This document shows positions 1-55,640 of a DNA stretch of 55,640 nucleotides, piece after piece. Numbering within the stretch: position 1 is the stretch's first letter; each line of letters opens with the position of its first letter. The notes beneath the pieces were generated by a model. That model saw only the letters and a list, made by a program, of their open reading frames with translations, was not told the DNA's origin and made no database searches. This stretch comes from a virus (lineage: Duplodnaviria > Caudoviricetes). Made by a program: the position numbers and the translations under genes. The stretch spans positions 1-55,640 of the IMG/VR virus record IMGVR_UViG_3300042309_002031. One strand, given 5' to 3'.

Positions 1-2
1 AT

Positions 3-797
3 ACCAGAGACCGTGTGTTGAATCATAATCTCGTACTGGGACTTTATGGCGCGCTGCACCAAGCTTTCGGGATTTTCTACCGTCAAGTCCGCATGCATTT
101 TCTCTTTGTTCACATAAGTCGTTGTTTCCTCGCCCAATGCCTTAGAGGCCATCTTGTCTATCCAGTCGCCGCTGTTCACTATAGAAAACTGGAATATGGG
201 GGCGCCGTACATTGCATAGCAAAGATTTACCATTCCCGCTCCGAAGGATATTCCCACGCCGGTCCAAGCCTTGTTGGAAAGTTCTGCGTATACAAGCGCC
301 AATGCCTCGTTGATCGGATGGGGATCTACTGTATACCCCTTCTCGCTCTTGTAAGACCTGAACATTGCTTCCAAGACTTTTGCGTGATAATCCGCGTCTG
401 TCTCTTGATTTATGGCGTTGGCGGGAACGGAGTAATACAAGGGCGTGCCGTCTTCTTCTACCTCTCCTATGAGGCTGTGGCACATCACGTTCATGATCTG
501 CTGGGCGTACCTTTCCTTAGGATTGAGGCAGCCATCCTTCATCGGCCGCTTCAACTCTATCTGGTTCATGGTGTACGCCATGTTCACCGCAGACTCACCC
601 AAAGCATAGGCCAGATTCGATTCAGGCTGCTCTATCAGAGGAACTCCGGCGTTCTTCATCATGTTGAATACAAATCGATTCTCCAAGGGCATCTGCAAGA
701 AGGCATTTACTTCCTTCTTGTACGAAAATTCGTTCTCGGCCGTCCTCTTGCAACTGACGAGATGGTAAGTACCCGCGTCGAATCCTCTTGCTGACAT
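3..797 (-). CDS. Actin-fold ATPase, volactin/MreB/MamK-like (3' end runs off the window; not in ORF track)
   Basis: Manual translation from ATG 797 (SD AAGGAG upstream): MSARGFDAGTYHLV (phosphate-1)...KRPMKDG...YYSVPA...PINEALALVYAEL (connect-1)...TGVGISFGAGMVN (phosphate-2)...SGDWIDKMA; open to the window edge. Confidence 0.85.
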   Translation of the reverse strand, partial: MSARGFDAGTYHLVSCKRTAENEFSYKKEVNAFLQMPLENRFVFNMMKNAGVPLIEQPESNLAYALGESAVNMAYTMNQIELKRPMKDGCLNPKERYAQQIMNVMCHSLIGEVEEDGTPLYYSVPANAINQETDADYHAKVLEAMFRSYKSEKGYTVDPHPINEALALVYAELSNKAWTGVGISFGAGMVNLCYAMYGAPIFQFSIVNSGDWIDKMASKALGEETTTYVNKEKMHADLTVENPESLVQRAIKSQYEIMIQHTVSG

Positions 798-807
798 AAT
801 TTTCTCC

Positions 808-1032
808 TTATTTTCCGAATTTTATCTTATTATTGGAGGCGAAATCTTGAATCGCCCAGTCTACTTTTTCTTCTTGCTTTGCTGCGTGCGAAGCAGTTCC
901 GACTCCCGATCCCGAAAAGACCTGAAGGTTTGATCCGTCCAATTTTATTGTGAGTTCCAAGGCTATGTTCACAAAAACTTCGCCGTTTTTTGTTACTACC
1001 CTCGCCTCTCCTTGTTTGATCAAATTTGGCAT
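808..1032 (-). CDS. Hypothetical protein (74 aa; start moved to ATG 1032)
   Basis: Co-oriented with the actin gene; its stop overlaps the actin SD; CTATTATA box upstream. Confidence 0.6.
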   Translation of the reverse strand: MPNLIKQGEARVVTKNGEVFVNIALELTIKLDGSNLQVFSGSGVGTASHAAKQEEKVDWAIQDFASNNKIKFGK

Positions 1033-1100
1033 GAATCGTTCCGTTGTTTGGGTGCGATGCACCAGTTTATAATAGTCGCAACTTTATTGTTTTTGAGGGA

Positions 1101-1652
1101 CTAGGAAGTCCCGATAGAACTCACAGAAACCAGTATTTGGACCGGAACATCTGCTGCTCCACTGGCGTTGTCTATTTCTATTGTGCCTATTGTTATGTCG
1201 CCCACACTGAAAACTTGTGTGCTTCCTGCGGGAAGGTCTATTATGGCCGAATTCAATCCATTAAGTCTGACCTTGACTCCGTCTGTTTCGCTCTTGTTGG
1301 TTATTTGTGCGAAAAGAGCCCAACTCTTGGAATCGCCCGCTATGTCCGCTTTGTTGCTTTGGTAGGTGGATCCCATGGCGGCAACCAAGTCGTATACCTT
1401 CGGGTATGTGTTCTCGGCTATTTTGTCGCTGTATATCGTGCCGTCGTCCTCCACTACCTCAATAAATGATTCCTCCAAAGGAACGTTGGGGTATGCAAAA
1501 CGCTTCCAGTAATTACAGTCAACGAAGGTCTCTCCATCCTTCAACTTTCTGTTTATTCTGTTGGGTCCCGTTATGTACGCCGTTCTCTGATTATCGTAGA
1601 CATCAAGAAGGCCTTGTCTAGAATTCGTGAGTCTCACTCTAAAAACGCTCAT
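1101..1652 (-). CDS. Hypothetical, probably beta-rich virion-associated protein (start ATG 1652)
   Basis: AGAGGA SD before MSVFRVRL; TATATA box at 1682-1687. Confidence 0.65.
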   Translation of the reverse strand: MSVFRVRLTNSRQGLLDVYDNQRTAYITGPNRINRKLKDGETFVDCNYWKRFAYPNVPLEESFIEVVEDDGTIYSDKIAENTYPKVYDLVAAMGSTYQSNKADIAGDSKSWALFAQITNKSETDGVKVRLNGLNSAIIDLPAGSTQVFSVGDITIGTIEIDNASGAADVPVQILVSVSSIGTS

Positions 1653-1681
1653 GGTTCCTCTTTTAAGTTGTAAAGCAATAG

Positions 1682-1687
1682 TATATA
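1682..1687. promoter_or_regulatory. TATATA box, putative phage late promoter
   Basis: Same hexamer recurs in at least 12 intergenic positions upstream of starts. Confidence 0.45.
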
Positions 1688-1751
1688 GTGCAGACATTCG
1701 GTGAATTAATGCCTTTTGTCAAAAGCGGGCTCGGTCGAGCAAAGGAATTAC

Positions 1752-1883
1752 ATGGATCAAGAAACCAGTGAAAACGAGGTCGGGGAGGCTATGAAGGCCT
1801 TCCTAGATCAGTTCGGACACATGGACATTTATGCTCAGATAGTTCTGGAAGAGGTACTCGGGGAGTTGATCAATGGCAAGTAG
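1752..1883 (+). CDS. Small acidic hypothetical protein (43 aa; not in ORF track)
   Basis: AAAGGA SD, MDQETSENEVGEAMKAFLDQFGHMDIYAQIVLEEVLGELINGK*, overlaps start of next gene. Confidence 0.5.
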   Translation: MDQETSENEVGEAMKAFLDQFGHMDIYAQIVLEEVLGELINGK

Positions 1884-2238
1884 TTTGTACGTATATCTCG
1901 CAAGGCTAGACAAGAAAGGAATGAAAGTCATAAGCGCCTTCCCTTTTGGGCAAAAAGTCTACGCTACCAAGGTAAGCGATATAGAAAAACTAAATCTGAA
2001 CCCAGAACTGTCCTCAAAAATAGCGAAGGAAGCCTATGAAAACAGAATGATGTACGAACTGTACCTTGAGTCTGCTGATTCTTTTGAGGATCTCAAGGCC
2101 TCATTAAGGAAACGGGGCTATTCCCGTCTTCCCGTGAGCCAGTTCACAGGGTTTGAATCGCCGACCTTCGTCAACAAACACGCCTTGGTTACGAAGTCCT
2201 CCACCATGTTGAGGAGAAACTCGGACATCAGACGATGA
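1873..2238 (+). CDS. Hypothetical protein
   Basis: 121-aa ORF with GGAG SD, normal protein composition. Confidence 0.65.
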   Translation: MASSLYVYLARLDKKGMKVISAFPFGQKVYATKVSDIEKLNLNPELSSKIAKEAYENRMMYELYLESADSFEDLKASLRKRGYSRLPVSQFTGFESPTFVNKHALVTKSSTMLRRNSDIRR

Positions 2239-2515
2239 CGTACTTCTTGTGGATGTAAAAAGATCCCGAACCAACCTCTATCAAATATTCGTCGCCGTCC
2301 ACCTTCTTTAGCACCCCCCCGGCCTCGACGAATTCTTTCGCCATCTTAGGAACCCTTCCCTCCTCGGGAATCATATGGGCGATTATCCTTTTGGCGGAAA
2401 ATCTCGTCTCCACAGAAGACCCCTCTAGGCTTTGATCCATGCTCGCGTCAAAGTCGCTCTGTGATCTCATCCATTTTTTGAAGTTGTCCGGATTCAAACT
2501 AAAAAAATCACTCAC
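2228..2515 (-). CDS. Hypothetical protein
   Basis: 95-aa ORF overlapping the end of the upstream gene in the minus-strand run. Confidence 0.65.
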   Translation of the reverse strand: MSDFFSLNPDNFKKWMRSQSDFDASMDQSLEGSSVETRFSAKRIIAHMIPEEGRVPKMAKEFVEAGGVLKKVDGDEYLIEVGSGSFYIHKKYVIV

Positions 2516-3368
2516 TGCTTTCCTTGCTGAAAAAAGACGGTAAATTGTCCTTCTCTATATACGCAGCATTCTCATATTCCACGCCGGAAGAACAATCCGC
2601 TAGTTTTACGCCCGACTTCTTTAGCCAGTACAACTGCTTGTCTATGATCCGCTGACACATTATCTGCTGGGGATATTGGTATAGTCCGTTCTTCATTTTG
2701 ACCGCACCGGGACGCTCGTCCTCAAATGATTCGTCGCAGCAAAAAAGAGCCAGTTTCTTCACTCTTTTTTTCCATGCGAAACTGATGGCTGCGCATATGG
2801 GATTTCTGTAGTCGTCCAAACACATGTTGTTTTCTTCACTGCCTATGCCGGAATAATTAATATCCGGCGATGCCTTGTAGAAAAAAGGCTGGTTTCTGTA
2901 TTCCTCGAAAAACCTGGGATTGGTCTTTGTCGAAGCCATCAAGTTTGGATAATACCTGTGCTTCTTCGGCAAGAAGCTCAACGCCTCCGGATAAGGATTA
3001 TTGATCAAGTAGAACGTCATTGTTCTTTTAAACTCGGCGTCGTTCCCGACCATGTCCCATTTTGCAAGGCTGCCGTTCACGCCTATTGTCTTCACCATCG
3101 AGTTGGGCATCGACGCGAGGATCTTTTGTCTCTCCTTCCATCCATAGCCGTCCGACATAATTATCAAATTGTCTATGGAGAAGTCGTCCGTGTCATCCAT
3201 CGTCATCCCGGAAACTCTCTGATTGGAGCACTCATTACCCAGAAAAAGTTGCAAATCCCTGCCCCCCAGCCGATTTATGTCTATCGGTTTTGCTGGAAGG
3301 CAAAGGTTCCTCACCCAGACACCCTCAGCTAGGATATACTCGTTATTCTTGAATTTCTTGATTCTCAT
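2508..3368 (-). CDS. Putative Maf/MptE-like (DUF115-type) glycosyltransferase-fold protein, divergent
   Basis: IIMSDGYG..TIGVNGSL and CAAISFAWKKRVKKLALFCCD resemble the family's IIGxGPS..IxxN and A..FAxxLGxKxIxLxGxD motifs; ATGA overlap with the repeat protein. Confidence 0.4.
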   Translation of the reverse strand: MRIKKFKNNEYILAEGVWVRNLCLPAKPIDINRLGGRDLQLFLGNECSNQRVSGMTMDDTDDFSIDNLIIMSDGYGWKERQKILASMPNSMVKTIGVNGSLAKWDMVGNDAEFKRTMTFYLINNPYPEALSFLPKKHRYYPNLMASTKTNPRFFEEYRNQPFFYKASPDINYSGIGSEENNMCLDDYRNPICAAISFAWKKRVKKLALFCCDESFEDERPGAVKMKNGLYQYPQQIMCQRIIDKQLYWLKKSGVKLADCSSGVEYENAAYIEKDNLPSFFSKESSE

Positions 3369-6300
3369 TTTTTATTGCAAGGAACAAGGGCGAAGCAAGC
3401 TTGTTCATCACCACCCATAAGGTTTGATGCGTCAAATTGTATGGGAACAGGCCCACCCTTGTAAACGAGAGGTATTTCAATATTTTCCGGAATTTCAAGG
3501 CGAGCGACTATTTCGCTTGGCATCTTCACCTCAATTGAATCGGGTATGCCCACAACCCTTATGGTTTCCGGTATCTCAGATCCGTCAATCCTTATGACCG
3601 ATGGAAGGTCTATCGGCACAAGACTTATCATTCCGGGCAAGGAACTTGTGTCCAACTTGATAGAATTGGGTATTTCGGCGGCGTCAACCTTTATGCTCTG
3701 CGGTATTACGGCTTCATTGACGATCTTTATTTCCTTGGGAAGCGCGTCAATTTGATAGAGTTCTATCCTTTCCGGAAGATCAGATCTTATATTGATGAAT
3801 TCCGGTATGTCGTGCTTCACTTGTATTTCTGGGAATTTGGGGACCACTACCTTTATTTCCGAAGGTATACCCAGATCATTTATCTCTATGTCGTAATCTT
3901 GTGTGTTGAAGTCATCCACGAAGTTTTCGTCCAAGGTCATTCCTCGCCGGAAAGGTGAGCCCGGAGAACTGCTGGGACACTGCACAGTGACCACGCATTC
4001 TATGGTGGGAGCAGAGCCCCAGTTTATTTCAATCCTAGGAGGACTTCCCCATTCAAAACTTCCGCTCACTGTAGGTGCGTTTCCCCATGTGAAACTTCCT
4101 GATGCGGTCGGAGCCGATCCCCATGTGAAACTTCCTGATGCGGTCGGAGGACTACCCCAGTTGAACGAGGCTCCCTCTATTTTCGGAGGACTTCCCCAGT
4201 TGAACGAAGCTCCCTCTATTTTCGGAGGACTTCCCCAGTTGAACGAGGCTCCTTCTATTTTCGGAGGAGTGCCCCAACTGAACGAGGCTCCTTCTATCTT
4301 CGGTGGCGTACCCCAACTGAACGAAGCTCCCTCTATTTTCGGAGGACTTCCCCAACTGAAGGATCCGCCTTCAATCTTCGGAGGAGTGCCCCAATTAAAA
4401 GATCCGCCTTCTATCTTCGGTGGCGTACCCCAACTGAACGAGGCTCCCTCTATTTTCGGAGGACTTCCCCAACTGAAGGATCCGCCTTCAATCTTCGGAG
4501 GAGTGCCCCAGTAGATAGAGGCTCCTTGAATCTTGGGTGGAGTGCCCCAATTGAAGGATCCGCCTTCAATCTTCGGAGGACTGCCCCAGTTGAAAGATCC
4601 ACCTTCTATCTTTGGAGGACTTCCCCAGTTGAAAGATCCGCCTTCGATCTTCGGAGGAGTGCCCCAACTGAACGATGCGCCTTGAATCTTGGGTGGAGTG
4701 CCCCAATTGAAAGATCCGCCTTCGACCTTCGGAGGATTTCCCCAATTGAAAGATCCGCCTTCAACCTTCGGAGGAGTGCCCCAACTGAACGACGCGCCTT
4801 GAACCTTGGGTGGAGTGCCCCAATTGAAAGATCCGCCTTGGATCTTGGGAGGATTGCCCCAGTTGAAGGATCCGCCCTCTATCTTCGGAGGGGCGCCCCA
4901 ATAGAATGAGGCGCCTTGGATCTTTGGTGGAGTGCCCCAATTAATTGACGCCTCGATCTTTGGAGGAATTCCCCAACTGAACGACGCACCTTGAATCTTT
5001 GGAGGAATTCCCCAACTGAACGACGCACCTTGAATCTTTGGAGCCGGGCCGAAATTAAAGGTGGCGGGTGATACCTTTGGAGCCGGACCAAAGCCAAAAC
5101 TGGCGGGACTTATTTTTGGAGCCGGACCAAAGCCAAAACTGGCGGGACTTATCTTTGGAGCCGGACCGAAGCCAAAACTGGCGGGCGATACCTTGGGAGC
5201 CGGGCCGAAGCCAAAACTGGCGGGTGATATCTTGGGAGCCGGACCGAAATTAAAATTGGCTGGACTTATCTTCGGGGCAGGACCAAAGCCAAAACTGGCG
5301 GGGCTTATCTTCGGTGCAGGGCCGAAGTTTAAATTTACGGGCGGCACCGTCGGGGCGGGCCCGAATGTAAAACTTGCGGGCGGCACCGTCGGAGCGGGAC
5401 CAAATGTAAAACTTGTGGGTGGCACCGTCGGAGCAGGACCGAAGAAAAAACTACCCGGAGTTATACCAGGAGCAGGACCAAAGAAAAAACTACCCGGCGT
5501 TATTCCAGGAGCAGGACCAAAGAAAAAACTACCCGGAGTTATCCCTGGAGCAGGACCGAAGAAAAAACTACCCGGAGTTATACCAGGAGCAGGACCAAAG
5601 AAAAAACTACCAGGCGTTATTCCAGGAGCAGGACCAAAGAAAAAACTGGCGGGGCTTATCCCGGGAGCGGGACCAAATGTAAAACTACCAGGCGTTATTC
5701 CGGGAGCGGGACCAAATGTAAAACTACCAGGCGTTATTCCTGGGGCAGGACCGAAGAAGAAACTACCAGGCGTTATTCCAGGCGCAGGACCGAAGAAGAA
5801 ACTACCAGGCGTTATTCCAGGCGCAGGACCGAAGAAGAAACTACCAGGCGTTATCCCTGGGGCAGGACCGAAAGTGATAGTTGGTATAATAAATGGCGCC
5901 GGTCCAAAACTAGGTACGCTTATATTTATGGATATAGGCGGTATGACAATGCTCGGCATGCTTATTGGGAGGACATCCAAACAAGGGAACATTATCTGCG
6001 GCAGTTCTATGGGAGTCTGCGGAATTATAGAGGGTATTGTGATGTTGGGAAACGCCGGCACTTGCGGGATAGGAAGCGTAAATGGGTTGTTGGGGGGCGT
6101 TTCCGGAACTATAGTGAAAATTCTTGATTTTGGAGTCTGCACCACCGTGCATGTTGGGCTAACGACAGTAACAACGGGGTCTATGGTCGCACCGGCGGCG
6201 TAAGTGTGGGTTCCCGATTGGGTGGAATTCGTGGATTGTCCGTCGCCAAAGTCCAAAGTGAAGGTGTCAAATGTTCCATTTATATAGATCTGATACTCTA

Positions 6301-7048
6301 TTGTGGTCCCTTCGCAATTAGCAGTCCCGTCAGACACCACATTCGTATCAATCACCACATCAACGCAGTACGCGTCATCTAGACAGATGGGCTGATTCTC
6401 AAGTTTTCTTATCTCATCTTGTATTTCAAAAATGTACTGCTCAACCGCCAAGGTCGCATCCACGAGTTGATTGTGGTGTTCCGCCATCACGAATCCTCTG
6501 ACCCACGAGCCCGAAGGATTAAACTTCGTCGGCTTTCCGCCTACGCTCCGGGCGCACCTTTTTAGTTTGAAAACCTTGCCCTCAAACTCAAAAGACAAGC
6601 CAGACTCGGAATATCCGGAACCTCCTCTAACCACCTCTATGTTTTTTATTGATCCATCTACAACATTGGCCTTTAACCTACCCCCCGAACCAGGACCCAA
6701 GATCTTTATTGCCGGATTTATGTACCCAAAGCCTCCGTTTAACACAGACACGCTCTTTAAGGATCCGTCTTCGTTGACCTTTGGGTTTCCGAGCAAAGCG
6801 CCCGAACCTTCGACTTGAGTCTTCTCCACGGCGTCGTAATAAAACATCTCCCCTGAGATGTTGGCGAATCCGTTGTCTGCCCATATTTCGTTCTGATGTG
6901 GCCCAACGGGCTCAATCTCTATCTCCTCTCCCCACGCCGAGTTGTCCTTGGTCGTCTTGGCCTCGCTCGTGTTATACACGAGGAACAGAGTCCTGTCGGA
7001 ATCTATCGCTAGGGGAAATGATGGTTGAGGGGGAAATCCTGTTGGCAT
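3365..7048 (-). CDS. Putative tail fibre/appendage protein with PKD domain and ~50 tandem 13-aa Pro/Gly/aromatic repeats
   Basis: PKD motif LDFGDG..HTY; V.V.NGGxGY virion repeats; FGPAP../WGxPPK.. repeats; C-terminal IPxxIxV repeats; lies in tail module. Confidence 0.65.
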   Translation of the reverse strand: MPTGFPPQPSFPLAIDSDRTLFLVYNTSEAKTTKDNSAWGEEIEIEPVGPHQNEIWADNGFANISGEMFYYDAVEKTQVEGSGALLGNPKVNEDGSLKSVSVLNGGFGYINPAIKILGPGSGGRLKANVVDGSIKNIEVVRGGSGYSESGLSFEFEGKVFKLKRCARSVGGKPTKFNPSGSWVRGFVMAEHHNQLVDATLAVEQYIFEIQDEIRKLENQPICLDDAYCVDVVIDTNVVSDGTANCEGTTIEYQIYINGTFDTFTLDFGDGQSTNSTQSGTHTYAAGATIDPVVTVVSPTCTVVQTPKSRIFTIVPETPPNNPFTLPIPQVPAFPNITIPSIIPQTPIELPQIMFPCLDVLPISMPSIVIPPISINISVPSFGPAPFIIPTITFGPAPGITPGSFFFGPAPGITPGSFFFGPAPGITPGSFFFGPAPGITPGSFTFGPAPGITPGSFTFGPAPGISPASFFFGPAPGITPGSFFFGPAPGITPGSFFFGPAPGITPGSFFFGPAPGITPGSFFFGPAPGITPGSFFFGPAPTVPPTSFTFGPAPTVPPASFTFGPAPTVPPVNLNFGPAPKISPASFGFGPAPKISPANFNFGPAPKISPASFGFGPAPKVSPASFGFGPAPKISPASFGFGPAPKISPASFGFGPAPKVSPATFNFGPAPKIQGASFSWGIPPKIQGASFSWGIPPKIEASINWGTPPKIQGASFYWGAPPKIEGGSFNWGNPPKIQGGSFNWGTPPKVQGASFSWGTPPKVEGGSFNWGNPPKVEGGSFNWGTPPKIQGASFSWGTPPKIEGGSFNWGSPPKIEGGSFNWGSPPKIEGGSFNWGTPPKIQGASIYWGTPPKIEGGSFSWGSPPKIEGASFSWGTPPKIEGGSFNWGTPPKIEGGSFSWGSPPKIEGASFSWGTPPKIEGASFSWGTPPKIEGASFNWGSPPKIEGASFNWGSPPKIEGASFNWGSPPTASGSFTWGSAPTASGSFTWGNAPTVSGSFEWGSPPRIEINWGSAPTIECVVTVQCPSSSPGSPFRRGMTLDENFVDDFNTQDYDIEINDLGIPSEIKVVVPKFPEIQVKHDIPEFINIRSDLPERIELYQIDALPKEIKIVNEAVIPQSIKVDAAEIPNSIKLDTSSLPGMISLVPIDLPSVIRIDGSEIPETIRVVGIPDSIEVKMPSEIVARLEIPENIEIPLVYKGGPVPIQFDASNLMGGDEQACFALVPCNKK
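4001..5910 (-). repeat. Coding tandem array of mostly 39-bp units (about 23 FGPAP-type then about 27 WGxPP-type)
   Basis: Directly visible, e.g. FGPAPGITPGSFF, FGPAPKISPASFG, WGTPPKIEGGSFN; no spacers. Confidence 0.95.
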
Positions 7049-7069
7049 GTTTTCTCTTTTAGGTATCTA

Positions 7070-9385
7070 TCAATAAACGCCCATTTTGAATTGAACCCCG
7101 GAGGGTCTCGTCTTCGCCATGGAAAATGTGAGATCTGTGCCATTGAATTTAATCATGGCTTTTTCGCTATAATCATAGCTTAAATAGGCTATTCTGTCAC
7201 TATCAGAAGCCGCCAAAAGCGTATTGGATTTGTCGTCAAAGTTTGACTTGTTAGTGTCTTGTACGGATCTGAACGACAAGGACGATGAATTTGCGCGCCC
7301 AACTTCCCAAGTGAGGGAGGTGTCATTCCAAGCACATATCTCTCCGGAGTTGTTAAACATGAATATTCCATTATACAAGGCAACTAACTGCCCCTCCAAT
7401 TTGACTGATCCTATCATGCTAGGTAGTTTGGTAATTGTTCCGTACGGATCCGAAACCGTTCCCTTTGTTTTGTAGAAGTCAGACAGTCTAAAGAACTCGT
7501 TCACCGACGAGTTTCTAAGAATGTATCCGATTGAATCCTTCCACGCCGTCTTGTACACGGCGAAGTAGCCGTTCGTAGCCACGTCGTCATCGTCAAAATA
7601 AGCGGGATGATCCAACAGCTCGTCCGCCCCATTCTCAAAACTGGAGGTCGTAAGATCCACAGGAGCAGAAGCCGACTGTGTCAGAATATCATAGTCTAAT
7701 CTCTGGGCCAACGCTTGGTTTTGTCCCGGAGTTGTTGCGGATCCTTGGCCGAATATGAAGTAAGTTCTGTCTTGTGAATTTAACGCAGCCCAATTCCAAG
7801 GTCTATTGGTTATTGAATTGACGCTATCATAATGATCGTCGAATGCATTGTACTTCTTGATATTTATGTTTTTGTCATCTACTACCGAGCCGCCCGATGC
7901 CCACATCAAAAGAGAATTGCCTTTGTTGCCCGAACTAGCCGTCCCAGCAAGCGTAAACTCCACATTTCTTCTGAACTCTTTCTTTGCTTTGCTGTAGGTC
8001 CCTTCAAAATAAGGTGCGTTGTCGTTCTCAACGCCATTCAAACTTGTATTTCCGTACGACAATGGACTCTGAGACAAAAAGGCGTCACTTCTGTTCAAAG
8101 AAAGCGTTTGGTTCCCTAGCGTCTTGAAGGTCTCGCTTCCGAGAGCAAACTCATAGGCTTGCACCGTGCCGCTGCCGTTGCTGTTGAGCGTCTTGAAGTT
8201 AAACAACCAAAGATTCTTGGATTCTATTATGTCTATAGAGTCCTTGTATTGGGTTATCCTGTAAGATCCATATTTTGTGTCTACACGAAGAATTACATCG
8301 TAGTATCCTCCCAAACTGTAAGAGGCTCTCGCTACGCTAGAGTTTGTGTGAGGCAGATCGTCTCCCAAAGACCAAGTGTACTCCTCTATGCTATCCATGG
8401 GCGTGCCCAAAAGTTCCCCGCCGTATGTGTACCCCGGGTTGTCGGGGTTTTCGCCGTCCGGAACCTCTATGTTTATGAAGGCATTTGCGATTGATCTTAT
8501 CTTCGGATATATTCCGTTCGGCAAGTCGCCTTGGCTATAATTCTGAGACGCTCTTGGTATTATTTTTATAACGGCTTCTTCCGGGGCGTCGTTCTTAGTG
8601 TTGATTAACTTTTCAAACACTACTTCGTTTTCCCCGTACTTGTTCTCCACGGTCAGTTTTACCGTGTACAGCCCCGGTGAAGAGTACGACTTTGCGAACT
8701 GTTTGCCAGAAATATCCACTCCGTTGATTGTTTGCTCCCTAGAAGCGTATTCTTCCATGGTTTGCGAAGTCACTTCCAGAAGAGGCGAACCATCCCCAAA
8801 ATCCCAAGTGTGCTTGAAGGGTCCGTCCCCGAGCCTAACGCTTTCGTCATTGAATCTGACTTTAAAAAAAGGATCCAGCCTCCCGATTGCACTATCTACC
8901 GTGAACCAAGCCTTAGGCGATAGCACCAAATCGTTCAGTAAGCTTATCCTAGCCGTTATGCTTGTTTCGCTTGGAGAGTATTTCGTCCCAACAAATTTTT
9001 CTATCTCAATAAGCGCGTCCTTCAGATAGTTGTGATGAAGGTCAAGCACATTCATTGTCACATTTGTTATTTTCTTTGGTTTTGATATTTCTAGTCCGAT
9101 GAATTCCGGAAGCAGTTCCAATTCGTCAAAACTCACGGATGTTCTTGAGTTGTAGTAAAAACTCAAGGCTCTTCTGTCTATGTCGCTGCACTGCTCCGTA
9201 AGAGTGATCACCCCGGTCGGCGGAAATTTTTTGATGACATTAGCGTCACCTTCCACCAATATGCTGGCATCCCCTGGTTTGTAGTCGTCTAGAAGTCTGA
9301 CTCTCAACGAATCGTGGACTAAGAAAAGATTTTTGTCGGTATCCAAAGAATTCGGAAAGTCGCTGGGTTTGGGTATGTTTGTCAT
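7070..9385 (-). CDS. PKD-domain virion protein
   Basis: [23 protein letters not shown] motif and a second W.LGD..Y..GGYYDV; N-terminal domain paralogous to both neighbours. Confidence 0.7.
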
Positions 9386-10389
9386 GTAACCTCCAGAGAC
9401 TCACTTAAAAACACCCTTCGTACAACATCGCCCGCGAAACCCACCAACAAGGACGGCTGATATAGTCCTTTTTCAAGGTAGGTCACTTCCACAAAGTGCT
9501 TGTTCTTGTCCAATTCCACATATTTTTCTATTTGTTCGCCGTCATTTATCTTTACTTTTCCATCAAACACCCAGAAGCGTTGAAGAACATCTCCGTCCGT
9601 TTGATCCATGAACATATATTTTCTAGGGCCTGTTCTTTTTACGTAGAAGAACGTTTGCTGTTCGTCCTTGGAGACTGTTATGTAGTTACTCTTCGTGGAT
9701 ATGCATTGGGCTCCCGCACTTGTTATCAAATGAAGTTTGACCGTGTATGTGCCTTCGCTCGTATAAGTGTGGGTTGGGTTTTGCTCGGTGCTTTGCCCTC
9801 CGTCCCCGAAGTCCCAAAGGTATCGTATTATGTCTCCCTCCGAGAAACTCTGGAACCTTACCGAAACGCCCGGCTTCATCTTCTTGGGGAACGCTCTAAA
9901 CACCGCCCGAGGCGAAAAAAACTTGGTCTCAAGGTCCTTTAGCCTTCGGTTCAAGGAGCCACTTTCCGGAAAATTCTTCACCCCTAGTTTTTTCTCTATG
10001 TTTAACAAGGCGTCCTTCACTGCGTTGTGAGGTTCTGCCGTGACGGCGTTGGTCGCCCAAGATCCCGAAGGCCATTGATTCTGCCTCGATCCAGCGAACC
10101 CCCTGATCAAACCCTTGAAGGTCGTTTCGGTCTTTGACTCATAGTAAACCAGTTCGGCCTCGCCCGGGCGACCCGCCGGCGGCCCGACCCTGACTAAACC
10201 CTTCCCAGGAAAGGCGGCGGTATTTGCTACGATGATCTTCTTCCCGTTAAACGGTAGTCCTGCCGTAAGCTGAGTTTCCGCGTTGTTCTTGACCTCGTAA
10301 AGGCTGTCTTTGTCGTCTGCTATGTCCGGAAAAAGGGACAAGTTGCCCGAAACATAACCCTTGTCCAAACTCGACACTCGTTCAGCCAT
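9382..10389 (-). CDS. PKD-domain virion protein
   Basis: [30 protein letters not shown] is a canonical PKD motif. Confidence 0.75.
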
Positions 10390-10391
10390 TT

Positions 10392-11045
10392 CTATTTTTC
10401 CTCTATTCTAGAATGATTCCTCGCTGCTATCGTCTGGTTCTGTATCTGCTCCAGAATGCCTATCATCTCCCTTCTGGTGGAGGATTGCTCATCCAATGCC
10501 AGAATGCACTTCACAAGTTCCAGATCGAGAGGCTTCTGTAAAAGAATTCTGAGTTGAAGTTCTTGAGCAAAATTCTCGTTCCAGAATTGGGCGTTGGACT
10601 CAGGATCGTCGTATCTCCTTAGGGGCTCTATCTTCTCCAACTGCTGGTAGGCACTCATGAAAAAACTCATTTCCTCTTCGGTTTCCTTGAGTTTCTTCCT
10701 CATTTCATGGATCGAGTCCAAAAGGGAATCCTTTTTCCTAGCCAACTTCCTTTTTTGAATGGATTTGTACTCCCTATCTAGTTCGTTTTTTGCTTTCTTT
10801 TTCTCCAAAGCCGCCGTTTTTAGATCTAGAATTCTACCCTCGTCCTCGGCCTCCTCTACGCCTAAAACCATAGACTTCAGCGAACTTCTCCTTGCATCTA
10901 TCTCCCTGAGGCACTTCTGGAGCTTGGCTTGGGTGGTCAACTCCTTGCCCAAGATGAAATGCTTCAATTGGTAAAATGTATGCCTTGTGGAGACGGGTCT
11001 GCTTTCGACCAACTCACACGCTTTTTGATAAATTTCACTTGACAT
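10392..11045 (-). CDS. Coiled-coil hypothetical protein
   Basis: 217 aa, E/K/L-rich heptad pattern, AAGGAAGG SD. Confidence 0.7.
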
Positions 11046-11118
11046 ATAGCCTTCCTTTCATTAGTCTCTAGTCTTAATAGAGGACTTTCCCGTTAGAATT
11101 TGAAATAAAGGACTCACC

Positions 11119-11682
11119 TTGAACAGGCTTAAAAATCAAAGAGTTTACTTGGCTGGGGCAATGGACAGGGTTCCCGACAGGGGCGCCGGATGGCGTGCCG
11201 ACATAACCCCCTTCCTAGAAGAGAAGGGCTCGGTCGTCTTCAATCCCCTCAACAAGCCGAGCGACATCGGGCTTGAGGACGAGGACTCCCACGTTCTCAA
11301 GAAACTTCTTAAGGAAAAAGGCAACTATGATGAGTTCTCCAACATCATGAAGACGGTCAGAGCCATAGATTTGAGACTTGTTGACATAAGCGACTTCTTG
11401 GTGGTGAACCTTGATCTGAATACTCATCCATGCGGCACGCTTGAGGAGATTTTCCTTGCGAACAGATCCAAGAAGCCGGTGGTGGTTCACATGGAGCAAG
11501 GGAAGGGACACACGCCCGACTGGCTTTTTGGAACGCTCCCCCACAGCATGTTCTTTTCCACTTGGGAGGAGGTAAAGAGCTATCTGTCCCACATCGACAG
11601 CGACACTTTCATAAATTGCGAGGGTCGGTGGAGGTTTTTTGGTGACCGGCCACGCCAAAGTTTAATCCACCATTCCGTATAA
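11119..11682 (+). CDS. Nucleoside 2-deoxyribosyltransferase-like protein
   Basis: VYLAGAM..WR..VFNP..DL..VD.SD..GTLEEI..KPV motifs of the NDT/MilB-like fold. Confidence 0.75.
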   Translation: MNRLKNQRVYLAGAMDRVPDRGAGWRADITPFLEEKGSVVFNPLNKPSDIGLEDEDSHVLKKLLKEKGNYDEFSNIMKTVRAIDLRLVDISDFLVVNLDLNTHPCGTLEEIFLANRSKKPVVVHMEQGKGHTPDWLFGTLPHSMFFSTWEEVKSYLSHIDSDTFINCEGRWRFFGDRPRQSLIHHSV

Positions 11683-12246
11683 CTAGCAGATCTTGATTCC
11701 GAGTATGGCTTTAAAATTTGCGCCTTTATCCGCAGCCTCCATAGCCCAGAATTCCCTAGAAATTTTGAGAGGGTTCTCTGAAAGGTTTCCGACTTCAAAA
11801 AAGAAGTCCTTATCCAAAAGTATCCCGTTGAGCGTACATTCGCCGAATGTGCTCAATATTCTTGCCGGTACGCCTTGCCTATCGAAATTTATTACGATTG
11901 GGAAAAGCACATCTTTCGAACTAGAGATCCATCTGGAATACTTGTATTGAATGTTTTTGGGCACCCAAGCGCCCTCCACGACAAGCATGTTCCATCCGGA
12001 TAGAGCGTGTTTCATCCCATTGTTGATCAAAGACGTCACGGTTTGCCCTCCCCTAAATGTAGGACAAACTTCTCTCATTTCTTCTATTTGAGGCTTTTTT
12101 ATCCCCTTCTCTACGGAACATATTATTTTTGCATCTTCACGATAGTTGTTTTTTATCGATCTAACAGTTCCCTTGAGCCTTCCTATGTTCGGCTCGGGTG
12201 ATATTATTACAAAATTTATGTCTGGACTATCTTTGGCAAAGAGCAT
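11683..12246 (-). CDS. Divergent GT-A (GT2-like) fold protein
   Basis: FVIIS..LKGTVRSI..SLINNGMKHA..WNMLVVEG follows the GT2 layout, but the DxD motif is replaced. Confidence 0.4.
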   Translation of the reverse strand: MLFAKDSPDINFVIISPEPNIGRLKGTVRSIKNNYREDAKIICSVEKGIKKPQIEEMREVCPTFRGGQTVTSLINNGMKHALSGWNMLVVEGAWVPKNIQYKYSRWISSSKDVLFPIVINFDRQGVPARILSTFGECTLNGILLDKDFFFEVGNLSENPLKISREFWAMEAADKGANFKAILGIKIC

Positions 12247-12267
12247 GATCTATCAACCGGGCCTTGA

Positions 12268-13380
12268 TTATGTGGATGTAGGCGTTTGAGAAGGGGAGGG
12301 AGTATTGGTTGGGGTGGGCGAGGACGTCGGCGTTCGGGAAGGAGAGGGAGTATTGGTTGGGGTCGGTGTTCGCGTGGGCGAGGACGTCGGCGTTCGGGAA
12401 GGAGAGGGAGTGTTGGTTGGAGTTCGGGTGGGCCATGGTGTTCGAGTCGGGGTGCGCGAAGGCTCTGGGGTGCGTGAAGGGGTAGATGTAGGCCCAGTTC
12501 CCGAAGGTGTTGGCGACGGCGACGGCGTAGGAGTTGGCCCAGTACCTGACGGGGTTGGTGTTGGACCCATGTGAACCAAAAAGACTTCGTCGAAGTCTAT
12601 TCTGATAACATCGTAATTTGTTAATTCCCTGTTTAGTTCAAAAGCGCCCGTTGTGTGGTCTTGGCTTTTTACATATGTCGGGATCCACGGAGCATTCGGA
12701 TCGCTGTAATCGGGTACATCGACCCCAGCATTCGTTAATCTAAAGCCATTTACATAAACACGAAGCGAACCCTCTTCGAAAGGCGTATTGATGGAAGTTG
12801 TCTTGAATATTTTGTAAGTAGGGCTGGAAGGAATATCATACGCGGGAATGACATCGTAGTGATGTCTGTGGGCGGCGTCCGGAGGGAATATGGAATGGGC
12901 TTTCAATATATCCGGGGCTTCAAAGTCAAAGAAGATAGTTGGAGAGTTCCTTATCCTCAGTGTGCCGTTAGTAAAAGTAACGAACGAACCTATCGTTGGA
13001 AGCGTATCCTCTATATCTATCTGCAAGTTATTCGCTCCCGATCCTATGTCTGCGAGCTTGCTTCTTTCGTCCGTCTTCATCCTGACGTATTCGACCCCAT
13101 CAGGTCCGGTTCCATCCACATGGTGCCCTATATTGTGGAGCGACTTGTCTACGGCCTCCGCTTTTATGTCGCCCGAATCTTTCAGAGACGCGTCCAGCCT
13201 ATTACTAAGCGATCCGGCAGTTCCGCACGACCCGCGCAGTATGTCCGTATTGGCATCCACTTGGATGTTAACTAAACCAATCCTTGTGAGTATGTTTTGC
13301 AGGGGAAGGTTGTCGTAGAGGTAATGATATGGCTGGTTTGCATCGTATGTTACTTCTGGAATGCTGTTAATCTGGGGCAT
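12268..13380 (-). CDS. Virion protein with C-terminal Pro/Thr/Ser-rich tail
   Basis: SLRVYVNGFRL...DVIRIDF beta module typical of phage appendage proteins; ~100-aa PTPTPS tail. Confidence 0.7.
   Translation of the reverse strand: MPQINSIPEVTYDANQPYHYLYDNLPLQNILTRIGLVNIQVDANTDILRGSCGTAGSLSNRLDASLKDSGDIKAEAVDKSLHNIGHHVDGTGPDGVEYVRMKTDERSKLADIGSGANNLQIDIEDTLPTIGSFVTFTNGTLRIRNSPTIFFDFEAPDILKAHSIFPPDAAHRHHYDVIPAYDIPSSPTYKIFKTTSINTPFEEGSLRVYVNGFRLTNAGVDVPDYSDPNAPWIPTYVKSQDHTTGAFELNRELTNYDVIRIDFDEVFLVHMGPTPTPSGTGPTPTPSPSPTPSGTGPTSTPSRTPEPSRTPTRTPWPTRTPTNTPSPSRTPTSSPTRTPTPTNTPSPSRTPTSSPTPTNTPSPSQTPTST
12271..12570 (-). repeat. Pro/Thr/Ser low-complexity coding repeat
   Basis: PTNTPSPS x3, PTPSGTGPT x2; DNA repeats such as GTGGGCGAGGACGTCGGCGTTCGGGAAGGAGAGGGAGT x2. 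Confidence 0.9.
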
Positions 13381-13386
13381 TTTTCC

Positions 13387-13878
13387 TTACCTCTTGAGTT
13401 TCCACAAATTATATAGGCCTAGTTCAAGAAAACTGCTCCACTCCTCTTCCTCGTCAGAATCGGCTTCTCTAGACCATTCTAGAACGGCCCGCCAGTCATC
13501 GCCGTAGTCGCCAAGAATCTCGTCGCCCTTTTTTGCGTCTTTTATGAAATGGTATACGCACACCATGTCTCCATTCTTCTTGATGTACCTTATCTCTACA
13601 TTTTGATCCTTTTTTTCATTGGCGTGGTTGACCATTCCTCCGTAGCCCATGGGAATTATGTGCTTCTTAAACGAGTCCGAATAGTCCGCGGCGAACTTGA
13701 ATGTATTGGCATACGAGGTGCAAACGTCAGCCGGAGAGTCCCTGTCCACCAAGACCCCGATCACCTCCAAGTGATTCCCCTTTTTTATATCTTCAGAGGC
13801 AAAAAGACCCAAGCCAGCATTTGGTTGAAGAGATTCTGCAACATAAAATCTTTTGTCTTTCTCTTCAATGCTAATCAA
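13387..13878 (-). CDS. SET-domain methyltransferase
   Basis: GLGLFASEDIKKG, GMVNHA (NHS motif), KKGDEILGDYG (ELxxDY motif). Confidence 0.85.
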   Translation of the reverse strand: MISIEEKDKRFYVAESLQPNAGLGLFASEDIKKGNHLEVIGVLVDRDSPADVCTSYANTFKFAADYSDSFKKHIIPMGYGGMVNHANEKKDQNVEIRYIKKNGDMVCVYHFIKDAKKGDEILGDYGDDWRAVLEWSREADSDEEEEWSSFLELGLYNLWKLKR

Positions 13879-14119
13879 TGAATCCCTCCTTCAACGCGTC
13901 GTTCACTTGCTTCATTGTCGGCTTGTATCCGAGATGCTCCGCAAGACAATCTAAAAAGTGGTTTTTTATGTCCGAGTGTATGGCTTTCATCATGCTCTTG
14001 TTAGGTGCGTACTGGTTCGCTTGGGTCAAAGCCTCCTCGTCCAAGGCCCAGTCAAAAACATCATCCCCGATCATCAGCACCTTCTGGTCTCCGACCTGGC
14101 TTACGCTGAAAGTTTTCAT
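13871..14119 (-). CDS. Hypothetical protein
   Basis: 82-aa ORF overlapping both neighbours. Confidence 0.65.
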   Translation of the reverse strand: MKTFSVSQVGDQKVLMIGDDVFDWALDEEALTQANQYAPNKSMMKAIHSDIKNHFLDCLAEHLGYKPTMKQVNDALKEGFID

Positions 14120-14589
14120 ATGAAGGAAAGCCGCCAGTTGAATGTTATCTGGGTCTGGGCGGTCTTGGATATGCCAGGGAAAGTAGCCATACTATAAAGG
14201 TTTCCGTTCTGCATCATCAAAGCCATTTCGTTGAGATCATATCCGTTGCCCTCGTCAAAGGACACAACCGACGTAAATATTACTTGCGTACCTGTGGCCG
14301 CATCTATATTTGCAACTACGGGCTTGTTGACTCTTGCCGCGCCGAATAATCCGTTCCGGTCAGCAGAGACAACCTTGGGCGAACCTCCGGTCGTTCCACC
14401 GTCTCCGAATATCATCCGGTTTACGAAGAAATCGAAGTCATCGCCTATCATGTTCGCGAGAGATAGAGCCAAGGCTTCCCTCCCGGTTTGCAATATCGTG
14501 TTCCTAAATTCTATGACTTCCTTTGCTCCGTCGATGCGCTCCACGATTGCTTGCACATCGCCTCTACACTTCATTCTTTCTTCGTTCAT
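14116..14589 (-). CDS. Tail-collar/fibre-attachment protein (DUF3751-like)
   Basis: NTILQTGREALA..MIFGDGG..EGNG..LNEMAL..LYS..F..ISKT..ITFNWRL; follows the wedge gene. Confidence 0.65.
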   Translation of the reverse strand: MNEERMKCRGDVQAIVERIDGAKEVIEFRNTILQTGREALALSLANMIGDDFDFFVNRMIFGDGGTTGGSPKVVSADRNGLFGAARVNKPVVANIDAATGTQVIFTSVVSFDEGNGYDLNEMALMMQNGNLYSMATFPGISKTAQTQITFNWRLSFI

Positions 14590-17500
14590 GGTTCCTCTCT
14601 GTATTCTATCTGGAATTCTATATTTTCGTTCTGTCCCACCACGTCCACCCTTTCGCCCGAGTTGGCCGAGTTAAGCATGGTCAAGGTTCCTGCCAAGGCG
14701 TTGTCTTGGGAAACCTTAATGGTGCCTTTTCCGGATCTGTCTATGAACTCAAAACTATTGCCAGGGACGGATGGAATCTGCCTTTCGGCCACCGAAAGGC
14801 TGCGTTTCGAGAACTTGTAGATCGAGAAGGTGGCATTTTGGCCGCTCAAGGTAAAACTCTCCATGGGTCCGTTAAGGGTCAATGTAGAGCCATCTATCTC
14901 CGCAATAGAATAGTATTTTTGATCAAATAACACCAAGAAGTTTTCCTTTATGTTATCCGACCTTATGTTGTCCGGGTTTTTGTTGGCCCCATTGGATATT
15001 GAAAGATCTTTTTCCATGTCAGATTCGGCGTCTAGCACAATTCCCTCATATCCGAACTGCCCCACCTTGTTCTCCATTATCCTTCTGTAGATCTTGATAT
15101 TTTCGCCCCCGACCGATCCTTCGTTGTATCCCTCTATGTAAAATCCATTTTCGCCCCCCGTCTTGAACGACTTTATTTTGTATCTTCTGGTTGTGGATGG
15201 CCATCCAATGTAGACATAGTCCCCTATTTCTAGAGTTTCCCTCATATTCACGTCGGGATAGTTAATTTCTACAAGTCCATAATTCGTAGTGGTTTTTGTG
15301 CCCGAAACGGAACTTTTAACAACTTTGGTTCCGTCACTGAGTTCCCAGCCAGATATCGGGCTTATGGAAGACCCTCCGTCGAGAAGCAAAGATCCGTCCG
15401 GCATTACGTTCTGAACCGCGTACTCCTTGTCTTGATGTCTGAAGGCCCAGACCGAAGATGTAGAAAGGCCTTGGTCTACGTCGTGCTGGGTCGTTATCCC
15501 GAGCATCCAGAAGTCCGCATCTTCATCGCTGAACGTGATCCGATTGGATTGTGTTATGTCCACGTTCAAATCGGCGATTTTGTTGGATATTCTGTATTCA
15601 AATAACGGGCCTACGGACATATCGTCTACCGTCCCGTAAATTTCGGCGGAATTTTTGCTGAAATCAGAAATCGTATAGTTCTTGACAGTGTTTCCGAGCA
15701 CTTCCAGAAGATTTTCGCTCTCGAAAGGATCCAAATCAGGATATTGCGTATTTATGTTGTTGGCTTCAAACACTTGAGTCTTGTTCTTAAATGACGGATT
15801 GTTCAAGTCGTCCTCTGTACTAATCCCGGAGGGCTGCAAGACGACTCTCTTGTTGCGCATGATCCCGGATGCGTTCGTAATCGCTATCGTCATGTCAGCC
15901 AGCGCATTCCTCTTTACGTTCTGCATCTCTCTACGATCCATGTCTCTATTGAACACATGTTGGCCCTCTCCCGCGAGAAGCACGTCCTCCGCTGCATAGG
16001 TGACCAAAGCTTCTATTTTTTCTTCGTTTGGCTTAACGAACTCGTTCACGGATCCGGAAAAGTTAAATGAATGTACGACGGCGTGCATGGGCATGAATTC
16101 TTCGGACACCCTTCTTGCTTCTTGGAGGCTTTCGTCGGACAGACTCTCTACTTCTAGGTCCAGGCTGTACTTGCTGCTTTGACACTGTCCGCAAGGATCC
16201 ATAAACTCTTTATCTATGTCGCAAGGATCCATGCTGTCTCGTTTGGACCCGTTGTACTCGTCCATATTGTAAGCGTTTTCGCTGTACGGGAACTCCGTCC
16301 TGATTCTTCCCCATACGATCGGGTCTGCGAGCGGATGTCTTACTGGAATTAGAAGATCAAAAAGATCGTCGTCCTCTTCGATCAAACGCGTATTCCAATT
16401 CTTCGGAGGATAAACTTGTTTCCTTTCGTCTCTGTCGTCCATTAGGGGCAACTGCCTAATGTACTCTTCTATGTTCCGCTCGCCCGATGGAATTTGTCGA
16501 GTCTTGTACGATACCCGTATTGAATCGCCCTCTTGGAGTTGATCCCCAATCCAAGTCATTTGTCCATTTGAAAATGTCACATACAACTCGCTCCAGCCCG
16601 CGGGCGCAACATCCGGTTTGAGATTCTCCCACTCAGACCCAGCCTTTCTTATCCATAGTCCGAAGTCCGAGTCGCCTTCCGGAGTGATTCCCAAATCGAG
16701 AACGATATTCCTTGAAAGGTTGAACACATTTGATCCAGAGTAGTCAAAGTGCTCTTGGAATGTGTATTTTGAAACTATCTGCCACAACTTGGTGATTTTT
16801 AAAAATTTCATGCCCGCGTCCGAAAAAGCTTCCTTAAGCCCCACCACACTCCCCTTCTTCTTGAAGTTTGGAATGGCTTTCTTTATCTGCCTTCTCCACA
16901 ACGTGGGATCACTTGATTTCAAGTTCAAGTTGAACATGTTCGCCAGCAAGGGAAGTAGTTGTTCGTGTGTCGCGTTGGAATCCAAGAGGTCTATTATCTG
17001 GTTCGCCATGTTTTCCAAAGAAGTGAACCCGGCCGCCACGGCGCCGTTCAAGCCACGCATCACCTTTGGCGTAATATCCGTATCCGATATTGCCGTACTG
17101 AACATATCTGGGGTGTACCGATCAAGAAGCGTCTCGTACTTGTTCGGATTTGTGAAGTGGGTGGGCATACTGGTCGTCACCAAAGTGCTGCCATCCAATG
17201 AAAAGAACATATGGGCGGAAACAATATCCCCCGCTAGGTTGGGCATCCAAGACCAACATATGAAATAGTCCCCTTCCCTGTGCCCGTTCGTATCCCATTC
17301 TAAAACAAACTTGCCCTCTACAATTTCGTTTTCACTTTCGTACGGAACGAGTATGTTGTCACTCTCTGTCTTGGTCTTTAATTCATTCGGAACCATTTGC
17401 GGATTTAACCACGCCGGAAACAGTTCGTTGGTTTCTGGATCCGTGTATCCTCCGAAAACCTTTGCCGCGACAGCCTCCTTGTAAAAGAACTGAGATGTTG

Positions 17501-18131
17501 TCTTGGAGTTGTCCAGTCTGGCTTTTAAGAATTTAAGCCTTTCCAACGAATTTTCTGTTGGGGCTTCCACCGGATCCAACGGGGATGAGAACCTTAAGAA
17601 ATTCAAAGAAGAAGAGCCTAAAACGACATTCGCAGAATCAAGAACCCATCCCGTGCTTATGTTCGCTATTCCTTCATCCACGAACGCATACATTCCGTTC
17701 GTCACTTTGTCCGTGCTATTTGCATCCTCAGATCTTGCCCAAGAACCATTCATTACTACATATATGCCGTTTGCTCTTTTATCGGATTGATCCTTGACAA
17801 GAACTCTATCGCCCTCCACTAAGCCTATGCCGTCTATAGTTTGCTCGCCGAAAAGGGCGATCTCTTCAGTCGTTGAGACGCGAACATTTTTTTTGGTCTT
17901 AGAGCAGATGTGTCGCTTCAAGGTTTCATACTGTTCCTTGAGGCTGGCGTCCACCGTCTCATTTTGGTATTCGGTTGCCGTAGGATCAGTGAACTCCCTG
18001 TTTACGAAGTATATGGTAGCATTGGTTATTTTGTAAGGTGTACGTAGACACCCATCGCCGTCTTTCGTTTCTAGCACGAACCTTACTCGGTCGGAAACTT
18101 TTATGTTTTCTTCGCCTGCTGTTTTAGTCAT
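14586..18131 (-). CDS. Baseplate wedge protein, P2 gpI/T4 gp7-like, with extra domains
   Basis: LLPLLANMFN...WRRQIKKAIPNFKKKGSVVGLK is a gpI-like signature; directly downstream of the gp6/J-like gene. Confidence 0.65.
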   Translation of the reverse strand: MTKTAGEENIKVSDRVRFVLETKDGDGCLRTPYKITNATIYFVNREFTDPTATEYQNETVDASLKEQYETLKRHICSKTKKNVRVSTTEEIALFGEQTIDGIGLVEGDRVLVKDQSDKRANGIYVVMNGSWARSEDANSTDKVTNGMYAFVDEGIANISTGWVLDSANVVLGSSSLNFLRFSSPLDPVEAPTENSLERLKFLKARLDNSKTTSQFFYKEAVAAKVFGGYTDPETNELFPAWLNPQMVPNELKTKTESDNILVPYESENEIVEGKFVLEWDTNGHREGDYFICWSWMPNLAGDIVSAHMFFSLDGSTLVTTSMPTHFTNPNKYETLLDRYTPDMFSTAISDTDITPKVMRGLNGAVAAGFTSLENMANQIIDLLDSNATHEQLLPLLANMFNLNLKSSDPTLWRRQIKKAIPNFKKKGSVVGLKEAFSDAGMKFLKITKLWQIVSKYTFQEHFDYSGSNVFNLSRNIVLDLGITPEGDSDFGLWIRKAGSEWENLKPDVAPAGWSELYVTFSNGQMTWIGDQLQEGDSIRVSYKTRQIPSGERNIEEYIRQLPLMDDRDERKQVYPPKNWNTRLIEEDDDLFDLLIPVRHPLADPIVWGRIRTEFPYSENAYNMDEYNGSKRDSMDPCDIDKEFMDPCGQCQSSKYSLDLEVESLSDESLQEARRVSEEFMPMHAVVHSFNFSGSVNEFVKPNEEKIEALVTYAAEDVLLAGEGQHVFNRDMDRREMQNVKRNALADMTIAITNASGIMRNKRVVLQPSGISTEDDLNNPSFKNKTQVFEANNINTQYPDLDPFESENLLEVLGNTVKNYTISDFSKNSAEIYGTVDDMSVGPLFEYRISNKIADLNVDITQSNRITFSDEDADFWMLGITTQHDVDQGLSTSSVWAFRHQDKEYAVQNVMPDGSLLLDGGSSISPISGWELSDGTKVVKSSVSGTKTTTNYGLVEINYPDVNMRETLEIGDYVYIGWPSTTRRYKIKSFKTGGENGFYIEGYNEGSVGGENIKIYRRIMENKVGQFGYEGIVLDAESDMEKDLSISNGANKNPDNIRSDNIKENFLVLFDQKYYSIAEIDGSTLTLNGPMESFTLSGQNATFSIYKFSKRSLSVAERQIPSVPGNSFEFIDRSGKGTIKVSQDNALAGTLTMLNSANSGERVDVVGQNENIEFQIEYREEP

Positions 18132-18137
18132 TCATCC

Positions 18138-19712
18138 TCATTCGTACATGAAAGCCACTTCTATGGATCCGGGCCGTATTATCTCAAAGAACTTCGTAGA
18201 TACCGAAGATCCCGAATTGTCTGCGTAGTCTGTCGTGAAAACTATCTCGAATCCCTCTGCTTGCTTTACCGAAGACAAACTCTTGATTAGATCGTTATCT
18301 CTCAATCCTTGTCCGAACTCCCAGTTCTGCAGGTTAAAGAAATTATTCACGCTGTTTTCTATGTTTGTTCTTATTTCTTGCTCAAATTTTCTGTTTATTT
18401 TAGAAAGAGTAACCTCTACTGACACATCGGTCTCTATGATTTGGCCGTCTTTTATGCAGATATAGTCCGTTATCATCTTCTTCGACTCTAGCAGATCTGC
18501 AAGGCCTCTCTTAAGGCTGTCGCCTGCCTCTTGCAGACCAGAATTTCCGTTCCTTGCTAAAACGTATATGTCTACAACATTGCCCGCGCAACCGTGGTTT
18601 CTTAGGGCTGCAATGGATTTTCCTATCTGCCCATGGTAAGGAGTAACAAACTGATCGGCAAGTGTCTTGTAATCCAAACCTGTTACTGCCCTATCTTGTG
18701 TGCGCAGATACGCGGGTAACTTTCTTCTTATGTCTTCTATCGTGTCGCCGTCGTATCCGTAGTCGCCCTTCGTATAATTAGAAAACGTAACCGGAACATT
18801 GGAGTTTAATCCGAACACGGTGGCTTGGCTCTGGTACTCCACATAGCCTGTTATTATATTGCCTTTTACCCCGCCTCCGGTTCTCGCCTTTATTTCTATC
18901 TGGGATCCGTTGGGTGGCGAAAGCCCTGCTCGATTGTTGCCAAACATGATGTAGGCTCTGTAAGACGAGTCCAACTCCACTCTGTATTCCCTCCTTGGCT
19001 GAGAGTCGCTGAAGTATTCAACCCTTTCCCAAATTATTCCATCTACCTTCACACTTATGGAATCATATATGACCGAGGTCTTTGTTGTCTGGTACGACTG
19101 GAGCGTCTGACCTGTTCCCGTATAGTTGTCTATAAATGTACGACCTTCTAGTCCGATCAAGGAAGAGTTAGTATATGTGCCCGCTGGTATGACTATAGGA
19201 TCATCAAAAACTGGATTATTATTGGAGTCGGCCGCAAATAATTCTATTGATATGAGGCCATCCTCTGTTCCTACGTCTATGGATATAGGTGTCAATATCT
19301 CAAGATCTTTATCTATCGGATTATTTATTGTCGCCGTCCACATGGAACTTGAGGGGATTGGCGGGGTGGGCTTGAATCCGACGAGCTGGCACAGCCTGAA
19401 AGCATTGTCGGGCTCTGTGACCGTGTCTATAAAAAGCTCGTTCACCATCTGATCCATCTTAAATGACAGCGTATCCGCTATGAACGCCCAATTCTCCACT
19501 AGCATCACGGCTATGGAACTCTCCACGAAGTCGTTGAAGGCATTCGGAATCACGGTTCCGGTTTCTCCGAACCTTTCCCTGATAAACTGAACAAGCCTCG
19601 TCTTCAGCGACCAGAAGTCTTGATTTGTATAATTGAGGCTGATTATCTTGTCATTCTTTATCGGGTTAGATTGAGAGTATGGGGATATTTCAAAAGGACA
19701 GTTTTCGGGCAT
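18138..19712 (-). CDS. Baseplate wedge subunit, gp6/gpJ-like
   Basis: NYTNQDFWSLK..NDFVESS; FGNNRAG..PP; GDTIEDIR..RTQDRAVTGLDY; GGAGG SD before ATG 19712. Confidence 0.9.
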   Translation of the reverse strand: MPENCPFEISPYSQSNPIKNDKIISLNYTNQDFWSLKTRLVQFIRERFGETGTVIPNAFNDFVESSIAVMLVENWAFIADTLSFKMDQMVNELFIDTVTEPDNAFRLCQLVGFKPTPPIPSSSMWTATINNPIDKDLEILTPISIDVGTEDGLISIELFAADSNNNPVFDDPIVIPAGTYTNSSLIGLEGRTFIDNYTGTGQTLQSYQTTKTSVIYDSISVKVDGIIWERVEYFSDSQPRREYRVELDSSYRAYIMFGNNRAGLSPPNGSQIEIKARTGGGVKGNIITGYVEYQSQATVFGLNSNVPVTFSNYTKGDYGYDGDTIEDIRRKLPAYLRTQDRAVTGLDYKTLADQFVTPYHGQIGKSIAALRNHGCAGNVVDIYVLARNGNSGLQEAGDSLKRGLADLLESKKMITDYICIKDGQIIETDVSVEVTLSKINRKFEQEIRTNIENSVNNFFNLQNWEFGQGLRDNDLIKSLSSVKQAEGFEIVFTTDYADNSGSSVSTKFFEIIRPGSIEVAFMYE

Positions 19713-19713
19713 C

Positions 19714-20139
19714 TCATTGACCTCCAAGAGGTATTTCTAGTTTTAGTTCTTGAACATTGCGTATGTTATTAAAGTCGGTGAACAAAATTCTTATCAATAG
19801 TATGTGGCCCAAGTCTTCCTTTTTGTCCGAGGCGTCAAGTGAAGATCTCACGTCAGCGTCTGAATTCGTGACGTCTATCTGTGTGACGGCTATCCTTGGC
19901 TCCCAAGTTTTTATTGAATCCGCTATGACTTGCTTTAGATTATCAACCACTATTGAATCGTTCGGCTCAAAAAAGAACCGCTTGAGCGGGGTCCCGAACT
20001 CAGGAAGCATGACCCGTTCCCCGGGCTCCGTAAGGAGCAAGACGAGAAGGTCTGATTTTACTTGGTTCATGCCGCTTTGAGTTCTGAACAGACCTAGAGG
20101 ATGTTTGGTTATTGGATAAGGAAGGCCTAGAAATGACAT
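19714..20139 (-). CDS. Baseplate gp25/gpW-like protein
   Basis: LLLTEPGERVMLPEFGTPL...WEPRI. Confidence 0.92.
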   Translation of the reverse strand: MSFLGLPYPITKHPLGLFRTQSGMNQVKSDLLVLLLTEPGERVMLPEFGTPLKRFFFEPNDSIVVDNLKQVIADSIKTWEPRIAVTQIDVTNSDADVRSSLDASDKKEDLGHILLIRILFTDFNNIRNVQELKLEIPLGGQ

Positions 20140-20141
20140 TT

Positions 20142-22268
20142 TTAATTACCTATGTAGGGGGGAGGGCAGTTTACGCCTATGCTCTTGTCCATCATCATCA
20201 GTATACTTATGGGCTGAGCCTCTAATGATGCCGAGGCGAAAACCCTGTCGCTAGCCACAAGCTTGGATCGCTTGGTCTCCGGATCGGTGAGCAAGACCGC
20301 CACCCGACCGATGCAAGGCACACACTCCATGCTTTCCGATTCTGGCGGCGGCGGACAGTCCTTACCCGCCATCAGCAATATAAACTTGTCTGCCAAGAAC
20401 GCGTGGATCTCGGCTATATTGAAGTAAAAATTACATGACAAGTGAACCGAGTGTCTAGAGGCTAATGTTATCCAATTTTTTGGACCTAGACAGCCTCCCT
20501 TGCAAAAATCGTCTTTGGGCGTAGTTTCTCCCACCCCCACGACGGTCACATGGTCTCCTTCCGTCATGCACATGTAGTCGCCGCCAGCCCTGATAAATAT
20601 ATAACCGCAGTAGTCGCTCTCTTGCATTCTTATGAAGTGAGGCCCGCAGCAAGCATCATACTGAGGAGCCATAATCTGGATATACTGGGTCTGGGTGTCC
20701 TTCTGGTGGTTGTCGTCGGCCATCATTATCTCCAACCCGTATCCCGTCCTTATCCTGACGAATGCGTCTGTGGCCTTGTTGGTGGGCATTCCGCCCTCTC
20801 TCCTCTTCGGCCCGCACTGGTCGTTGTTCTCATCGATCATCTGGATGATATGATTAGAGGTACTGTGAAGTTCAATGCCCCTTCTCGGCCCCGCACGGCA
20901 GTTTTCACCTTGCGTGTCGTCATTCATCTCTATTCTGTTGCCGGTGGCTGTGAGCAGCCGTATGAAGTTTTCGTCACCTCTTGTTTCGGGCAATCCGTCG
21001 GGCTCCACGTCGCTGATCATTATCTGGTGACCATGGGCGGACTTCCAAGTTGTCTTGCCCTTGAAAACCTTGTCGCACCCGTAGTCGAACATCTGGATCC
21101 CACGCTCCCAGTTATTTTTGCCCTTGGGTTCGTTTACCGAGTCGTCCATCCAGAACGTGTGTCCGCTCAACGAGGTCATTTGTATTCCGGACTGCGGGAG
21201 CGTAGTCTTATCGACTTTGTTATTCTGCGGATTGCCAGGCCCAGTATAGGGGCGACACTCACTTCTATGTTTAAAATAAGGATTTGCACATTGTCCCTCG
21301 GAACTCCCACCACCTCCGCCCCCGCCGCCTCCGCCGCCACCTCCTATCATCATCACATTTGGAGATACCGGAGTGTTGTCACCTTGTACGTCCGGGGGGC
21401 ACTGATCGGGTTTCTCTATCGGTTCGTCGCCCTCATTACACTTGCTGAAGTCCCCTGATCCGCATCCACACTTTGGATTGGCCCATTGTGCGGCCGGATG
21501 TACTCTGTCGTCCTTAAGTATCAGATGGTTGCCTTGAGCCGACTTAATCTCAAGCCGCTGCCAGCGAAAATTACACTTGTAATTTCCGTCCACCATTTTG
21601 ATCATGTGCTTCTGGGGGGTCTTCCATCCGTATATGTTCGGATATGTTATCTTGTTTCTTGCTTCCGGATCGTTTTCGAAGTCAGATATCGCATCAATGT
21701 CTATCCCGTTGTAATTTTCTGTGTTCCAAGGAGGAAAGACTTGCGTCTCGTCATCACCTAGAAGATATCCGCCTCTGTGCCCCCGGTGTATTTTCTCGTA
21801 TTCCGGCACGGGGAAATTCCACCCGGGAGTTCTGTCCCTGTCCCATGTTGTTCCGAGATAATAGGGCCACTGTCTGTTTCCGGCCTCAAATATCAAACAT
21901 AATTTTGACCCAGCCGGGGGAACCCAAGTACATCCCGAGTCGTCAAATCCACCTTGGTTTGATATGGGGTAGGCCCAAGGAAGAGATTTGACAGCGGACT
22001 CCATCATGTGCTGTAGCGGGCTAAAATATCGAACTCTTCCCATCTTCCAAGGATCTATTGTGCTTATGCATATGGCCGTGTGCATACCGTAAATGGCTTC
22101 TTGTTGAGCGGGGACAACCATGCTTTCCTTAATGACCGTGGAAACCAAGGCTTTTACGCCGTATCCCATATCTGAAAATCTGCTTTCAACTTGAGCAAGT
22201 CTCTGCTCAATCATTTGAATGTTCTCAGGAATGGAACTATAATTTGATCTTGTTTTGTTGTCTGCCAT
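20142..22268 (-). CDS. Baseplate central spike, gp5/gpV/VgrG-like
   Basis: OB-fold DPWKMGRVR..LPWA..VPPAGS..FEAGN..PYYLG followed by T.SGH...DD beta-helix repeats. Confidence 0.85.
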   Translation of the reverse strand: MADNKTRSNYSSIPENIQMIEQRLAQVESRFSDMGYGVKALVSTVIKESMVVPAQQEAIYGMHTAICISTIDPWKMGRVRYFSPLQHMMESAVKSLPWAYPISNQGGFDDSGCTWVPPAGSKLCLIFEAGNRQWPYYLGTTWDRDRTPGWNFPVPEYEKIHRGHRGGYLLGDDETQVFPPWNTENYNGIDIDAISDFENDPEARNKITYPNIYGWKTPQKHMIKMVDGNYKCNFRWQRLEIKSAQGNHLILKDDRVHPAAQWANPKCGCGSGDFSKCNEGDEPIEKPDQCPPDVQGDNTPVSPNVMMIGGGGGGGGGGGGGSSEGQCANPYFKHRSECRPYTGPGNPQNNKVDKTTLPQSGIQMTSLSGHTFWMDDSVNEPKGKNNWERGIQMFDYGCDKVFKGKTTWKSAHGHQIMISDVEPDGLPETRGDENFIRLLTATGNRIEMNDDTQGENCRAGPRRGIELHSTSNHIIQMIDENNDQCGPKRREGGMPTNKATDAFVRIRTGYGLEIMMADDNHQKDTQTQYIQIMAPQYDACCGPHFIRMQESDYCGYIFIRAGGDYMCMTEGDHVTVVGVGETTPKDDFCKGGCLGPKNWITLASRHSVHLSCNFYFNIAEIHAFLADKFILLMAGKDCPPPPESESMECVPCIGRVAVLLTDPETKRSKLVASDRVFASASLEAQPISILMMMDKSIGVNCPPPYIGN

Positions 22269-22277
22269 TTTTTATTT

Positions 22278-23822
22278 CTAGGTATTTTGGACCACTGGTC
22301 CGCCACTTCCTGCTCCTCCTAGCGGTTCGTAACGGTAAATATCCACTCCTGTAACTTGAAGTGCCATTTTTAATGTAGTAGTATACGATCCCGATTGAAT
22401 TGAGTGATTTATTCCCGTCACTCTCCATTTTTTATTACTCATTATGGGATTGCATCCCGGCTCGGCGAGCCAATTTCCACAGCGTCCGTCTCCTCCCAAA
22501 TGAAAAGGATTTATTGCCACTATTGAGGCGGTTCTGCCACCTGGAATCCCACAAAACGCAGGCCTTGGATCTCCCAATATTTTTAGATCCGCTTCCATCT
22601 CAGTTTTAGACCCGACAACCCTACCCGCAAGAAGATGTGCTCTCTGCGACTTTAGCAACTCTGTCCACGCATTTTTAGGGCCGTACGACTCCCATGCTTG
22701 CTGGGTTATTGTGGCTTGTTGTTGCAAGCCCACCGTATCTCCTCCCCGCTCTCCGCAATCAGCGTCTTTTCCCTTGATTTTTGCTTCTCTTTGACTGTGG
22801 TTTGATGTATTACCAGGGCCGGAAGTTCCTCCTCCTGCGCTGAAATTTTGAGTTGCGCCCACCCAATCAAATGTCGGACTAAACTCTATTACCGAACTGC
22901 ATTTTCCTCCATTTACTATGAATGTCCCAATGTTTCCGTCAACTTGAGAAGCCCCCCAAAATAAACCCCGGCTTACCGATTCCGTACACTCGGATTCTTC
23001 GCCTTTAAGCACATCTTGAAAGAGGACCATCGTATTGGATTCGTAAGGAAACCAAGCTATCGCTAGTCCAGCCCCATCCGCAGTTCCATCATTTATTCTG
23101 TACGGCTGTATCCATTTCGTGATGACCGCCATTCTATTTGAATTGTCACATTGCCACGCTGCAAGCGGTCCACCCTTGCCATAACCCTTCCAGTCAAATT
23201 CAGTGTCAACAAATCTTCCATCGGGCTGCTTCTTCATGAACCTTACGTTGACTTGTGGATCTCTAGAACAAATGGTTCTTATTGCTGTTTCTATGTTTAC
23301 TTTATTGTCCTCTGTTCCTATTGGCTCCCTTTCTCTCATCCCTTCAAGTAATACGTCTACAGATTCTCCATATATTTTGTACTTTACTTTTCCTTCGGCA
23401 TAATTAACTTCGAGTTTTTGTATTGTAGATTTGAAAATTAATGACGGTATGACTTGCTTTTGATTTTGGCAAGTGGTCATTATCCAGCCGAATTGAAATT
23501 TTAGTTCCGTCCCATCTGAAATGCCTCGAGCCGGGCATTTCACTAATGCATCCAAGAGCGCACCCATTCGCCCACCCGCCTCGTCCATTATTTCTAATTG
23601 AACTGTGGGTTTGCTTATCCAGCCCACCTCGAAAGACTTTATGCACGCCTCGTTTTTTGTGGGGTAAGACTCATTGCCTACCGTTATTGCATCTCCTTCT
23701 CCGATCTTTACCCACACCCATGGAGCGAAGCTCTCCGCTTGCTGTCCGGCTGGTCCGGGCAAATGAAGTTCTCCACAAGCATAATCAGCAGCGCATCCGG
23801 CAAGACAGTCTTCACTAGGCAT
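22278..23822 (-). CDS. Baseplate hub, gp27/gpD-like
   Basis: FQFGW near N-terminus; ADLKILGDP..WRVTGINHSIQSGSYTTTLK at C-terminus; synteny between gp53-like and spike genes. Confidence 0.7.
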   Translation of the reverse strand: MPSEDCLAGCAADYACGELHLPGPAGQQAESFAPWVWVKIGEGDAITVGNESYPTKNEACIKSFEVGWISKPTVQLEIMDEAGGRMGALLDALVKCPARGISDGTELKFQFGWIMTTCQNQKQVIPSLIFKSTIQKLEVNYAEGKVKYKIYGESVDVLLEGMREREPIGTEDNKVNIETAIRTICSRDPQVNVRFMKKQPDGRFVDTEFDWKGYGKGGPLAAWQCDNSNRMAVITKWIQPYRINDGTADGAGLAIAWFPYESNTMVLFQDVLKGEESECTESVSRGLFWGASQVDGNIGTFIVNGGKCSSVIEFSPTFDWVGATQNFSAGGGTSGPGNTSNHSQREAKIKGKDADCGERGGDTVGLQQQATITQQAWESYGPKNAWTELLKSQRAHLLAGRVVGSKTEMEADLKILGDPRPAFCGIPGGRTASIVAINPFHLGGDGRCGNWLAEPGCNPIMSNKKWRVTGINHSIQSGSYTTTLKMALQVTGVDIYRYEPLGGAGSGGPVVQNT

Positions 23823-24141
23823 ATATGTTTTCCGGTAGGACTATTGTCCTTCCCGCCTTAAAATCGAATACGTCCTTGATGCCGTTCGCTTCAAGTATCT
23901 TCCACCAAAAATCCGGCAATCCATATTTTTCTTTCGACACAAGATCTGGTCTAAACTCCATTCCTGGAGGAATTACAGCCACCTTATCCCTACTTGATTC
24001 GACGAATTTTCTTTTTTTGTACGTTTCGAATGTTATTATTTTTTCATCCGAGTAATAAATTACCTTACTTTCGGAATATCTGCTCACCCGAGTTACGAAA
24101 TTAGTAGGTCTTAAATTTGTAAATTCTATGTTATTTGCCAT
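23815..24141 (-). CDS. Baseplate gp53/gpX-like LysM-type protein
   Basis: RPDLVSKEKYGLPDFWWKILEANGIKDVFDFKAGRTIVLP. Confidence 0.85.
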   Translation of the reverse strand: MANNIEFTNLRPTNFVTRVSRYSESKVIYYSDEKIITFETYKKRKFVESSRDKVAVIPPGMEFRPDLVSKEKYGLPDFWWKILEANGIKDVFDFKAGRTIVLPENIYA

Positions 24142-24151
24142 ATAATACCCA

Positions 24152-24733
24152 TTACCTTCCTAAAGAAAATATTCTGTCTTGTCCTGGAAGATCAGCGCTT
24201 TTATACACGACATCCCAACTGGTTTCTATGTCAAACTTAAAAGGAACGAAGGTCGCCTCGTCCCACGCCACTTCCGTTGGGAACTTAACAGAGTAATTCT
24301 TCAATATTACGCATAACTCAGACCCAGCAGAAAGAAGTCTGCCGCATTTCATTCTGCACACTGGGGGAGGTACGAAAGGGGCTCCATTTTCCCCAATTTG
24401 CGGATAAGTAGCACTTTGTATAGCTCTTAACGCCACCAAATTGTACTCTATATCGTTAGGCTCAGAGACAACCATGTGTATTTGCATTGTGATGGACCTG
24501 TTGTCCGACTGAGCATAGGTTTTCAAGGGGGATGATCGGCCTATCACGGTCTCGTCATTATACGAAGCGGATTTTGTGTCGGTTATGTCAGGCAAAACTT
24601 TAAGAATCAACTTGAACTCATCATTTTGAATGTATTTTTTATCTCTAGACCAAACCAAGTTATTGCATGGTATTATTACATAGCAATTTTGAATTGGTAC
24701 AAGAGGTCCGCCTGTTATTGTTGCTGCTGGCAT
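24152..24733 (-). CDS. Tail tube initiator / gpU-like (CIS tube-like) protein
   Basis: DTKSASYN..IGRSSP..Y....RSI..YP...PPP.C.. pattern; immediately after the tape measure gene. Confidence 0.7.
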   Translation of the reverse strand: MPAATITGGPLVPIQNCYVIIPCNNLVWSRDKKYIQNDEFKLILKVLPDITDTKSASYNDETVIGRSSPLKTYAQSDNRSITMQIHMVVSEPNDIEYNLVALRAIQSATYPQIGENGAPFVPPPVCRMKCGRLLSAGSELCVILKNYSVKFPTEVAWDEATFVPFKFDIETSWDVVYKSADLPGQDRIFSLGR

Positions 24734-24745
24734 TATTTTACCTTT

Positions 24746-27700
24746 TTACTTACCTGGATTTACAAGACTTCTGTTTTCACTATCTCCCACTCTTCCATAT
24801 CTACTGTTTCCAAAAAGAGCCGCGTGCACCGGTGTCTTTGGATCCCTTGTGCTTCCCGGACCCGAACCGCCGCCGCCTTCTAATACCGATCCCTTCGGCC
24901 TCATCAGATCGACTAACTTATCAATAGACTCTCTTACACGAATGAGTTCATCGACTTGCTGGTTCGAGGCTTCTTCTATCCTTGACAGTTCGTCACTCTG
25001 TAACTTGTTAGTTCCGGCTTGGGCGCTCGTTTTGTCCCTGAGTATGGATTCAGTTATGTCGCGCAGATGCATGGGCTGGACGGCACCCACATCTGACTCT
25101 CCCTCGGGTCTGAGCATCGGCACCGCATGATGACCCACGGGCGTCGTTAGTGCGGCAGCCTTTCCCTCCAATCCGACTTGCGTCTTTTTCAAGAAATCCT
25201 CAAGTCCCGATGCAGAGGAGGCGGAAGGTATTAGATCTCCGCCGCCCGCATTGAGTATGTCCGCCTCCAGATTGCTCATCGCCTTTATAAATTCTGGATT
25301 TCTCTCCACGGACTTGATGGGCTCCCAAGCGGAAGCGTCCGTAGGTGTAGGAAGAACCGGAGATATCGCTGCATTACTTTGAGCAATGAGATCATTTGTT
25401 TTTAACGCTTCTTCTTTGTTCTGCTCTATCAGTTTTGATCCAAAAGCTATATGTTTCGCAGGGTCGGCCAACTTTTTCAAGTTATTCAAATCAGAGAGTA
25501 CTCCCTCGAGAACTTTCTCTGTATGCGTGTCATGAACGTATATGGATCCTGGGTTCTGCCCCATTTCCATGGTTTTTTCCATGGCTTTGCCTTGCTCAAC
25601 TTGTTGCTCCCCGTAGCCGAACATGGACTTTAGCCCGCTCCAAGCTGAACTCAATCCTTGTTGGACGGCTCCTCCGACTATCTTTGCATTCTCCACCGCC
25701 GCCATTCCCGTTTCTTGTATGGCCATTCCCGCCTTAGATCCGGCCTCCCACACATTCCCTTGCATTAAGTTCGCCCCGGCTCCGTAGAGGCTCCCTGCGG
25801 CGTGTGCACTGCTTGGGCCCTTTTCTCCCATCGTCTTCGCTTGTTCGGCGGCCGTTTCTTTGAAGCCCGAGGCGGCCTCTTCTACCGCCCCGAGCCCTGG
25901 GATCCAGCTCTTCATCCAGTTCCATATCCCTCCCAACGAAGATTTCATTCCGTCGTACAAACCTCCTAGCCATGCTCCCCAAGCAGACGGATCAAGCATC
26001 TTGCCCATGTAGTCGCTCAAGTCCTTTGACTTCTGAAGAGCCCAATCGACCGCACCTCCGGCCGCCTCGTATGCTCCGTACGCCTTCTCTCCTATCCATG
26101 AACCAACGGTATTAAATCCGTCCTTGACCTTGCCTCCAACCCACATCGGGAAGTCAACGAAAGTGGATTTTAATCCGCTTCCTACGGTTTCAAGTGCTCC
26201 TCCAAAATTGTCATAAATACTATCCGCTAACCATCCTCCCCCTAAACTCCCCGCAATGCCTCCTACGAAACCTCCCACAGCAGGCCCTATCGCAAGACTA
26301 AGCCCCGCTGTGAAAGGAGCCAAAGCCGCTCCTACTACAGCCCCAGTACTCGCACCCGCTGCCGCACCAGCAAGACCACCAGCGAGACCACCGGCAGCCC
26401 CAGTCGCCGCTTTGCCGACACTTTCTCCTCCTATCAAATACCTAACTCCAAAGTCAATTGCGGGTCCTATTACTGGAAGTTTCTTTGCGGCCACGCCCAC
26501 AAATTTCGATGCCTTTCCCAAGAATCCAAGGGCCTTGGGCGCTGCCTTTGCTATGTCGTCGGCACTGGAAAGAACGACCTTCGCAGCGTCGTCAGCGGAT
26601 GATGCCGCAGCCTTTGATGTAGCCCTCGCGGCCTTGCCCATGCCGCCTCCCATCTTTGCGAATGGATTGGCCGCCTTTGCAGCGTCGTCCGTTTGTCCAA
26701 ACATCCTTCTTAGCCATCCGCCCCTTTGAGCAGCCTTTCCGGCGGCTTTCGCAGCATCGTCCGCCGCAGATGTCGCCGGTTTTGCCCCGGCCGCAGCAAC
26801 CTTCCCAGCAGTCTTTGCTGTGTCTTTTAGCATTCCAATTCTTCGCATGAAGTTGGTAATTGGTGTAAATAGGTAGTCGCTAAACTTTTGGCTAATCGTT
26901 TGAATCGCATTAGATATTGGTTTAACAAGCCAATCGTCTGCAAGTTGTGCGATTTTGGATCCAAGAGCCCGAAGTGGAGTTACAATATAATCGTCGGCCC
27001 ACTTCAATACTTTTCCGCCAAGAGACTTAAGAGGCTGCCACATGTAATCATCTATCCACTTTCCAAACCCCTTAAACCAGCCGAGTATCTTGCTGAACCA
27101 ACCAAAAGATATATAGTCCAGCAATCCCTTCCAAGAACGCGTGGCTATCATGACATAGTCATAAAGATTTTTCTTGAACATAGAGAAGAAGTCATCCGCA
27201 TATGGCGAGAGTTTCTGCCATATCTTTCCGGCTCCCTTGATGAACCTTCCGAGCATCTTTATCGGCGACTTGACGAAAGCATTGAACAAGCCCTTCGCCA
27301 TCCTTAGGGGCAGTTTCAAGAAAAATCCCAAAATCCTAAATGGAAGCATTGCAAAAAACTTGATTAAATTAAATGCAAAAGAGCCAATTGTGCTTAGAAC
27401 TTTGAGAGCCATCTTTGCAAAAAAAGCACCTATTGCTAAACACAAATCCGGAATAACGCTGTTCCAAACCAAATAACTACCCAACCAATCAAACCAATCT
27501 GCAACTTCTGTCACTATTGAAGAAACTGTATTGTAGATAAATTTAAATGACCCTACGACCAAACTTACAAAGCCAGATATTAATGAACTTATTCCCGTAA
27601 CTTTTCCTATCTGCCATAATGCTTGTCCAATCTTGCCTATCGCCCAAATGAAATTCTCTATCATCTTCACCACTACAATCAAACCAAAAACCAGACCATT

Positions 27701-30700
27701 GAGTATAGCTCCTGCAAAGTGTCCTATCGCATGACCAATTGGCTTGATTATCTTGTAAAACTGTTCGAAGCCTTCAGTCATGCTTTTTGCTTCCTTGAAT
27801 CCAAACAAGCCAGCGAAAGTCTTCCATAAATCACCCAGAGCGCTGCCGAGAGCCGCAAACGAATTTGCAAGAGGTTTCAACCAAGGTTCAAATCCTTTTT
27901 TAATTGCATCTCCAAATAATATAATTCCATACACTAACATACTTATGAATTCCGCCAGTGGCTGTTTGAGCCCCGTCAGCGTCAATAATCCAAAAAGCAA
28001 ACCATCAATTATTCCCGCTAATCCTCCGCCGACAGCAGAACTTATCTTCATTGATGTTGTTAATTCATTCACTCCATCTATGTTACTTTTTATCACCCCG
28101 GCAAAAACATCACCGGCCTTGTTCCATCCTTCATAAGCCCCCATCGCTCCATCTATTGCTGCAAATATTATGTTGAGCCATCCGCCCGTCAAGGCTCCGC
28201 CAATTCCTCTCAATCCAGTTCCTATTCCTCTGCCCATCATGCGGAATACATTAGATATTTTTTTCATATCAATAGCCGCATCTAAGCCTTTTCCTATTCC
28301 TGATATTGCTGATGTTATTTTCTTGACGTTGAATATCTTCTTCCAAGTTTCAAATTTGAATAGACTTTTTGCGGCATCAAAAATAATTGTGCCCGCCTTT
28401 GTCCAATTTTTTAAGTTGAACAATGCCTTGAATGCATCTTTTATGCCATGACCCGCACGATATGCACTTGCTGAAAATATAAGTATAGAATTTTTTAGAT
28501 ATCGGGATATTATAGACATGTAAGTTTTGAACATGTCGCCAAAATGCAATAAATTAACGCGAGTTCCGAATATGAAATCTTTGATAGATTTCGAAACTCT
28601 TCCGCTTGTTTTTCTAAAAAGATCGTTCAAATGTTTGAAGTTAACCTTAATCCTAAAAATTGTATCTTTTATTGATCTTGAAACTTTTTCTTTTCTAAAA
28701 ATATCGCCCAAATGTTTGAAGTTAACCTTAATTCTAAAAATTGCATCTTTTATTGATCTTGAAATTTTTCCGAACGCCTCCCCAATTTTTCTTTGTATGT
28801 TTTCAAATTTAATGCCCTCAATCATATCCGCTGTTTTTCCAAAGAAACTCTGGACGGCATCCCCGGACTTTAACAACCAATTTCTAATTGGCTCGTAAAG
28901 AAATTTATCTAGTTGCTTCGGCACATACTGGAGTTTTGCTTGCCTAGTTTTTCTAGCGGCCTCGCCCATGCCGCCGCTCATGTTGGCAAATGGATTAGTC
29001 GCCTTTCCGGCTCTCGCCACACCCGCTCCCGTACCTGCTGCCGCCGCGGGCGCTGCCATTCCTCCCAAACCCGCAAGCCATGCGCCTACTCCCTTGATCG
29101 GGCGGCCCAATGTCGCCCACAACGCGGCACTGTTGAGGGCGACTTGCATCGCGAGCAGACCCATGCCTCCGAGCAAGGCCATCGAGGAGGTGACATACCC
29201 AGAAATGAATTTTCTTACATTCTCATTGAATTGCAATATTGAAAGGTTAAGCTTTTTCTGAGGATCAGTATCGGCTTCTGTTTGTATTGCAAGTTCCTTC
29301 TGATCCTTGTCGAACTTGTCGTACATCTCATTGAAGGTCTTTGTATCTCCCGTCTTTAAGGCCTTGAGCATTCCACTGTAATCTCCGACATCCATTCCTT
29401 TTTCTTTCTGAGCTTTCATTAAATTTTCAACACTAGCAGTCATGCTGTTTTCGAAGAACTTCTGCTCTCCCATACCCGAAACTTGAGCAGCCATCTGCTC
29501 CTTGGTTCCACTAAGCCCAAACTTCTTCGCCATCTCCGCAGACCCGGAGGCCATGTTGATCATGGCGGCAGACATGTCTTGTTTGCTGTTTTTGAAATCG
29601 TCACTCTCATATAGTTGCTTGGCGGCATCTTGGAGACCCATATCCCCAGAAGTTTTTTCGCGCAGCGCAGAAAGGGCATTTTGCCCCGCGCCCATTATCG
29701 CTTGATCTTTTTGCTGTAATGCTTGTTTCTTTTCCTCCTCGGTTCCGAACTTTGAATTGGCTCTCTGATCTAAATCATCTAAGGTTCCGCTCAGACCCTT
29801 ACTTGCCTTTTCGTGCGTGGATATTAGATTTTCTAATCCTGCTATGCTCGTGCCTCTAGCTCTGGCGAACACGGCCAAGGATCTCCTTTCCTCCTTGGAC
29901 ATTGTCTTAAAATCAAAATCTTTTGTGTCTTTGCCAACAACACTAGCCACCATTTCTTTCATTTTTTCAGCTATGTCGCCTTGGTCTTGTCTAGTTTTGC
30001 CGAACTCTCCGAAAAGAAGCCTTTGTGAAGCGTCGCCACCAATTCTGTTCGCGACATCGTATAGCGTAGACCTTGTTCCAGCGTCTGCATTCTGAAGGGC
30101 TTCATAGCTAGACATCGCTTCTGTGAATTTAATATTTTCTTCAAACCCTGTCTTCTTAAATTCTGCGACCATTTGAACGGCACTTCTTGCGGCGTCGGAG
30201 GTCAGCGTTCCTTGATTCCTCATATTTTTGAGGATTCCTTCAGAAGACTTCATTGCTCCAAGAAGTTCGTCTCCCGTCACTCCCGTGGAAAGAGCGACAT
30301 CTCTCATGCTCCTTGAGAGATCGCTCATCTGGTTTGCGCTCATACCGAGAGTTCTATGCCAATCTCCGAATAAATCGGCTGTCTGTTGGGTCTCGGATCC
30401 GATCATCGTGGATAAATGCAAGCCAGACTTCAGAACCTTAAGGCCGTCCTTCTGATTCTTGAATCCCTTCTTGAAATTAGATATGGCGGCTTTATTGAGA
30501 GCATCCACAGACTTTCCGGTCTCGCTCACCACCGAACTGCCAAGGTTGGCGAATTCTCTCTGCATGTCTTTGAAATCGCCAGTCACACCTTGGGTTTGGA
30601 ACGCTATCTCTCTCATCTCTTGTCCGAACTCTGTTGCGTCGGAAACCGATCCGGCAAAAATTTGTTGCATGATGTTGCCTTCGCCGCCGGATATCATGTT

Positions 30701-31345
30701 GCTAACGCCCATCGCAAACTTAGCCGACTTTGTGCCGAAATCGTCCCAGAAGCCTTTATTTACATATTTGGCCATGTCCTTGCCGTACTTATCGTAATTT
30801 CTTGGCGGTTCTAGCGGATCCGGGTCATCACCACCACGACCACCACCACCACCACGACCACCACGACCACCACGACCACCACGACCACCATCACCGCCAT
30901 CACTTTTCGGAGACAATGCTGCGGCGGCGTTCCTTTCGCGTTTGCTTTCTGGACTTATTGATGCGGTTCCGACTGCCAATCCTTTGAGATGTCTTGCTTG
31001 TTGTCTATTGGCGCCTAATATCTTACTAAGCAAATTGATCATGCCTTTATCTGTGCCTTCGGACCGCTCTGCCTTCCTAGAAGCAGCCGCTGGCTTCGTA
31101 GTCTTTTGCTTTTCAAGAGTCTCGCCAACCTCTTTAAGTTTGGTGACTAGATCCTTGAATTGGTCGGTGCTTTGCTCTATGTTCTCGCCAAGATCTTTAA
31201 ATGCTTGAACAACTTCTGGATCCAGACCCCCAGCCACCTTAGAAAAGTTGTCAACTACCACTTGCGTTGCAGACAATAAGGCAGCCTTCAAACTTTCGAA
31301 GGCGGCATCCATTTCTTTTATTTTTCCTAACGAGTCTTCCATCAC
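24746..31345 (-). CDS. Tail tape measure protein
   Basis: 2199 aa, helical and Ala/Gly-rich, with periodic W/F and hydrophobic stretches; upstream of baseplate genes. Confidence 0.85.
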   Translation of the reverse strand: MMEDSLGKIKEMDAAFESLKAALLSATQVVVDNFSKVAGGLDPEVVQAFKDLGENIEQSTDQFKDLVTKLKEVGETLEKQKTTKPAAASRKAERSEGTDKGMINLLSKILGANRQQARHLKGLAVGTASISPESKRERNAAAALSPKSDGGDGGRGGRGGRGGRGGGGGRGGDDPDPLEPPRNYDKYGKDMAKYVNKGFWDDFGTKSAKFAMGVSNMISGGEGNIMQQIFAGSVSDATEFGQEMREIAFQTQGVTGDFKDMQREFANLGSSVVSETGKSVDALNKAAISNFKKGFKNQKDGLKVLKSGLHLSTMIGSETQQTADLFGDWHRTLGMSANQMSDLSRSMRDVALSTGVTGDELLGAMKSSEGILKNMRNQGTLTSDAARSAVQMVAEFKKTGFEENIKFTEAMSSYEALQNADAGTRSTLYDVANRIGGDASQRLLFGEFGKTRQDQGDIAEKMKEMVASVVGKDTKDFDFKTMSKEERRSLAVFARARGTSIAGLENLISTHEKASKGLSGTLDDLDQRANSKFGTEEEKKQALQQKDQAIMGAGQNALSALREKTSGDMGLQDAAKQLYESDDFKNSKQDMSAAMINMASGSAEMAKKFGLSGTKEQMAAQVSGMGEQKFFENSMTASVENLMKAQKEKGMDVGDYSGMLKALKTGDTKTFNEMYDKFDKDQKELAIQTEADTDPQKKLNLSILQFNENVRKFISGYVTSSMALLGGMGLLAMQVALNSAALWATLGRPIKGVGAWLAGLGGMAAPAAAAGTGAGVARAGKATNPFANMSGGMGEAARKTRQAKLQYVPKQLDKFLYEPIRNWLLKSGDAVQSFFGKTADMIEGIKFENIQRKIGEAFGKISRSIKDAIFRIKVNFKHLGDIFRKEKVSRSIKDTIFRIKVNFKHLNDLFRKTSGRVSKSIKDFIFGTRVNLLHFGDMFKTYMSIISRYLKNSILIFSASAYRAGHGIKDAFKALFNLKNWTKAGTIIFDAAKSLFKFETWKKIFNVKKITSAISGIGKGLDAAIDMKKISNVFRMMGRGIGTGLRGIGGALTGGWLNIIFAAIDGAMGAYEGWNKAGDVFAGVIKSNIDGVNELTTSMKISSAVGGGLAGIIDGLLFGLLTLTGLKQPLAEFISMLVYGIILFGDAIKKGFEPWLKPLANSFAALGSALGDLWKTFAGLFGFKEAKSMTEGFEQFYKIIKPIGHAIGHFAGAILNGLVFGLIVVVKMIENFIWAIGKIGQALWQIGKVTGISSLISGFVSLVVGSFKFIYNTVSSIVTEVADWFDWLGSYLVWNSVIPDLCLAIGAFFAKMALKVLSTIGSFAFNLIKFFAMLPFRILGFFLKLPLRMAKGLFNAFVKSPIKMLGRFIKGAGKIWQKLSPYADDFFSMFKKNLYDYVMIATRSWKGLLDYISFGWFSKILGWFKGFGKWIDDYMWQPLKSLGGKVLKWADDYIVTPLRALGSKIAQLADDWLVKPISNAIQTISQKFSDYLFTPITNFMRRIGMLKDTAKTAGKVAAAGAKPATSAADDAAKAAGKAAQRGGWLRRMFGQTDDAAKAANPFAKMGGGMGKAARATSKAAASSADDAAKVVLSSADDIAKAAPKALGFLGKASKFVGVAAKKLPVIGPAIDFGVRYLIGGESVGKAATGAAGGLAGGLAGAAAGASTGAVVGAALAPFTAGLSLAIGPAVGGFVGGIAGSLGGGWLADSIYDNFGGALETVGSGLKSTFVDFPMWVGGKVKDGFNTVGSWIGEKAYGAYEAAGGAVDWALQKSKDLSDYMGKMLDPSAWGAWLGGLYDGMKSSLGGIWNWMKSWIPGLGAVEEAASGFKETAAEQAKTMGEKGPSSAHAAGSLYGAGANLMQGNVWEAGSKAGMAIQETGMAAVENAKIVGGAVQQGLSSAWSGLKSMFGYGEQQVEQGKAMEKTMEMGQNPGSIYVHDTHTEKVLEGVLSDLNNLKKLADPAKHIAFGSKLIEQNKEEALKTNDLIAQSNAAISPVLPTPTDASAWEPIKSVERNPEFIKAMSNLEADILNAGGGDLIPSASSASGLEDFLKKTQVGLEGKAAALTTPVGHHAVPMLRPEGESDVGAVQPMHLRDITESILRDKTSAQAGTNKLQSDELSRIEEASNQQVDELIRVRESIDKLVDLMRPKGSVLEGGGGSGPGSTRDPKTPVHAALFGNSRYGRVGDSENRSLVNPGK
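28528..28764 (-). repeat. 81-bp (27-aa) tandem repeat in tape measure gene: two close copies and one degenerate
   Basis: SRSIKDAIFRIKVNFKHLGDIFRK / SRSIKDTIFRIKVNFKHLNDLFRK / SKSIKDFIFGTRVNLLHFGDMFK. Confidence 0.9.
30826..30900 (-). repeat. 9-bp coding repeat (GGR)n in tape measure N-terminal region
   Basis: CCACGACCA units encoding GGDGGRGGRGGRGGRGGGGGRGGDD. Confidence 0.85.
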
Positions 31346-31887
31346 TCTCCAGAGTTAATTTGACCCTGTTGGGGCTGATTTAAAGTAGTCATTTGGCTGG
31401 CTTTTGGATTTATTTGTTGTCTTATCTGCTCTTGCACTTGTCTTCTTATGATCTGAACCTCGGCGGGATCGTACGATCTCACTGCCGACATGATTCTCAA
31501 AAGGAAATTGCTGTCGAGAACCTTCATCTGGCGCACACCAATTCTCTTGTAGGAACGGTAGGCCGCCTTGAAGTTCTCGTCGTCGGAAACGGACTTGTAA
31601 GAAAAGCCCATTTTGCTTGTTCTTGCAATCAATTCTCTTATAGAAGGGAAGGTTAGTCTGTGGAGATTGATGCCGGATAATTTGTCCGAGGCTGGATCGT
31701 TATCGATTATTATTATTAGTGGATAGGGATCGTGCTTCCAAAATGTGTAGTTAAAACTGACGAGGCTGCCCTTGACCGCCACGAAGTTCCCCTTCATTCT
31801 TCGGTTGGGGTTGGCGGCAACGTCTTGACCCACCGGGGCGAAGAACTGCTCAAGTAAACTTTGTCTATTACGGGGTTGAAGCGCCAT
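31342..31887 (-). CDS. Putative DNA end protector, T4 gp2-like
   Basis: F.Y..HDPYPLIII...GINLH.L...YRSY resembles the gp2 D.FPL..GLNLHY..Y motifs. Confidence 0.5.
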   Translation of the reverse strand: MALQPRNRQSLLEQFFAPVGQDVAANPNRRMKGNFVAVKGSLVSFNYTFWKHDPYPLIIIIDNDPASDKLSGINLHRLTFPSIRELIARTSKMGFSYKSVSDDENFKAAYRSYKRIGVRQMKVLDSNFLLRIMSAVRSYDPAEVQIIRRQVQEQIRQQINPKASQMTTLNQPQQGQINSGE

Positions 31888-31927
31888 TGTTAGCCTACGG
31901 GTAAGCCCGGGTGGAGGTGGGACTACG

Positions 31928-31933
31928 TATATA
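31928..31933. promoter_or_regulatory. TATATA box heading the gp2-like/tape measure operon
   Basis: Intergenic, CCTATATACG on minus strand, 40 nt upstream of ATG 31887. Confidence 0.5.
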
Positions 31934-31960
31934 GGATTTTTGGCGGAAAATTTGATCGAA

Positions 31961-32428
31961 TTACATTGTGTTTGAAAGGTCTCCGGCGCTTCCGTTAACC
32001 ATTATCTTACTCTGCGGGTCGCCCGGGGTTGAATTTAACTCCTCTTGAGCCTCAGAACTTTTCTTGAAGAAGTTCTTGAACTCGTCCACGACCGCCTCCT
32101 TAATCTTCTCGGCAGCCTTTTCTCCCGACATGTCCGATATGAGGTCGGAAAAAATATCCTCTAGATCGAGCGAATAGGCTTGGCCATAGGGCTCGGTGGA
32201 ACTTTCGTTCTGTATCCTGTAAGCGAGGTTGGATCCGACCTTGTATATGCGCACGCCCTCGAAATTCAGTCCTTCTTGAGGACTTGAGAGGAAAATATAA
32301 GGACTATCGCTCTTGAGGAAGTCCTCTACTTTGAGTCCGCCATCCTTGAGTATGTCGCGTATTATCTCCAACTCCTCTCTGGCCCTCGCGTTTTTCTTGT
32401 CTATGAAGCTTGAAAATCTCATTTTCAC
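31961..32428 (-). CDS. Hypothetical protein with CTS-like N-terminus
   Basis: MRFSSFIDKKN; GTGA overlap with upstream gene. Confidence 0.7.
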   Translation of the reverse strand: MKMRFSSFIDKKNARAREELEIIRDILKDGGLKVEDFLKSDSPYIFLSSPQEGLNFEGVRIYKVGSNLAYRIQNESSTEPYGQAYSLDLEDIFSDLISDMSGEKAAEKIKEAVVDEFKNFFKKSSEAQEELNSTPGDPQSKIMVNGSAGDLSNTM

Positions 32429-32913
32429 CTTGTGCTGTTGTAAAGGCTGGTCATCGTCTGTTTTTGATCTTCGCTGTTTTTCTTGTCATTCATGTACTTT
32501 GCGTAGGCTTGTTCTCTTTCCGAGAACTTTGGTGGATTAGGGCGCTTCCACTTGTAATGATCGCCCATTTTCACGTACCACATCGGAGGGGTTATCTGTT
32601 TACCCATATTGAAGGCTATCTGCCTATCCTTTAAGAATTCGCCAACCTTCTTCAACTGATAGTAGTACAAGTCGTAGTCTGAAATGTGATAGTCGGGACG
32701 CGGACCTATTCGGCTGTCAAATGGGATGTCGCTGAACTCACCTTGGGCATCCATAACCGGGGCTTGAGGCATTGCAGCCCCGACCTCTGACGGCCTCCCC
32801 AATAGTCCCGCCGCCGCCACCATAGGCATCACTGCTCTCTGCAATGACTTGGGGATCTTGACCTCGTCTAGCATTTCGGGGTGATTTTTCGCGAGATATT
32901 CTTCAAATTTCAT
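32425..32913 (-). CDS. Putative internal virion protein (CTS-like N-terminus plus hydrophobic segment)
   Basis: MKFEEYLAKNHPEMLDE then AVMPMVAAAGLLG. Confidence 0.65.
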   Translation of the reverse strand: MKFEEYLAKNHPEMLDEVKIPKSLQRAVMPMVAAAGLLGRPSEVGAAMPQAPVMDAQGEFSDIPFDSRIGPRPDYHISDYDLYYYQLKKVGEFLKDRQIAFNMGKQITPPMWYVKMGDHYKWKRPNPPKFSEREQAYAKYMNDKKNSEDQKQTMTSLYNSTR

Positions 32914-32914
32914 T

Positions 32915-34189
32915 TCAGCACTGCCTCATGAGTAAGTCGTGGACGCTGTATACGCATCTCTTGAGTACCTTCAAGTCGCTCGGATTGCCGGGATAAGCAA
33001 ATTCCTTGAACTCGGTTCCTTGCATCGCCTCCGCCGCCTCCTTGATTGTTGACAGCCCGGCCGTGAGGAACAACATTCCGTTCCTTTTTTCCATGAACTC
33101 TATCTCGTCAAGTTCTGGATTGCCGTACTCGTCTTGACCTCCGGTTTCCTTCACGAAGTAGATTTTAAGGTCTATCATCGGCACTATTTGTCCGTCGTCG
33201 GTTATCATCGCCTCCGAGTTCTCGGATTTGACAGTTTTGACGAGCACTTTGCCTTCCGTATAGGCGCCTCTCAAGGCGTTGGACATGTCCCATCCGAGGT
33301 AGTAGATCGTTCCGTTGTCGTCCACGACGTTTATGATGAATGCTTGCTCGTCGAACTGTTTCGCGATCGATTCGACGACGATCCTTCTCCTAAGCACGTC
33401 TCGTTCTTCGGGGCTTCCCTCAGAAAGTCTCTTGAGCTCGGGCTCTGACAGATACCTCTCGGGATCGTCCTCCCTCAAACTCCAACTCCCAAGGGCGACC
33501 TCTCCCCATTCTGAGTTGAGCCTCGTGGACATCTTGATCGAGTATTCCTTGTCGTTGAATATGATATTTTCCTTGTCGGGGCTGCTACTGACTTGGACCG
33601 AACCCGTCAGCGCCGCGAGGAACTTCCTGTGTATCTCGCCTTTGTTCCCGCTGTATCCCATCATCCTGATAAAAGCCTCGTTTAGTCCAGGAACCGGCTC
33701 CAGTCCTTGAAAGACATGGTTGACGACGCTCGTAGCGGGATTGTTCTTGTCAAGCTGATCCTTGATGCTCTTCCTTATGTTCTTTGAGGCGCTCGCGACA
33801 TTGGCGTTGGCCCTCAAGAGTTGCACGTTCCAGTTGTCATCCACGAACTTCCTCTGGTACGGCTCCATCTCGTCCTTTTCCCTCATTGGAGATAACATTT
33901 CCATCAACTTGGCCGCATCGCCCTTGGTGCTTTCCTTGAAATAATTTGACTTCCACACCTCAAAATCCACATTGTCATCAGACTCCTCGGGCATGTCAGG
34001 AGCCTCGGGATCTTGCGAGACGTCGTCTTGGGCTTGGTCTTGGGCCGTAACATCTTCGCCCGGAGATTGTTGTCCGTCCGGCTCCATCTGTCCTCCGTCC
34101 ATTTCCGGGCCCGCTTGTGCGACGGCAGCAACCGGATCTACTTGTTCCGGACTCTCGGCCTCTAGCCAAAATTCAAGATTGTGGTTCAT
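32915..34189 (-). CDS. Hypothetical acidic protein (424 aa; start moved to ATG 34189)
   Basis: AAGGA SD and ATGA overlap with upstream stop; MNHNLEFWLEAE then an acidic, Gln/Pro-rich region. Confidence 0.75.
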   Translation of the reverse strand: MNHNLEFWLEAESPEQVDPVAAVAQAGPEMDGGQMEPDGQQSPGEDVTAQDQAQDDVSQDPEAPDMPEESDDNVDFEVWKSNYFKESTKGDAAKLMEMLSPMREKDEMEPYQRKFVDDNWNVQLLRANANVASASKNIRKSIKDQLDKNNPATSVVNHVFQGLEPVPGLNEAFIRMMGYSGNKGEIHRKFLAALTGSVQVSSSPDKENIIFNDKEYSIKMSTRLNSEWGEVALGSWSLREDDPERYLSEPELKRLSEGSPEERDVLRRRIVVESIAKQFDEQAFIINVVDDNGTIYYLGWDMSNALRGAYTEGKVLVKTVKSENSEAMITDDGQIVPMIDLKIYFVKETGGQDEYGNPELDEIEFMEKRNGMLFLTAGLSTIKEAAEAMQGTEFKEFAYPGNPSDLKVLKRCVYSVHDLLMRQC

Positions 34190-34635
34190 GTTTCCTTCTT
34201 CTCCCTCTGAATCTTTTCCATCAGTGACTTTCTGTTGATCCCGCTGGAGTCGTATATATTGATCGTATTTCCGCCTTTTTCTTTGCCCTTCCCCATCCAT
34301 GGTTGGAAGGTGTCAGGCTGCTTCAGTTTGACCCTCGTCATCAAGTCGGCTATCTTCGCCATCCTGTCGCTTGTCTCTATCTTCGTCTTTAGAAGATTAA
34401 CAAGCGCCTCCTTGCTGGCAGTGGACGAGTCTCCGTCGTTGAGGACCATGTTAGAAAAAGTGTCGACAAGTCCCGAAACTTGATTTCTGTCGTCGCGCAA
34501 ATTGTCCATTATCTCGCCGTAAACACCCAGAAGAGACTCGTCGCTAATAATAGACAGTTCTTGGGCTTGAGGCCTCGCGGCTGCGACCTCTTCCGCCCCG
34601 ATGACCTCTCCTCCCAACTCTAGTTCTTTATCCAT
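34186..34635 (-). CDS. Hypothetical protein
   Basis: 149 aa; TATATA box 6 nt before ATG, no SD. Confidence 0.7.
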   Translation of the reverse strand: MDKELELGGEVIGAEEVAAARPQAQELSIISDESLLGVYGEIMDNLRDDRNQVSGLVDTFSNMVLNDGDSSTASKEALVNLLKTKIETSDRMAKIADLMTRVKLKQPDTFQPWMGKGKEKGGNTINIYDSSGINRKSLMEKIQREKKET

Positions 34636-34641
34636 ACCAAC

Positions 34642-34647
34642 TATATA
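34642..34647. promoter_or_regulatory. TATATA box between divergent operons
   Basis: CTATATAG is a perfect palindrome, between 34635(-) and 34679(+). Confidence 0.5.
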
Positions 34648-34678
34648 GAATGACTTCTTACAATTGTCAAAGGCACTT

Positions 34679-35026
34679 ATGGACGAAGACCGCCCAGATT
34701 ATTCCTCGCTTCAAGAGTCAATTAATAAAGTAATAGACAAGGCAAAGTCAATCACAAAGAGAATCTCCGAAATGGAGAGGGAAATTGATGACTTGATTCG
34801 GTCAAAACACGATCTGGAGGCGAGGGTGAGAACCTTGGAGTCAGAAGACATTGAGGTCGTAAAAAAACAGTTGTATGAGATAGATAGTAAAGTCCGATCT
34901 TTCGAGTCGGATCACGACAAGAGAAGGCAGAGTTGGAACATGGTTCTCAACTTCTTCGTACAGTTGTTATGGGTTTCAATGGCCGCATGGCTACTAACAA
35001 AATTAGGACTACAAGGCCCTTTATGA
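34679..35026 (+). CDS. Coiled-coil protein with C-terminal membrane anchor
   Basis: Heptad region followed by WNMVLNFFVQLLWVSMAAWLL. Confidence 0.7.
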   Translation: MDEDRPDYSSLQESINKVIDKAKSITKRISEMEREIDDLIRSKHDLEARVRTLESEDIEVVKKQLYEIDSKVRSFESDHDKRRQSWNMVLNFFVQLLWVSMAAWLLTKLGLQGPL

Positions 35027-35724
35027 ACTTCAAAGAATGGCTCTTATCTGAAATCGCGCAGAGAACAAAACTTTCTTCGGACACTGTTTCCGACAAAGCA
35101 ACTGCCTATGGGATTCCATTCGGAGGCGACAGAACTCCGGGTTTGGTCCAAGCGGCGGCCGGCGGTTTGGCAGGCGGTATAGGCCTTGGTGCTCGTAGAG
35201 CCTACGAACGTTCCGGAGGAGTTACAAGAGCAACTCCGCAAACAGCTGATCTTCCTTCACTGCCAAACAAAAAGGTTTCTGACGGTATTTCCTTGCCGCT
35301 ACAGTTGCCGGCCTTGCCCACGGATGAAAGTCCTTCGGGTAGACGCCAAGGCAATCCTCTATACAACATCACTTCCGCTTCGTGGAATGCTGTCAATAAT
35401 TTGACACACGACCCAGAAAATGATCCAAGAGTAAGAAAGGTTGGAGAATCCTTTAGAGAGGGAGATGGAAAATTCATCCCTCCGGCCTCTGGGAACCAAC
35501 AAGAACTAAACTTTGCAATATCTTTCACAAAGACCTTGATCCACATCATGACGGTTCAAAAGATGAATGATATTGACCCCGAGGTACTCAAGAAGTACGA
35601 CTTCGTAAATGCCCACACAGAAATGGAGCATGTCGATAAAGACAATGTTCTGACTTGTGTATTCTCTTTCAAGAAAAGAGACAACGTTCCGGACGGCATC
35701 AAGAGACAAAACGAACAAGATTGA
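35023..35724 (+). CDS. Putative internal virion protein (start moved to ATG 35023)
   Basis: ATGA overlap; MNFKEWLLSE N-terminus; Gly/Ala hydrophobic segment. Confidence 0.7.
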   Translation: MNFKEWLLSEIAQRTKLSSDTVSDKATAYGIPFGGDRTPGLVQAAAGGLAGGIGLGARRAYERSGGVTRATPQTADLPSLPNKKVSDGISLPLQLPALPTDESPSGRRQGNPLYNITSASWNAVNNLTHDPENDPRVRKVGESFREGDGKFIPPASGNQQELNFAISFTKTLIHIMTVQKMNDIDPEVLKKYDFVNAHTEMEHVDKDNVLTCVFSFKKRDNVPDGIKRQNEQD

Positions 35725-35739
35725 GGAGAAGGAAGAAAC

Positions 35740-37239
35740 ATGAAATCATTCAAAGAATTTATAGCGAATAGAAACGTCATATCCGAGGAGACGGAGAAGA
35801 AGGAATGGCGTAAGGAATACATAAAACTAGAGAAAGGATTTGTTCCTCCTTCAAATTTGCGTCCAATCGTTCAAGCGTTTATCGACAGCGGATCAATATC
35901 TCTTACTAATGACATTTCATCCAAAGTGACCATGCCCAAGAAATCCTTGTTCTTGGTTGGAGGTCCCGTACGCGACTTTTTGCTCGGAAAGAAGTCCAAG
36001 GATCTTGATCTTGCAACAAATGCTACGCCCGAACAGATCGCCGTGATCCTCCACAACGCCGGGTTCTCTATGACGAAGGAAGATCCAAAATGGGATCTTC
36101 CTTTCAAGCCCAAGATTGCGGGCGATGACGATAACAAGAAATACTACTTGAAAGGAAGAGATTCTGCCGACAAACCGTTCGTCGTCGGCGCAGTTGTGAA
36201 TGGGGAGGAATTTGACGTCGCAACGTTCAGGAAGGACGCGAAGACCGTCAACGGCCAGTCGGAAGTTGACTTCGTGGACAATCCCCACGACGACGCTGAA
36301 AGAAGAGACTTTACCATCAACGCCATGTACATAGAGCTCAACAAGGCCGATGGAGAAAACAGCAAGCTTTATGACCCAACTAAATCCGGATACCATGACC
36401 TTCACTCAGGAATAATAAAGGCGGTTGGTAAAGCCGAAGCTCGATTCGACGAGGACAAACTCAGAGTCATGAGAGCAATAAGAATGCAAGCCAAGTACGG
36501 CAAGCAACCCATGAATCAATCTTTAAAGGATGCCATATCTAAGTTCTCGGACTTAGAGGGCGTGGCTTTAGAGAGAGTCCGAGAGGAATTCCTCAAGGGC
36601 CTAGAGGATCCGTTAGTAAATCCCAAAAAATATATAGTCATGTATTCTAGGCTCGGACTGTTGAAAAAAGTCCTTCCAGGAGTTCACCTTAACGCAGAAG
36701 TTCCTCCTCAATTGGCGGACAAAAAGGATAAGCATCTCGCCCTTGCGTGGATACTAAAAGACAATCCGATAGAAAGCGTGGAGCGAGCCCTTGGAAGAAA
36801 CAGAAAGATTGGCGACAGGGAGGCTCCTACCGGATGGTCTAATCAAGAAAGAGACATAGTCGTATATCTCCTCCGGCTCAAGGAATTCGACAAAGATCAA
36901 CTGGACGATCTTTTGAACAAGAAAAAGATTCTCGGCATCACCAAGGACCAGATTAAAAAATGGGTGGAACTATTTGACGTGGTGGACAAGCACACCGTCA
37001 GAACTCCACGTCCAAACTGGGCACAAAGTGTCAAGAGGTTCGCTGACTTTACGCCCGACCCTATGAAACTAGTAAGTTGGCACGCGAGGGACGAACAAGG
37101 AAATCCTACGACCGAAATTCACCCGGAGATCAAGACATTGGGCATGCACGATGTTCCGCCCCATTTCAGAGGATCTGTGGTGAAGGACATAAACAAAAAG
37201 AAGTTGCGTCAGATGTTCGACGACCAAGGCGCCGCTTGA
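35740..37239 (+). CDS. cca: Class II tRNA nucleotidyltransferase (CCA-adding enzyme family)
   Basis: FLVGGPVRDFLLG..DLDLAT (motif A), DVATFRKD, RRDFTINAM (B), EDKLRVMRAIR (D), ERVREE (E); no PAP GR[RK]F signature seen. Confidence 0.88.
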   Translation: MKSFKEFIANRNVISEETEKKEWRKEYIKLEKGFVPPSNLRPIVQAFIDSGSISLTNDISSKVTMPKKSLFLVGGPVRDFLLGKKSKDLDLATNATPEQIAVILHNAGFSMTKEDPKWDLPFKPKIAGDDDNKKYYLKGRDSADKPFVVGAVVNGEEFDVATFRKDAKTVNGQSEVDFVDNPHDDAERRDFTINAMYIELNKADGENSKLYDPTKSGYHDLHSGIIKAVGKAEARFDEDKLRVMRAIRMQAKYGKQPMNQSLKDAISKFSDLEGVALERVREEFLKGLEDPLVNPKKYIVMYSRLGLLKKVLPGVHLNAEVPPQLADKKDKHLALAWILKDNPIESVERALGRNRKIGDREAPTGWSNQERDIVVYLLRLKEFDKDQLDDLLNKKKILGITKDQIKKWVELFDVVDKHTVRTPRPNWAQSVKRFADFTPDPMKLVSWHARDEQGNPTTEIHPEIKTLGMHDVPPHFRGSVVKDINKKKLRQMFDDQGAA

Positions 37240-38118
37240 TTACTTGTTGTATCTTCTCTTGTATGATCTTATGACTTGCTGGAGGTAGTTCGTGTTCACG
37301 GTCGGATTGTGCTCCATCAGCGTCTCGTAGGGCCCTTGGCTGCTGTAGAAACTTCCATTATTGAACTGGTAGAACTTCTTGTTGAACACGGGAGGCACCC
37401 CGTTCTTGTAGTGTATGAAATTAAGGTTGTCGTCCGCATGGAGCAGCGACGCCGCCAAAAACTTGCCCTTGATCCCGCAGTGCTGAAAGGACTCCGTTAG
37501 CGTTAGTTCCCACGCCGCTTGCTCGCATGGAAAACTCTTGTCCTTTGATTTCATGATCTGTATCAGATTTGACTGCAACTTTGAGAAAAAGGTACTCAGT
37601 ACATATTCTGAGGGCTCGTTGAAGATAATCGGCGCCGACACGAAGGGCAGTTTCGGAAGTTCGTCTAAGCCCACTCCCCGCTCCTCGGCCAACCGCTGCA
37701 AGTTCGGGTCTATATAATCCTTGACCAACTTCTCCTCTGCGGCCGATATCTCCTCGTAGTTGTTGACTATGATTCCATATTCCTTGTCCTCCTCGCCGAG
37801 CACAATAGGGTTCCTTAGAATCATGTCCGAATGAATAAGAACGAATGGCGGCTTGATTATCTCATAGGCCAGTGCGTATCTGAGGGCTCCAACCCGGTTC
37901 AATGGGAGATAGCCCAGTTCCTTACCCTCGTTGGAATGTATGAATTTCTTGCCGTAACGCACCAAGTTGGACGAATAGTCTTTTATTTTCTGGTCGTTGT
38001 TCTCGGCCAAGCCTATGACCAGGTCGTTCTCCAATCCATGCATCAAGAAACTCTCTATGAGCAGTTCCAACTGCCAATAAAAATAACTTGAATTTTCCGC
38101 GCTCACGAAGTATTGCAT
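37240..38118 (-). CDS. GT95/GT96-like glycosyltransferase (Hyp-O-arabinosyl-/peptidyl-Ser galactosyltransferase-like)
   Basis: SAENSSYFYWQ..LIESF, GYLPLNRVGAL and VLIHSDMILRNPI parallel recalled plant motifs (SVEC..YFDWQ...HSF; GYVVLNRPWAF; ILDADMIIRGPI); also FIHY. Confidence 0.6.
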   Translation of the reverse strand: MQYFVSAENSSYFYWQLELLIESFLMHGLENDLVIGLAENNDQKIKDYSSNLVRYGKKFIHSNEGKELGYLPLNRVGALRYALAYEIIKPPFVLIHSDMILRNPIVLGEEDKEYGIIVNNYEEISAAEEKLVKDYIDPNLQRLAEERGVGLDELPKLPFVSAPIIFNEPSEYVLSTFFSKLQSNLIQIMKSKDKSFPCEQAAWELTLTESFQHCGIKGKFLAASLLHADDNLNFIHYKNGVPPVFNKKFYQFNNGSFYSSQGPYETLMEHNPTVNTNYLQQVIRSYKRRYNK

Positions 38119-38152
38119 GCCATAAAATAGTATCCGGTCCCTCTTTTTCTTC

Positions 38153-38180
38153 TTGACAAAATGGACCTCTCTGGTACTAT
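38153..38180 (+). promoter_or_regulatory. Sigma70-type promoter
   Basis: TTGACA-16 nt-TACTAT with TG extended -10. Confidence 0.7.
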
Positions 38181-38225
38181 GCGAATATGATCCTAGAAAC
38201 TACGTTTGTAATGCCGGGAGCAAAG

Positions 38226-38468
38226 ATGTCTACCATCCAAAAGAATTTGACCTTTGAGACCCTCAAGCAGCAAGTAAGGGAACTCGCCTACAAAAAGTGG
38301 GAGGAGTCGGGTCGGCCGTGGGGACGGGACAAGGAATTTTGGGTAACCGCAGAAAAGGAACTTTTCGGCGACGAACCACTTAGGTCCGGCGGTTACCGTT
38401 TAAAGATCAAGGGATCCCAACTGCTAATATGCCCAATAAATTCTGAAATCCCAGTCGAAAGAGATTGA
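38226..38468 (+). CDS. DUF2934-domain protein
   Basis: VRELAYKKWEESGRPWGRDKEFWVTAEKEL; GGAG SD before ATG 38226. Confidence 0.8.
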   Translation: MSTIQKNLTFETLKQQVRELAYKKWEESGRPWGRDKEFWVTAEKELFGDEPLRSGGYRLKIKGSQLLICPINSEIPVERD

Positions 38469-38485
38469 CGAAGCTATATTATTTC

Positions 38486-38737
38486 ATGAAAAGCAAACTT
38501 GAAAAGCAAAAAGAGGCCGAGGAACGAGCCGCACATAGAAGCAAGATGAGCCACAAGGATCAGATCGCCCGTCTAGATTCGTCATTCGGCAAGGATCTTG
38601 GGGCCACAAAGGAGCGGGCAAGGCTCAAGGCCTTGATTGAGGGGGCGAAGAGTCCTAAGAGCCAAAAAGAAACCTCAGAACCTAACCCTTCAGAGAAGCC
38701 AAAAAAGAATCGAAAAAAGAAAAACGAAGAGTCTTGA
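38486..38737 (+). CDS. Small basic hypothetical protein
   Basis: QIARLD..FG...GATKERARL; Lys-rich tail; CTATATTA 4 nt before ATG. Confidence 0.65.
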   Translation: MKSKLEKQKEAEERAAHRSKMSHKDQIARLDSSFGKDLGATKERARLKALIEGAKSPKSQKETSEPNPSEKPKKNRKKKNEES

Positions 38738-38762
38738 AGTCGCTTATCCTTCGCAATAAAAA

Positions 38763-39581
38763 TTATGGATTCACAAGATCAGAATCTGTAAGTACATAAG
38801 GTATTTCTGTAATTGTGCTAGGATTTGTATTTGCAGAAGTGTATGTGTAGTTAATTTTTCTTGCAAAATCCCCCTCCACAGCCCCAGCCGGGTATTCTAT
38901 TATCTGTGTTATTCTGTCTGATCCATCAACTGTCAACTTCTTAAATGTGAACAGCCCTGCACGCCCGCGCAGTAGTTCCCAGTCTGCCTTCATGTCTCCG
39001 GGAACGAATCCGGCGGCTTCTATGATGGCTTGGTCGGCCGGATCTGACTCATCCAGCATTATTAGCATGCCGACGGAATCATCGTACTTGAATCTGTTTT
39101 GTATCGTGTGCCTCGCGAAGTATTCGGGCAATTCAGCCACGCCGGCCCTTTTGTTGAAGCCAAGCTGGGTCTGCGCTCCGTAGTTTCCGAAATATAGCTT
39201 GACGTTCTGCTTCTTGGCTGGATTCTTGATCACACCGACCGAGTCCGAGCCTTCCACCTTGACCAACTTGGCTATGAATAACGACGAGAATAGCGGCTCG
39301 GCATTCAACTTGCTCGCCACCTCGTAGGCGCTCGTGTTTGAGGGATCCGCCCCCGCCACATCTATAGACACAGACGACCAGTTTTTAAACTCCGGATCCC
39401 ACGAGAAATTGAACTCTAAAGTGCTTGATGACGAAAAGTCATATGGCCCCGGATTCCAAGCAACTTGGTTGGATTGAAGGTTCTTGTTCGATGGGACTTT
39501 GAAAGTAGGAGACAACTTTCTATCGGATAGAAGAAGAGAGCCTTGGTACTCTTGGTCAAACAAGTTCTGGAAAAATGCCAT
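38763..39581 (-). CDS. Hypothetical, possibly structural protein
   Basis: 272 aa, AAGGA SD, TATATA at 39611-39616. Confidence 0.7.
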   Translation of the reverse strand: MAFFQNLFDQEYQGSLLLSDRKLSPTFKVPSNKNLQSNQVAWNPGPYDFSSSSTLEFNFSWDPEFKNWSSVSIDVAGADPSNTSAYEVASKLNAEPLFSSLFIAKLVKVEGSDSVGVIKNPAKKQNVKLYFGNYGAQTQLGFNKRAGVAELPEYFARHTIQNRFKYDDSVGMLIMLDESDPADQAIIEAAGFVPGDMKADWELLRGRAGLFTFKKLTVDGSDRITQIIEYPAGAVEGDFARKINYTYTSANTNPSTITEIPYVLTDSDLVNP

Positions 39582-39653
39582 CTTTCGTCCTTTGGTTTAA
39601 CGACAAAACTTATATAGACTTTTTTTACCGAAATCTTCGCGCCCGAACGCAGA

Positions 39654-39682
39654 TTGACTCGGATTCCAAAATTCATTAAAAT
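39654..39682 (+). promoter_or_regulatory. Sigma70-type promoter
   Basis: TTGACT-17 nt-TAAAAT. Confidence 0.6.
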
Positions 39683-39718
39683 TTGGAACCACCCCCTCAT
39701 GAAAGAAGTGTTGATCAT

Positions 39719-40621
39719 ATGCAACTTAAAATATGGGAAGTACACCCGAAGGCCTGCAGAATAGAGAAGGCCGAAAAGTCTTGCAAGGGCATCGCTAACC
39801 AAGCCGCCGTCCAATGGTGCGGCCCGTATGTCAACGCAAATCAGTCTGGATTCTGGGTCTATCCGCCTGTGGACATGGATTTTGTTTTAGATGACGGGAA
39901 ATTCAAGATAATTAACATGGAGGCGTACGACGATGAGGACTATCGCATCGTCCGCTCGCTCGTGAGACCAGAGGATCACTCCGATTTAGAGAAGTGGATA
40001 TTCCCTAATTCGGGACGGACAAAGATGACATTGGGTTTCGTAGAGCCCAATGTGATTCAAATCTGGACTGGCCTAATATTTCAGACCCCCCCAGGCTGGT
40101 GCCTTCACATACGAAGCCCAATAAACTTCCCGCCGCAAGGGTTTAGCCTCGTAGAGGCAGTTTTGGAGTCCGACTGGCTTCAGTATGATATATGGATGAA
40201 CTTGTCGGTGACGGAAGTTGGAAAGACCATATCTATACGCAAGGATGTTCCCATAGCACAACTCGTTCCAACGAGGAGAGAGAGTTTCAAGGGCGAATGG
40301 GAGGCGAATAGGGAGAGAATTAATCGGGATTCGGACGAAGCAGACAAAGTGTTTAGATACTGGTTGCACTACAACAAGCAGAAGTTTGAGTTCGGAGGCA
40401 ACCAAGCACTTACGGAAAACTTGACAAAGGACTCTACGACCTATTTCAGGGAAAGGAGTAGGCTCTTAGGCAAGGACATGGAGCCCTCGCAGAGTGTCGA
40501 TAAGTGTCCTCCCGCGCAGCCGAGTAAGTGCCCGTTCGCCCATCTCCACGGTCATCAAGAGACGCCGGAATACGAGGCGTTGGACAACTCCTTTATGAAG
40601 AAATTTTTCAAGACAACCTAA
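39719..40621 (+). CDS. DUF6065-like protein
   Basis: WCGPYVNANQSGFWV..IFQTPPGW..SPIN..VLESDW..PIAQLVP; start uncertain (39683-39719). Confidence 0.65.
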   Translation: MQLKIWEVHPKACRIEKAEKSCKGIANQAAVQWCGPYVNANQSGFWVYPPVDMDFVLDDGKFKIINMEAYDDEDYRIVRSLVRPEDHSDLEKWIFPNSGRTKMTLGFVEPNVIQIWTGLIFQTPPGWCLHIRSPINFPPQGFSLVEAVLESDWLQYDIWMNLSVTEVGKTISIRKDVPIAQLVPTRRESFKGEWEANRERINRDSDEADKVFRYWLHYNKQKFEFGGNQALTENLTKDSTTYFRERSRLLGKDMEPSQSVDKCPPAQPSKCPFAHLHGHQETPEYEALDNSFMKKFFKTT

Positions 40622-41442
40622 GATATCTTCATGTAATTAAGGAGTCCCCTTCTGTCCATCACTTGGTGGTGCGTCTTGCCGTATGTCACTCCCTCCTTGC
40701 ACCTATTGAAACTGACTGACTCAAAAAGCGTCTCGTTTGGCTGAACAAGGTGTATGCTTATTCCCTTATATCCGAATTCGCCCTCTTTCTTGAGGCATTG
40801 GTTGATGTCCCTCATCATGAACTCATTTAGACTTATGTCCAACGCCCGGTAAGCCATCTTTACCGCCCTCATGAATCCCGTGGGTCGCTTCCACTCGTCT
40901 ATCTCAAAGCGTCGCCCCATTATCACATAGATGTCTTGGCACCCGGCCTCAATGCACTGCTCCAAAGGTGCCAGTTGCCTGCTTCCGGCATCCACCCACC
41001 CGTTCCTGTCCTCGACTAAAGCGGTGATCGCGACACTCCCCAGAACGGCCTCGGCGAATTCTTCGGGCGACACGGACTTGTTCGAGACATAGTCCATCCT
41101 GCCGTCTTCAATGTTCATTCTCACAACGACGCTCTCGCATATTGGTTGATTTTTTACGGCGTTGTAGACAATCTTCTCCATGGGCCGCTGGTTCATGAGT
41201 CCGCTTCTCCAAGGAAAGTCATAATTAATTTTGAACACGTCGAATATGTTGCCTATGTTGCTCCACATGTCGGCAAGTCCTTGCGGCCCTAGAAAGGAAT
41301 ATGATGCTGCGCATATAGAGCCCGAAGAAACTCCTATGGTAAAGTCGGCATTCACGCCTCGCTCGTGTAGTCCGAGGGCTATACCCGCTTGTATTGATCC
41401 TCTTGCGCCCTCGCCCGTGAAGCAGAATCCTATTTTGCTCAT
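40618..41442 (-). CDS. Patatin-like phospholipase
   Basis: GEGARG oxyanion loop, GVSSG nucleophile elbow, WVDAG catalytic Asp. Confidence 0.88.
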   Translation of the reverse strand: MSKIGFCFTGEGARGSIQAGIALGLHERGVNADFTIGVSSGSICAASYSFLGPQGLADMWSNIGNIFDVFKINYDFPWRSGLMNQRPMEKIVYNAVKNQPICESVVVRMNIEDGRMDYVSNKSVSPEEFAEAVLGSVAITALVEDRNGWVDAGSRQLAPLEQCIEAGCQDIYVIMGRRFEIDEWKRPTGFMRAVKMAYRALDISLNEFMMRDINQCLKKEGEFGYKGISIHLVQPNETLFESVSFNRCKEGVTYGKTHHQVMDRRGLLNYMKIS

Positions 41443-41795
41443 TTTTCATTTCCCTTTTTTGATTTCTTTCCTTTCTTCTTTCTACGCTTCTTCTTGCAGT
41501 TGCCGCAGTTGCAATGCGGATAGCAATATCCACATCCGATGACTGAGGGGCGAATCGCGATTGAACTTGAAGTCGTTCCTGTGCTCGGAGGAGGCGTCGT
41601 CGAACCTCCGGATGAAGACCCGTCCCCACCACCAGTCCCACCCCCAGAGTCCCCACCCCCAGAGTCCCCACCCCCAGAGTCCCCACCACCAGCAGCCCCA
41701 CCACCACCAGCACCTCCACCAGCAGCTCCACCAGCGGCTCCACCACCACCAGCGGCTCCATCTTCTCTTAGCCTAACCCATTCAGAAAATTTCAT
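41439..41795 (-). CDS. Gly-rich small protein with Cys cluster and basic tail, CTS-like N-terminus
   Basis: MKFSEWVRLRE, Gly linker, CGYCYPHCNCGNC, KKKRRKKKGKKSKK; GAGG SD; TATATA at 41811-41816. Confidence 0.7.
   Translation of the reverse strand: MKFSEWVRLREDGAAGGGGAAGGAAGGGAGGGGAAGGGDSGGGDSGGGDSGGGTGGGDGSSSGGSTTPPPSTGTTSSSIAIRPSVIGCGYCYPHCNCGNCKKKRRKKKGKKSKKGNEK
41625..41760 (-). repeat. Gly-rich low-complexity repeat (GGGDS x3; GGAAG)
   Basis: 15-bp units CCCCACCCCCAGAGT. Confidence 0.8.
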
Positions 41796-41822
41796 TTTTT
41801 ACCTCAGCCATATATAGATAAA

Positions 41823-41851
41823 TTGACTATTGAATTGATAACTACTATATT
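41823..41851 (+). promoter_or_regulatory. Sigma70-type promoter
   Basis: TTGACT-17 nt-TATATT. Confidence 0.55.
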
Positions 41852-41887
41852 GTTGGATCGGAAGCAAACCGCCAACCCCTCATCAAT

Positions 41888-42088
41888 ATGAAATATGAAT
41901 ACAAATACGTGATGTGCGTATTGGACGAAGACAACTCCTCCTTGAAGCAGCTTGAAAAGTTTATTCAAGACGGATGGGAACCGCTCAGGGAAACTGGGAT
42001 GCCCTCAAGCGGATCAAACTATTCGGAAAACGCTCAGCCGCCCATATGCTTGTGCGTACTTCGAAGACTGATCACCAGTGCCGAATAA
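41888..42088 (+). CDS. Small hypothetical protein (DUF4177-like pattern)
   Basis: MKYEYKYV..LEKFIQDGWE..LRR. Confidence 0.55.
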   Translation: MKYEYKYVMCVLDEDNSSLKQLEKFIQDGWEPLRETGMPSSGSNYSENAQPPICLCVLRRLITSAE

Positions 42089-42269
42089 TATTGGCTATTA
42101 CGAATCCGCAAGTAACAAAATTCACGAGCACTATGATGAATTTTATGAAGAAGGAAATCAAGGCCTCTTCTACCGTAAGTATTGGCAAATCTGGCTTGTC
42201 GCTGTCCGTCTTGCCTATTCTATGATCTATAGTTCTAGCCAATATTAAAAAGAATCTGCTGTGTGTCAT
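42072..42269 (-). CDS. Small membrane protein
   Basis: GGAGG SD; C-terminal TM ending IANIIRHW; TATATA at 42294-42299. Confidence 0.65.
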   Translation of the reverse strand: MTHSRFFLILARTIDHRIGKTDSDKPDLPILTVEEALISFFIKFIIVLVNFVTCGFVIANIIRHW

Positions 42270-42305
42270 ACCACCTCCATATGTGTTTAAACATATATAG
42301 ACGAC

Positions 42306-42845
42306 TCACAGCGGCCTATAGACTTGTTTGTCTTTAATTTCTACCACAGGGGTCTCCATCATCGTAGGAGGTTTGATGGGAGGAATCTGATCCTTGATTT
42401 GGGACGAAGGCTGCGCTGGTGACTCTATCGTTATCTTCTGTTTATTCTTGAAGTAGTTCGGCCCATAATTGACAAATATTTCTTGTCCCTTTTTTATTTT
42501 TTTTACGGCCCTTATATCAGCAATTTGATTCTTTAGGTCAAAGCGAATCTCGGCGCTGTTATCATCTTGGTGATTGTAAATCTGACCGTATCCCATGACC
42601 ATGAGAAAATGTCCGCCGTGCTTCTTGCAATCATCGCAAGGACATGTATTCGTGAACATATAGTTCCAAATCACAGGATCCTTGTGGTAGTTCATTCTAA
42701 ATCCCATTACCACCAAGGGAGCACGCTCCACGATCTCTCCCGGAACTATATCTTCAGTAGCAAAAACTCCTCTTCCTTGAAGGCTAGAATACCCAAGTTC
42801 TATCTTCTTGGGGAGGTTTAATTTCGGCTTTTCGTCTTTATCCAT
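42306..42845 (-). CDS. SET-domain methyltransferase
   Basis: GRGVFATEDI, IYNHQD, IKKGQEIFVNYG. Confidence 0.88.
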   Translation of the reverse strand: MDKDEKPKLNLPKKIELGYSSLQGRGVFATEDIVPGEIVERAPLVVMGFRMNYHKDPVIWNYMFTNTCPCDDCKKHGGHFLMVMGYGQIYNHQDDNSAEIRFDLKNQIADIRAVKKIKKGQEIFVNYGPNYFKNKQKITIESPAQPSSQIKDQIPPIKPPTMMETPVVEIKDKQVYRPL

Positions 42846-42858
42846 GAAATATATTAGT

Positions 42859-43065
42859 TCAACCTGTCCAGATGTCCCAGTCGTCGGCTTCCTTTTCTAT
42901 TATTTCGGCCATAACGCTCAGCGTGGCTTCCTTGTACATCTTTGAGGCTTTTCTTAATGTTTCACTTCTCTTGTCGCTGAATACGGATCTGGCGAACCTT
43001 ACAAGTTCGTCCGCTTTTTCTATCAGTTCCTTGCGAACATAAGGAGCCATTCCCATGTTTTCCAC
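42859..43065 (-). CDS. Hypothetical protein
   Basis: 68-aa ORF filling the gap; TATATA at 43086-43091. Confidence 0.6.
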   Translation of the reverse strand: MENMGMAPYVRKELIEKADELVRFARSVFSDKRSETLRKASKMYKEATLSVMAEIIEKEADDWDIWTG

Positions 43066-43110
43066 CCCATTTGAGTAATTTCATTTATATACCTTCGGGG
43101 GGTAGCGGGA

Positions 43111-44148
43111 TTATAAGTTTTTTGACCTTTCTACAATCGCCTTCTCATGGCTCTCCTTCGCCTTGAAAACTTGATCTAAACTGCATCCTTCTGTGCTTTT
43201 CGCGAGATCAAGCGGAAGAAGTTTCATTCTGGTTTCAAGGCTAGGGTTCGCGAAGTGTTTGACATATTTAAACCGTGACGGTCTGTTTTTGAGCGCCTCG
43301 TCGACTTTATCCAAGTCGTTCACAGTCATGATGAAGACCACATTCTCGTGCGTCGTGTAAGCGCCATCAAGACCATTCAATATGATGTCAAAAGTGAACT
43401 TGATAGACTTATTGTCGCCGCCAATTATGCATGTTCTCTTGTCGAAATAGTTATCAAAGTCCTCGAACAGAACAATGCAGCCTTTTGGTATCTGGGCAAA
43501 TATAAGAAGGAGGTCGTGATTGGTCCAGTCTGGGTTCAACGTGAATATCATCATGGGAAGTCTGTACTTTGAAGCCAAGTACTTTATGCAAAAACTCTTC
43601 CCGTTTCCTGGTGATCCGTAAAGAAGAGCGCTCGTTTTCTTCCTTTTCCCTTCAACCACCTCGGCGACTTCGTTCTCGAAGTCCCTCCAAAGGCTCTCCT
43701 CAAATATCGGCTCTGCGAATGTCTCTTTTAAAGATCCTATTTTGTCGGTTCCGTACGGAAGCATTAGTTGCACGGGTACGCCGAGGGTGCAGAGTTGCAT
43801 CTCCTTCAACTTTGTCCTCAAAAATGACTTCAACTTGTCGTAATTCCATCTGAAGCAGGTCAGTACAGTCACGTGATCCTTCTCGTTGAACCCCGCTTGC
43901 ATGAGCCTTTCTGAGTGGTTCATGTGGAACCACGGCGCCCCCTTGAAGAAACAAAAAGCCACATATGCCACCGGATGCCTATTCTCTGATACGAACTCCT
44001 CGTAAATCATGAACTTCTTTTCGCTCCCACACAAGTCGTAGACCGTCTTGTATGTGTTGGAATCCACTCTCATCTCTACGAGAAGAATATATTTAAAAAA
44101 GGCCCACATCCCCACGAATGAGGCTAGCAAAGTGAATATTGTTGTCAT
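43111..44148 (-). CDS. Membrane-anchored AAA+ ATPase, BCS1-like
   Basis: N-terminal TM; GSPGNGKS (Walker A), VLFEDFD (Walker B), ILNGLDG, ALKNRPSRF (Arg finger). Confidence 0.85.
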   Translation of the reverse strand: MTTIFTLLASFVGMWAFFKYILLVEMRVDSNTYKTVYDLCGSEKKFMIYEEFVSENRHPVAYVAFCFFKGAPWFHMNHSERLMQAGFNEKDHVTVLTCFRWNYDKLKSFLRTKLKEMQLCTLGVPVQLMLPYGTDKIGSLKETFAEPIFEESLWRDFENEVAEVVEGKRKKTSALLYGSPGNGKSFCIKYLASKYRLPMMIFTLNPDWTNHDLLLIFAQIPKGCIVLFEDFDNYFDKRTCIIGGDNKSIKFTFDIILNGLDGAYTTHENVVFIMTVNDLDKVDEALKNRPSRFKYVKHFANPSLETRMKLLPLDLAKSTEGCSLDQVFKAKESHEKAIVERSKNL

Positions 44149-44155
44149 AGCCAAT

Positions 44156-44184
44156 AATCTAGCAGATTATCGGTTCGACATCAA
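44156..44184 (-). promoter_or_regulatory. Sigma70-type promoter for the AAA gene (probably leaderless)
   Basis: TTGATG-17 nt-TAGATT with TG extension, ending 7 nt before ATG 44148. Confidence 0.5.
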
Positions 44185-44402
44185 TCTCGGGACTGATCAA
44201 TTGCTCTTCTATTTCTAGACGATCTGGATCCTTGATCTTTTTTAGATTTGAATGTCGTGTCCCTACGTCCCGAAACTTGTCGCTGCGGACTCGGCTCGGA
44301 AAGTTCGACCTTATTGGTCTTCTCCTTGGGCATCTGCACCGGGACGGACTTGCCCTTTGCCTCCGTCATTAACCTCTGTTCTAGCCAAGATGAAAATTGC
44401 AT
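44181..44402 (-). CDS. Small basic protein with CTS-like N-terminus (start moved to ATG 44402)
   Basis: GAGG SD; MQFSSWLEQRLMTE then Lys/Arg/Ser-rich. Confidence 0.65.
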   Translation of the reverse strand: MQFSSWLEQRLMTEAKGKSVPVQMPKEKTNKVELSEPSPQRQVSGRRDTTFKSKKDQGSRSSRNRRAIDQSRD

Positions 44403-44440
44403 ATTTGCCCTCGTATTTCTAAAAATACCAACAACATAGG

Positions 44441-44446
44441 TATATA
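44441..44446. promoter_or_regulatory. TATATA box between divergent CTS-bearing genes
   Basis: Located in the 52-nt gap between 44402(-) and 44455(+). Confidence 0.5.
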
Positions 44447-44454
44447 TTTTCACT

Positions 44455-45975
44455 ATGGATTTTTCAATTTGGCTCTTTACAGAAGAACAGCAAAAATACG
44501 TCAGAACCAGAAAGGACATCAGTCCCAAGAACCCAGCAAACAGTTTTCTGGTGCTCTACGGGGCGGACAAACAAGAAAAAGATTTGATGTTTTCGTTCAA
44601 GGATGAACTGAGGAGAATGGGGTTCGGATACTACAGGCCAGCAGGAACCTACTCCATCTTCTCGGCGAAAGTTGACGACGCCATGAGAAACAAACTTTCT
44701 CAACTAGGCGTGGATTTAAGCGGATACGATAGTGGACAAGTAGTGACATCAGTCCCCAAAACAACACAACCGGAGACGCCGGCGGATCAAAATCTAGAGC
44801 AAATGCACAATGAGCTGTCCAAGGTCATTGCGGACGACCCAAAAACTCAAGAACTCATAGACAGCATAGAAAGAATGATAGAACGGATAGCCAACAGCAC
44901 CGACGAGGCGGCCAAACAGGCCTTTATTAGAAACTTTTTCCAATTTGCCGGAAAGTTCTACGACTACAGCATGCATAACCAGTTCTTGATTTGGATACAG
45001 ACCAAGGGAAGGGCCAACTACGTAGCCACAGAGAATCAGTGGACCGAAAGATTCGGAAGGGCCGTCCGAGACCATAAATCCTTCATATCCCTACTCAGGC
45101 CAAATAACACCAATGACAAAAAGAAAGAATCCGATGACAAAAAGAAAGAGCCCGCTTTGGAATTAGATTCTGATACGACAAAGAAGAAAACGGGTAGGTT
45201 GTTCTTTACGGCCTACAAAGTCTACGACGTAAGCGCGACTGTTCCCATCCCCGGCCACCCCAGCCCCTTTGAGCCCATGACCAGGAAACAGTGGAGCGTG
45301 GATTCGAACGAAGACGTGGAAGAGGTCAAGCAATACATAGCGGCCTTGAGCGACTGGGCCAAAGAAAACAATATAAACGTAGCCTACGAGGAACTTGATC
45401 CCGAACTTGGAGGCTATTCGGCGGGCGGAAAGGTTGCCATCAACAACGTTTTCAAGGGAATCAACCATTTTAGCACGTTTGTCCACGAAGTCGCCCATGA
45501 AATCCTCCACTGGAAGGACAAGGACAAAAAGAGCACCAAGATGGAGAAAGAGATAGACGCTGAAAGTACTGCCTTCATCGTACTCAGCCACTTCGGTTTC
45601 GAAACCAAAGACACGAGCAACTATCTGGCCATGTGGCGAGCGAAAGGAGACGACATCAGGGCGAGGAGGCGCAACATCCAGAAGGCATCGGAAGAAATAA
45701 TCAACGGCATAAAGAGCAAAATGACAGAGGAACAGCCTAAAGAGGAGTCAGACATAGAAGAAAACACGCAACACAACTCGGCGATCATCAAAGTCTATAG
45801 AGCGGACGGAGTGATACACGCCAACATAAACGGCGAAGAAAAGAAGTTTGAGGTTGATAAATTCTACTTCCAAGAACTGAGGGATTCCAAGAACGCATAC
45901 AAGACGCTCATGGAGCTAGTTCGCAAGGGCTACGCCAGCGAATTGACCTCTCCAAAGAGACCCGCAAACGATTAA
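44455..45975 (+). CDS. ArdC-like ssDNA-binding domain plus zincin metallopeptidase (polyvalent-protein type)
   Basis: FYDYSMHNQFLIWIQ..VAT..QW..GRAV (ArdC-N), VYDVSAT, HEVAHEILH..EIDAESTAF. Confidence 0.8.
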   Translation: MDFSIWLFTEEQQKYVRTRKDISPKNPANSFLVLYGADKQEKDLMFSFKDELRRMGFGYYRPAGTYSIFSAKVDDAMRNKLSQLGVDLSGYDSGQVVTSVPKTTQPETPADQNLEQMHNELSKVIADDPKTQELIDSIERMIERIANSTDEAAKQAFIRNFFQFAGKFYDYSMHNQFLIWIQTKGRANYVATENQWTERFGRAVRDHKSFISLLRPNNTNDKKKESDDKKKEPALELDSDTTKKKTGRLFFTAYKVYDVSATVPIPGHPSPFEPMTRKQWSVDSNEDVEEVKQYIAALSDWAKENNINVAYEELDPELGGYSAGGKVAINNVFKGINHFSTFVHEVAHEILHWKDKDKKSTKMEKEIDAESTAFIVLSHFGFETKDTSNYLAMWRAKGDDIRARRRNIQKASEEIINGIKSKMTEEQPKEESDIEENTQHNSAIIKVYRADGVIHANINGEEKKFEVDKFYFQELRDSKNAYKTLMELVRKGYASELTSPKRPAND

Positions 45976-45993
45976 CATTTTCCCGACTGGGAG

Positions 45994-46566
45994 TCATATA
46001 AACTTTGCCTTTGACACGTTCATTCTTGGAAATCGCTCAATTGGAACATCTTTTTCAAGAAACGAACAGAGAGGCTTCCATCCTTCTTTGATTGACATGA
46101 TCAATAATTTATTCTTTTGATTTGAGAAGTGTTCAATTATCGCCTTTTTTCTTTGTAGAAATTTTTGAACAAGAAATTCTTTGTCGTTTGTATGAAGACA
46201 TCCTATGTTTTGAAGTCTTGCGTAGTGAAATATAGTAAAGTTGTCTATTTTTGTTGTTTGCGAATGATCCACAGATGATAATTGGTAAATTGTTGATTTT
46301 GCCCAATCGCTTTCATCTCTGTCAAGATAGATGAATTTTGCTCTTGGATATGCTTTTTCTAATTGGTAGTAAGCGAAATTTAATAGTCCACAAACTGCGT
46401 CAAAATCTTTGAATAGATTCAAATTCATATTGTTTTGTAGCAATTTTGAAATTGTATCTTCTTCGTATTTTGCCGGGCACCCATGACAAGAATTAAATCC
46501 CAATACGGAAAGGGCTTTACATAGACTTGTCGTGCCTGTTTTGGCAGAACTTATGTCGAATATCAT
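45994..46566 (-). CDS. Sulfotransferase-family protein (Sulfotransfer_4-like)
   Basis: KTGTTSLCKALSVLGF, YPRAKFI..R...W..S, EGWKPLCSFL..FPRMN; start ATG 46566. Confidence 0.8.
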   Translation of the reverse strand: MIFDISSAKTGTTSLCKALSVLGFNSCHGCPAKYEEDTISKLLQNNMNLNLFKDFDAVCGLLNFAYYQLEKAYPRAKFIYLDRDESDWAKSTIYQLSSVDHSQTTKIDNFTIFHYARLQNIGCLHTNDKEFLVQKFLQRKKAIIEHFSNQKNKLLIMSIKEGWKPLCSFLEKDVPIERFPRMNVSKAKFI

Positions 46567-46656
46567 TCTATTAAAGTAGTTATACAAAAGCAAAGCGCGT
46601 TCGGAGGTCAATTCTTGATGAATCGCCGCTACGCAAAATCGACTTTCTTGAATAAG

Positions 46657-47289
46657 TCAAGACCTATGTTGCTTTAAGACCTCCCTATACCTTTTGTGGA
46701 GCGATTTTACATTGCTCACCCCCTTGGCCGCCTTTTTACTTATCTCCGTCGCCATATATGCTTGAATCTCGTCCTTCAAGACGCCGGAGCAGTAACCCAT
46801 ATTCTTGAGGTTTTTTTTGAACTTTTGGAGATTCGCTTTCGAGATCGATGCTGTTATTTCGTCCATCTCTACCTTGTATACTATATCAGTGTAGTATAGG
46901 GCATGACACAGTTCATGTTCGAATGTCGAGTTTTTTAATGAATCCACACCTATCAAATACTTTCTTTCCCCCGGCACAAAAAGTTCATCGACGATCTGCT
47001 TCATCTCTGTGTCGTAGGGTGTTTCTGCTTCATTCATCTGGTAGCACTTCTTCGCCACGATCAGCGGAAGATTAAAGCCGACGAAGTCCTTGACATACGA
47101 GAAACACCCGGCATTATTCTTGCTGTACCACTCGTAATAGTCCCATATGGAAAACTTCTTGTTCCTAAAATTTAAGTTGGGGCTCTCGTAAAACTCTTGA
47201 ACTCGACAGAAAAGCATGGCTCTGTCGTAGTTGTCGGGAACAACCAGTGCGATCACGTTGCCGCATATGGTTTTAACCTTGTATTTCAT
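46657..47289 (-). CDS. HExxH-containing hypothetical protein (putative zinc peptidase)
   Basis: FEHELCHALYY...DEIQAY. Confidence 0.65.
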   Translation of the reverse strand: MKYKVKTICGNVIALVVPDNYDRAMLFCRVQEFYESPNLNFRNKKFSIWDYYEWYSKNNAGCFSYVKDFVGFNLPLIVAKKCYQMNEAETPYDTEMKQIVDELFVPGERKYLIGVDSLKNSTFEHELCHALYYTDIVYKVEMDEITASISKANLQKFKKNLKNMGYCSGVLKDEIQAYMATEISKKAAKGVSNVKSLHKRYREVLKQHRS

Positions 47290-48245
47290 CTTGCTATCGG
47301 TACGGGAACGAAGTTGATGTCAAACTCCTCCCGCCTCCCGAAATTCTTGATGGGCAAAGTCTGTACATACCAAGGACCGAACAGAAGTTCTCCGAACATG
47401 GAGTTGCCGGGAAGTATCTTGTAGTGCGGCTGCTGGCCTGAAGATCCGTGACTTTCGGCGAACTTCTTGAGGAACTCTCCGACAGTAACGCTTTTGTCAT
47501 TCCTTATGGACTTAAATGTGGAAGCCAACCTAGACGCGAACGCCCCTCTCACAGACAAGTCCTCCACGCTCGACGAACTGATTATCAGTATTTCGTCATA
47601 AACCCCGGAGTCCTCACCGTAGTCTATCTGGGCGTCCATTACCTTTTTTCCTGACTGCTCTATCGGATTCAAAAATACGGAGAGGAAAGGAAGGTCATTC
47701 CTGGAATAGGCGGAAGGAAGCTCGGGCAAGAAACTAGTCGGCTTGGCCGTTTTTATATTCCTCAATAGGTCGCCGTCTTGCTTGAGGCTGTCTTGTATGC
47801 TTCCCTCGGCGTGGCATGTATCGACCAAGAATATCAAGCGGCTTATCTTTCTGTCCGCCTTCTTCAAAGCCTCTAGAGCCTTGCTGAATTTAAAACTACC
47901 GCCTTGGGCAGTCATCGCGAACCGGTCGCCGCTGCCTCCCCCGTGGCTGTTGAAATAAAGCAAGAGAGTCGCTCCATCCTCCAATCCCGAGGCAAGCTGC
48001 GTCAACTTCCCATAAATGTACGGCGAAGAAACATTGTGATGACGCTCAGATGTGAACCCCAGCGACTTGTCGGCGAATATGCTTTCCATTAGTTCCAAAT
48101 TGCGAATTCTTCCGCCCTCGTCTGTCATGGTGAACAAGGCAGCCACATTATTCATGCCCGGATTTATGGCAATCCCCGTCTTCTCTTGCGCCGTTGCTAC
48201 CACATGACACAAAAGACAAGCGATGAATGCAATCTTCTTAATCAT
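47286..48245 (-). CDS. Secreted caspase-family (C14, meta/orthocaspase-like) peptidase
   Basis: LLLYFNSHGG (catalytic His), IFLVDTCHA (catalytic Cys), GAFAS..QQP; GGAGG SD before MIKKIAFIACLLCHVVATA signal peptide. Confidence 0.75.
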   Translation of the reverse strand: MIKKIAFIACLLCHVVATAQEKTGIAINPGMNNVAALFTMTDEGGRIRNLELMESIFADKSLGFTSERHHNVSSPYIYGKLTQLASGLEDGATLLLYFNSHGGGSGDRFAMTAQGGSFKFSKALEALKKADRKISRLIFLVDTCHAEGSIQDSLKQDGDLLRNIKTAKPTSFLPELPSAYSRNDLPFLSVFLNPIEQSGKKVMDAQIDYGEDSGVYDEILIISSSSVEDLSVRGAFASRLASTFKSIRNDKSVTVGEFLKKFAESHGSSGQQPHYKILPGNSMFGELLFGPWYVQTLPIKNFGRREEFDINFVPVPIAR

Positions 48246-48396
48246 CTTCCACCTCCACAAATTCTTTCGGGGAAAGCACGACCGCTGAGTCCGCGCTTTC
48301 AAGCCACACCTCATAAGAGTCAGCATTTAGCCTTCTCAAGATATATCCGTATTCTTCTCCATCTTTGACTTTGATCTTGACCCCTTTGCTTTTCAA
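48238..48396 (-). CDS. Small hypothetical protein (52 aa, SH3-like beta pattern)
   Basis: TTGA overlap with HAD gene; MKSKGVKIKVKDGEEYGYILRRLNADSYEVWLE. Confidence 0.55.
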   Translation of the reverse strand: MKSKGVKIKVKDGEEYGYILRRLNADSYEVWLESADSAVVLSPKEFVEVEDD

Positions 48397-48818
48397 GATG
48401 CCCCCAAGTGCTTGATGACCCTCTTCGCTACCTCCCCGGTCAAACCCATGTCTGCATCCGTTTGGAAAAAATTCTTTCCAAAGCCCACGCCCGCGTCCTC
48501 GTCGTCGTCCAAGATCGCATATTTCTTGATTTTGTGCCGCCCGAGCCATTCCTTGATCTCCTCTGCCCTCTTCTTGCCCTTGATGCGAACCGTGCAATCC
48601 AGAAGCCCCATCTTCGTCTTTTCAAGTTCTTTTTCTACTATTTTCTTGCTGTGGCCGTCAATCCTCCAACTAGAACTTAAGACAATTTCCGCACCTGTCG
48701 CGTTGACCACGTGCTTCAAAAGTTCCACCATGTCTTCGTCGATATAGTCGAAACCATAATGATAAAGCAAAGTGTGGTTATTCAAAACCCCATCTATGTC
48801 CAAAAATATTACTTTCAA
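48393..48818 (-). CDS. HAD-superfamily protein (Swiss-Army-Knife RNA-repair-like HAD)
   Basis: KVIFLDIDGVLN, IVLSSSWR, RAEEIKEWL, YAILDD, GLT. Confidence 0.88.
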   Translation of the reverse strand: MKVIFLDIDGVLNNHTLLYHYGFDYIDEDMVELLKHVVNATGAEIVLSSSWRIDGHSKKIVEKELEKTKMGLLDCTVRIKGKKRAEEIKEWLGRHKIKKYAILDDDEDAGVGFGKNFFQTDADMGLTGEVAKRVIKHLGAS

Positions 48819-48910
48819 TTCAGGATCTCCATTAGAAAACACAAAATGACGATCGCAAACGCCAACAATCCCAATAACTTCAAGGGCAAAACTTTTTCTC
48901 TGTCAACCAT
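48815..48910 (-). CDS. 31-aa single-TM peptide (not in ORF track)
   Basis: MVDREKVLPLKLLGLLAFAIVILCFLMEILN*; overlaps both neighbours. Confidence 0.5.
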   Translation of the reverse strand: MVDREKVLPLKLLGLLAFAIVILCFLMEILN

Positions 48911-49352
48911 TTTTGCCCCCCAATTTTACAATAGGCGAGCAATTCACCCCGCATTTTTCGGGAGCAAGACAAGCGGTATGGATTAAGCCGAGGTGGAACC
49001 TGATTCTGTCTTTTGAAATGTCAAATCCAGTCACGGGATACTGGGAAACGATCACCTTCTCGTACTCCACTTGAACCTCCGGATCTTCACGGCCGAACAG
49101 CGAATCTGCGGATTTCAAAATTTTTAGCATCTTTCCGGCGTCGATGCTGTGGTTAATGTCATCCGCAACCCAAGCTTGAAGCACGCACTTTAGCGATTCC
49201 CTCACCGTACCGCCGCAGTCTACGAAAACCTTTGAAACCCTTGCTACCTCCGTAAGGTGAAAGTGGCCCGGTATCTTCTCGTTGTGTATCACGAAATCTA
49301 CCTTGTGCGCAAGATTTTCTTCTAAGACTCTTTTGACTGCGTTCAGATTCAT
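48903..49352 (-). CDS. DUF6428-family protein
   Basis: IPGHFHLTEV..FVDCGG..LQAWVA..VEYE..TACLAPEKCG. Confidence 0.8.
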   Translation of the reverse strand: MNLNAVKRVLEENLAHKVDFVIHNEKIPGHFHLTEVARVSKVFVDCGGTVRESLKCVLQAWVADDINHSIDAGKMLKILKSADSLFGREDPEVQVEYEKVIVSQYPVTGFDISKDRIRFHLGLIHTACLAPEKCGVNCSPIVKLGGKNG

Positions 49353-49386
49353 GTTTTTAAATTAGTAACTGGGAATATATTCAAGA

Positions 49387-49578
49387 TTATTTCAAATGGC
49401 TCTTGATATAGGATATTGTTTCCGAAGCCCCCTTCATGAAATAACTAACGCACATCATGACTATCGCAAGATAGGGAAGGCTTTGAACTAAGCGCCCAAA
49501 TGAAAGATAAGACAAGCCGATCCATCCCAAGGTCAACAAGGCCTCAAACGACAAGATAAAAACCAGCATTTTGAACAT
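49387..49578 (-). CDS. Two-TM membrane protein
   Basis: Two hydrophobic helices in 63 aa. Confidence 0.6.
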   Translation of the reverse strand: MFKMLVFILSFEALLTLGWIGLSYLSFGRLVQSLPYLAIVMMCVSYFMKGASETISYIKSHLK

Positions 49579-49579
49579 T

Positions 49580-49987
49580 TTAGATCCTTGATGAAGCCAT
49601 AATTGATTTGTCTATATCCTCTAATGTCGCCTTAGCCGCCCTTCTCTCGCTCTCTTTTGAATTGAACTGGCCTCCATCCGGATCCTTGATTATGCGTTCC
49701 GCGAGTTCCTTGAGATTTGCCAACTCTTCGTTGGAGGCATTAACAAAGACAAAATCTACGTTATCTCCTCTGCGATTTAGAAGCGCCCCCGCCAATTCGT
49801 ATCTTGGCGTGATGTATCTCTTGAACACATTGTACGTAGCGTACGAAAGCCTTATGCGAATGATATTGAACCCGCTTTCATTGGGCTTGACCTTGGAGTA
49901 CGACCTTAAAGAGTCGACTTGTTTCTGTATTGAATCCATGGCGTAGGGGTTAACCGCTATTTCCATGAACTTTCCGAATGTAATCAT
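49580..49987 (-). CDS. Hypothetical protein with CTS-like N-terminus (start moved to ATG 49987)
   Basis: MITFGKFME; TATATA (49993-49998) 5 nt before ATG. Confidence 0.65.
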   Translation of the reverse strand: MITFGKFMEIAVNPYAMDSIQKQVDSLRSYSKVKPNESGFNIIRIRLSYATYNVFKRYITPRYELAGALLNRRGDNVDFVFVNASNEELANLKELAERIIKDPDGGQFNSKESERRAAKATLEDIDKSIMASSRI

Positions 49988-50054
49988 GCTTTTATATACG
50001 GTTTCAAATTGATTCCCTTCGAGGATAGATACAAAGCCCAAACAGGAGGTCAAT

Positions 50055-50150
50055 ATGTGCAAGTGTAAGTGTCTTCCGTGCGTCAAGGGAAAGTGCGAAA
50101 AATGCAGATGCAAAGACTGCAAATGCGAAGGTTGTTCCTGCAAGAAGTGA
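50055..50150 (+). CDS. Metallothionein-like Cys-rich peptide (31 aa, 11 Cys; not in ORF track)
   Basis: AGGAGGT SD; MCKCKCLPCVKGKCEKCRCKDCKCEGCSCKK*; GTGA overlap with next gene. Confidence 0.75.
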   Translation: MCKCKCLPCVKGKCEKCRCKDCKCEGCSCKK

Positions 50151-50836
50151 TCCCCAAGATCTGGCTAGCAGTCCTTACAATATCTATATGTCAAAACCTC
50201 CACGCAGAGGACATAGACATGCTTATATCGGCACTCGGAAGTAGTTCCTATGCCGAAAGGGAAGATTCTGCCAAAAAAATAAGAAAGGCCGGGCATGAGG
50301 CAGTCGCCCATCTTGAGAAGCACTTTGAAGACTGCGACTTAGAGATCGCCTTGAAGTCCAGAGAGCTTTACGAGGAATATTTACATATCGAGGATGTGGA
50401 GATGCCCTCCATATGGTTCCTTGACAACGAGCACAGGTTTCCGGAAGGATACGAGATAACCTATGCTCCTAACTTCAGCGTGTGTTCAATAAAATCTAAA
50501 ATGGATGTGGCGGAACATTTTTACTGCGATGTCAAGCGGCCGAAGCTTGAAACCTTCGCTGACCACTGTAACGAGTTGTATCTCAATCTATTCGATACGT
50601 TCTGGCGGGATCCCAAGGCAAGCTCCAAAGCGATGAGGAACTATGTGAGGAGCGAGTTGAAGCGCGGAAAAAGCAAGGAAGAAGTCAAATCCATGCTAAA
50701 GAAGGCCTCCGACAATATGAATTCACAAGAACTTATGTACCAGACATCCGACATAAACAGCAACAGCTGGGACTACTGGAGGCTCCCACCTGGGGTGATG
50801 GTTTTTAAGGAAGAGTTTGTGTTTCCTTCCCGCTAG
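50147..50836 (+). CDS. Secreted protein with HEAT-like repeat (start moved to GTG 50147)
   Basis: Signal peptide ending NLHA, then LISALGSSSYAEREDSAKKI..AVAHLE..DLEI. Confidence 0.65.
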   Translation: MIPKIWLAVLTISICQNLHAEDIDMLISALGSSSYAEREDSAKKIRKAGHEAVAHLEKHFEDCDLEIALKSRELYEEYLHIEDVEMPSIWFLDNEHRFPEGYEITYAPNFSVCSIKSKMDVAEHFYCDVKRPKLETFADHCNELYLNLFDTFWRDPKASSKAMRNYVRSELKRGKSKEEVKSMLKKASDNMNSQELMYQTSDINSNSWDYWRLPPGVMVFKEEFVFPSR

Positions 50837-51573
50837 GACCTAAGATAAGCCAGAAGATCCGAACATCCGTCCAGCCCCTTGTATTTTTTCTGATCCGGCG
50901 TCATGACATCTATCACATCCGCAAGGGCCCTCTTGTCCAAGTCTTCCTCCCGAATCAAGTACTGCCGCAGAATGAATAGGCAAAAGTTTTGTTGGGGAAA
51001 TCCAACAGTGACTTGTCGCTCCACCTTGACAAGAACTTTAGGTTCGTTTTTGTTGAACTTGCTGTACGGCAGCCTCGGATGGAAGTTGTAACGTTCGTCA
51101 TGGACGACGCTCCATACAAACCTCTCAAAAATGCCCGCATTAACCATTGCGTGAACCAACTTCTGGCTGTTTTTGAGGTTCATGGGTACGGGCTGGTGTA
51201 TCTGATTAAAGGATGTGCCTATCTTGTCCTCAGGTCGCCAGTGGCTCGCGAAACATATATGGGCGCTACTAAGCCAGTCCCTTTCTCCTTCAATTCTGTG
51301 GATGAGAAAATCCTCCTCAGTCTCCCTCGCTATTTCTAAGTAATCTTTACCCTTCAGAGGCCTCGGATAATGCTCTAGTATCCATTTTTCGCACGCCTCG
51401 TAGATCGCCGGGTCGTTCTCGTGCTCCATGAAGTAGTTCTGGTTCAGAAGGGCCTCGGCCTTTTCGGCCCGTATCGCTTCCAAATCCGATTCGTCTTTTT
51501 CAAAGACATCAACCGGATCCAATTTTTTCAAGTTGGGCAAGGTGCTATATCCCGCCTTATAGACATGATACAT
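50833..51573 (-). CDS. Heme-dependent oxidative N-demethylase alpha-like protein (DUF3445)
   Basis: EDF..LSSAHICFASHW..KIG..IHQPVP..RFVWS..VERQ..LFILR. Confidence 0.75.
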   Translation of the reverse strand: MYHVYKAGYSTLPNLKKLDPVDVFEKDESDLEAIRAEKAEALLNQNYFMEHENDPAIYEACEKWILEHYPRPLKGKDYLEIARETEEDFLIHRIEGERDWLSSAHICFASHWRPEDKIGTSFNQIHQPVPMNLKNSQKLVHAMVNAGIFERFVWSVVHDERYNFHPRLPYSKFNKNEPKVLVKVERQVTVGFPQQNFCLFILRQYLIREEDLDKRALADVIDVMTPDQKKYKGLDGCSDLLAYLRS

Positions 51574-51590
51574 TTTTAATTTCCGCTAGA

Positions 51591-51596
51591 TATATA
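51591..51596. promoter_or_regulatory. TATATA box 4 nt before ATG 51601
   Basis: In a 27-nt divergent gap; no SD. Confidence 0.5.
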
Positions 51597-51600
51597 GGTT

Positions 51601-53115
51601 ATGTTCAAAAAATGGCTTATAGATGAAGAGCAAAGACAAGAGATAAACTGGGCTATATCCAGCAACATATCTGACCTCCTACCTTTGTACCTAATAGAGT
51701 CAAAGTTGGAGAAAGAAGAGGAGGCATACAAGCCAAAGCATCCCTCTTACAGCATAATAGGCGGCGGCGACACAAACCCGAAGACCGCCATACATCCGGA
51801 GACCAAACAGACTTATCTCGGAGCCGTTCTGCATCTTGAGCCCTATATGGCTTCGGGCGAACAGACGTGCCCTTTTGCTACCGCGATATATAAGATCACC
51901 GTCAAAAACCTAGATCCGCAAACTATGCAATTGATCAAATCGACACCCGGATACGAAGAAGTTTATGGAAATCATGTCTTCTACGGTTTCGAACTCAGGT
52001 CCAAGGATAAGGACTCGGGATGGGGAAAGGTCTCCGATACACTCCTACCGAAAGACAGACAAGCTCAATGCCCCTTGAGGATGAAGATAAGGCTCCCCGG
52101 ATCAAACCTAAGAGACTGGACGACCGGCCAAACAATACAACTAAGCAGAAGCGACATAGTGCACTCTGATCTCGTGGGAGGTTGCGCCAACGCGTGCCTC
52201 CACACCAGCGGTAATCCGGCACAAGCAAGCGGCAAACTCACTTCTAGGAGAAGGAAGACCTTGGAATTGAAAAATGACTCCGAGGGCTTCATGAATAAGG
52301 TCCTGCTAGATGTTTTTAGATTATCCCAATCGGCTGAGAAACAAGGCCACAAACCCGTCATCAGACTCAACGCCACAAGCGATGAGGCTTGGGAAAGGGA
52401 TTACAAGTTCCCCGAAGATCCAGCGAAGACGGAGAGCATGATAAGGACTCAATGGCCTAAGAAGTTAAGGGGCGAACTGGCCGCTCACATCCGTAAAATG
52501 ATCAACTTCCAATCTAATAGGTTTGAAGACGCAATTCCAGAAATCGCCAAATATGTAAGTGGAAAGACACTGATGGAGGTTTTTCCCGAAGTCCAATACT
52601 ATGACTACACGAAGAACCCTTCTAGAATGGTACAGTACATAAGGTCTAGAAACGGAAGAACAGGAAATTGGCCCAAGAATTACCATCTCACTTTCAGCTT
52701 AGCCGAAGATAACAGAGAAATTGCAAAGAAAATACTTGCGGACGGCGGAACTGTAGCGGCCGTATTCAACGTAGAGAAGAACCCCAGTAAAGAAGGAGAT
52801 CTTCCAAAGACGTGGGCGGGCTTCCCTGTAATAGACGCCGACAAGCACGATTACAGATTCTTGGATGCCCCGGGCCATATAGCCGGACTGCGGGCCAAAG
52901 GCGAAGCAAAGTTTCAAAGTACCGACTTTGGATTCGTCATACAGCCCGACGATCCCGAACTAGATCCGGAAGACCCGGCCGTAATTCAAGCCAAGAAATA
53001 CTCGGACAACTTTGAGAGAAGAATAAGCAGCGGAGAATTAAAGTCTCGCCCTGGGTCAATAAGAGGAAGAATGAGGGCCGCCGGAAAAGCGACCGGAAAC
53101 GCTGTTTACTACTAA
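51601..53115 (+). CDS. GP88-family phage protein (radical-SAM-like), with insertions
   Basis: CPFA..GCANACLHTSG, IRLNATSD, YYDYTK, NYHLTFS, VIDADKHDYRFLD, GLRAKG. Confidence 0.75.
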   Translation: MFKKWLIDEEQRQEINWAISSNISDLLPLYLIESKLEKEEEAYKPKHPSYSIIGGGDTNPKTAIHPETKQTYLGAVLHLEPYMASGEQTCPFATAIYKITVKNLDPQTMQLIKSTPGYEEVYGNHVFYGFELRSKDKDSGWGKVSDTLLPKDRQAQCPLRMKIRLPGSNLRDWTTGQTIQLSRSDIVHSDLVGGCANACLHTSGNPAQASGKLTSRRRKTLELKNDSEGFMNKVLLDVFRLSQSAEKQGHKPVIRLNATSDEAWERDYKFPEDPAKTESMIRTQWPKKLRGELAAHIRKMINFQSNRFEDAIPEIAKYVSGKTLMEVFPEVQYYDYTKNPSRMVQYIRSRNGRTGNWPKNYHLTFSLAEDNREIAKKILADGGTVAAVFNVEKNPSKEGDLPKTWAGFPVIDADKHDYRFLDAPGHIAGLRAKGEAKFQSTDFGFVIQPDDPELDPEDPAVIQAKKYSDNFERRISSGELKSRPGSIRGRMRAAGKATGNAVYY

Positions 53116-53693
53116 TGACAATACTATTCTTGATATATTGCCTACCTTTATTTGCCATCTACGCCATCCTCTGCCTCACAGTTCCTCTACTAAGATTCGG
53201 AGACATCAAGAACGGCAAGGGAATCAAACTCTACATATCAAAAGATATGATCCACTCAGACTACTTGTTCGAATCCTCGCTATGGAAGAATGAGTTTGCT
53301 CCAAAGGGAAAGTACATAAAAATAGGCTGGGGAGACAAGAAGATATTCCTTGAAACGAAAGATTGGTCTAGCCTCAAAATTATTGATTTCCTCTTTGCCT
53401 TTTTTGGTTTGAACAAGACAGTGTTGAGGGTCGACTTTCTGGACGAAATCCCTCAAGGTAGCACAGAAATAAGTATAGATGAACTGCAACTAGAGGTGCT
53501 GAAAATATATGTCAAGGAATCGCACAACGGACGGATCGTCCAGAAGAGGCCACACTACTACCAGAAGGGCGACTTCTATGAGTCCAACCTCAGGTACAAC
53601 TGTATAACAAACTGCAACAACTGGGTAAATCGCGGCTTATTCATAGCAAGAGCCACCAACCGGATCTGGTGCCCGCTCAGTTTCTGGTTGTAA
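53115..53693 (+). CDS. DUF2459-like membrane-anchored protein
   Basis: N-terminal TM; IHSD, IGWGDK.IF, FYES..Y....CNNWV. Confidence 0.75.
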   Translation: MTILFLIYCLPLFAIYAILCLTVPLLRFGDIKNGKGIKLYISKDMIHSDYLFESSLWKNEFAPKGKYIKIGWGDKKIFLETKDWSSLKIIDFLFAFFGLNKTVLRVDFLDEIPQGSTEISIDELQLEVLKIYVKESHNGRIVQKRPHYYQKGDFYESNLRYNCITNCNNWVNRGLFIARATNRIWCPLSFWL

Positions 53694-53697
53694 TCGA

Positions 53698-53703
53698 TAT
53701 ATA
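53698..53703. promoter_or_regulatory. TATATA box 5 nt before ATG 53709
   Basis: In a 15-nt intergenic gap; no SD. Confidence 0.5.
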
Positions 53704-53708
53704 CTTGC

Positions 53709-54251
53709 ATGACGAGTTTTGCCAAATATTTCATAACAAGAGAATTGAAGGGTTTGGAAGTTTCCGGGGTACTCTCCGAATCCGCTAAATCCCTTCAAAT
53801 CGGGCGCCTCAAAGAAAAATATGCGGGGCACTTTTACGATAAGTTCCCCAAGGCGCAGTACGAAGACATAGAAGAGGCCCTCCACGATTCCTTTGAAAAG
53901 GTCATGGTCGGCAAACACGACGCAAGATCGGCAGAAAACCTCTTCAAAAAAATGGTCGACGACAGCCTTTCCGGCCTCCGCAGAAAGAAAAGCACCGCGA
54001 AAAAGAGCCTATCTTGCGTGAAAGTCCTCAAATCCTTGGGATCCGATATGCCCTCGCTAATCAAGAGAGCGGAGAGGATGCTCACAAGCCAAGAAAAGAA
54101 GATCATAGAAATGTGCTCCCAAGGAAAGTCGGTCAGATCCATAGGTTCGGAACTCGGAATTTCCGCCGCTACCGCGTGGAGATCCCTCAACGATGGACTG
54201 GACAAAATCAGACTCTCGTATGGTATGAAATCAAGAAAATTAGGAAGATAA
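53709..54251 (+). CDS. ECF-sigma-like protein with region-4 HTH
   Basis: EDIEEALHDSF (region-2-like); LTSQEKKIIEM..GKSVRSIGSELGISAATAWRSL..GLDKIR (region 4). Confidence 0.65.
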   Translation: MTSFAKYFITRELKGLEVSGVLSESAKSLQIGRLKEKYAGHFYDKFPKAQYEDIEEALHDSFEKVMVGKHDARSAENLFKKMVDDSLSGLRRKKSTAKKSLSCVKVLKSLGSDMPSLIKRAERMLTSQEKKIIEMCSQGKSVRSIGSELGISAATAWRSLNDGLDKIRLSYGMKSRKLGR

Positions 54252-55277
54252 ATGGCGATCGTCCAATCGTGGCCAAAAGAGATGCTCAACCCGCACTCTA
54301 ATCCAAGGCTTGAAAAAGCACTGACACTTTTTAAAGAAGACCGCTACAGACGAGAAAAGAATGTGGTCTTCATAGATTTGCTTGACTGGCAGCATCCTTG
54401 CTTGACAGAGAAGCAAGCCATGTTCAACCACATCTTCCATCACCGTTTCCCACCGGAAGGTCAAGTGTACTTCGCGTTTCCTTGGGCAACAATCATAGAT
54501 CTGGAAAGTGAATTCAAGCTGAAACTCAATGAACACTCGTGGAGATTCAAGGATGCCTTGAAGGAAAGAGAAGGATCAAGAATCCACACGGTATGCCAAC
54601 ACATACGATGGAGAGAATTCTTGGGATTCTGGCGAGAGTTCGGGATCACTGACCTTCATGTTTCCCACTGCGAACTCAATGACCACGAAGCGGAAGGGAT
54701 GAAGATTCACTCGTGGCCAATAATAGCCACCAACTACGAAAGCCCCGAAAGGATGAAGGGAATTTCCATAAAAGAAAACAAGCACAAGAAATACTTGGTC
54801 TCATTTATGGGCAACCACGACAAGGACTACAGATCCGACATAAGACCCAAACTGCTCGAACTACTCAAAAACGAGACAGAAGTGTTTTATGAACTCGGCA
54901 GCAAATGGTTCTATGACAGCACAGTCTACAGATTCAAGAACTTATCCTCCGACGAGTCCGAAGATCAAAAAACCATAAAATACAATCAGATTATGTCTGA
55001 CTCCATCTTCTCGTTGTGTCCAGAAGGATCAGGCCCCAACACAATAAGGCTATGGGAAAGTATGGCCGTAGGATCAATACCAGTCATCTTCTCCAACGGA
55101 TGGAAGCCCCCGGAAATTGAAGGACTTTGCTGGAATGATTTCTCAGTTCGTATACCGCTGGATGAATATAAACATACTTTAGAAATACTCAAGTCTATTA
55201 GCAACGATCAGAGGGATTCCATGAAACACAATTGCCTTACTGCTTACAAAAAATTCGCAAGCATGAGGTGCTTCTGA
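54252..55277 (+). CDS. Exostosin-family (GT47) glycosyltransferase
   Basis: KKYLVSFMG..IR..Y..IMSDSIFSLCPEGSGPNTIRLWESMAVGSIPVI. Confidence 0.85.
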   Translation: MAIVQSWPKEMLNPHSNPRLEKALTLFKEDRYRREKNVVFIDLLDWQHPCLTEKQAMFNHIFHHRFPPEGQVYFAFPWATIIDLESEFKLKLNEHSWRFKDALKEREGSRIHTVCQHIRWREFLGFWREFGITDLHVSHCELNDHEAEGMKIHSWPIIATNYESPERMKGISIKENKHKKYLVSFMGNHDKDYRSDIRPKLLELLKNETEVFYELGSKWFYDSTVYRFKNLSSDESEDQKTIKYNQIMSDSIFSLCPEGSGPNTIRLWESMAVGSIPVIFSNGWKPPEIEGLCWNDFSVRIPLDEYKHTLEILKSISNDQRDSMKHNCLTAYKKFASMRCF

Positions 55278-55318
55278 CACTTGGAAATAATATAGAGCCA
55301 AACGGTTGATGCGCCTTC

Positions 55319-55324
55319 TATATA
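55319..55324. promoter_or_regulatory. TATATA box upstream of thioredoxin-like gene
   Basis: CTATATAAAT, intergenic. Confidence 0.4.
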
Positions 55325-55356
55325 AATGTAGGCATGGACTGCACAAGGAGGCTAAA

Positions 55357-55640
55357 ATGACAAGGATGAGAACCGCTGTTCTAGCGTTATTCTTAATGTT
55401 ATCAATAGCCAATGCCCAAGAACACACTTCCAGCTTTTCGTATGTAAACGACTACGAGCAAGCCGTGGAAACAAAGGACAAAAAGATCCTCGTCGTGTTC
55501 GGGGCCGACTGGTGCAAATACTGCCATGAACTCAAGAGGGATCTCAATCTCATGCATCTTGACAACTACATCGTTTGCGTGGTTGATGTAGACGTAAAAC
55601 CAGACCTAAAGAAAAAATACTCGTGCAACATGCTTCCGTG
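55357..55640 (+). CDS. Secreted thioredoxin-like protein (partial; not in ORF track)
   Basis: AAGGAGG SD; signal peptide MTRMRTAVLALFLMLSIANA; ILVVFGADWCKYC active site; open to the window end. Confidence 0.85.
   Translation, partial: MTRMRTAVLALFLMLSIANAQEHTSSFSYVNDYEQAVETKDKKILVVFGADWCKYCHELKRDLNLMHLDNYIVCVVDVDVKPDLKKKYSCNMLP

What the first reader, a model, noticed from the sequence alone, without database searches (positions are those of the whole stretch)
31961..54251. About ten unrelated proteins share a T4-like capsid-targeting N-terminus: candidate packaged-and-injected enzyme cargo system
Seen, after correcting starts: MKSFKEFIANRNVISEE (35740, CCA enzyme), MNFKEWLLSE (35023), MKFEEYLAK..LDE (32913), MRFSSFID (32422), MKFSEWVRLRE (41795), MQFSSWLE (44402), MDFSIWLFTEE (44455, ArdC-zincin), MITFGKFME (49987), MFKKWLIDEE (51601, GP88), MTSFAKYFITRE (53709, sigma-like), and weaker MNHNLEFWLEAE (34189). 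The consensus is M-x(0-2)-F-x-x-[WFY]-[LIVMF]-x(n)-E. Established: T4 internal proteins carry the 10-aa capsid-targeting sequence MKTYQEFIAE, removed by the gp21 prohead protease after Glu. Internal cross-check: these genes lie directly behind, or in operons headed by, the TATATA box, whereas the four genes with sigma70 promoters and the baseplate genes lack the peptide. Inference: the phage tags a tRNA-repair enzyme, an anti-restriction/protease protein, a putative Fe-S enzyme and a transcription factor for head packaging and delivery at infection.
Basis: partly seen in the sequence, partly recalled or inferred. Interest (0 to 1): 0.9.

Follow-up and report, generated by a model that had tools for sequence, protein, structure and literature searches.

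The report
T4-like cargo tag, huge phage
Ten otherwise unrelated proteins on this fragment of an uncultivated huge phage start with the same short peptide, which matches at its key positions the tag phage T4 uses to load proteins into its head, so this phage probably ships many ready-made enzymes into the host with its DNA.

Summary
All ten strong N-termini and the weak eleventh are at the stated coordinates. The pattern M-x(0-2)-F-x-x-[WFY]-[LIVMF] sits at 8 of 58 first ATGs against 4 of 416 later ATGs.

The window is about 11% of an uncultivated huge phage. Three relatives carry the same tag on 5-12% of their genes, and six other phages with T4-type heads, T4 included, do not. Conservation is at the amino-acid level. 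The tag survives in CCA-enzyme orthologues down to 30% identity and is absent from more distant phage CCA enzymes.

The conserved positions are aromatic 4 and 7, hydrophobic 8 and Glu at about 9-12. These are the positions reported to control targeting (4, 7) and processing (8, 10) of the T4 capsid-targeting sequence. Close relatives encode a T4-type prohead protease, scaffold-like protein and gp23-type capsid protein. Tagged proteins are unusually basic.

Packaging, cleavage and injection are inferred and not shown. I read this as a new, greatly expanded variant of the T4 capsid-targeting system (confidence about 0.6).

The parts
35740..37239 (+). Tagged CCA-adding (tRNA nucleotidyltransferase) enzyme, 499 aa. 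The tag is MKSFKEFIA and a candidate cleavage site is VISE17. The catalytic domain starts near residue 69.
   Evidence: Pfam PolyA_pol E = 9e-27. phrog_2244 aligns residues 69-382 to profile positions 4-288. Fifteen orthologues keep M1, F4, an aromatic at 7 and a hydrophobic residue at 8. In the AF2 model residues 1-21 have pLDDT below 50, with a short helix at 4-9.
35023..35724 (+). Tagged protein of 233 aa with no known family; MNFKEWLLSE. Its ATG overlaps the stop codon of the upstream gene.
   Evidence: matrix score 16.7, rank 2. The G002 orthologue starts MNFKEWLVSE. No Pfam or PHROG hit.
32425..32913 (-). Tagged protein of 162 aa with no known family; MKFEEYLAK...MLDE17.
   Evidence: No hit in G002 or LR756511.1.
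31961..32422 (-). Tagged protein of 153 aa, acidic (pI 4.3); MRFSSFIDKK.
   Evidence: The LR756511.1 orthologue starts MLEFKEFIDKK, 46% identity.
32915..34189 (-). Protein of 424 aa with a variant tag in which L replaces the first aromatic: MNHNLEFWLEAE. An acidic, Pro-rich linker follows.
   Evidence: SD-led start at 34189. Orthologues start MNHNLEFWLEAE in G002 and MTDRINLEDWLDQ in LR756511.1. The conserved body starts near residue 54 of the 461-aa ORF called from 34300, about residue 17 of this protein.
41439..41795 (-). Tagged protein of 118 aa; MKFSEWVRLRE11. It has a Gly-rich linker and a Cys-rich, very basic tail (pI 9.6).
   Evidence: (rank 1). The G002 orthologue starts MKFSNWLKLRE.
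44181..44402 (-). Tagged small, very basic protein of 73 aa (pI 11.0); MQFSSWLEQRLMTE.
   Evidence: The G002 orthologue starts MRFSSWLGERMLSE.
44455..45975 (+). Tagged ArdC-like protein of 506 aa; MDFSIWLFTEE. It has an ArdC N-terminal domain and an HExxH motif.
   Evidence: Pfam ArdcN residues 131-257, E = 1e-6. HEVAH can be read in the translation. TATATA ends 8 nt before the ATG. The G002 orthologue starts MNFSLWLFSEE.
49580..49987 (-). Tagged protein of 135 aa with no known family; MITFGKFME9.
   Evidence: TATATA ends 5 nt before the ATG. The matrix score is low (0.0), so this is the weakest of the ten.
51601..53115 (+). Tagged GP88-family protein of 504 aa; MFKKWLIDEE.
   Evidence: Pfam GP88 E = 2e-29, residues 193-440 on profile positions 43-221. 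TATATA ends 4 nt before the ATG. At the same locus G002 has a different tagged gene starting MEFKEWLYNE.
53709..54251 (+). Tagged HTH protein of 180 aa (LuxR/GerE, sigma region 4-like); MTSFAKYFITRE.
   Evidence: Pfam GerE E = 1e-6 and phrog_1740 sigma factor E = 2e-5. TATATA ends 5 nt before the ATG. The G002 orthologue starts MSFARYFIMRE.
44441..44446 (.). Palindromic TATATA box between the divergent tagged genes at 44402(-) and 44455(+).
49993..49998 (.). TATATA box 5 nt upstream of the tagged start at 49987(-).
51591..51596 (.). TATATA box 4 nt upstream of 51601(+) and 17 nt upstream of the untagged start at 51573(-).
53698..53703 (.). TATATA box 5 nt upstream of 53709(+).
34642..34647 (.). 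TATATA box heading two divergent operons: 34635(-) leading to 34189, 32913 and 32422, and 34664(+) leading to 35023 and 35740.
41811..41816 (.). TATATA box 15 nt upstream of the SD-led tagged start at 41795(-).
31342..31887 (-). Untagged neighbour resembling the T4 gp2 DNA end protector. It is the last gene of the operon that holds three tagged genes.
   Evidence: phrog_429 E = 4e-5.

Best explanation
The shared N-terminus is an address label of the T4 capsid-targeting type. It is a short amphipathic segment with an aromatic residue at position 4 (F), an aromatic at 7 (W/F/Y), a hydrophobic residue at 8 and an acidic residue (E/Q/D) at 6. A Glu usually follows at about positions 9-12, often in a hydrophobic-x-Glu context.

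Inferred mechanism: late in infection the label docks the protein onto the scaffolding core of the assembling prohead. The T4-type (Peptidase_S77) prohead protease then removes the label after the Glu. The mature protein stays inside the head with the DNA and enters the next host at infection.

In this phage clade the label has spread to 5-17% of all genes. In the window it marks a CCA-adding enzyme, an ArdC-like protein, a GP88-family protein, an HTH/sigma-like factor and six or seven small proteins of unknown family, most of them basic.

Shown here: the tag exists, is enriched, is selected at the peptide level, is specific to the clade, is kept in orthologues, matches the functional positions of the T4 tag, and co-occurs with a T4-type head module in relatives. 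Inferred: binding to the core, cleavage, packaging and injection.
For: 1. Enrichment. Window: 8/58 first ATGs against 4/416 later ATGs, p = 1e-5. LR756511.1: 37/994 against 31/3635, p = 2e-9. G002: 15/167 against 3/791 deep ATGs. G004: 27/396 against 1/1118.
2. Cross-validation.
3. Positions outside the search pattern are also conserved. F+2 is E/Q/D in 32/44 tags. Any Glu at +2..+8 after the second aromatic is found in 88/110 tags against 614/1528 controls. Hydrophobic-x-Glu is found in 63/110 against 341/1528, p = 4e-14.
4. Selection acts on the peptide. The F codon is TTT 30 / TTC 14, against 58:42 genome-wide. The hydrophobic position uses 13 different codons, and third positions carry almost no information.
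5. Orthologues. Fifteen CCA orthologues at 97-30% identity keep M1, F4, an aromatic at 7 and a hydrophobic residue at 8, while residues 5-45 otherwise vary. Ten more distant phage CCA enzymes start 15-25 aa before GGxVRD with no tag.
6. T4 match. The T4 N-termini are ipI MKTFKEF..., ipII/III MKTYQEFIAE and alt MELITELFDE. The matrix ranks ipI 3rd, ipIII 15th and ipII 19th of 1095. Passages of review PMC9026906 state that targeting depends on residues 4 and 7 and processing on residues 8 and 10.
7. Head module. G002 (51/58 window genes with hits, collinear), G004 and LR756511.1 encode a portal, a Peptidase_S77 protease (E about 1e-28), a scaffold-like protein and a Gp23 capsid protein (E about 1e-86 to 1e-90) in T4 order. 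In LR756511.1 the three large genes next after the capsid gene (two small untagged ORFs lie between) begin with near-tag N-termini: one fits the strict pattern, one has W for F, and one needs a GTG start.
8. The scaffold-like protein is rich in [LI]xE: 3.8-4.2 per 100 aa against a proteome mean of 1.25, as is T4 gp22 at 5.9. The T4 gp24 propeptide site LRE10|S aligns with RLINE|N in the clade's capsid protein.
9. Tagged proteins are basic, like the T4 internal proteins. Median pI is 8.6 against 6.2, p = 3e-9.
10. In the AF2 model of the CCA enzyme the tag sits on a low-confidence tail (residues 1-21) outside the fold.
11. Tagged genes are swapped at fixed loci, as at the T-even internal-protein loci (that comparison is recalled, not from a call).
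Against: - No head gene lies in the window itself, so the link rests on relatives.
- There is no virion proteome or N-terminal sequence for any member of the clade. The nearest cultured phages share only about 34% capsid identity.
- A T4-type head does not require mass tagging. G005, XacN1, Mel-JY01, Syn33, RM378, 260 kb of LR756508.1 and T4 itself show none or only a handful of tags.
- The two best matrix hits in T4 are gene 61.1 and an ORF inside the 3' end of uvsW. To my knowledge (recalled) neither is a known head protein.
- Two of the ten window tags (32422, 53709) have no hydrophobic-x-Glu site within 22 residues. In the 153-aa protein, conservation runs straight on from the tag.
- Part of the hydrophobic-x-Glu excess is forced, because the pattern already demands a hydrophobic residue at +1.
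- Tagging 5-17% of genes, among them a CCA enzyme, an SNF2 helicase and a Toprim protein, is far beyond any described packaged set for the T4 tag.
- phmmer found no T4 gp22, gp67, gp68 or gp55 homologue in the clade.
Confidence: 0.6

Rival explanations
1. The tag is a real, selected peptide signal with a different job. It could dock late proteins onto another hub, such as a chaperone, an assembly factory, a membrane site or a second protease (LR756511.1 has a diverged S77 paralogue). It could also mark them for timed proteolysis. On this reading the likeness to the T4 tag is convergence on a generic amphipathic helix.
For: - The tagged set is very large and includes enzymes expected to act in the cytoplasm: CCA enzyme, SNF2 helicase, Toprim, GNAT.
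- Other phages with T4-type heads lack mass tagging.
- T4 look-alike N-termini occur on gene 61.1 and a uvsW-internal ORF.
- There is an S77 paralogue at 242240-243133 of LR756511.1.
Against: - The conserved positions coincide with the four functionally mapped positions of the T4 tag.
- The tag co-occurs with a T4-type protease, scaffold-like and capsid module.
- The tagged proteins are basic.
- Large genes beside the capsid gene carry near-tag N-termini.
- No alternative hub has been identified.
Confidence: 0.27
2. The pattern is a by-product of how these genes are expressed. Many of them sit 4-5 nt behind a TAnATA box and may be translated from leaderless mRNAs, so the first codons could be constrained for transcription start or for leaderless initiation.
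For: - 29 of the 68 strict-pattern hits in LR756511.1 (internal hits included) have the box ending 4-5 nt before the ATG.
- Those 29 are out of about 69 starts in that genome with such a box.
- Four of the ten window tags have the same arrangement.
Against: - Conservation is at the amino-acid level and not the nucleotide level.
- Six of the ten window tags are SD-led, as are those CCA orthologues whose upstream sequence I saw (window and G002).
- More than half of the box-adjacent starts in LR756511.1 lack the strict tag, and some of these look like structural proteins.
- AT-rich G005 and Mel-JY01 show no enrichment.
Confidence: 0.07
3. The shared 5' end is a recombination cassette (promoter plus first codons) that spreads genes between loci, and the peptide itself has no function.
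For: - A different tagged gene occupies the same locus in the window and in G002.
- 3 of the 7 window genes without a G002 hit are tagged.
Against: - Mean pairwise nucleotide identity over the tag is 47%, and 33% at third positions. That is too low to drive homologous recombination.
- The tag persists in CCA orthologues at 30% identity.
Confidence: 0.04
4. The pattern arises by chance or from choosing start codons to fit.
For:
- The pattern is short.
Against: - First-ATG-only counts, deep-ATG controls and shuffles all reject chance.
- An independently trained matrix recovers the same starts.
- The result is replicated in three further genomes and absent from seven controls.
Confidence: 0.02

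Closest known systems
Capsid targeting sequence (CTS) of the phage T4 internal proteins IPI, IPII and IPIII (and the Alt propeptide)
   Same: - It is an N-terminal label of about 10-19 aa starting at Met1 on otherwise unrelated, mostly basic proteins.
- The key hydrophobic or aromatic residues are at 4 and 7, a hydrophobic residue is at 8, and a Glu follows.
- The phage lineage has a Peptidase_S77 protease and a gp23-type capsid protein.
- Cargo genes vary between relatives.
   Different: - T4 has a handful of such proteins. This clade tags 10/58, 20/168, 29/399 and about 51/1000 genes.
- The consensus here is F4/W7 (MKTFxEWLE), against Y/F4 and F7 in T4.
- The Glu position is looser, at 9-12 or later.
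- The cargo includes large enzymes.
- The tag is tied to a TAnATA box that abuts the ATG.
- No packaging or cleavage data exist.
Long N-terminal propeptides of ejection proteins in phiKZ-like giant phages (SPN3US, phiKZ, 201phi2-1)
   Same: - Large heads hold about 50 different proteins.
- Many are processed by a T4-related prohead protease at x-x-Glu sites and are ejected into the host.
- A diverged protease paralogue is present (abstract and passages of PMC5694885).
   Different: - Those propeptides are mostly longer than 100 aa.
- They have no shared short consensus; only two paralogues have identical N-termini.
- Here the label is a short motif common to unrelated proteins.
Polymorphic internal-protein loci of T-even phages, where diverse proteins carry a conserved CTS
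   Same: - Related phages carry different cargo genes behind the same label (passages of PMC3012670 and PMC9026906).
- Here the GP88 locus holds a different tagged gene in G002.
   Different: - Here the label is not conserved at the DNA level.
- The loci are scattered over the whole genome.

Membership tests
T4-type capsid targeting sequence | Short label at the extreme N-terminus (Met1 to about residue 10-19) shared by otherwise unrelated proteins | tested here: met
   Pfam places four carriers in different families. The 103 tagged proteins hit 19 different Pfam families.
T4-type capsid targeting sequence | Targeting determinants at residues 4 and 7 (hydrophobic or aromatic) | tested here: met
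   F at position 4 in the commonest form of the tag and W/F/Y three residues later. These are invariant in 15 CCA orthologues. The T4 requirement is taken from passages of PMC9026906. F is invariant in the pooled tag set by construction of the pattern.
T4-type capsid targeting sequence | Processing determinants: hydrophobic residue at 8 and Glu at about 10, that is the gp21 site (L/I)-x-Glu | tested here: inconclusive
   Glu is enriched after the tag (88/110 against 614/1528) and hydrophobic-x-Glu is found in 63/110 against 341/1528. The position varies, 2 of 10 window tags lack a site, and the hydrophobic residue at +1 is forced by the pattern. No cleavage data exist.
T4-type capsid targeting sequence | The phage encodes a T4-type prohead protease (Peptidase_S77), a scaffolding core and a gp23-type capsid protein | tested here: inconclusive
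   There are 0 matches in the window, which is about 11% of a genome. The module is present in G002 (51/58 window genes with hits), G004 and LR756511.1. The scaffold is inferred from position, composition and [LI]xE density only. phmmer finds no link to T4 gp22.
T4-type capsid targeting sequence | Carriers are found inside virions with the label removed | not testable with these tools
   There is no cultured clade member. No RNA or proteome data were obtained.
T4-type capsid targeting sequence | The label is sufficient to package a foreign protein | not testable with these tools
   This needs a bench experiment.
Sec/Tat or lipoprotein signal peptide | Positively charged n-region followed by an uninterrupted hydrophobic core of about 10-20 aa | tested here: not met
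   Read directly from the sequences. The hydrophobic residues are spaced i, i+3, i+4, with E/Q/D and K between them and charged residues after them. There is no hydrophobic run. No predictor was run.
Paralogous gene family sharing an N-terminal domain | Detectable similarity beyond the first about 12 residues | tested here: not met
   All-against-all BLASTP of the 11 window proteins gave no pair below E = 0.01. The alignment of 103 tagged proteins has a mean column identity of 3%.

The most novel reading that the evidence does not exclude
This abundant, uncultivated clade of huge phages uses one short address label to load some 10-50 different proteins per genome into the capsid. The load would include an RNA-repair set (CCA-adding enzyme, AAA_33 kinase-like and tRNA-ligase phosphodiesterase-like proteins), an ArdC-like anti-restriction protein, an SNF2 helicase, a Toprim protein and an HTH/sigma-like factor. 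These would be injected as a ready-made counter-defence and take-over kit. If so, the injected proteome of uncultivated phages could be read from sequence alone, and cargo genes are exchanged at fixed loci as in an arms race.
Probability: 0.4. Interest if true: 0.85.

Novelty: new variant of a known kind. Interest (0 to 1): 0.75.

Why it matters
The T4 capsid-targeting sequence is described in the reviews I read as a feature of T4 and its close T-even relatives, carried by a few small internal proteins.

Here the same kind of label, with the same key positions, marks 5-17% of the genes of a widespread uncultivated huge-phage clade. The scaffold-like protein of that clade has 1273 relatives at E <= 1e-5 in public metagenomes.

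If the label works as it does in T4, three things follow:
- It gives a sequence-only way to list the proteins that such phages carry into the cell.
- It suggests that tRNA repair, anti-restriction and transcription factors are delivered pre-made.
- It offers a natural, portable packaging tag for a second capsid system.

My two literature searches found no report of such a tag in huge or metagenomic phages.

Tried and rejected
- **Complex prediction.** I ran complex prediction with the scaffold-like protein (alignment A1) and residues 1-60 of the CCA enzyme (alignment A2). The verdict was 'no answer', with scores of 0.00 and 0.00, and the controls were not run. This counts neither for nor against binding.
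- **RNA runs.** The look-up of sequencing runs for window 41001-51000, kind rna, listed no RNA holder. Read laying was therefore not used, and the leaderless start sites remain inferred.
- **GP88 relatives.** The search for related loci with the GP88 protein found no relative in viral contigs.
- **XacN1.** This phage is cultured and has a published virion proteome. It has only 6/464 strict hits. The best of them are ORF117 and ORF314, both annotated 'predicted ORF'. The passages I searched in PMC5852040 do not mention them. The virion list is in a figure that is not held, and supplements are closed, so whether they are virion proteins could not be checked.
- **T4 homologues.** phmmer with T4 gp55, gp22, gp67, gp68, gp2, gp3, gp18, gp19 and others against the clade proteomes found only gp20, gp21, gp23/24, gp4 and gp13 relatives. 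A T4-type late sigma factor was therefore not shown.
- **Rejected explanations.** I rejected a nucleotide-level signal, paralogy, chance and a general bias of AT-rich huge phages (G005 and Mel-JY01).
- **Limits of the T4 scan.** Only the first 135,000 of the 168,903 bases of the T4 record were scanned.
- **Limits of the pooled tag set.** The pooled set of 110 tags includes some later-ATG hits within 25-55 codons of an ORF start, and a few of these are probably false. One tagged gene that crossed a chunk border and six very short ORFs were left out of alignment A3.
- **Gene calls.** Gene calls are from my own codon-usage ORF caller, because no standard gene finder was available.

Full report
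**What the window is.** The 55,640-base window is the whole record held for this genome, and CheckV rates it about 11% complete. Bases 1-31,900 carry contractile-tail genes on the minus strand. These include a baseplate J/gp6-like protein, a Tail_P2_I protein, a Phage_base_V spike, PKD-domain proteins, a 2199-aa tape-measure-like protein and a gp2-like 'DNA end protector'. The rest holds accessory genes. No tRNA genes were found. The closest public record is LR756511.1, an uncultured phage of 595,163 bp, with 46% identity on the baseplate protein and gene order shared over window 808-37,239. A much closer relative is the IMG/VR contig G002 of 143,618 bp, which has hits for 51 of 58 window genes at 60-96% identity in collinear order.

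**The observation.** To remove the effect of start picking, I counted the pattern M-x(0-2)-F-x-x-[WFY]-[LIVMF] only at the first ATG of each of my 58 called ORFs.
- The pattern is found at 8 of 58 first ATGs, against 4 of 416 later in-frame ATGs (p = 1e-5).
- Only 1 of 348 ATGs more than 60 codons into an ORF matches.
- Shuffling residues 2-15 gave a mean of 0.27 matches and a maximum of 2 in 2000 trials.
- The eleven proteins are otherwise unrelated.

**The tag belongs to a clade.** Counts of first ATGs against ATGs more than 60 codons deep:

| Genome | First ATGs | Deep ATGs | p |
|---|---|---|---|
| LR756511.1 | 37/994 | 16/2518 | 2e-9 (against all 31/3635 later ATGs) |
| G002 | 15/167 | 3/791 | 1e-9 |
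| G004 (323 kb) | 27/396 | 1/1118 | 2e-15 |
| G005 (393 kb, complete) | 1/436 | 4/1643 | 1.0 |
| T4 (first 135 kb) | 1/203 | 3/689 | 1.0 |
| XacN1 | 6/464 | 5/1587 | 0.02 |
| Mel-JY01 | 1/226 | 3/894 | 1.0 |
| Syn33 | 2/168 | 0/694 | 0.04 |
| RM378 | 2/142 | 4/666 | 0.29 |
| LR756508.1 (260 kb) | 2/268 | 3/859 | 0.34 |

Every genome in the table has a Peptidase_S77 match, and all but T4, where I did not run the Pfam Gp23 search, were reached through or shown to have a gp23-type capsid match. Mass tagging is thus specific to the window, G002, G004 and LR756511.1. Pooled, it affects 10/58, 20/168, 29/399 and about 51/1000 genes.

**The signal acts on the peptide.**
- Positions outside the search pattern are conserved. 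F+2 is E/Q/D in 32 of 44 tags, and Glu and Lys peak further on.
- Synonymous sites are free. The F codon is TTT 30 / TTC 14 against 58:42 genome-wide, the hydrophobic position uses 13 different codons, and third positions carry almost no information.
- Orthologues keep the tag while the neighbouring residues change. Across 15 CCA-enzyme orthologues (97-30% identity), M1 and F4 are invariant, position 7 is always F or Y and position 8 is always hydrophobic, while the rest of the first 45 residues varies.
- Ten more distant phage CCA enzymes start 15-25 residues before the GGxVRD motif and have no tag.
- The PHROG profile for the family aligns from residue 69 of the window protein.
- The AF2 model gives pLDDT below 50 for residues 1-21, with a short helix at 4-9, ahead of a confident body.
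- The variant tag of the 424-aa protein (L-E-x-W-L-[ED]) is also kept in LR756511.1, ahead of a divergent acidic linker.

**Comparison with T4, using fetched data.** In the T4 record, ipII and ipIII begin MKTYQEFIAE, ipI begins MKTFKEFTSTTTPVSTITE, alt begins MELITELFDE and gp24 begins MAKINELLRE. The huge-phage matrix ranks ipI 3rd, ipIII 15th and ipII 19th of 1095 six-frame ATG-ORFs in the first 135 kb of T4. The Y at position 4 of ipII and ipIII costs them score, because F is fixed in the training set. Passages of the review PMC9026906 state that in IPIII the targeting lies mainly at residues 4 and 7 and the processing at residues 8 and 10. They also state that the tag is enough to package foreign proteins. 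PMC3012670 describes T-even internal proteins as diverse defence proteins that share only the tag. The four positions conserved here are the same four.

**Head module and protease sites in relatives.**
- G002, G004 and LR756511.1 carry, in T4 order, a portal, a protein of about 600 aa of unknown family, a Peptidase_S77 protease, a Glu-rich scaffold-like protein of about 305 aa and a Gp23-type capsid protein.
- The capsid protein is 75-83% identical within the clade and 29% identical to T4 gp23.
- The scaffold-like protein has three times the proteome density of [LI]-x-Glu, as T4 gp22 does.
- The T4 gp24 propeptide site aligns with RLINE|N in the clade's capsid protein.
- After the tags, Glu is enriched (88/110 against 614/1528), and hydrophobic-x-Glu occurs in 63/110 against 341/1528, mostly at protein positions 10-12.
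- Tagged proteins are basic, with a median pI of 8.6 against 6.2 (p = 3e-9), as the T4 internal proteins are said to be.

**Expression context.** In LR756511.1 a TAnATA box ends 4-5 nt before about 69 ATGs, and 29 of the 68 strict-pattern hits have it. G004 shows the same arrangement. In the window four tags sit 4-8 nt behind TATATA with no Shine-Dalgarno sequence, and six are SD-led. The box resembles the T4 late promoter (recalled). Its closeness to the ATG suggests leaderless late mRNAs, but this is inferred and no RNA data were obtained. The box also precedes untagged genes, structural ones among them. It therefore marks a gene class that includes the tagged genes and does not mark the tag itself.

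**Cargo.** Of 103 tagged proteins scanned, only a minority hit Pfam at E <= 1e-5. The hits were PolyA_pol (3 proteins), GP88 (2), AAA_33 (2), GerE (2), and one each of CAP, FGE-sulfatase, Peptidase_C39, SNF2/ResIII/Helicase_C, Toprim_2, tRNA_lig_CPD, GNAT, ArdcN, AstE_AspA and DUF5661. Three of the seven window genes with no G002 hit are tagged. At the GP88 locus G002 holds a different tagged gene.

**Verdict.** The best explanation is a T4-type capsid-targeting label that has expanded to dozens of proteins (confidence 0.6). Docking to the core, cleavage, packaging and injection remain inference, and the window itself holds no head gene. The main rival is a peptide signal with another target (0.27). 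I rate this a new variant of a known kind. Two literature searches found no report of such a tag in huge or metagenomic phages.

Noticed in passing
L019 19130(-) and L021 (T4 record 114210+): In T4 the two best matches to the huge-phage tag matrix are not the internal proteins. They are gene 61.1 (MKTFKEFIKEDMV, 54 aa) and an ORF inside the 3' end of uvsW (MLLEFKQFLYEAS). They might be unrecognised carriers of the capsid-targeting sequence, or they might show that such N-termini have other uses.
   Followed up: no
LR756511.1 (L002-L013) genome-wide; G004; window 44441, 49993, 51591, 53698: A TAnATA box ends 4-5 nt before the ATG of about 69 genes in LR756511.1, leaving no room for a Shine-Dalgarno sequence. 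This suggests a large class of leaderless, probably late, mRNAs in this clade.
   Followed up: partly
window 51573-51640 and G002 17,480-17,800: At the same locus the window has a leaderless tagged GP88 gene and G002 has a different, SD-led tagged gene of 354 aa. G002 still shows a remnant of the window's first codons behind the shared TATATA box.
   Followed up: partly
LR756511.1 242240-243133: There is a second, diverged Peptidase_S77 paralogue of 297 aa far from the head module. The paper on giant phage SPN3US reports a similar protease paralogue.
   Followed up: no
window 24746-31345 (-): This 2199-aa protein has a Gly/Arg-rich stretch, repeated 'SRSIKD.IFRIKVNFKHL' units and long hydrophobic, Gly-rich segments. 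It is tape-measure-like by position, and its length varies between relatives (2082 aa in G002, 1640 aa in LR756511.1).
   Followed up: no
window 40618-48842: The untagged accessory genes are unusual for a phage: patatin-like phospholipase, SET-domain protein, AAA ATPase with an N-terminal hydrophobic segment, sulfotransferase, caspase-like Peptidase_C14 with a hydrophobic N-terminus, and the HAD domain of 'Swiss Army Knife' RNA repair proteins. A GT47 exostosin-like glycosyltransferase lies at 54252-55277.
   Followed up: partly
window 38763-39581 (-): The N-terminus MAFFQNLFDQE has hydrophobic residues at 4, 7 and 8 and a Glu at 11, like the T4 Alt propeptide, but it does not fit the strict pattern. 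The LR756511.1 orthologue starts MFFQNPFGEE, so this may be a further variant tag or nothing.
   Followed up: no
G005 75518-77425: The gp23-type capsid protein of the untagged huge phage G005 is 635-643 aa long. Its Pfam match is split into two parts, which suggests a large insertion domain.
   Followed up: no
G002 109595 and 116207: Two proteins carry MK[TS]FYEM[LM], with Met in place of the second aromatic, a few residues after an upstream start. They may be further tag variants that the strict pattern misses, so the tagged fraction is probably underestimated.
   Followed up: no
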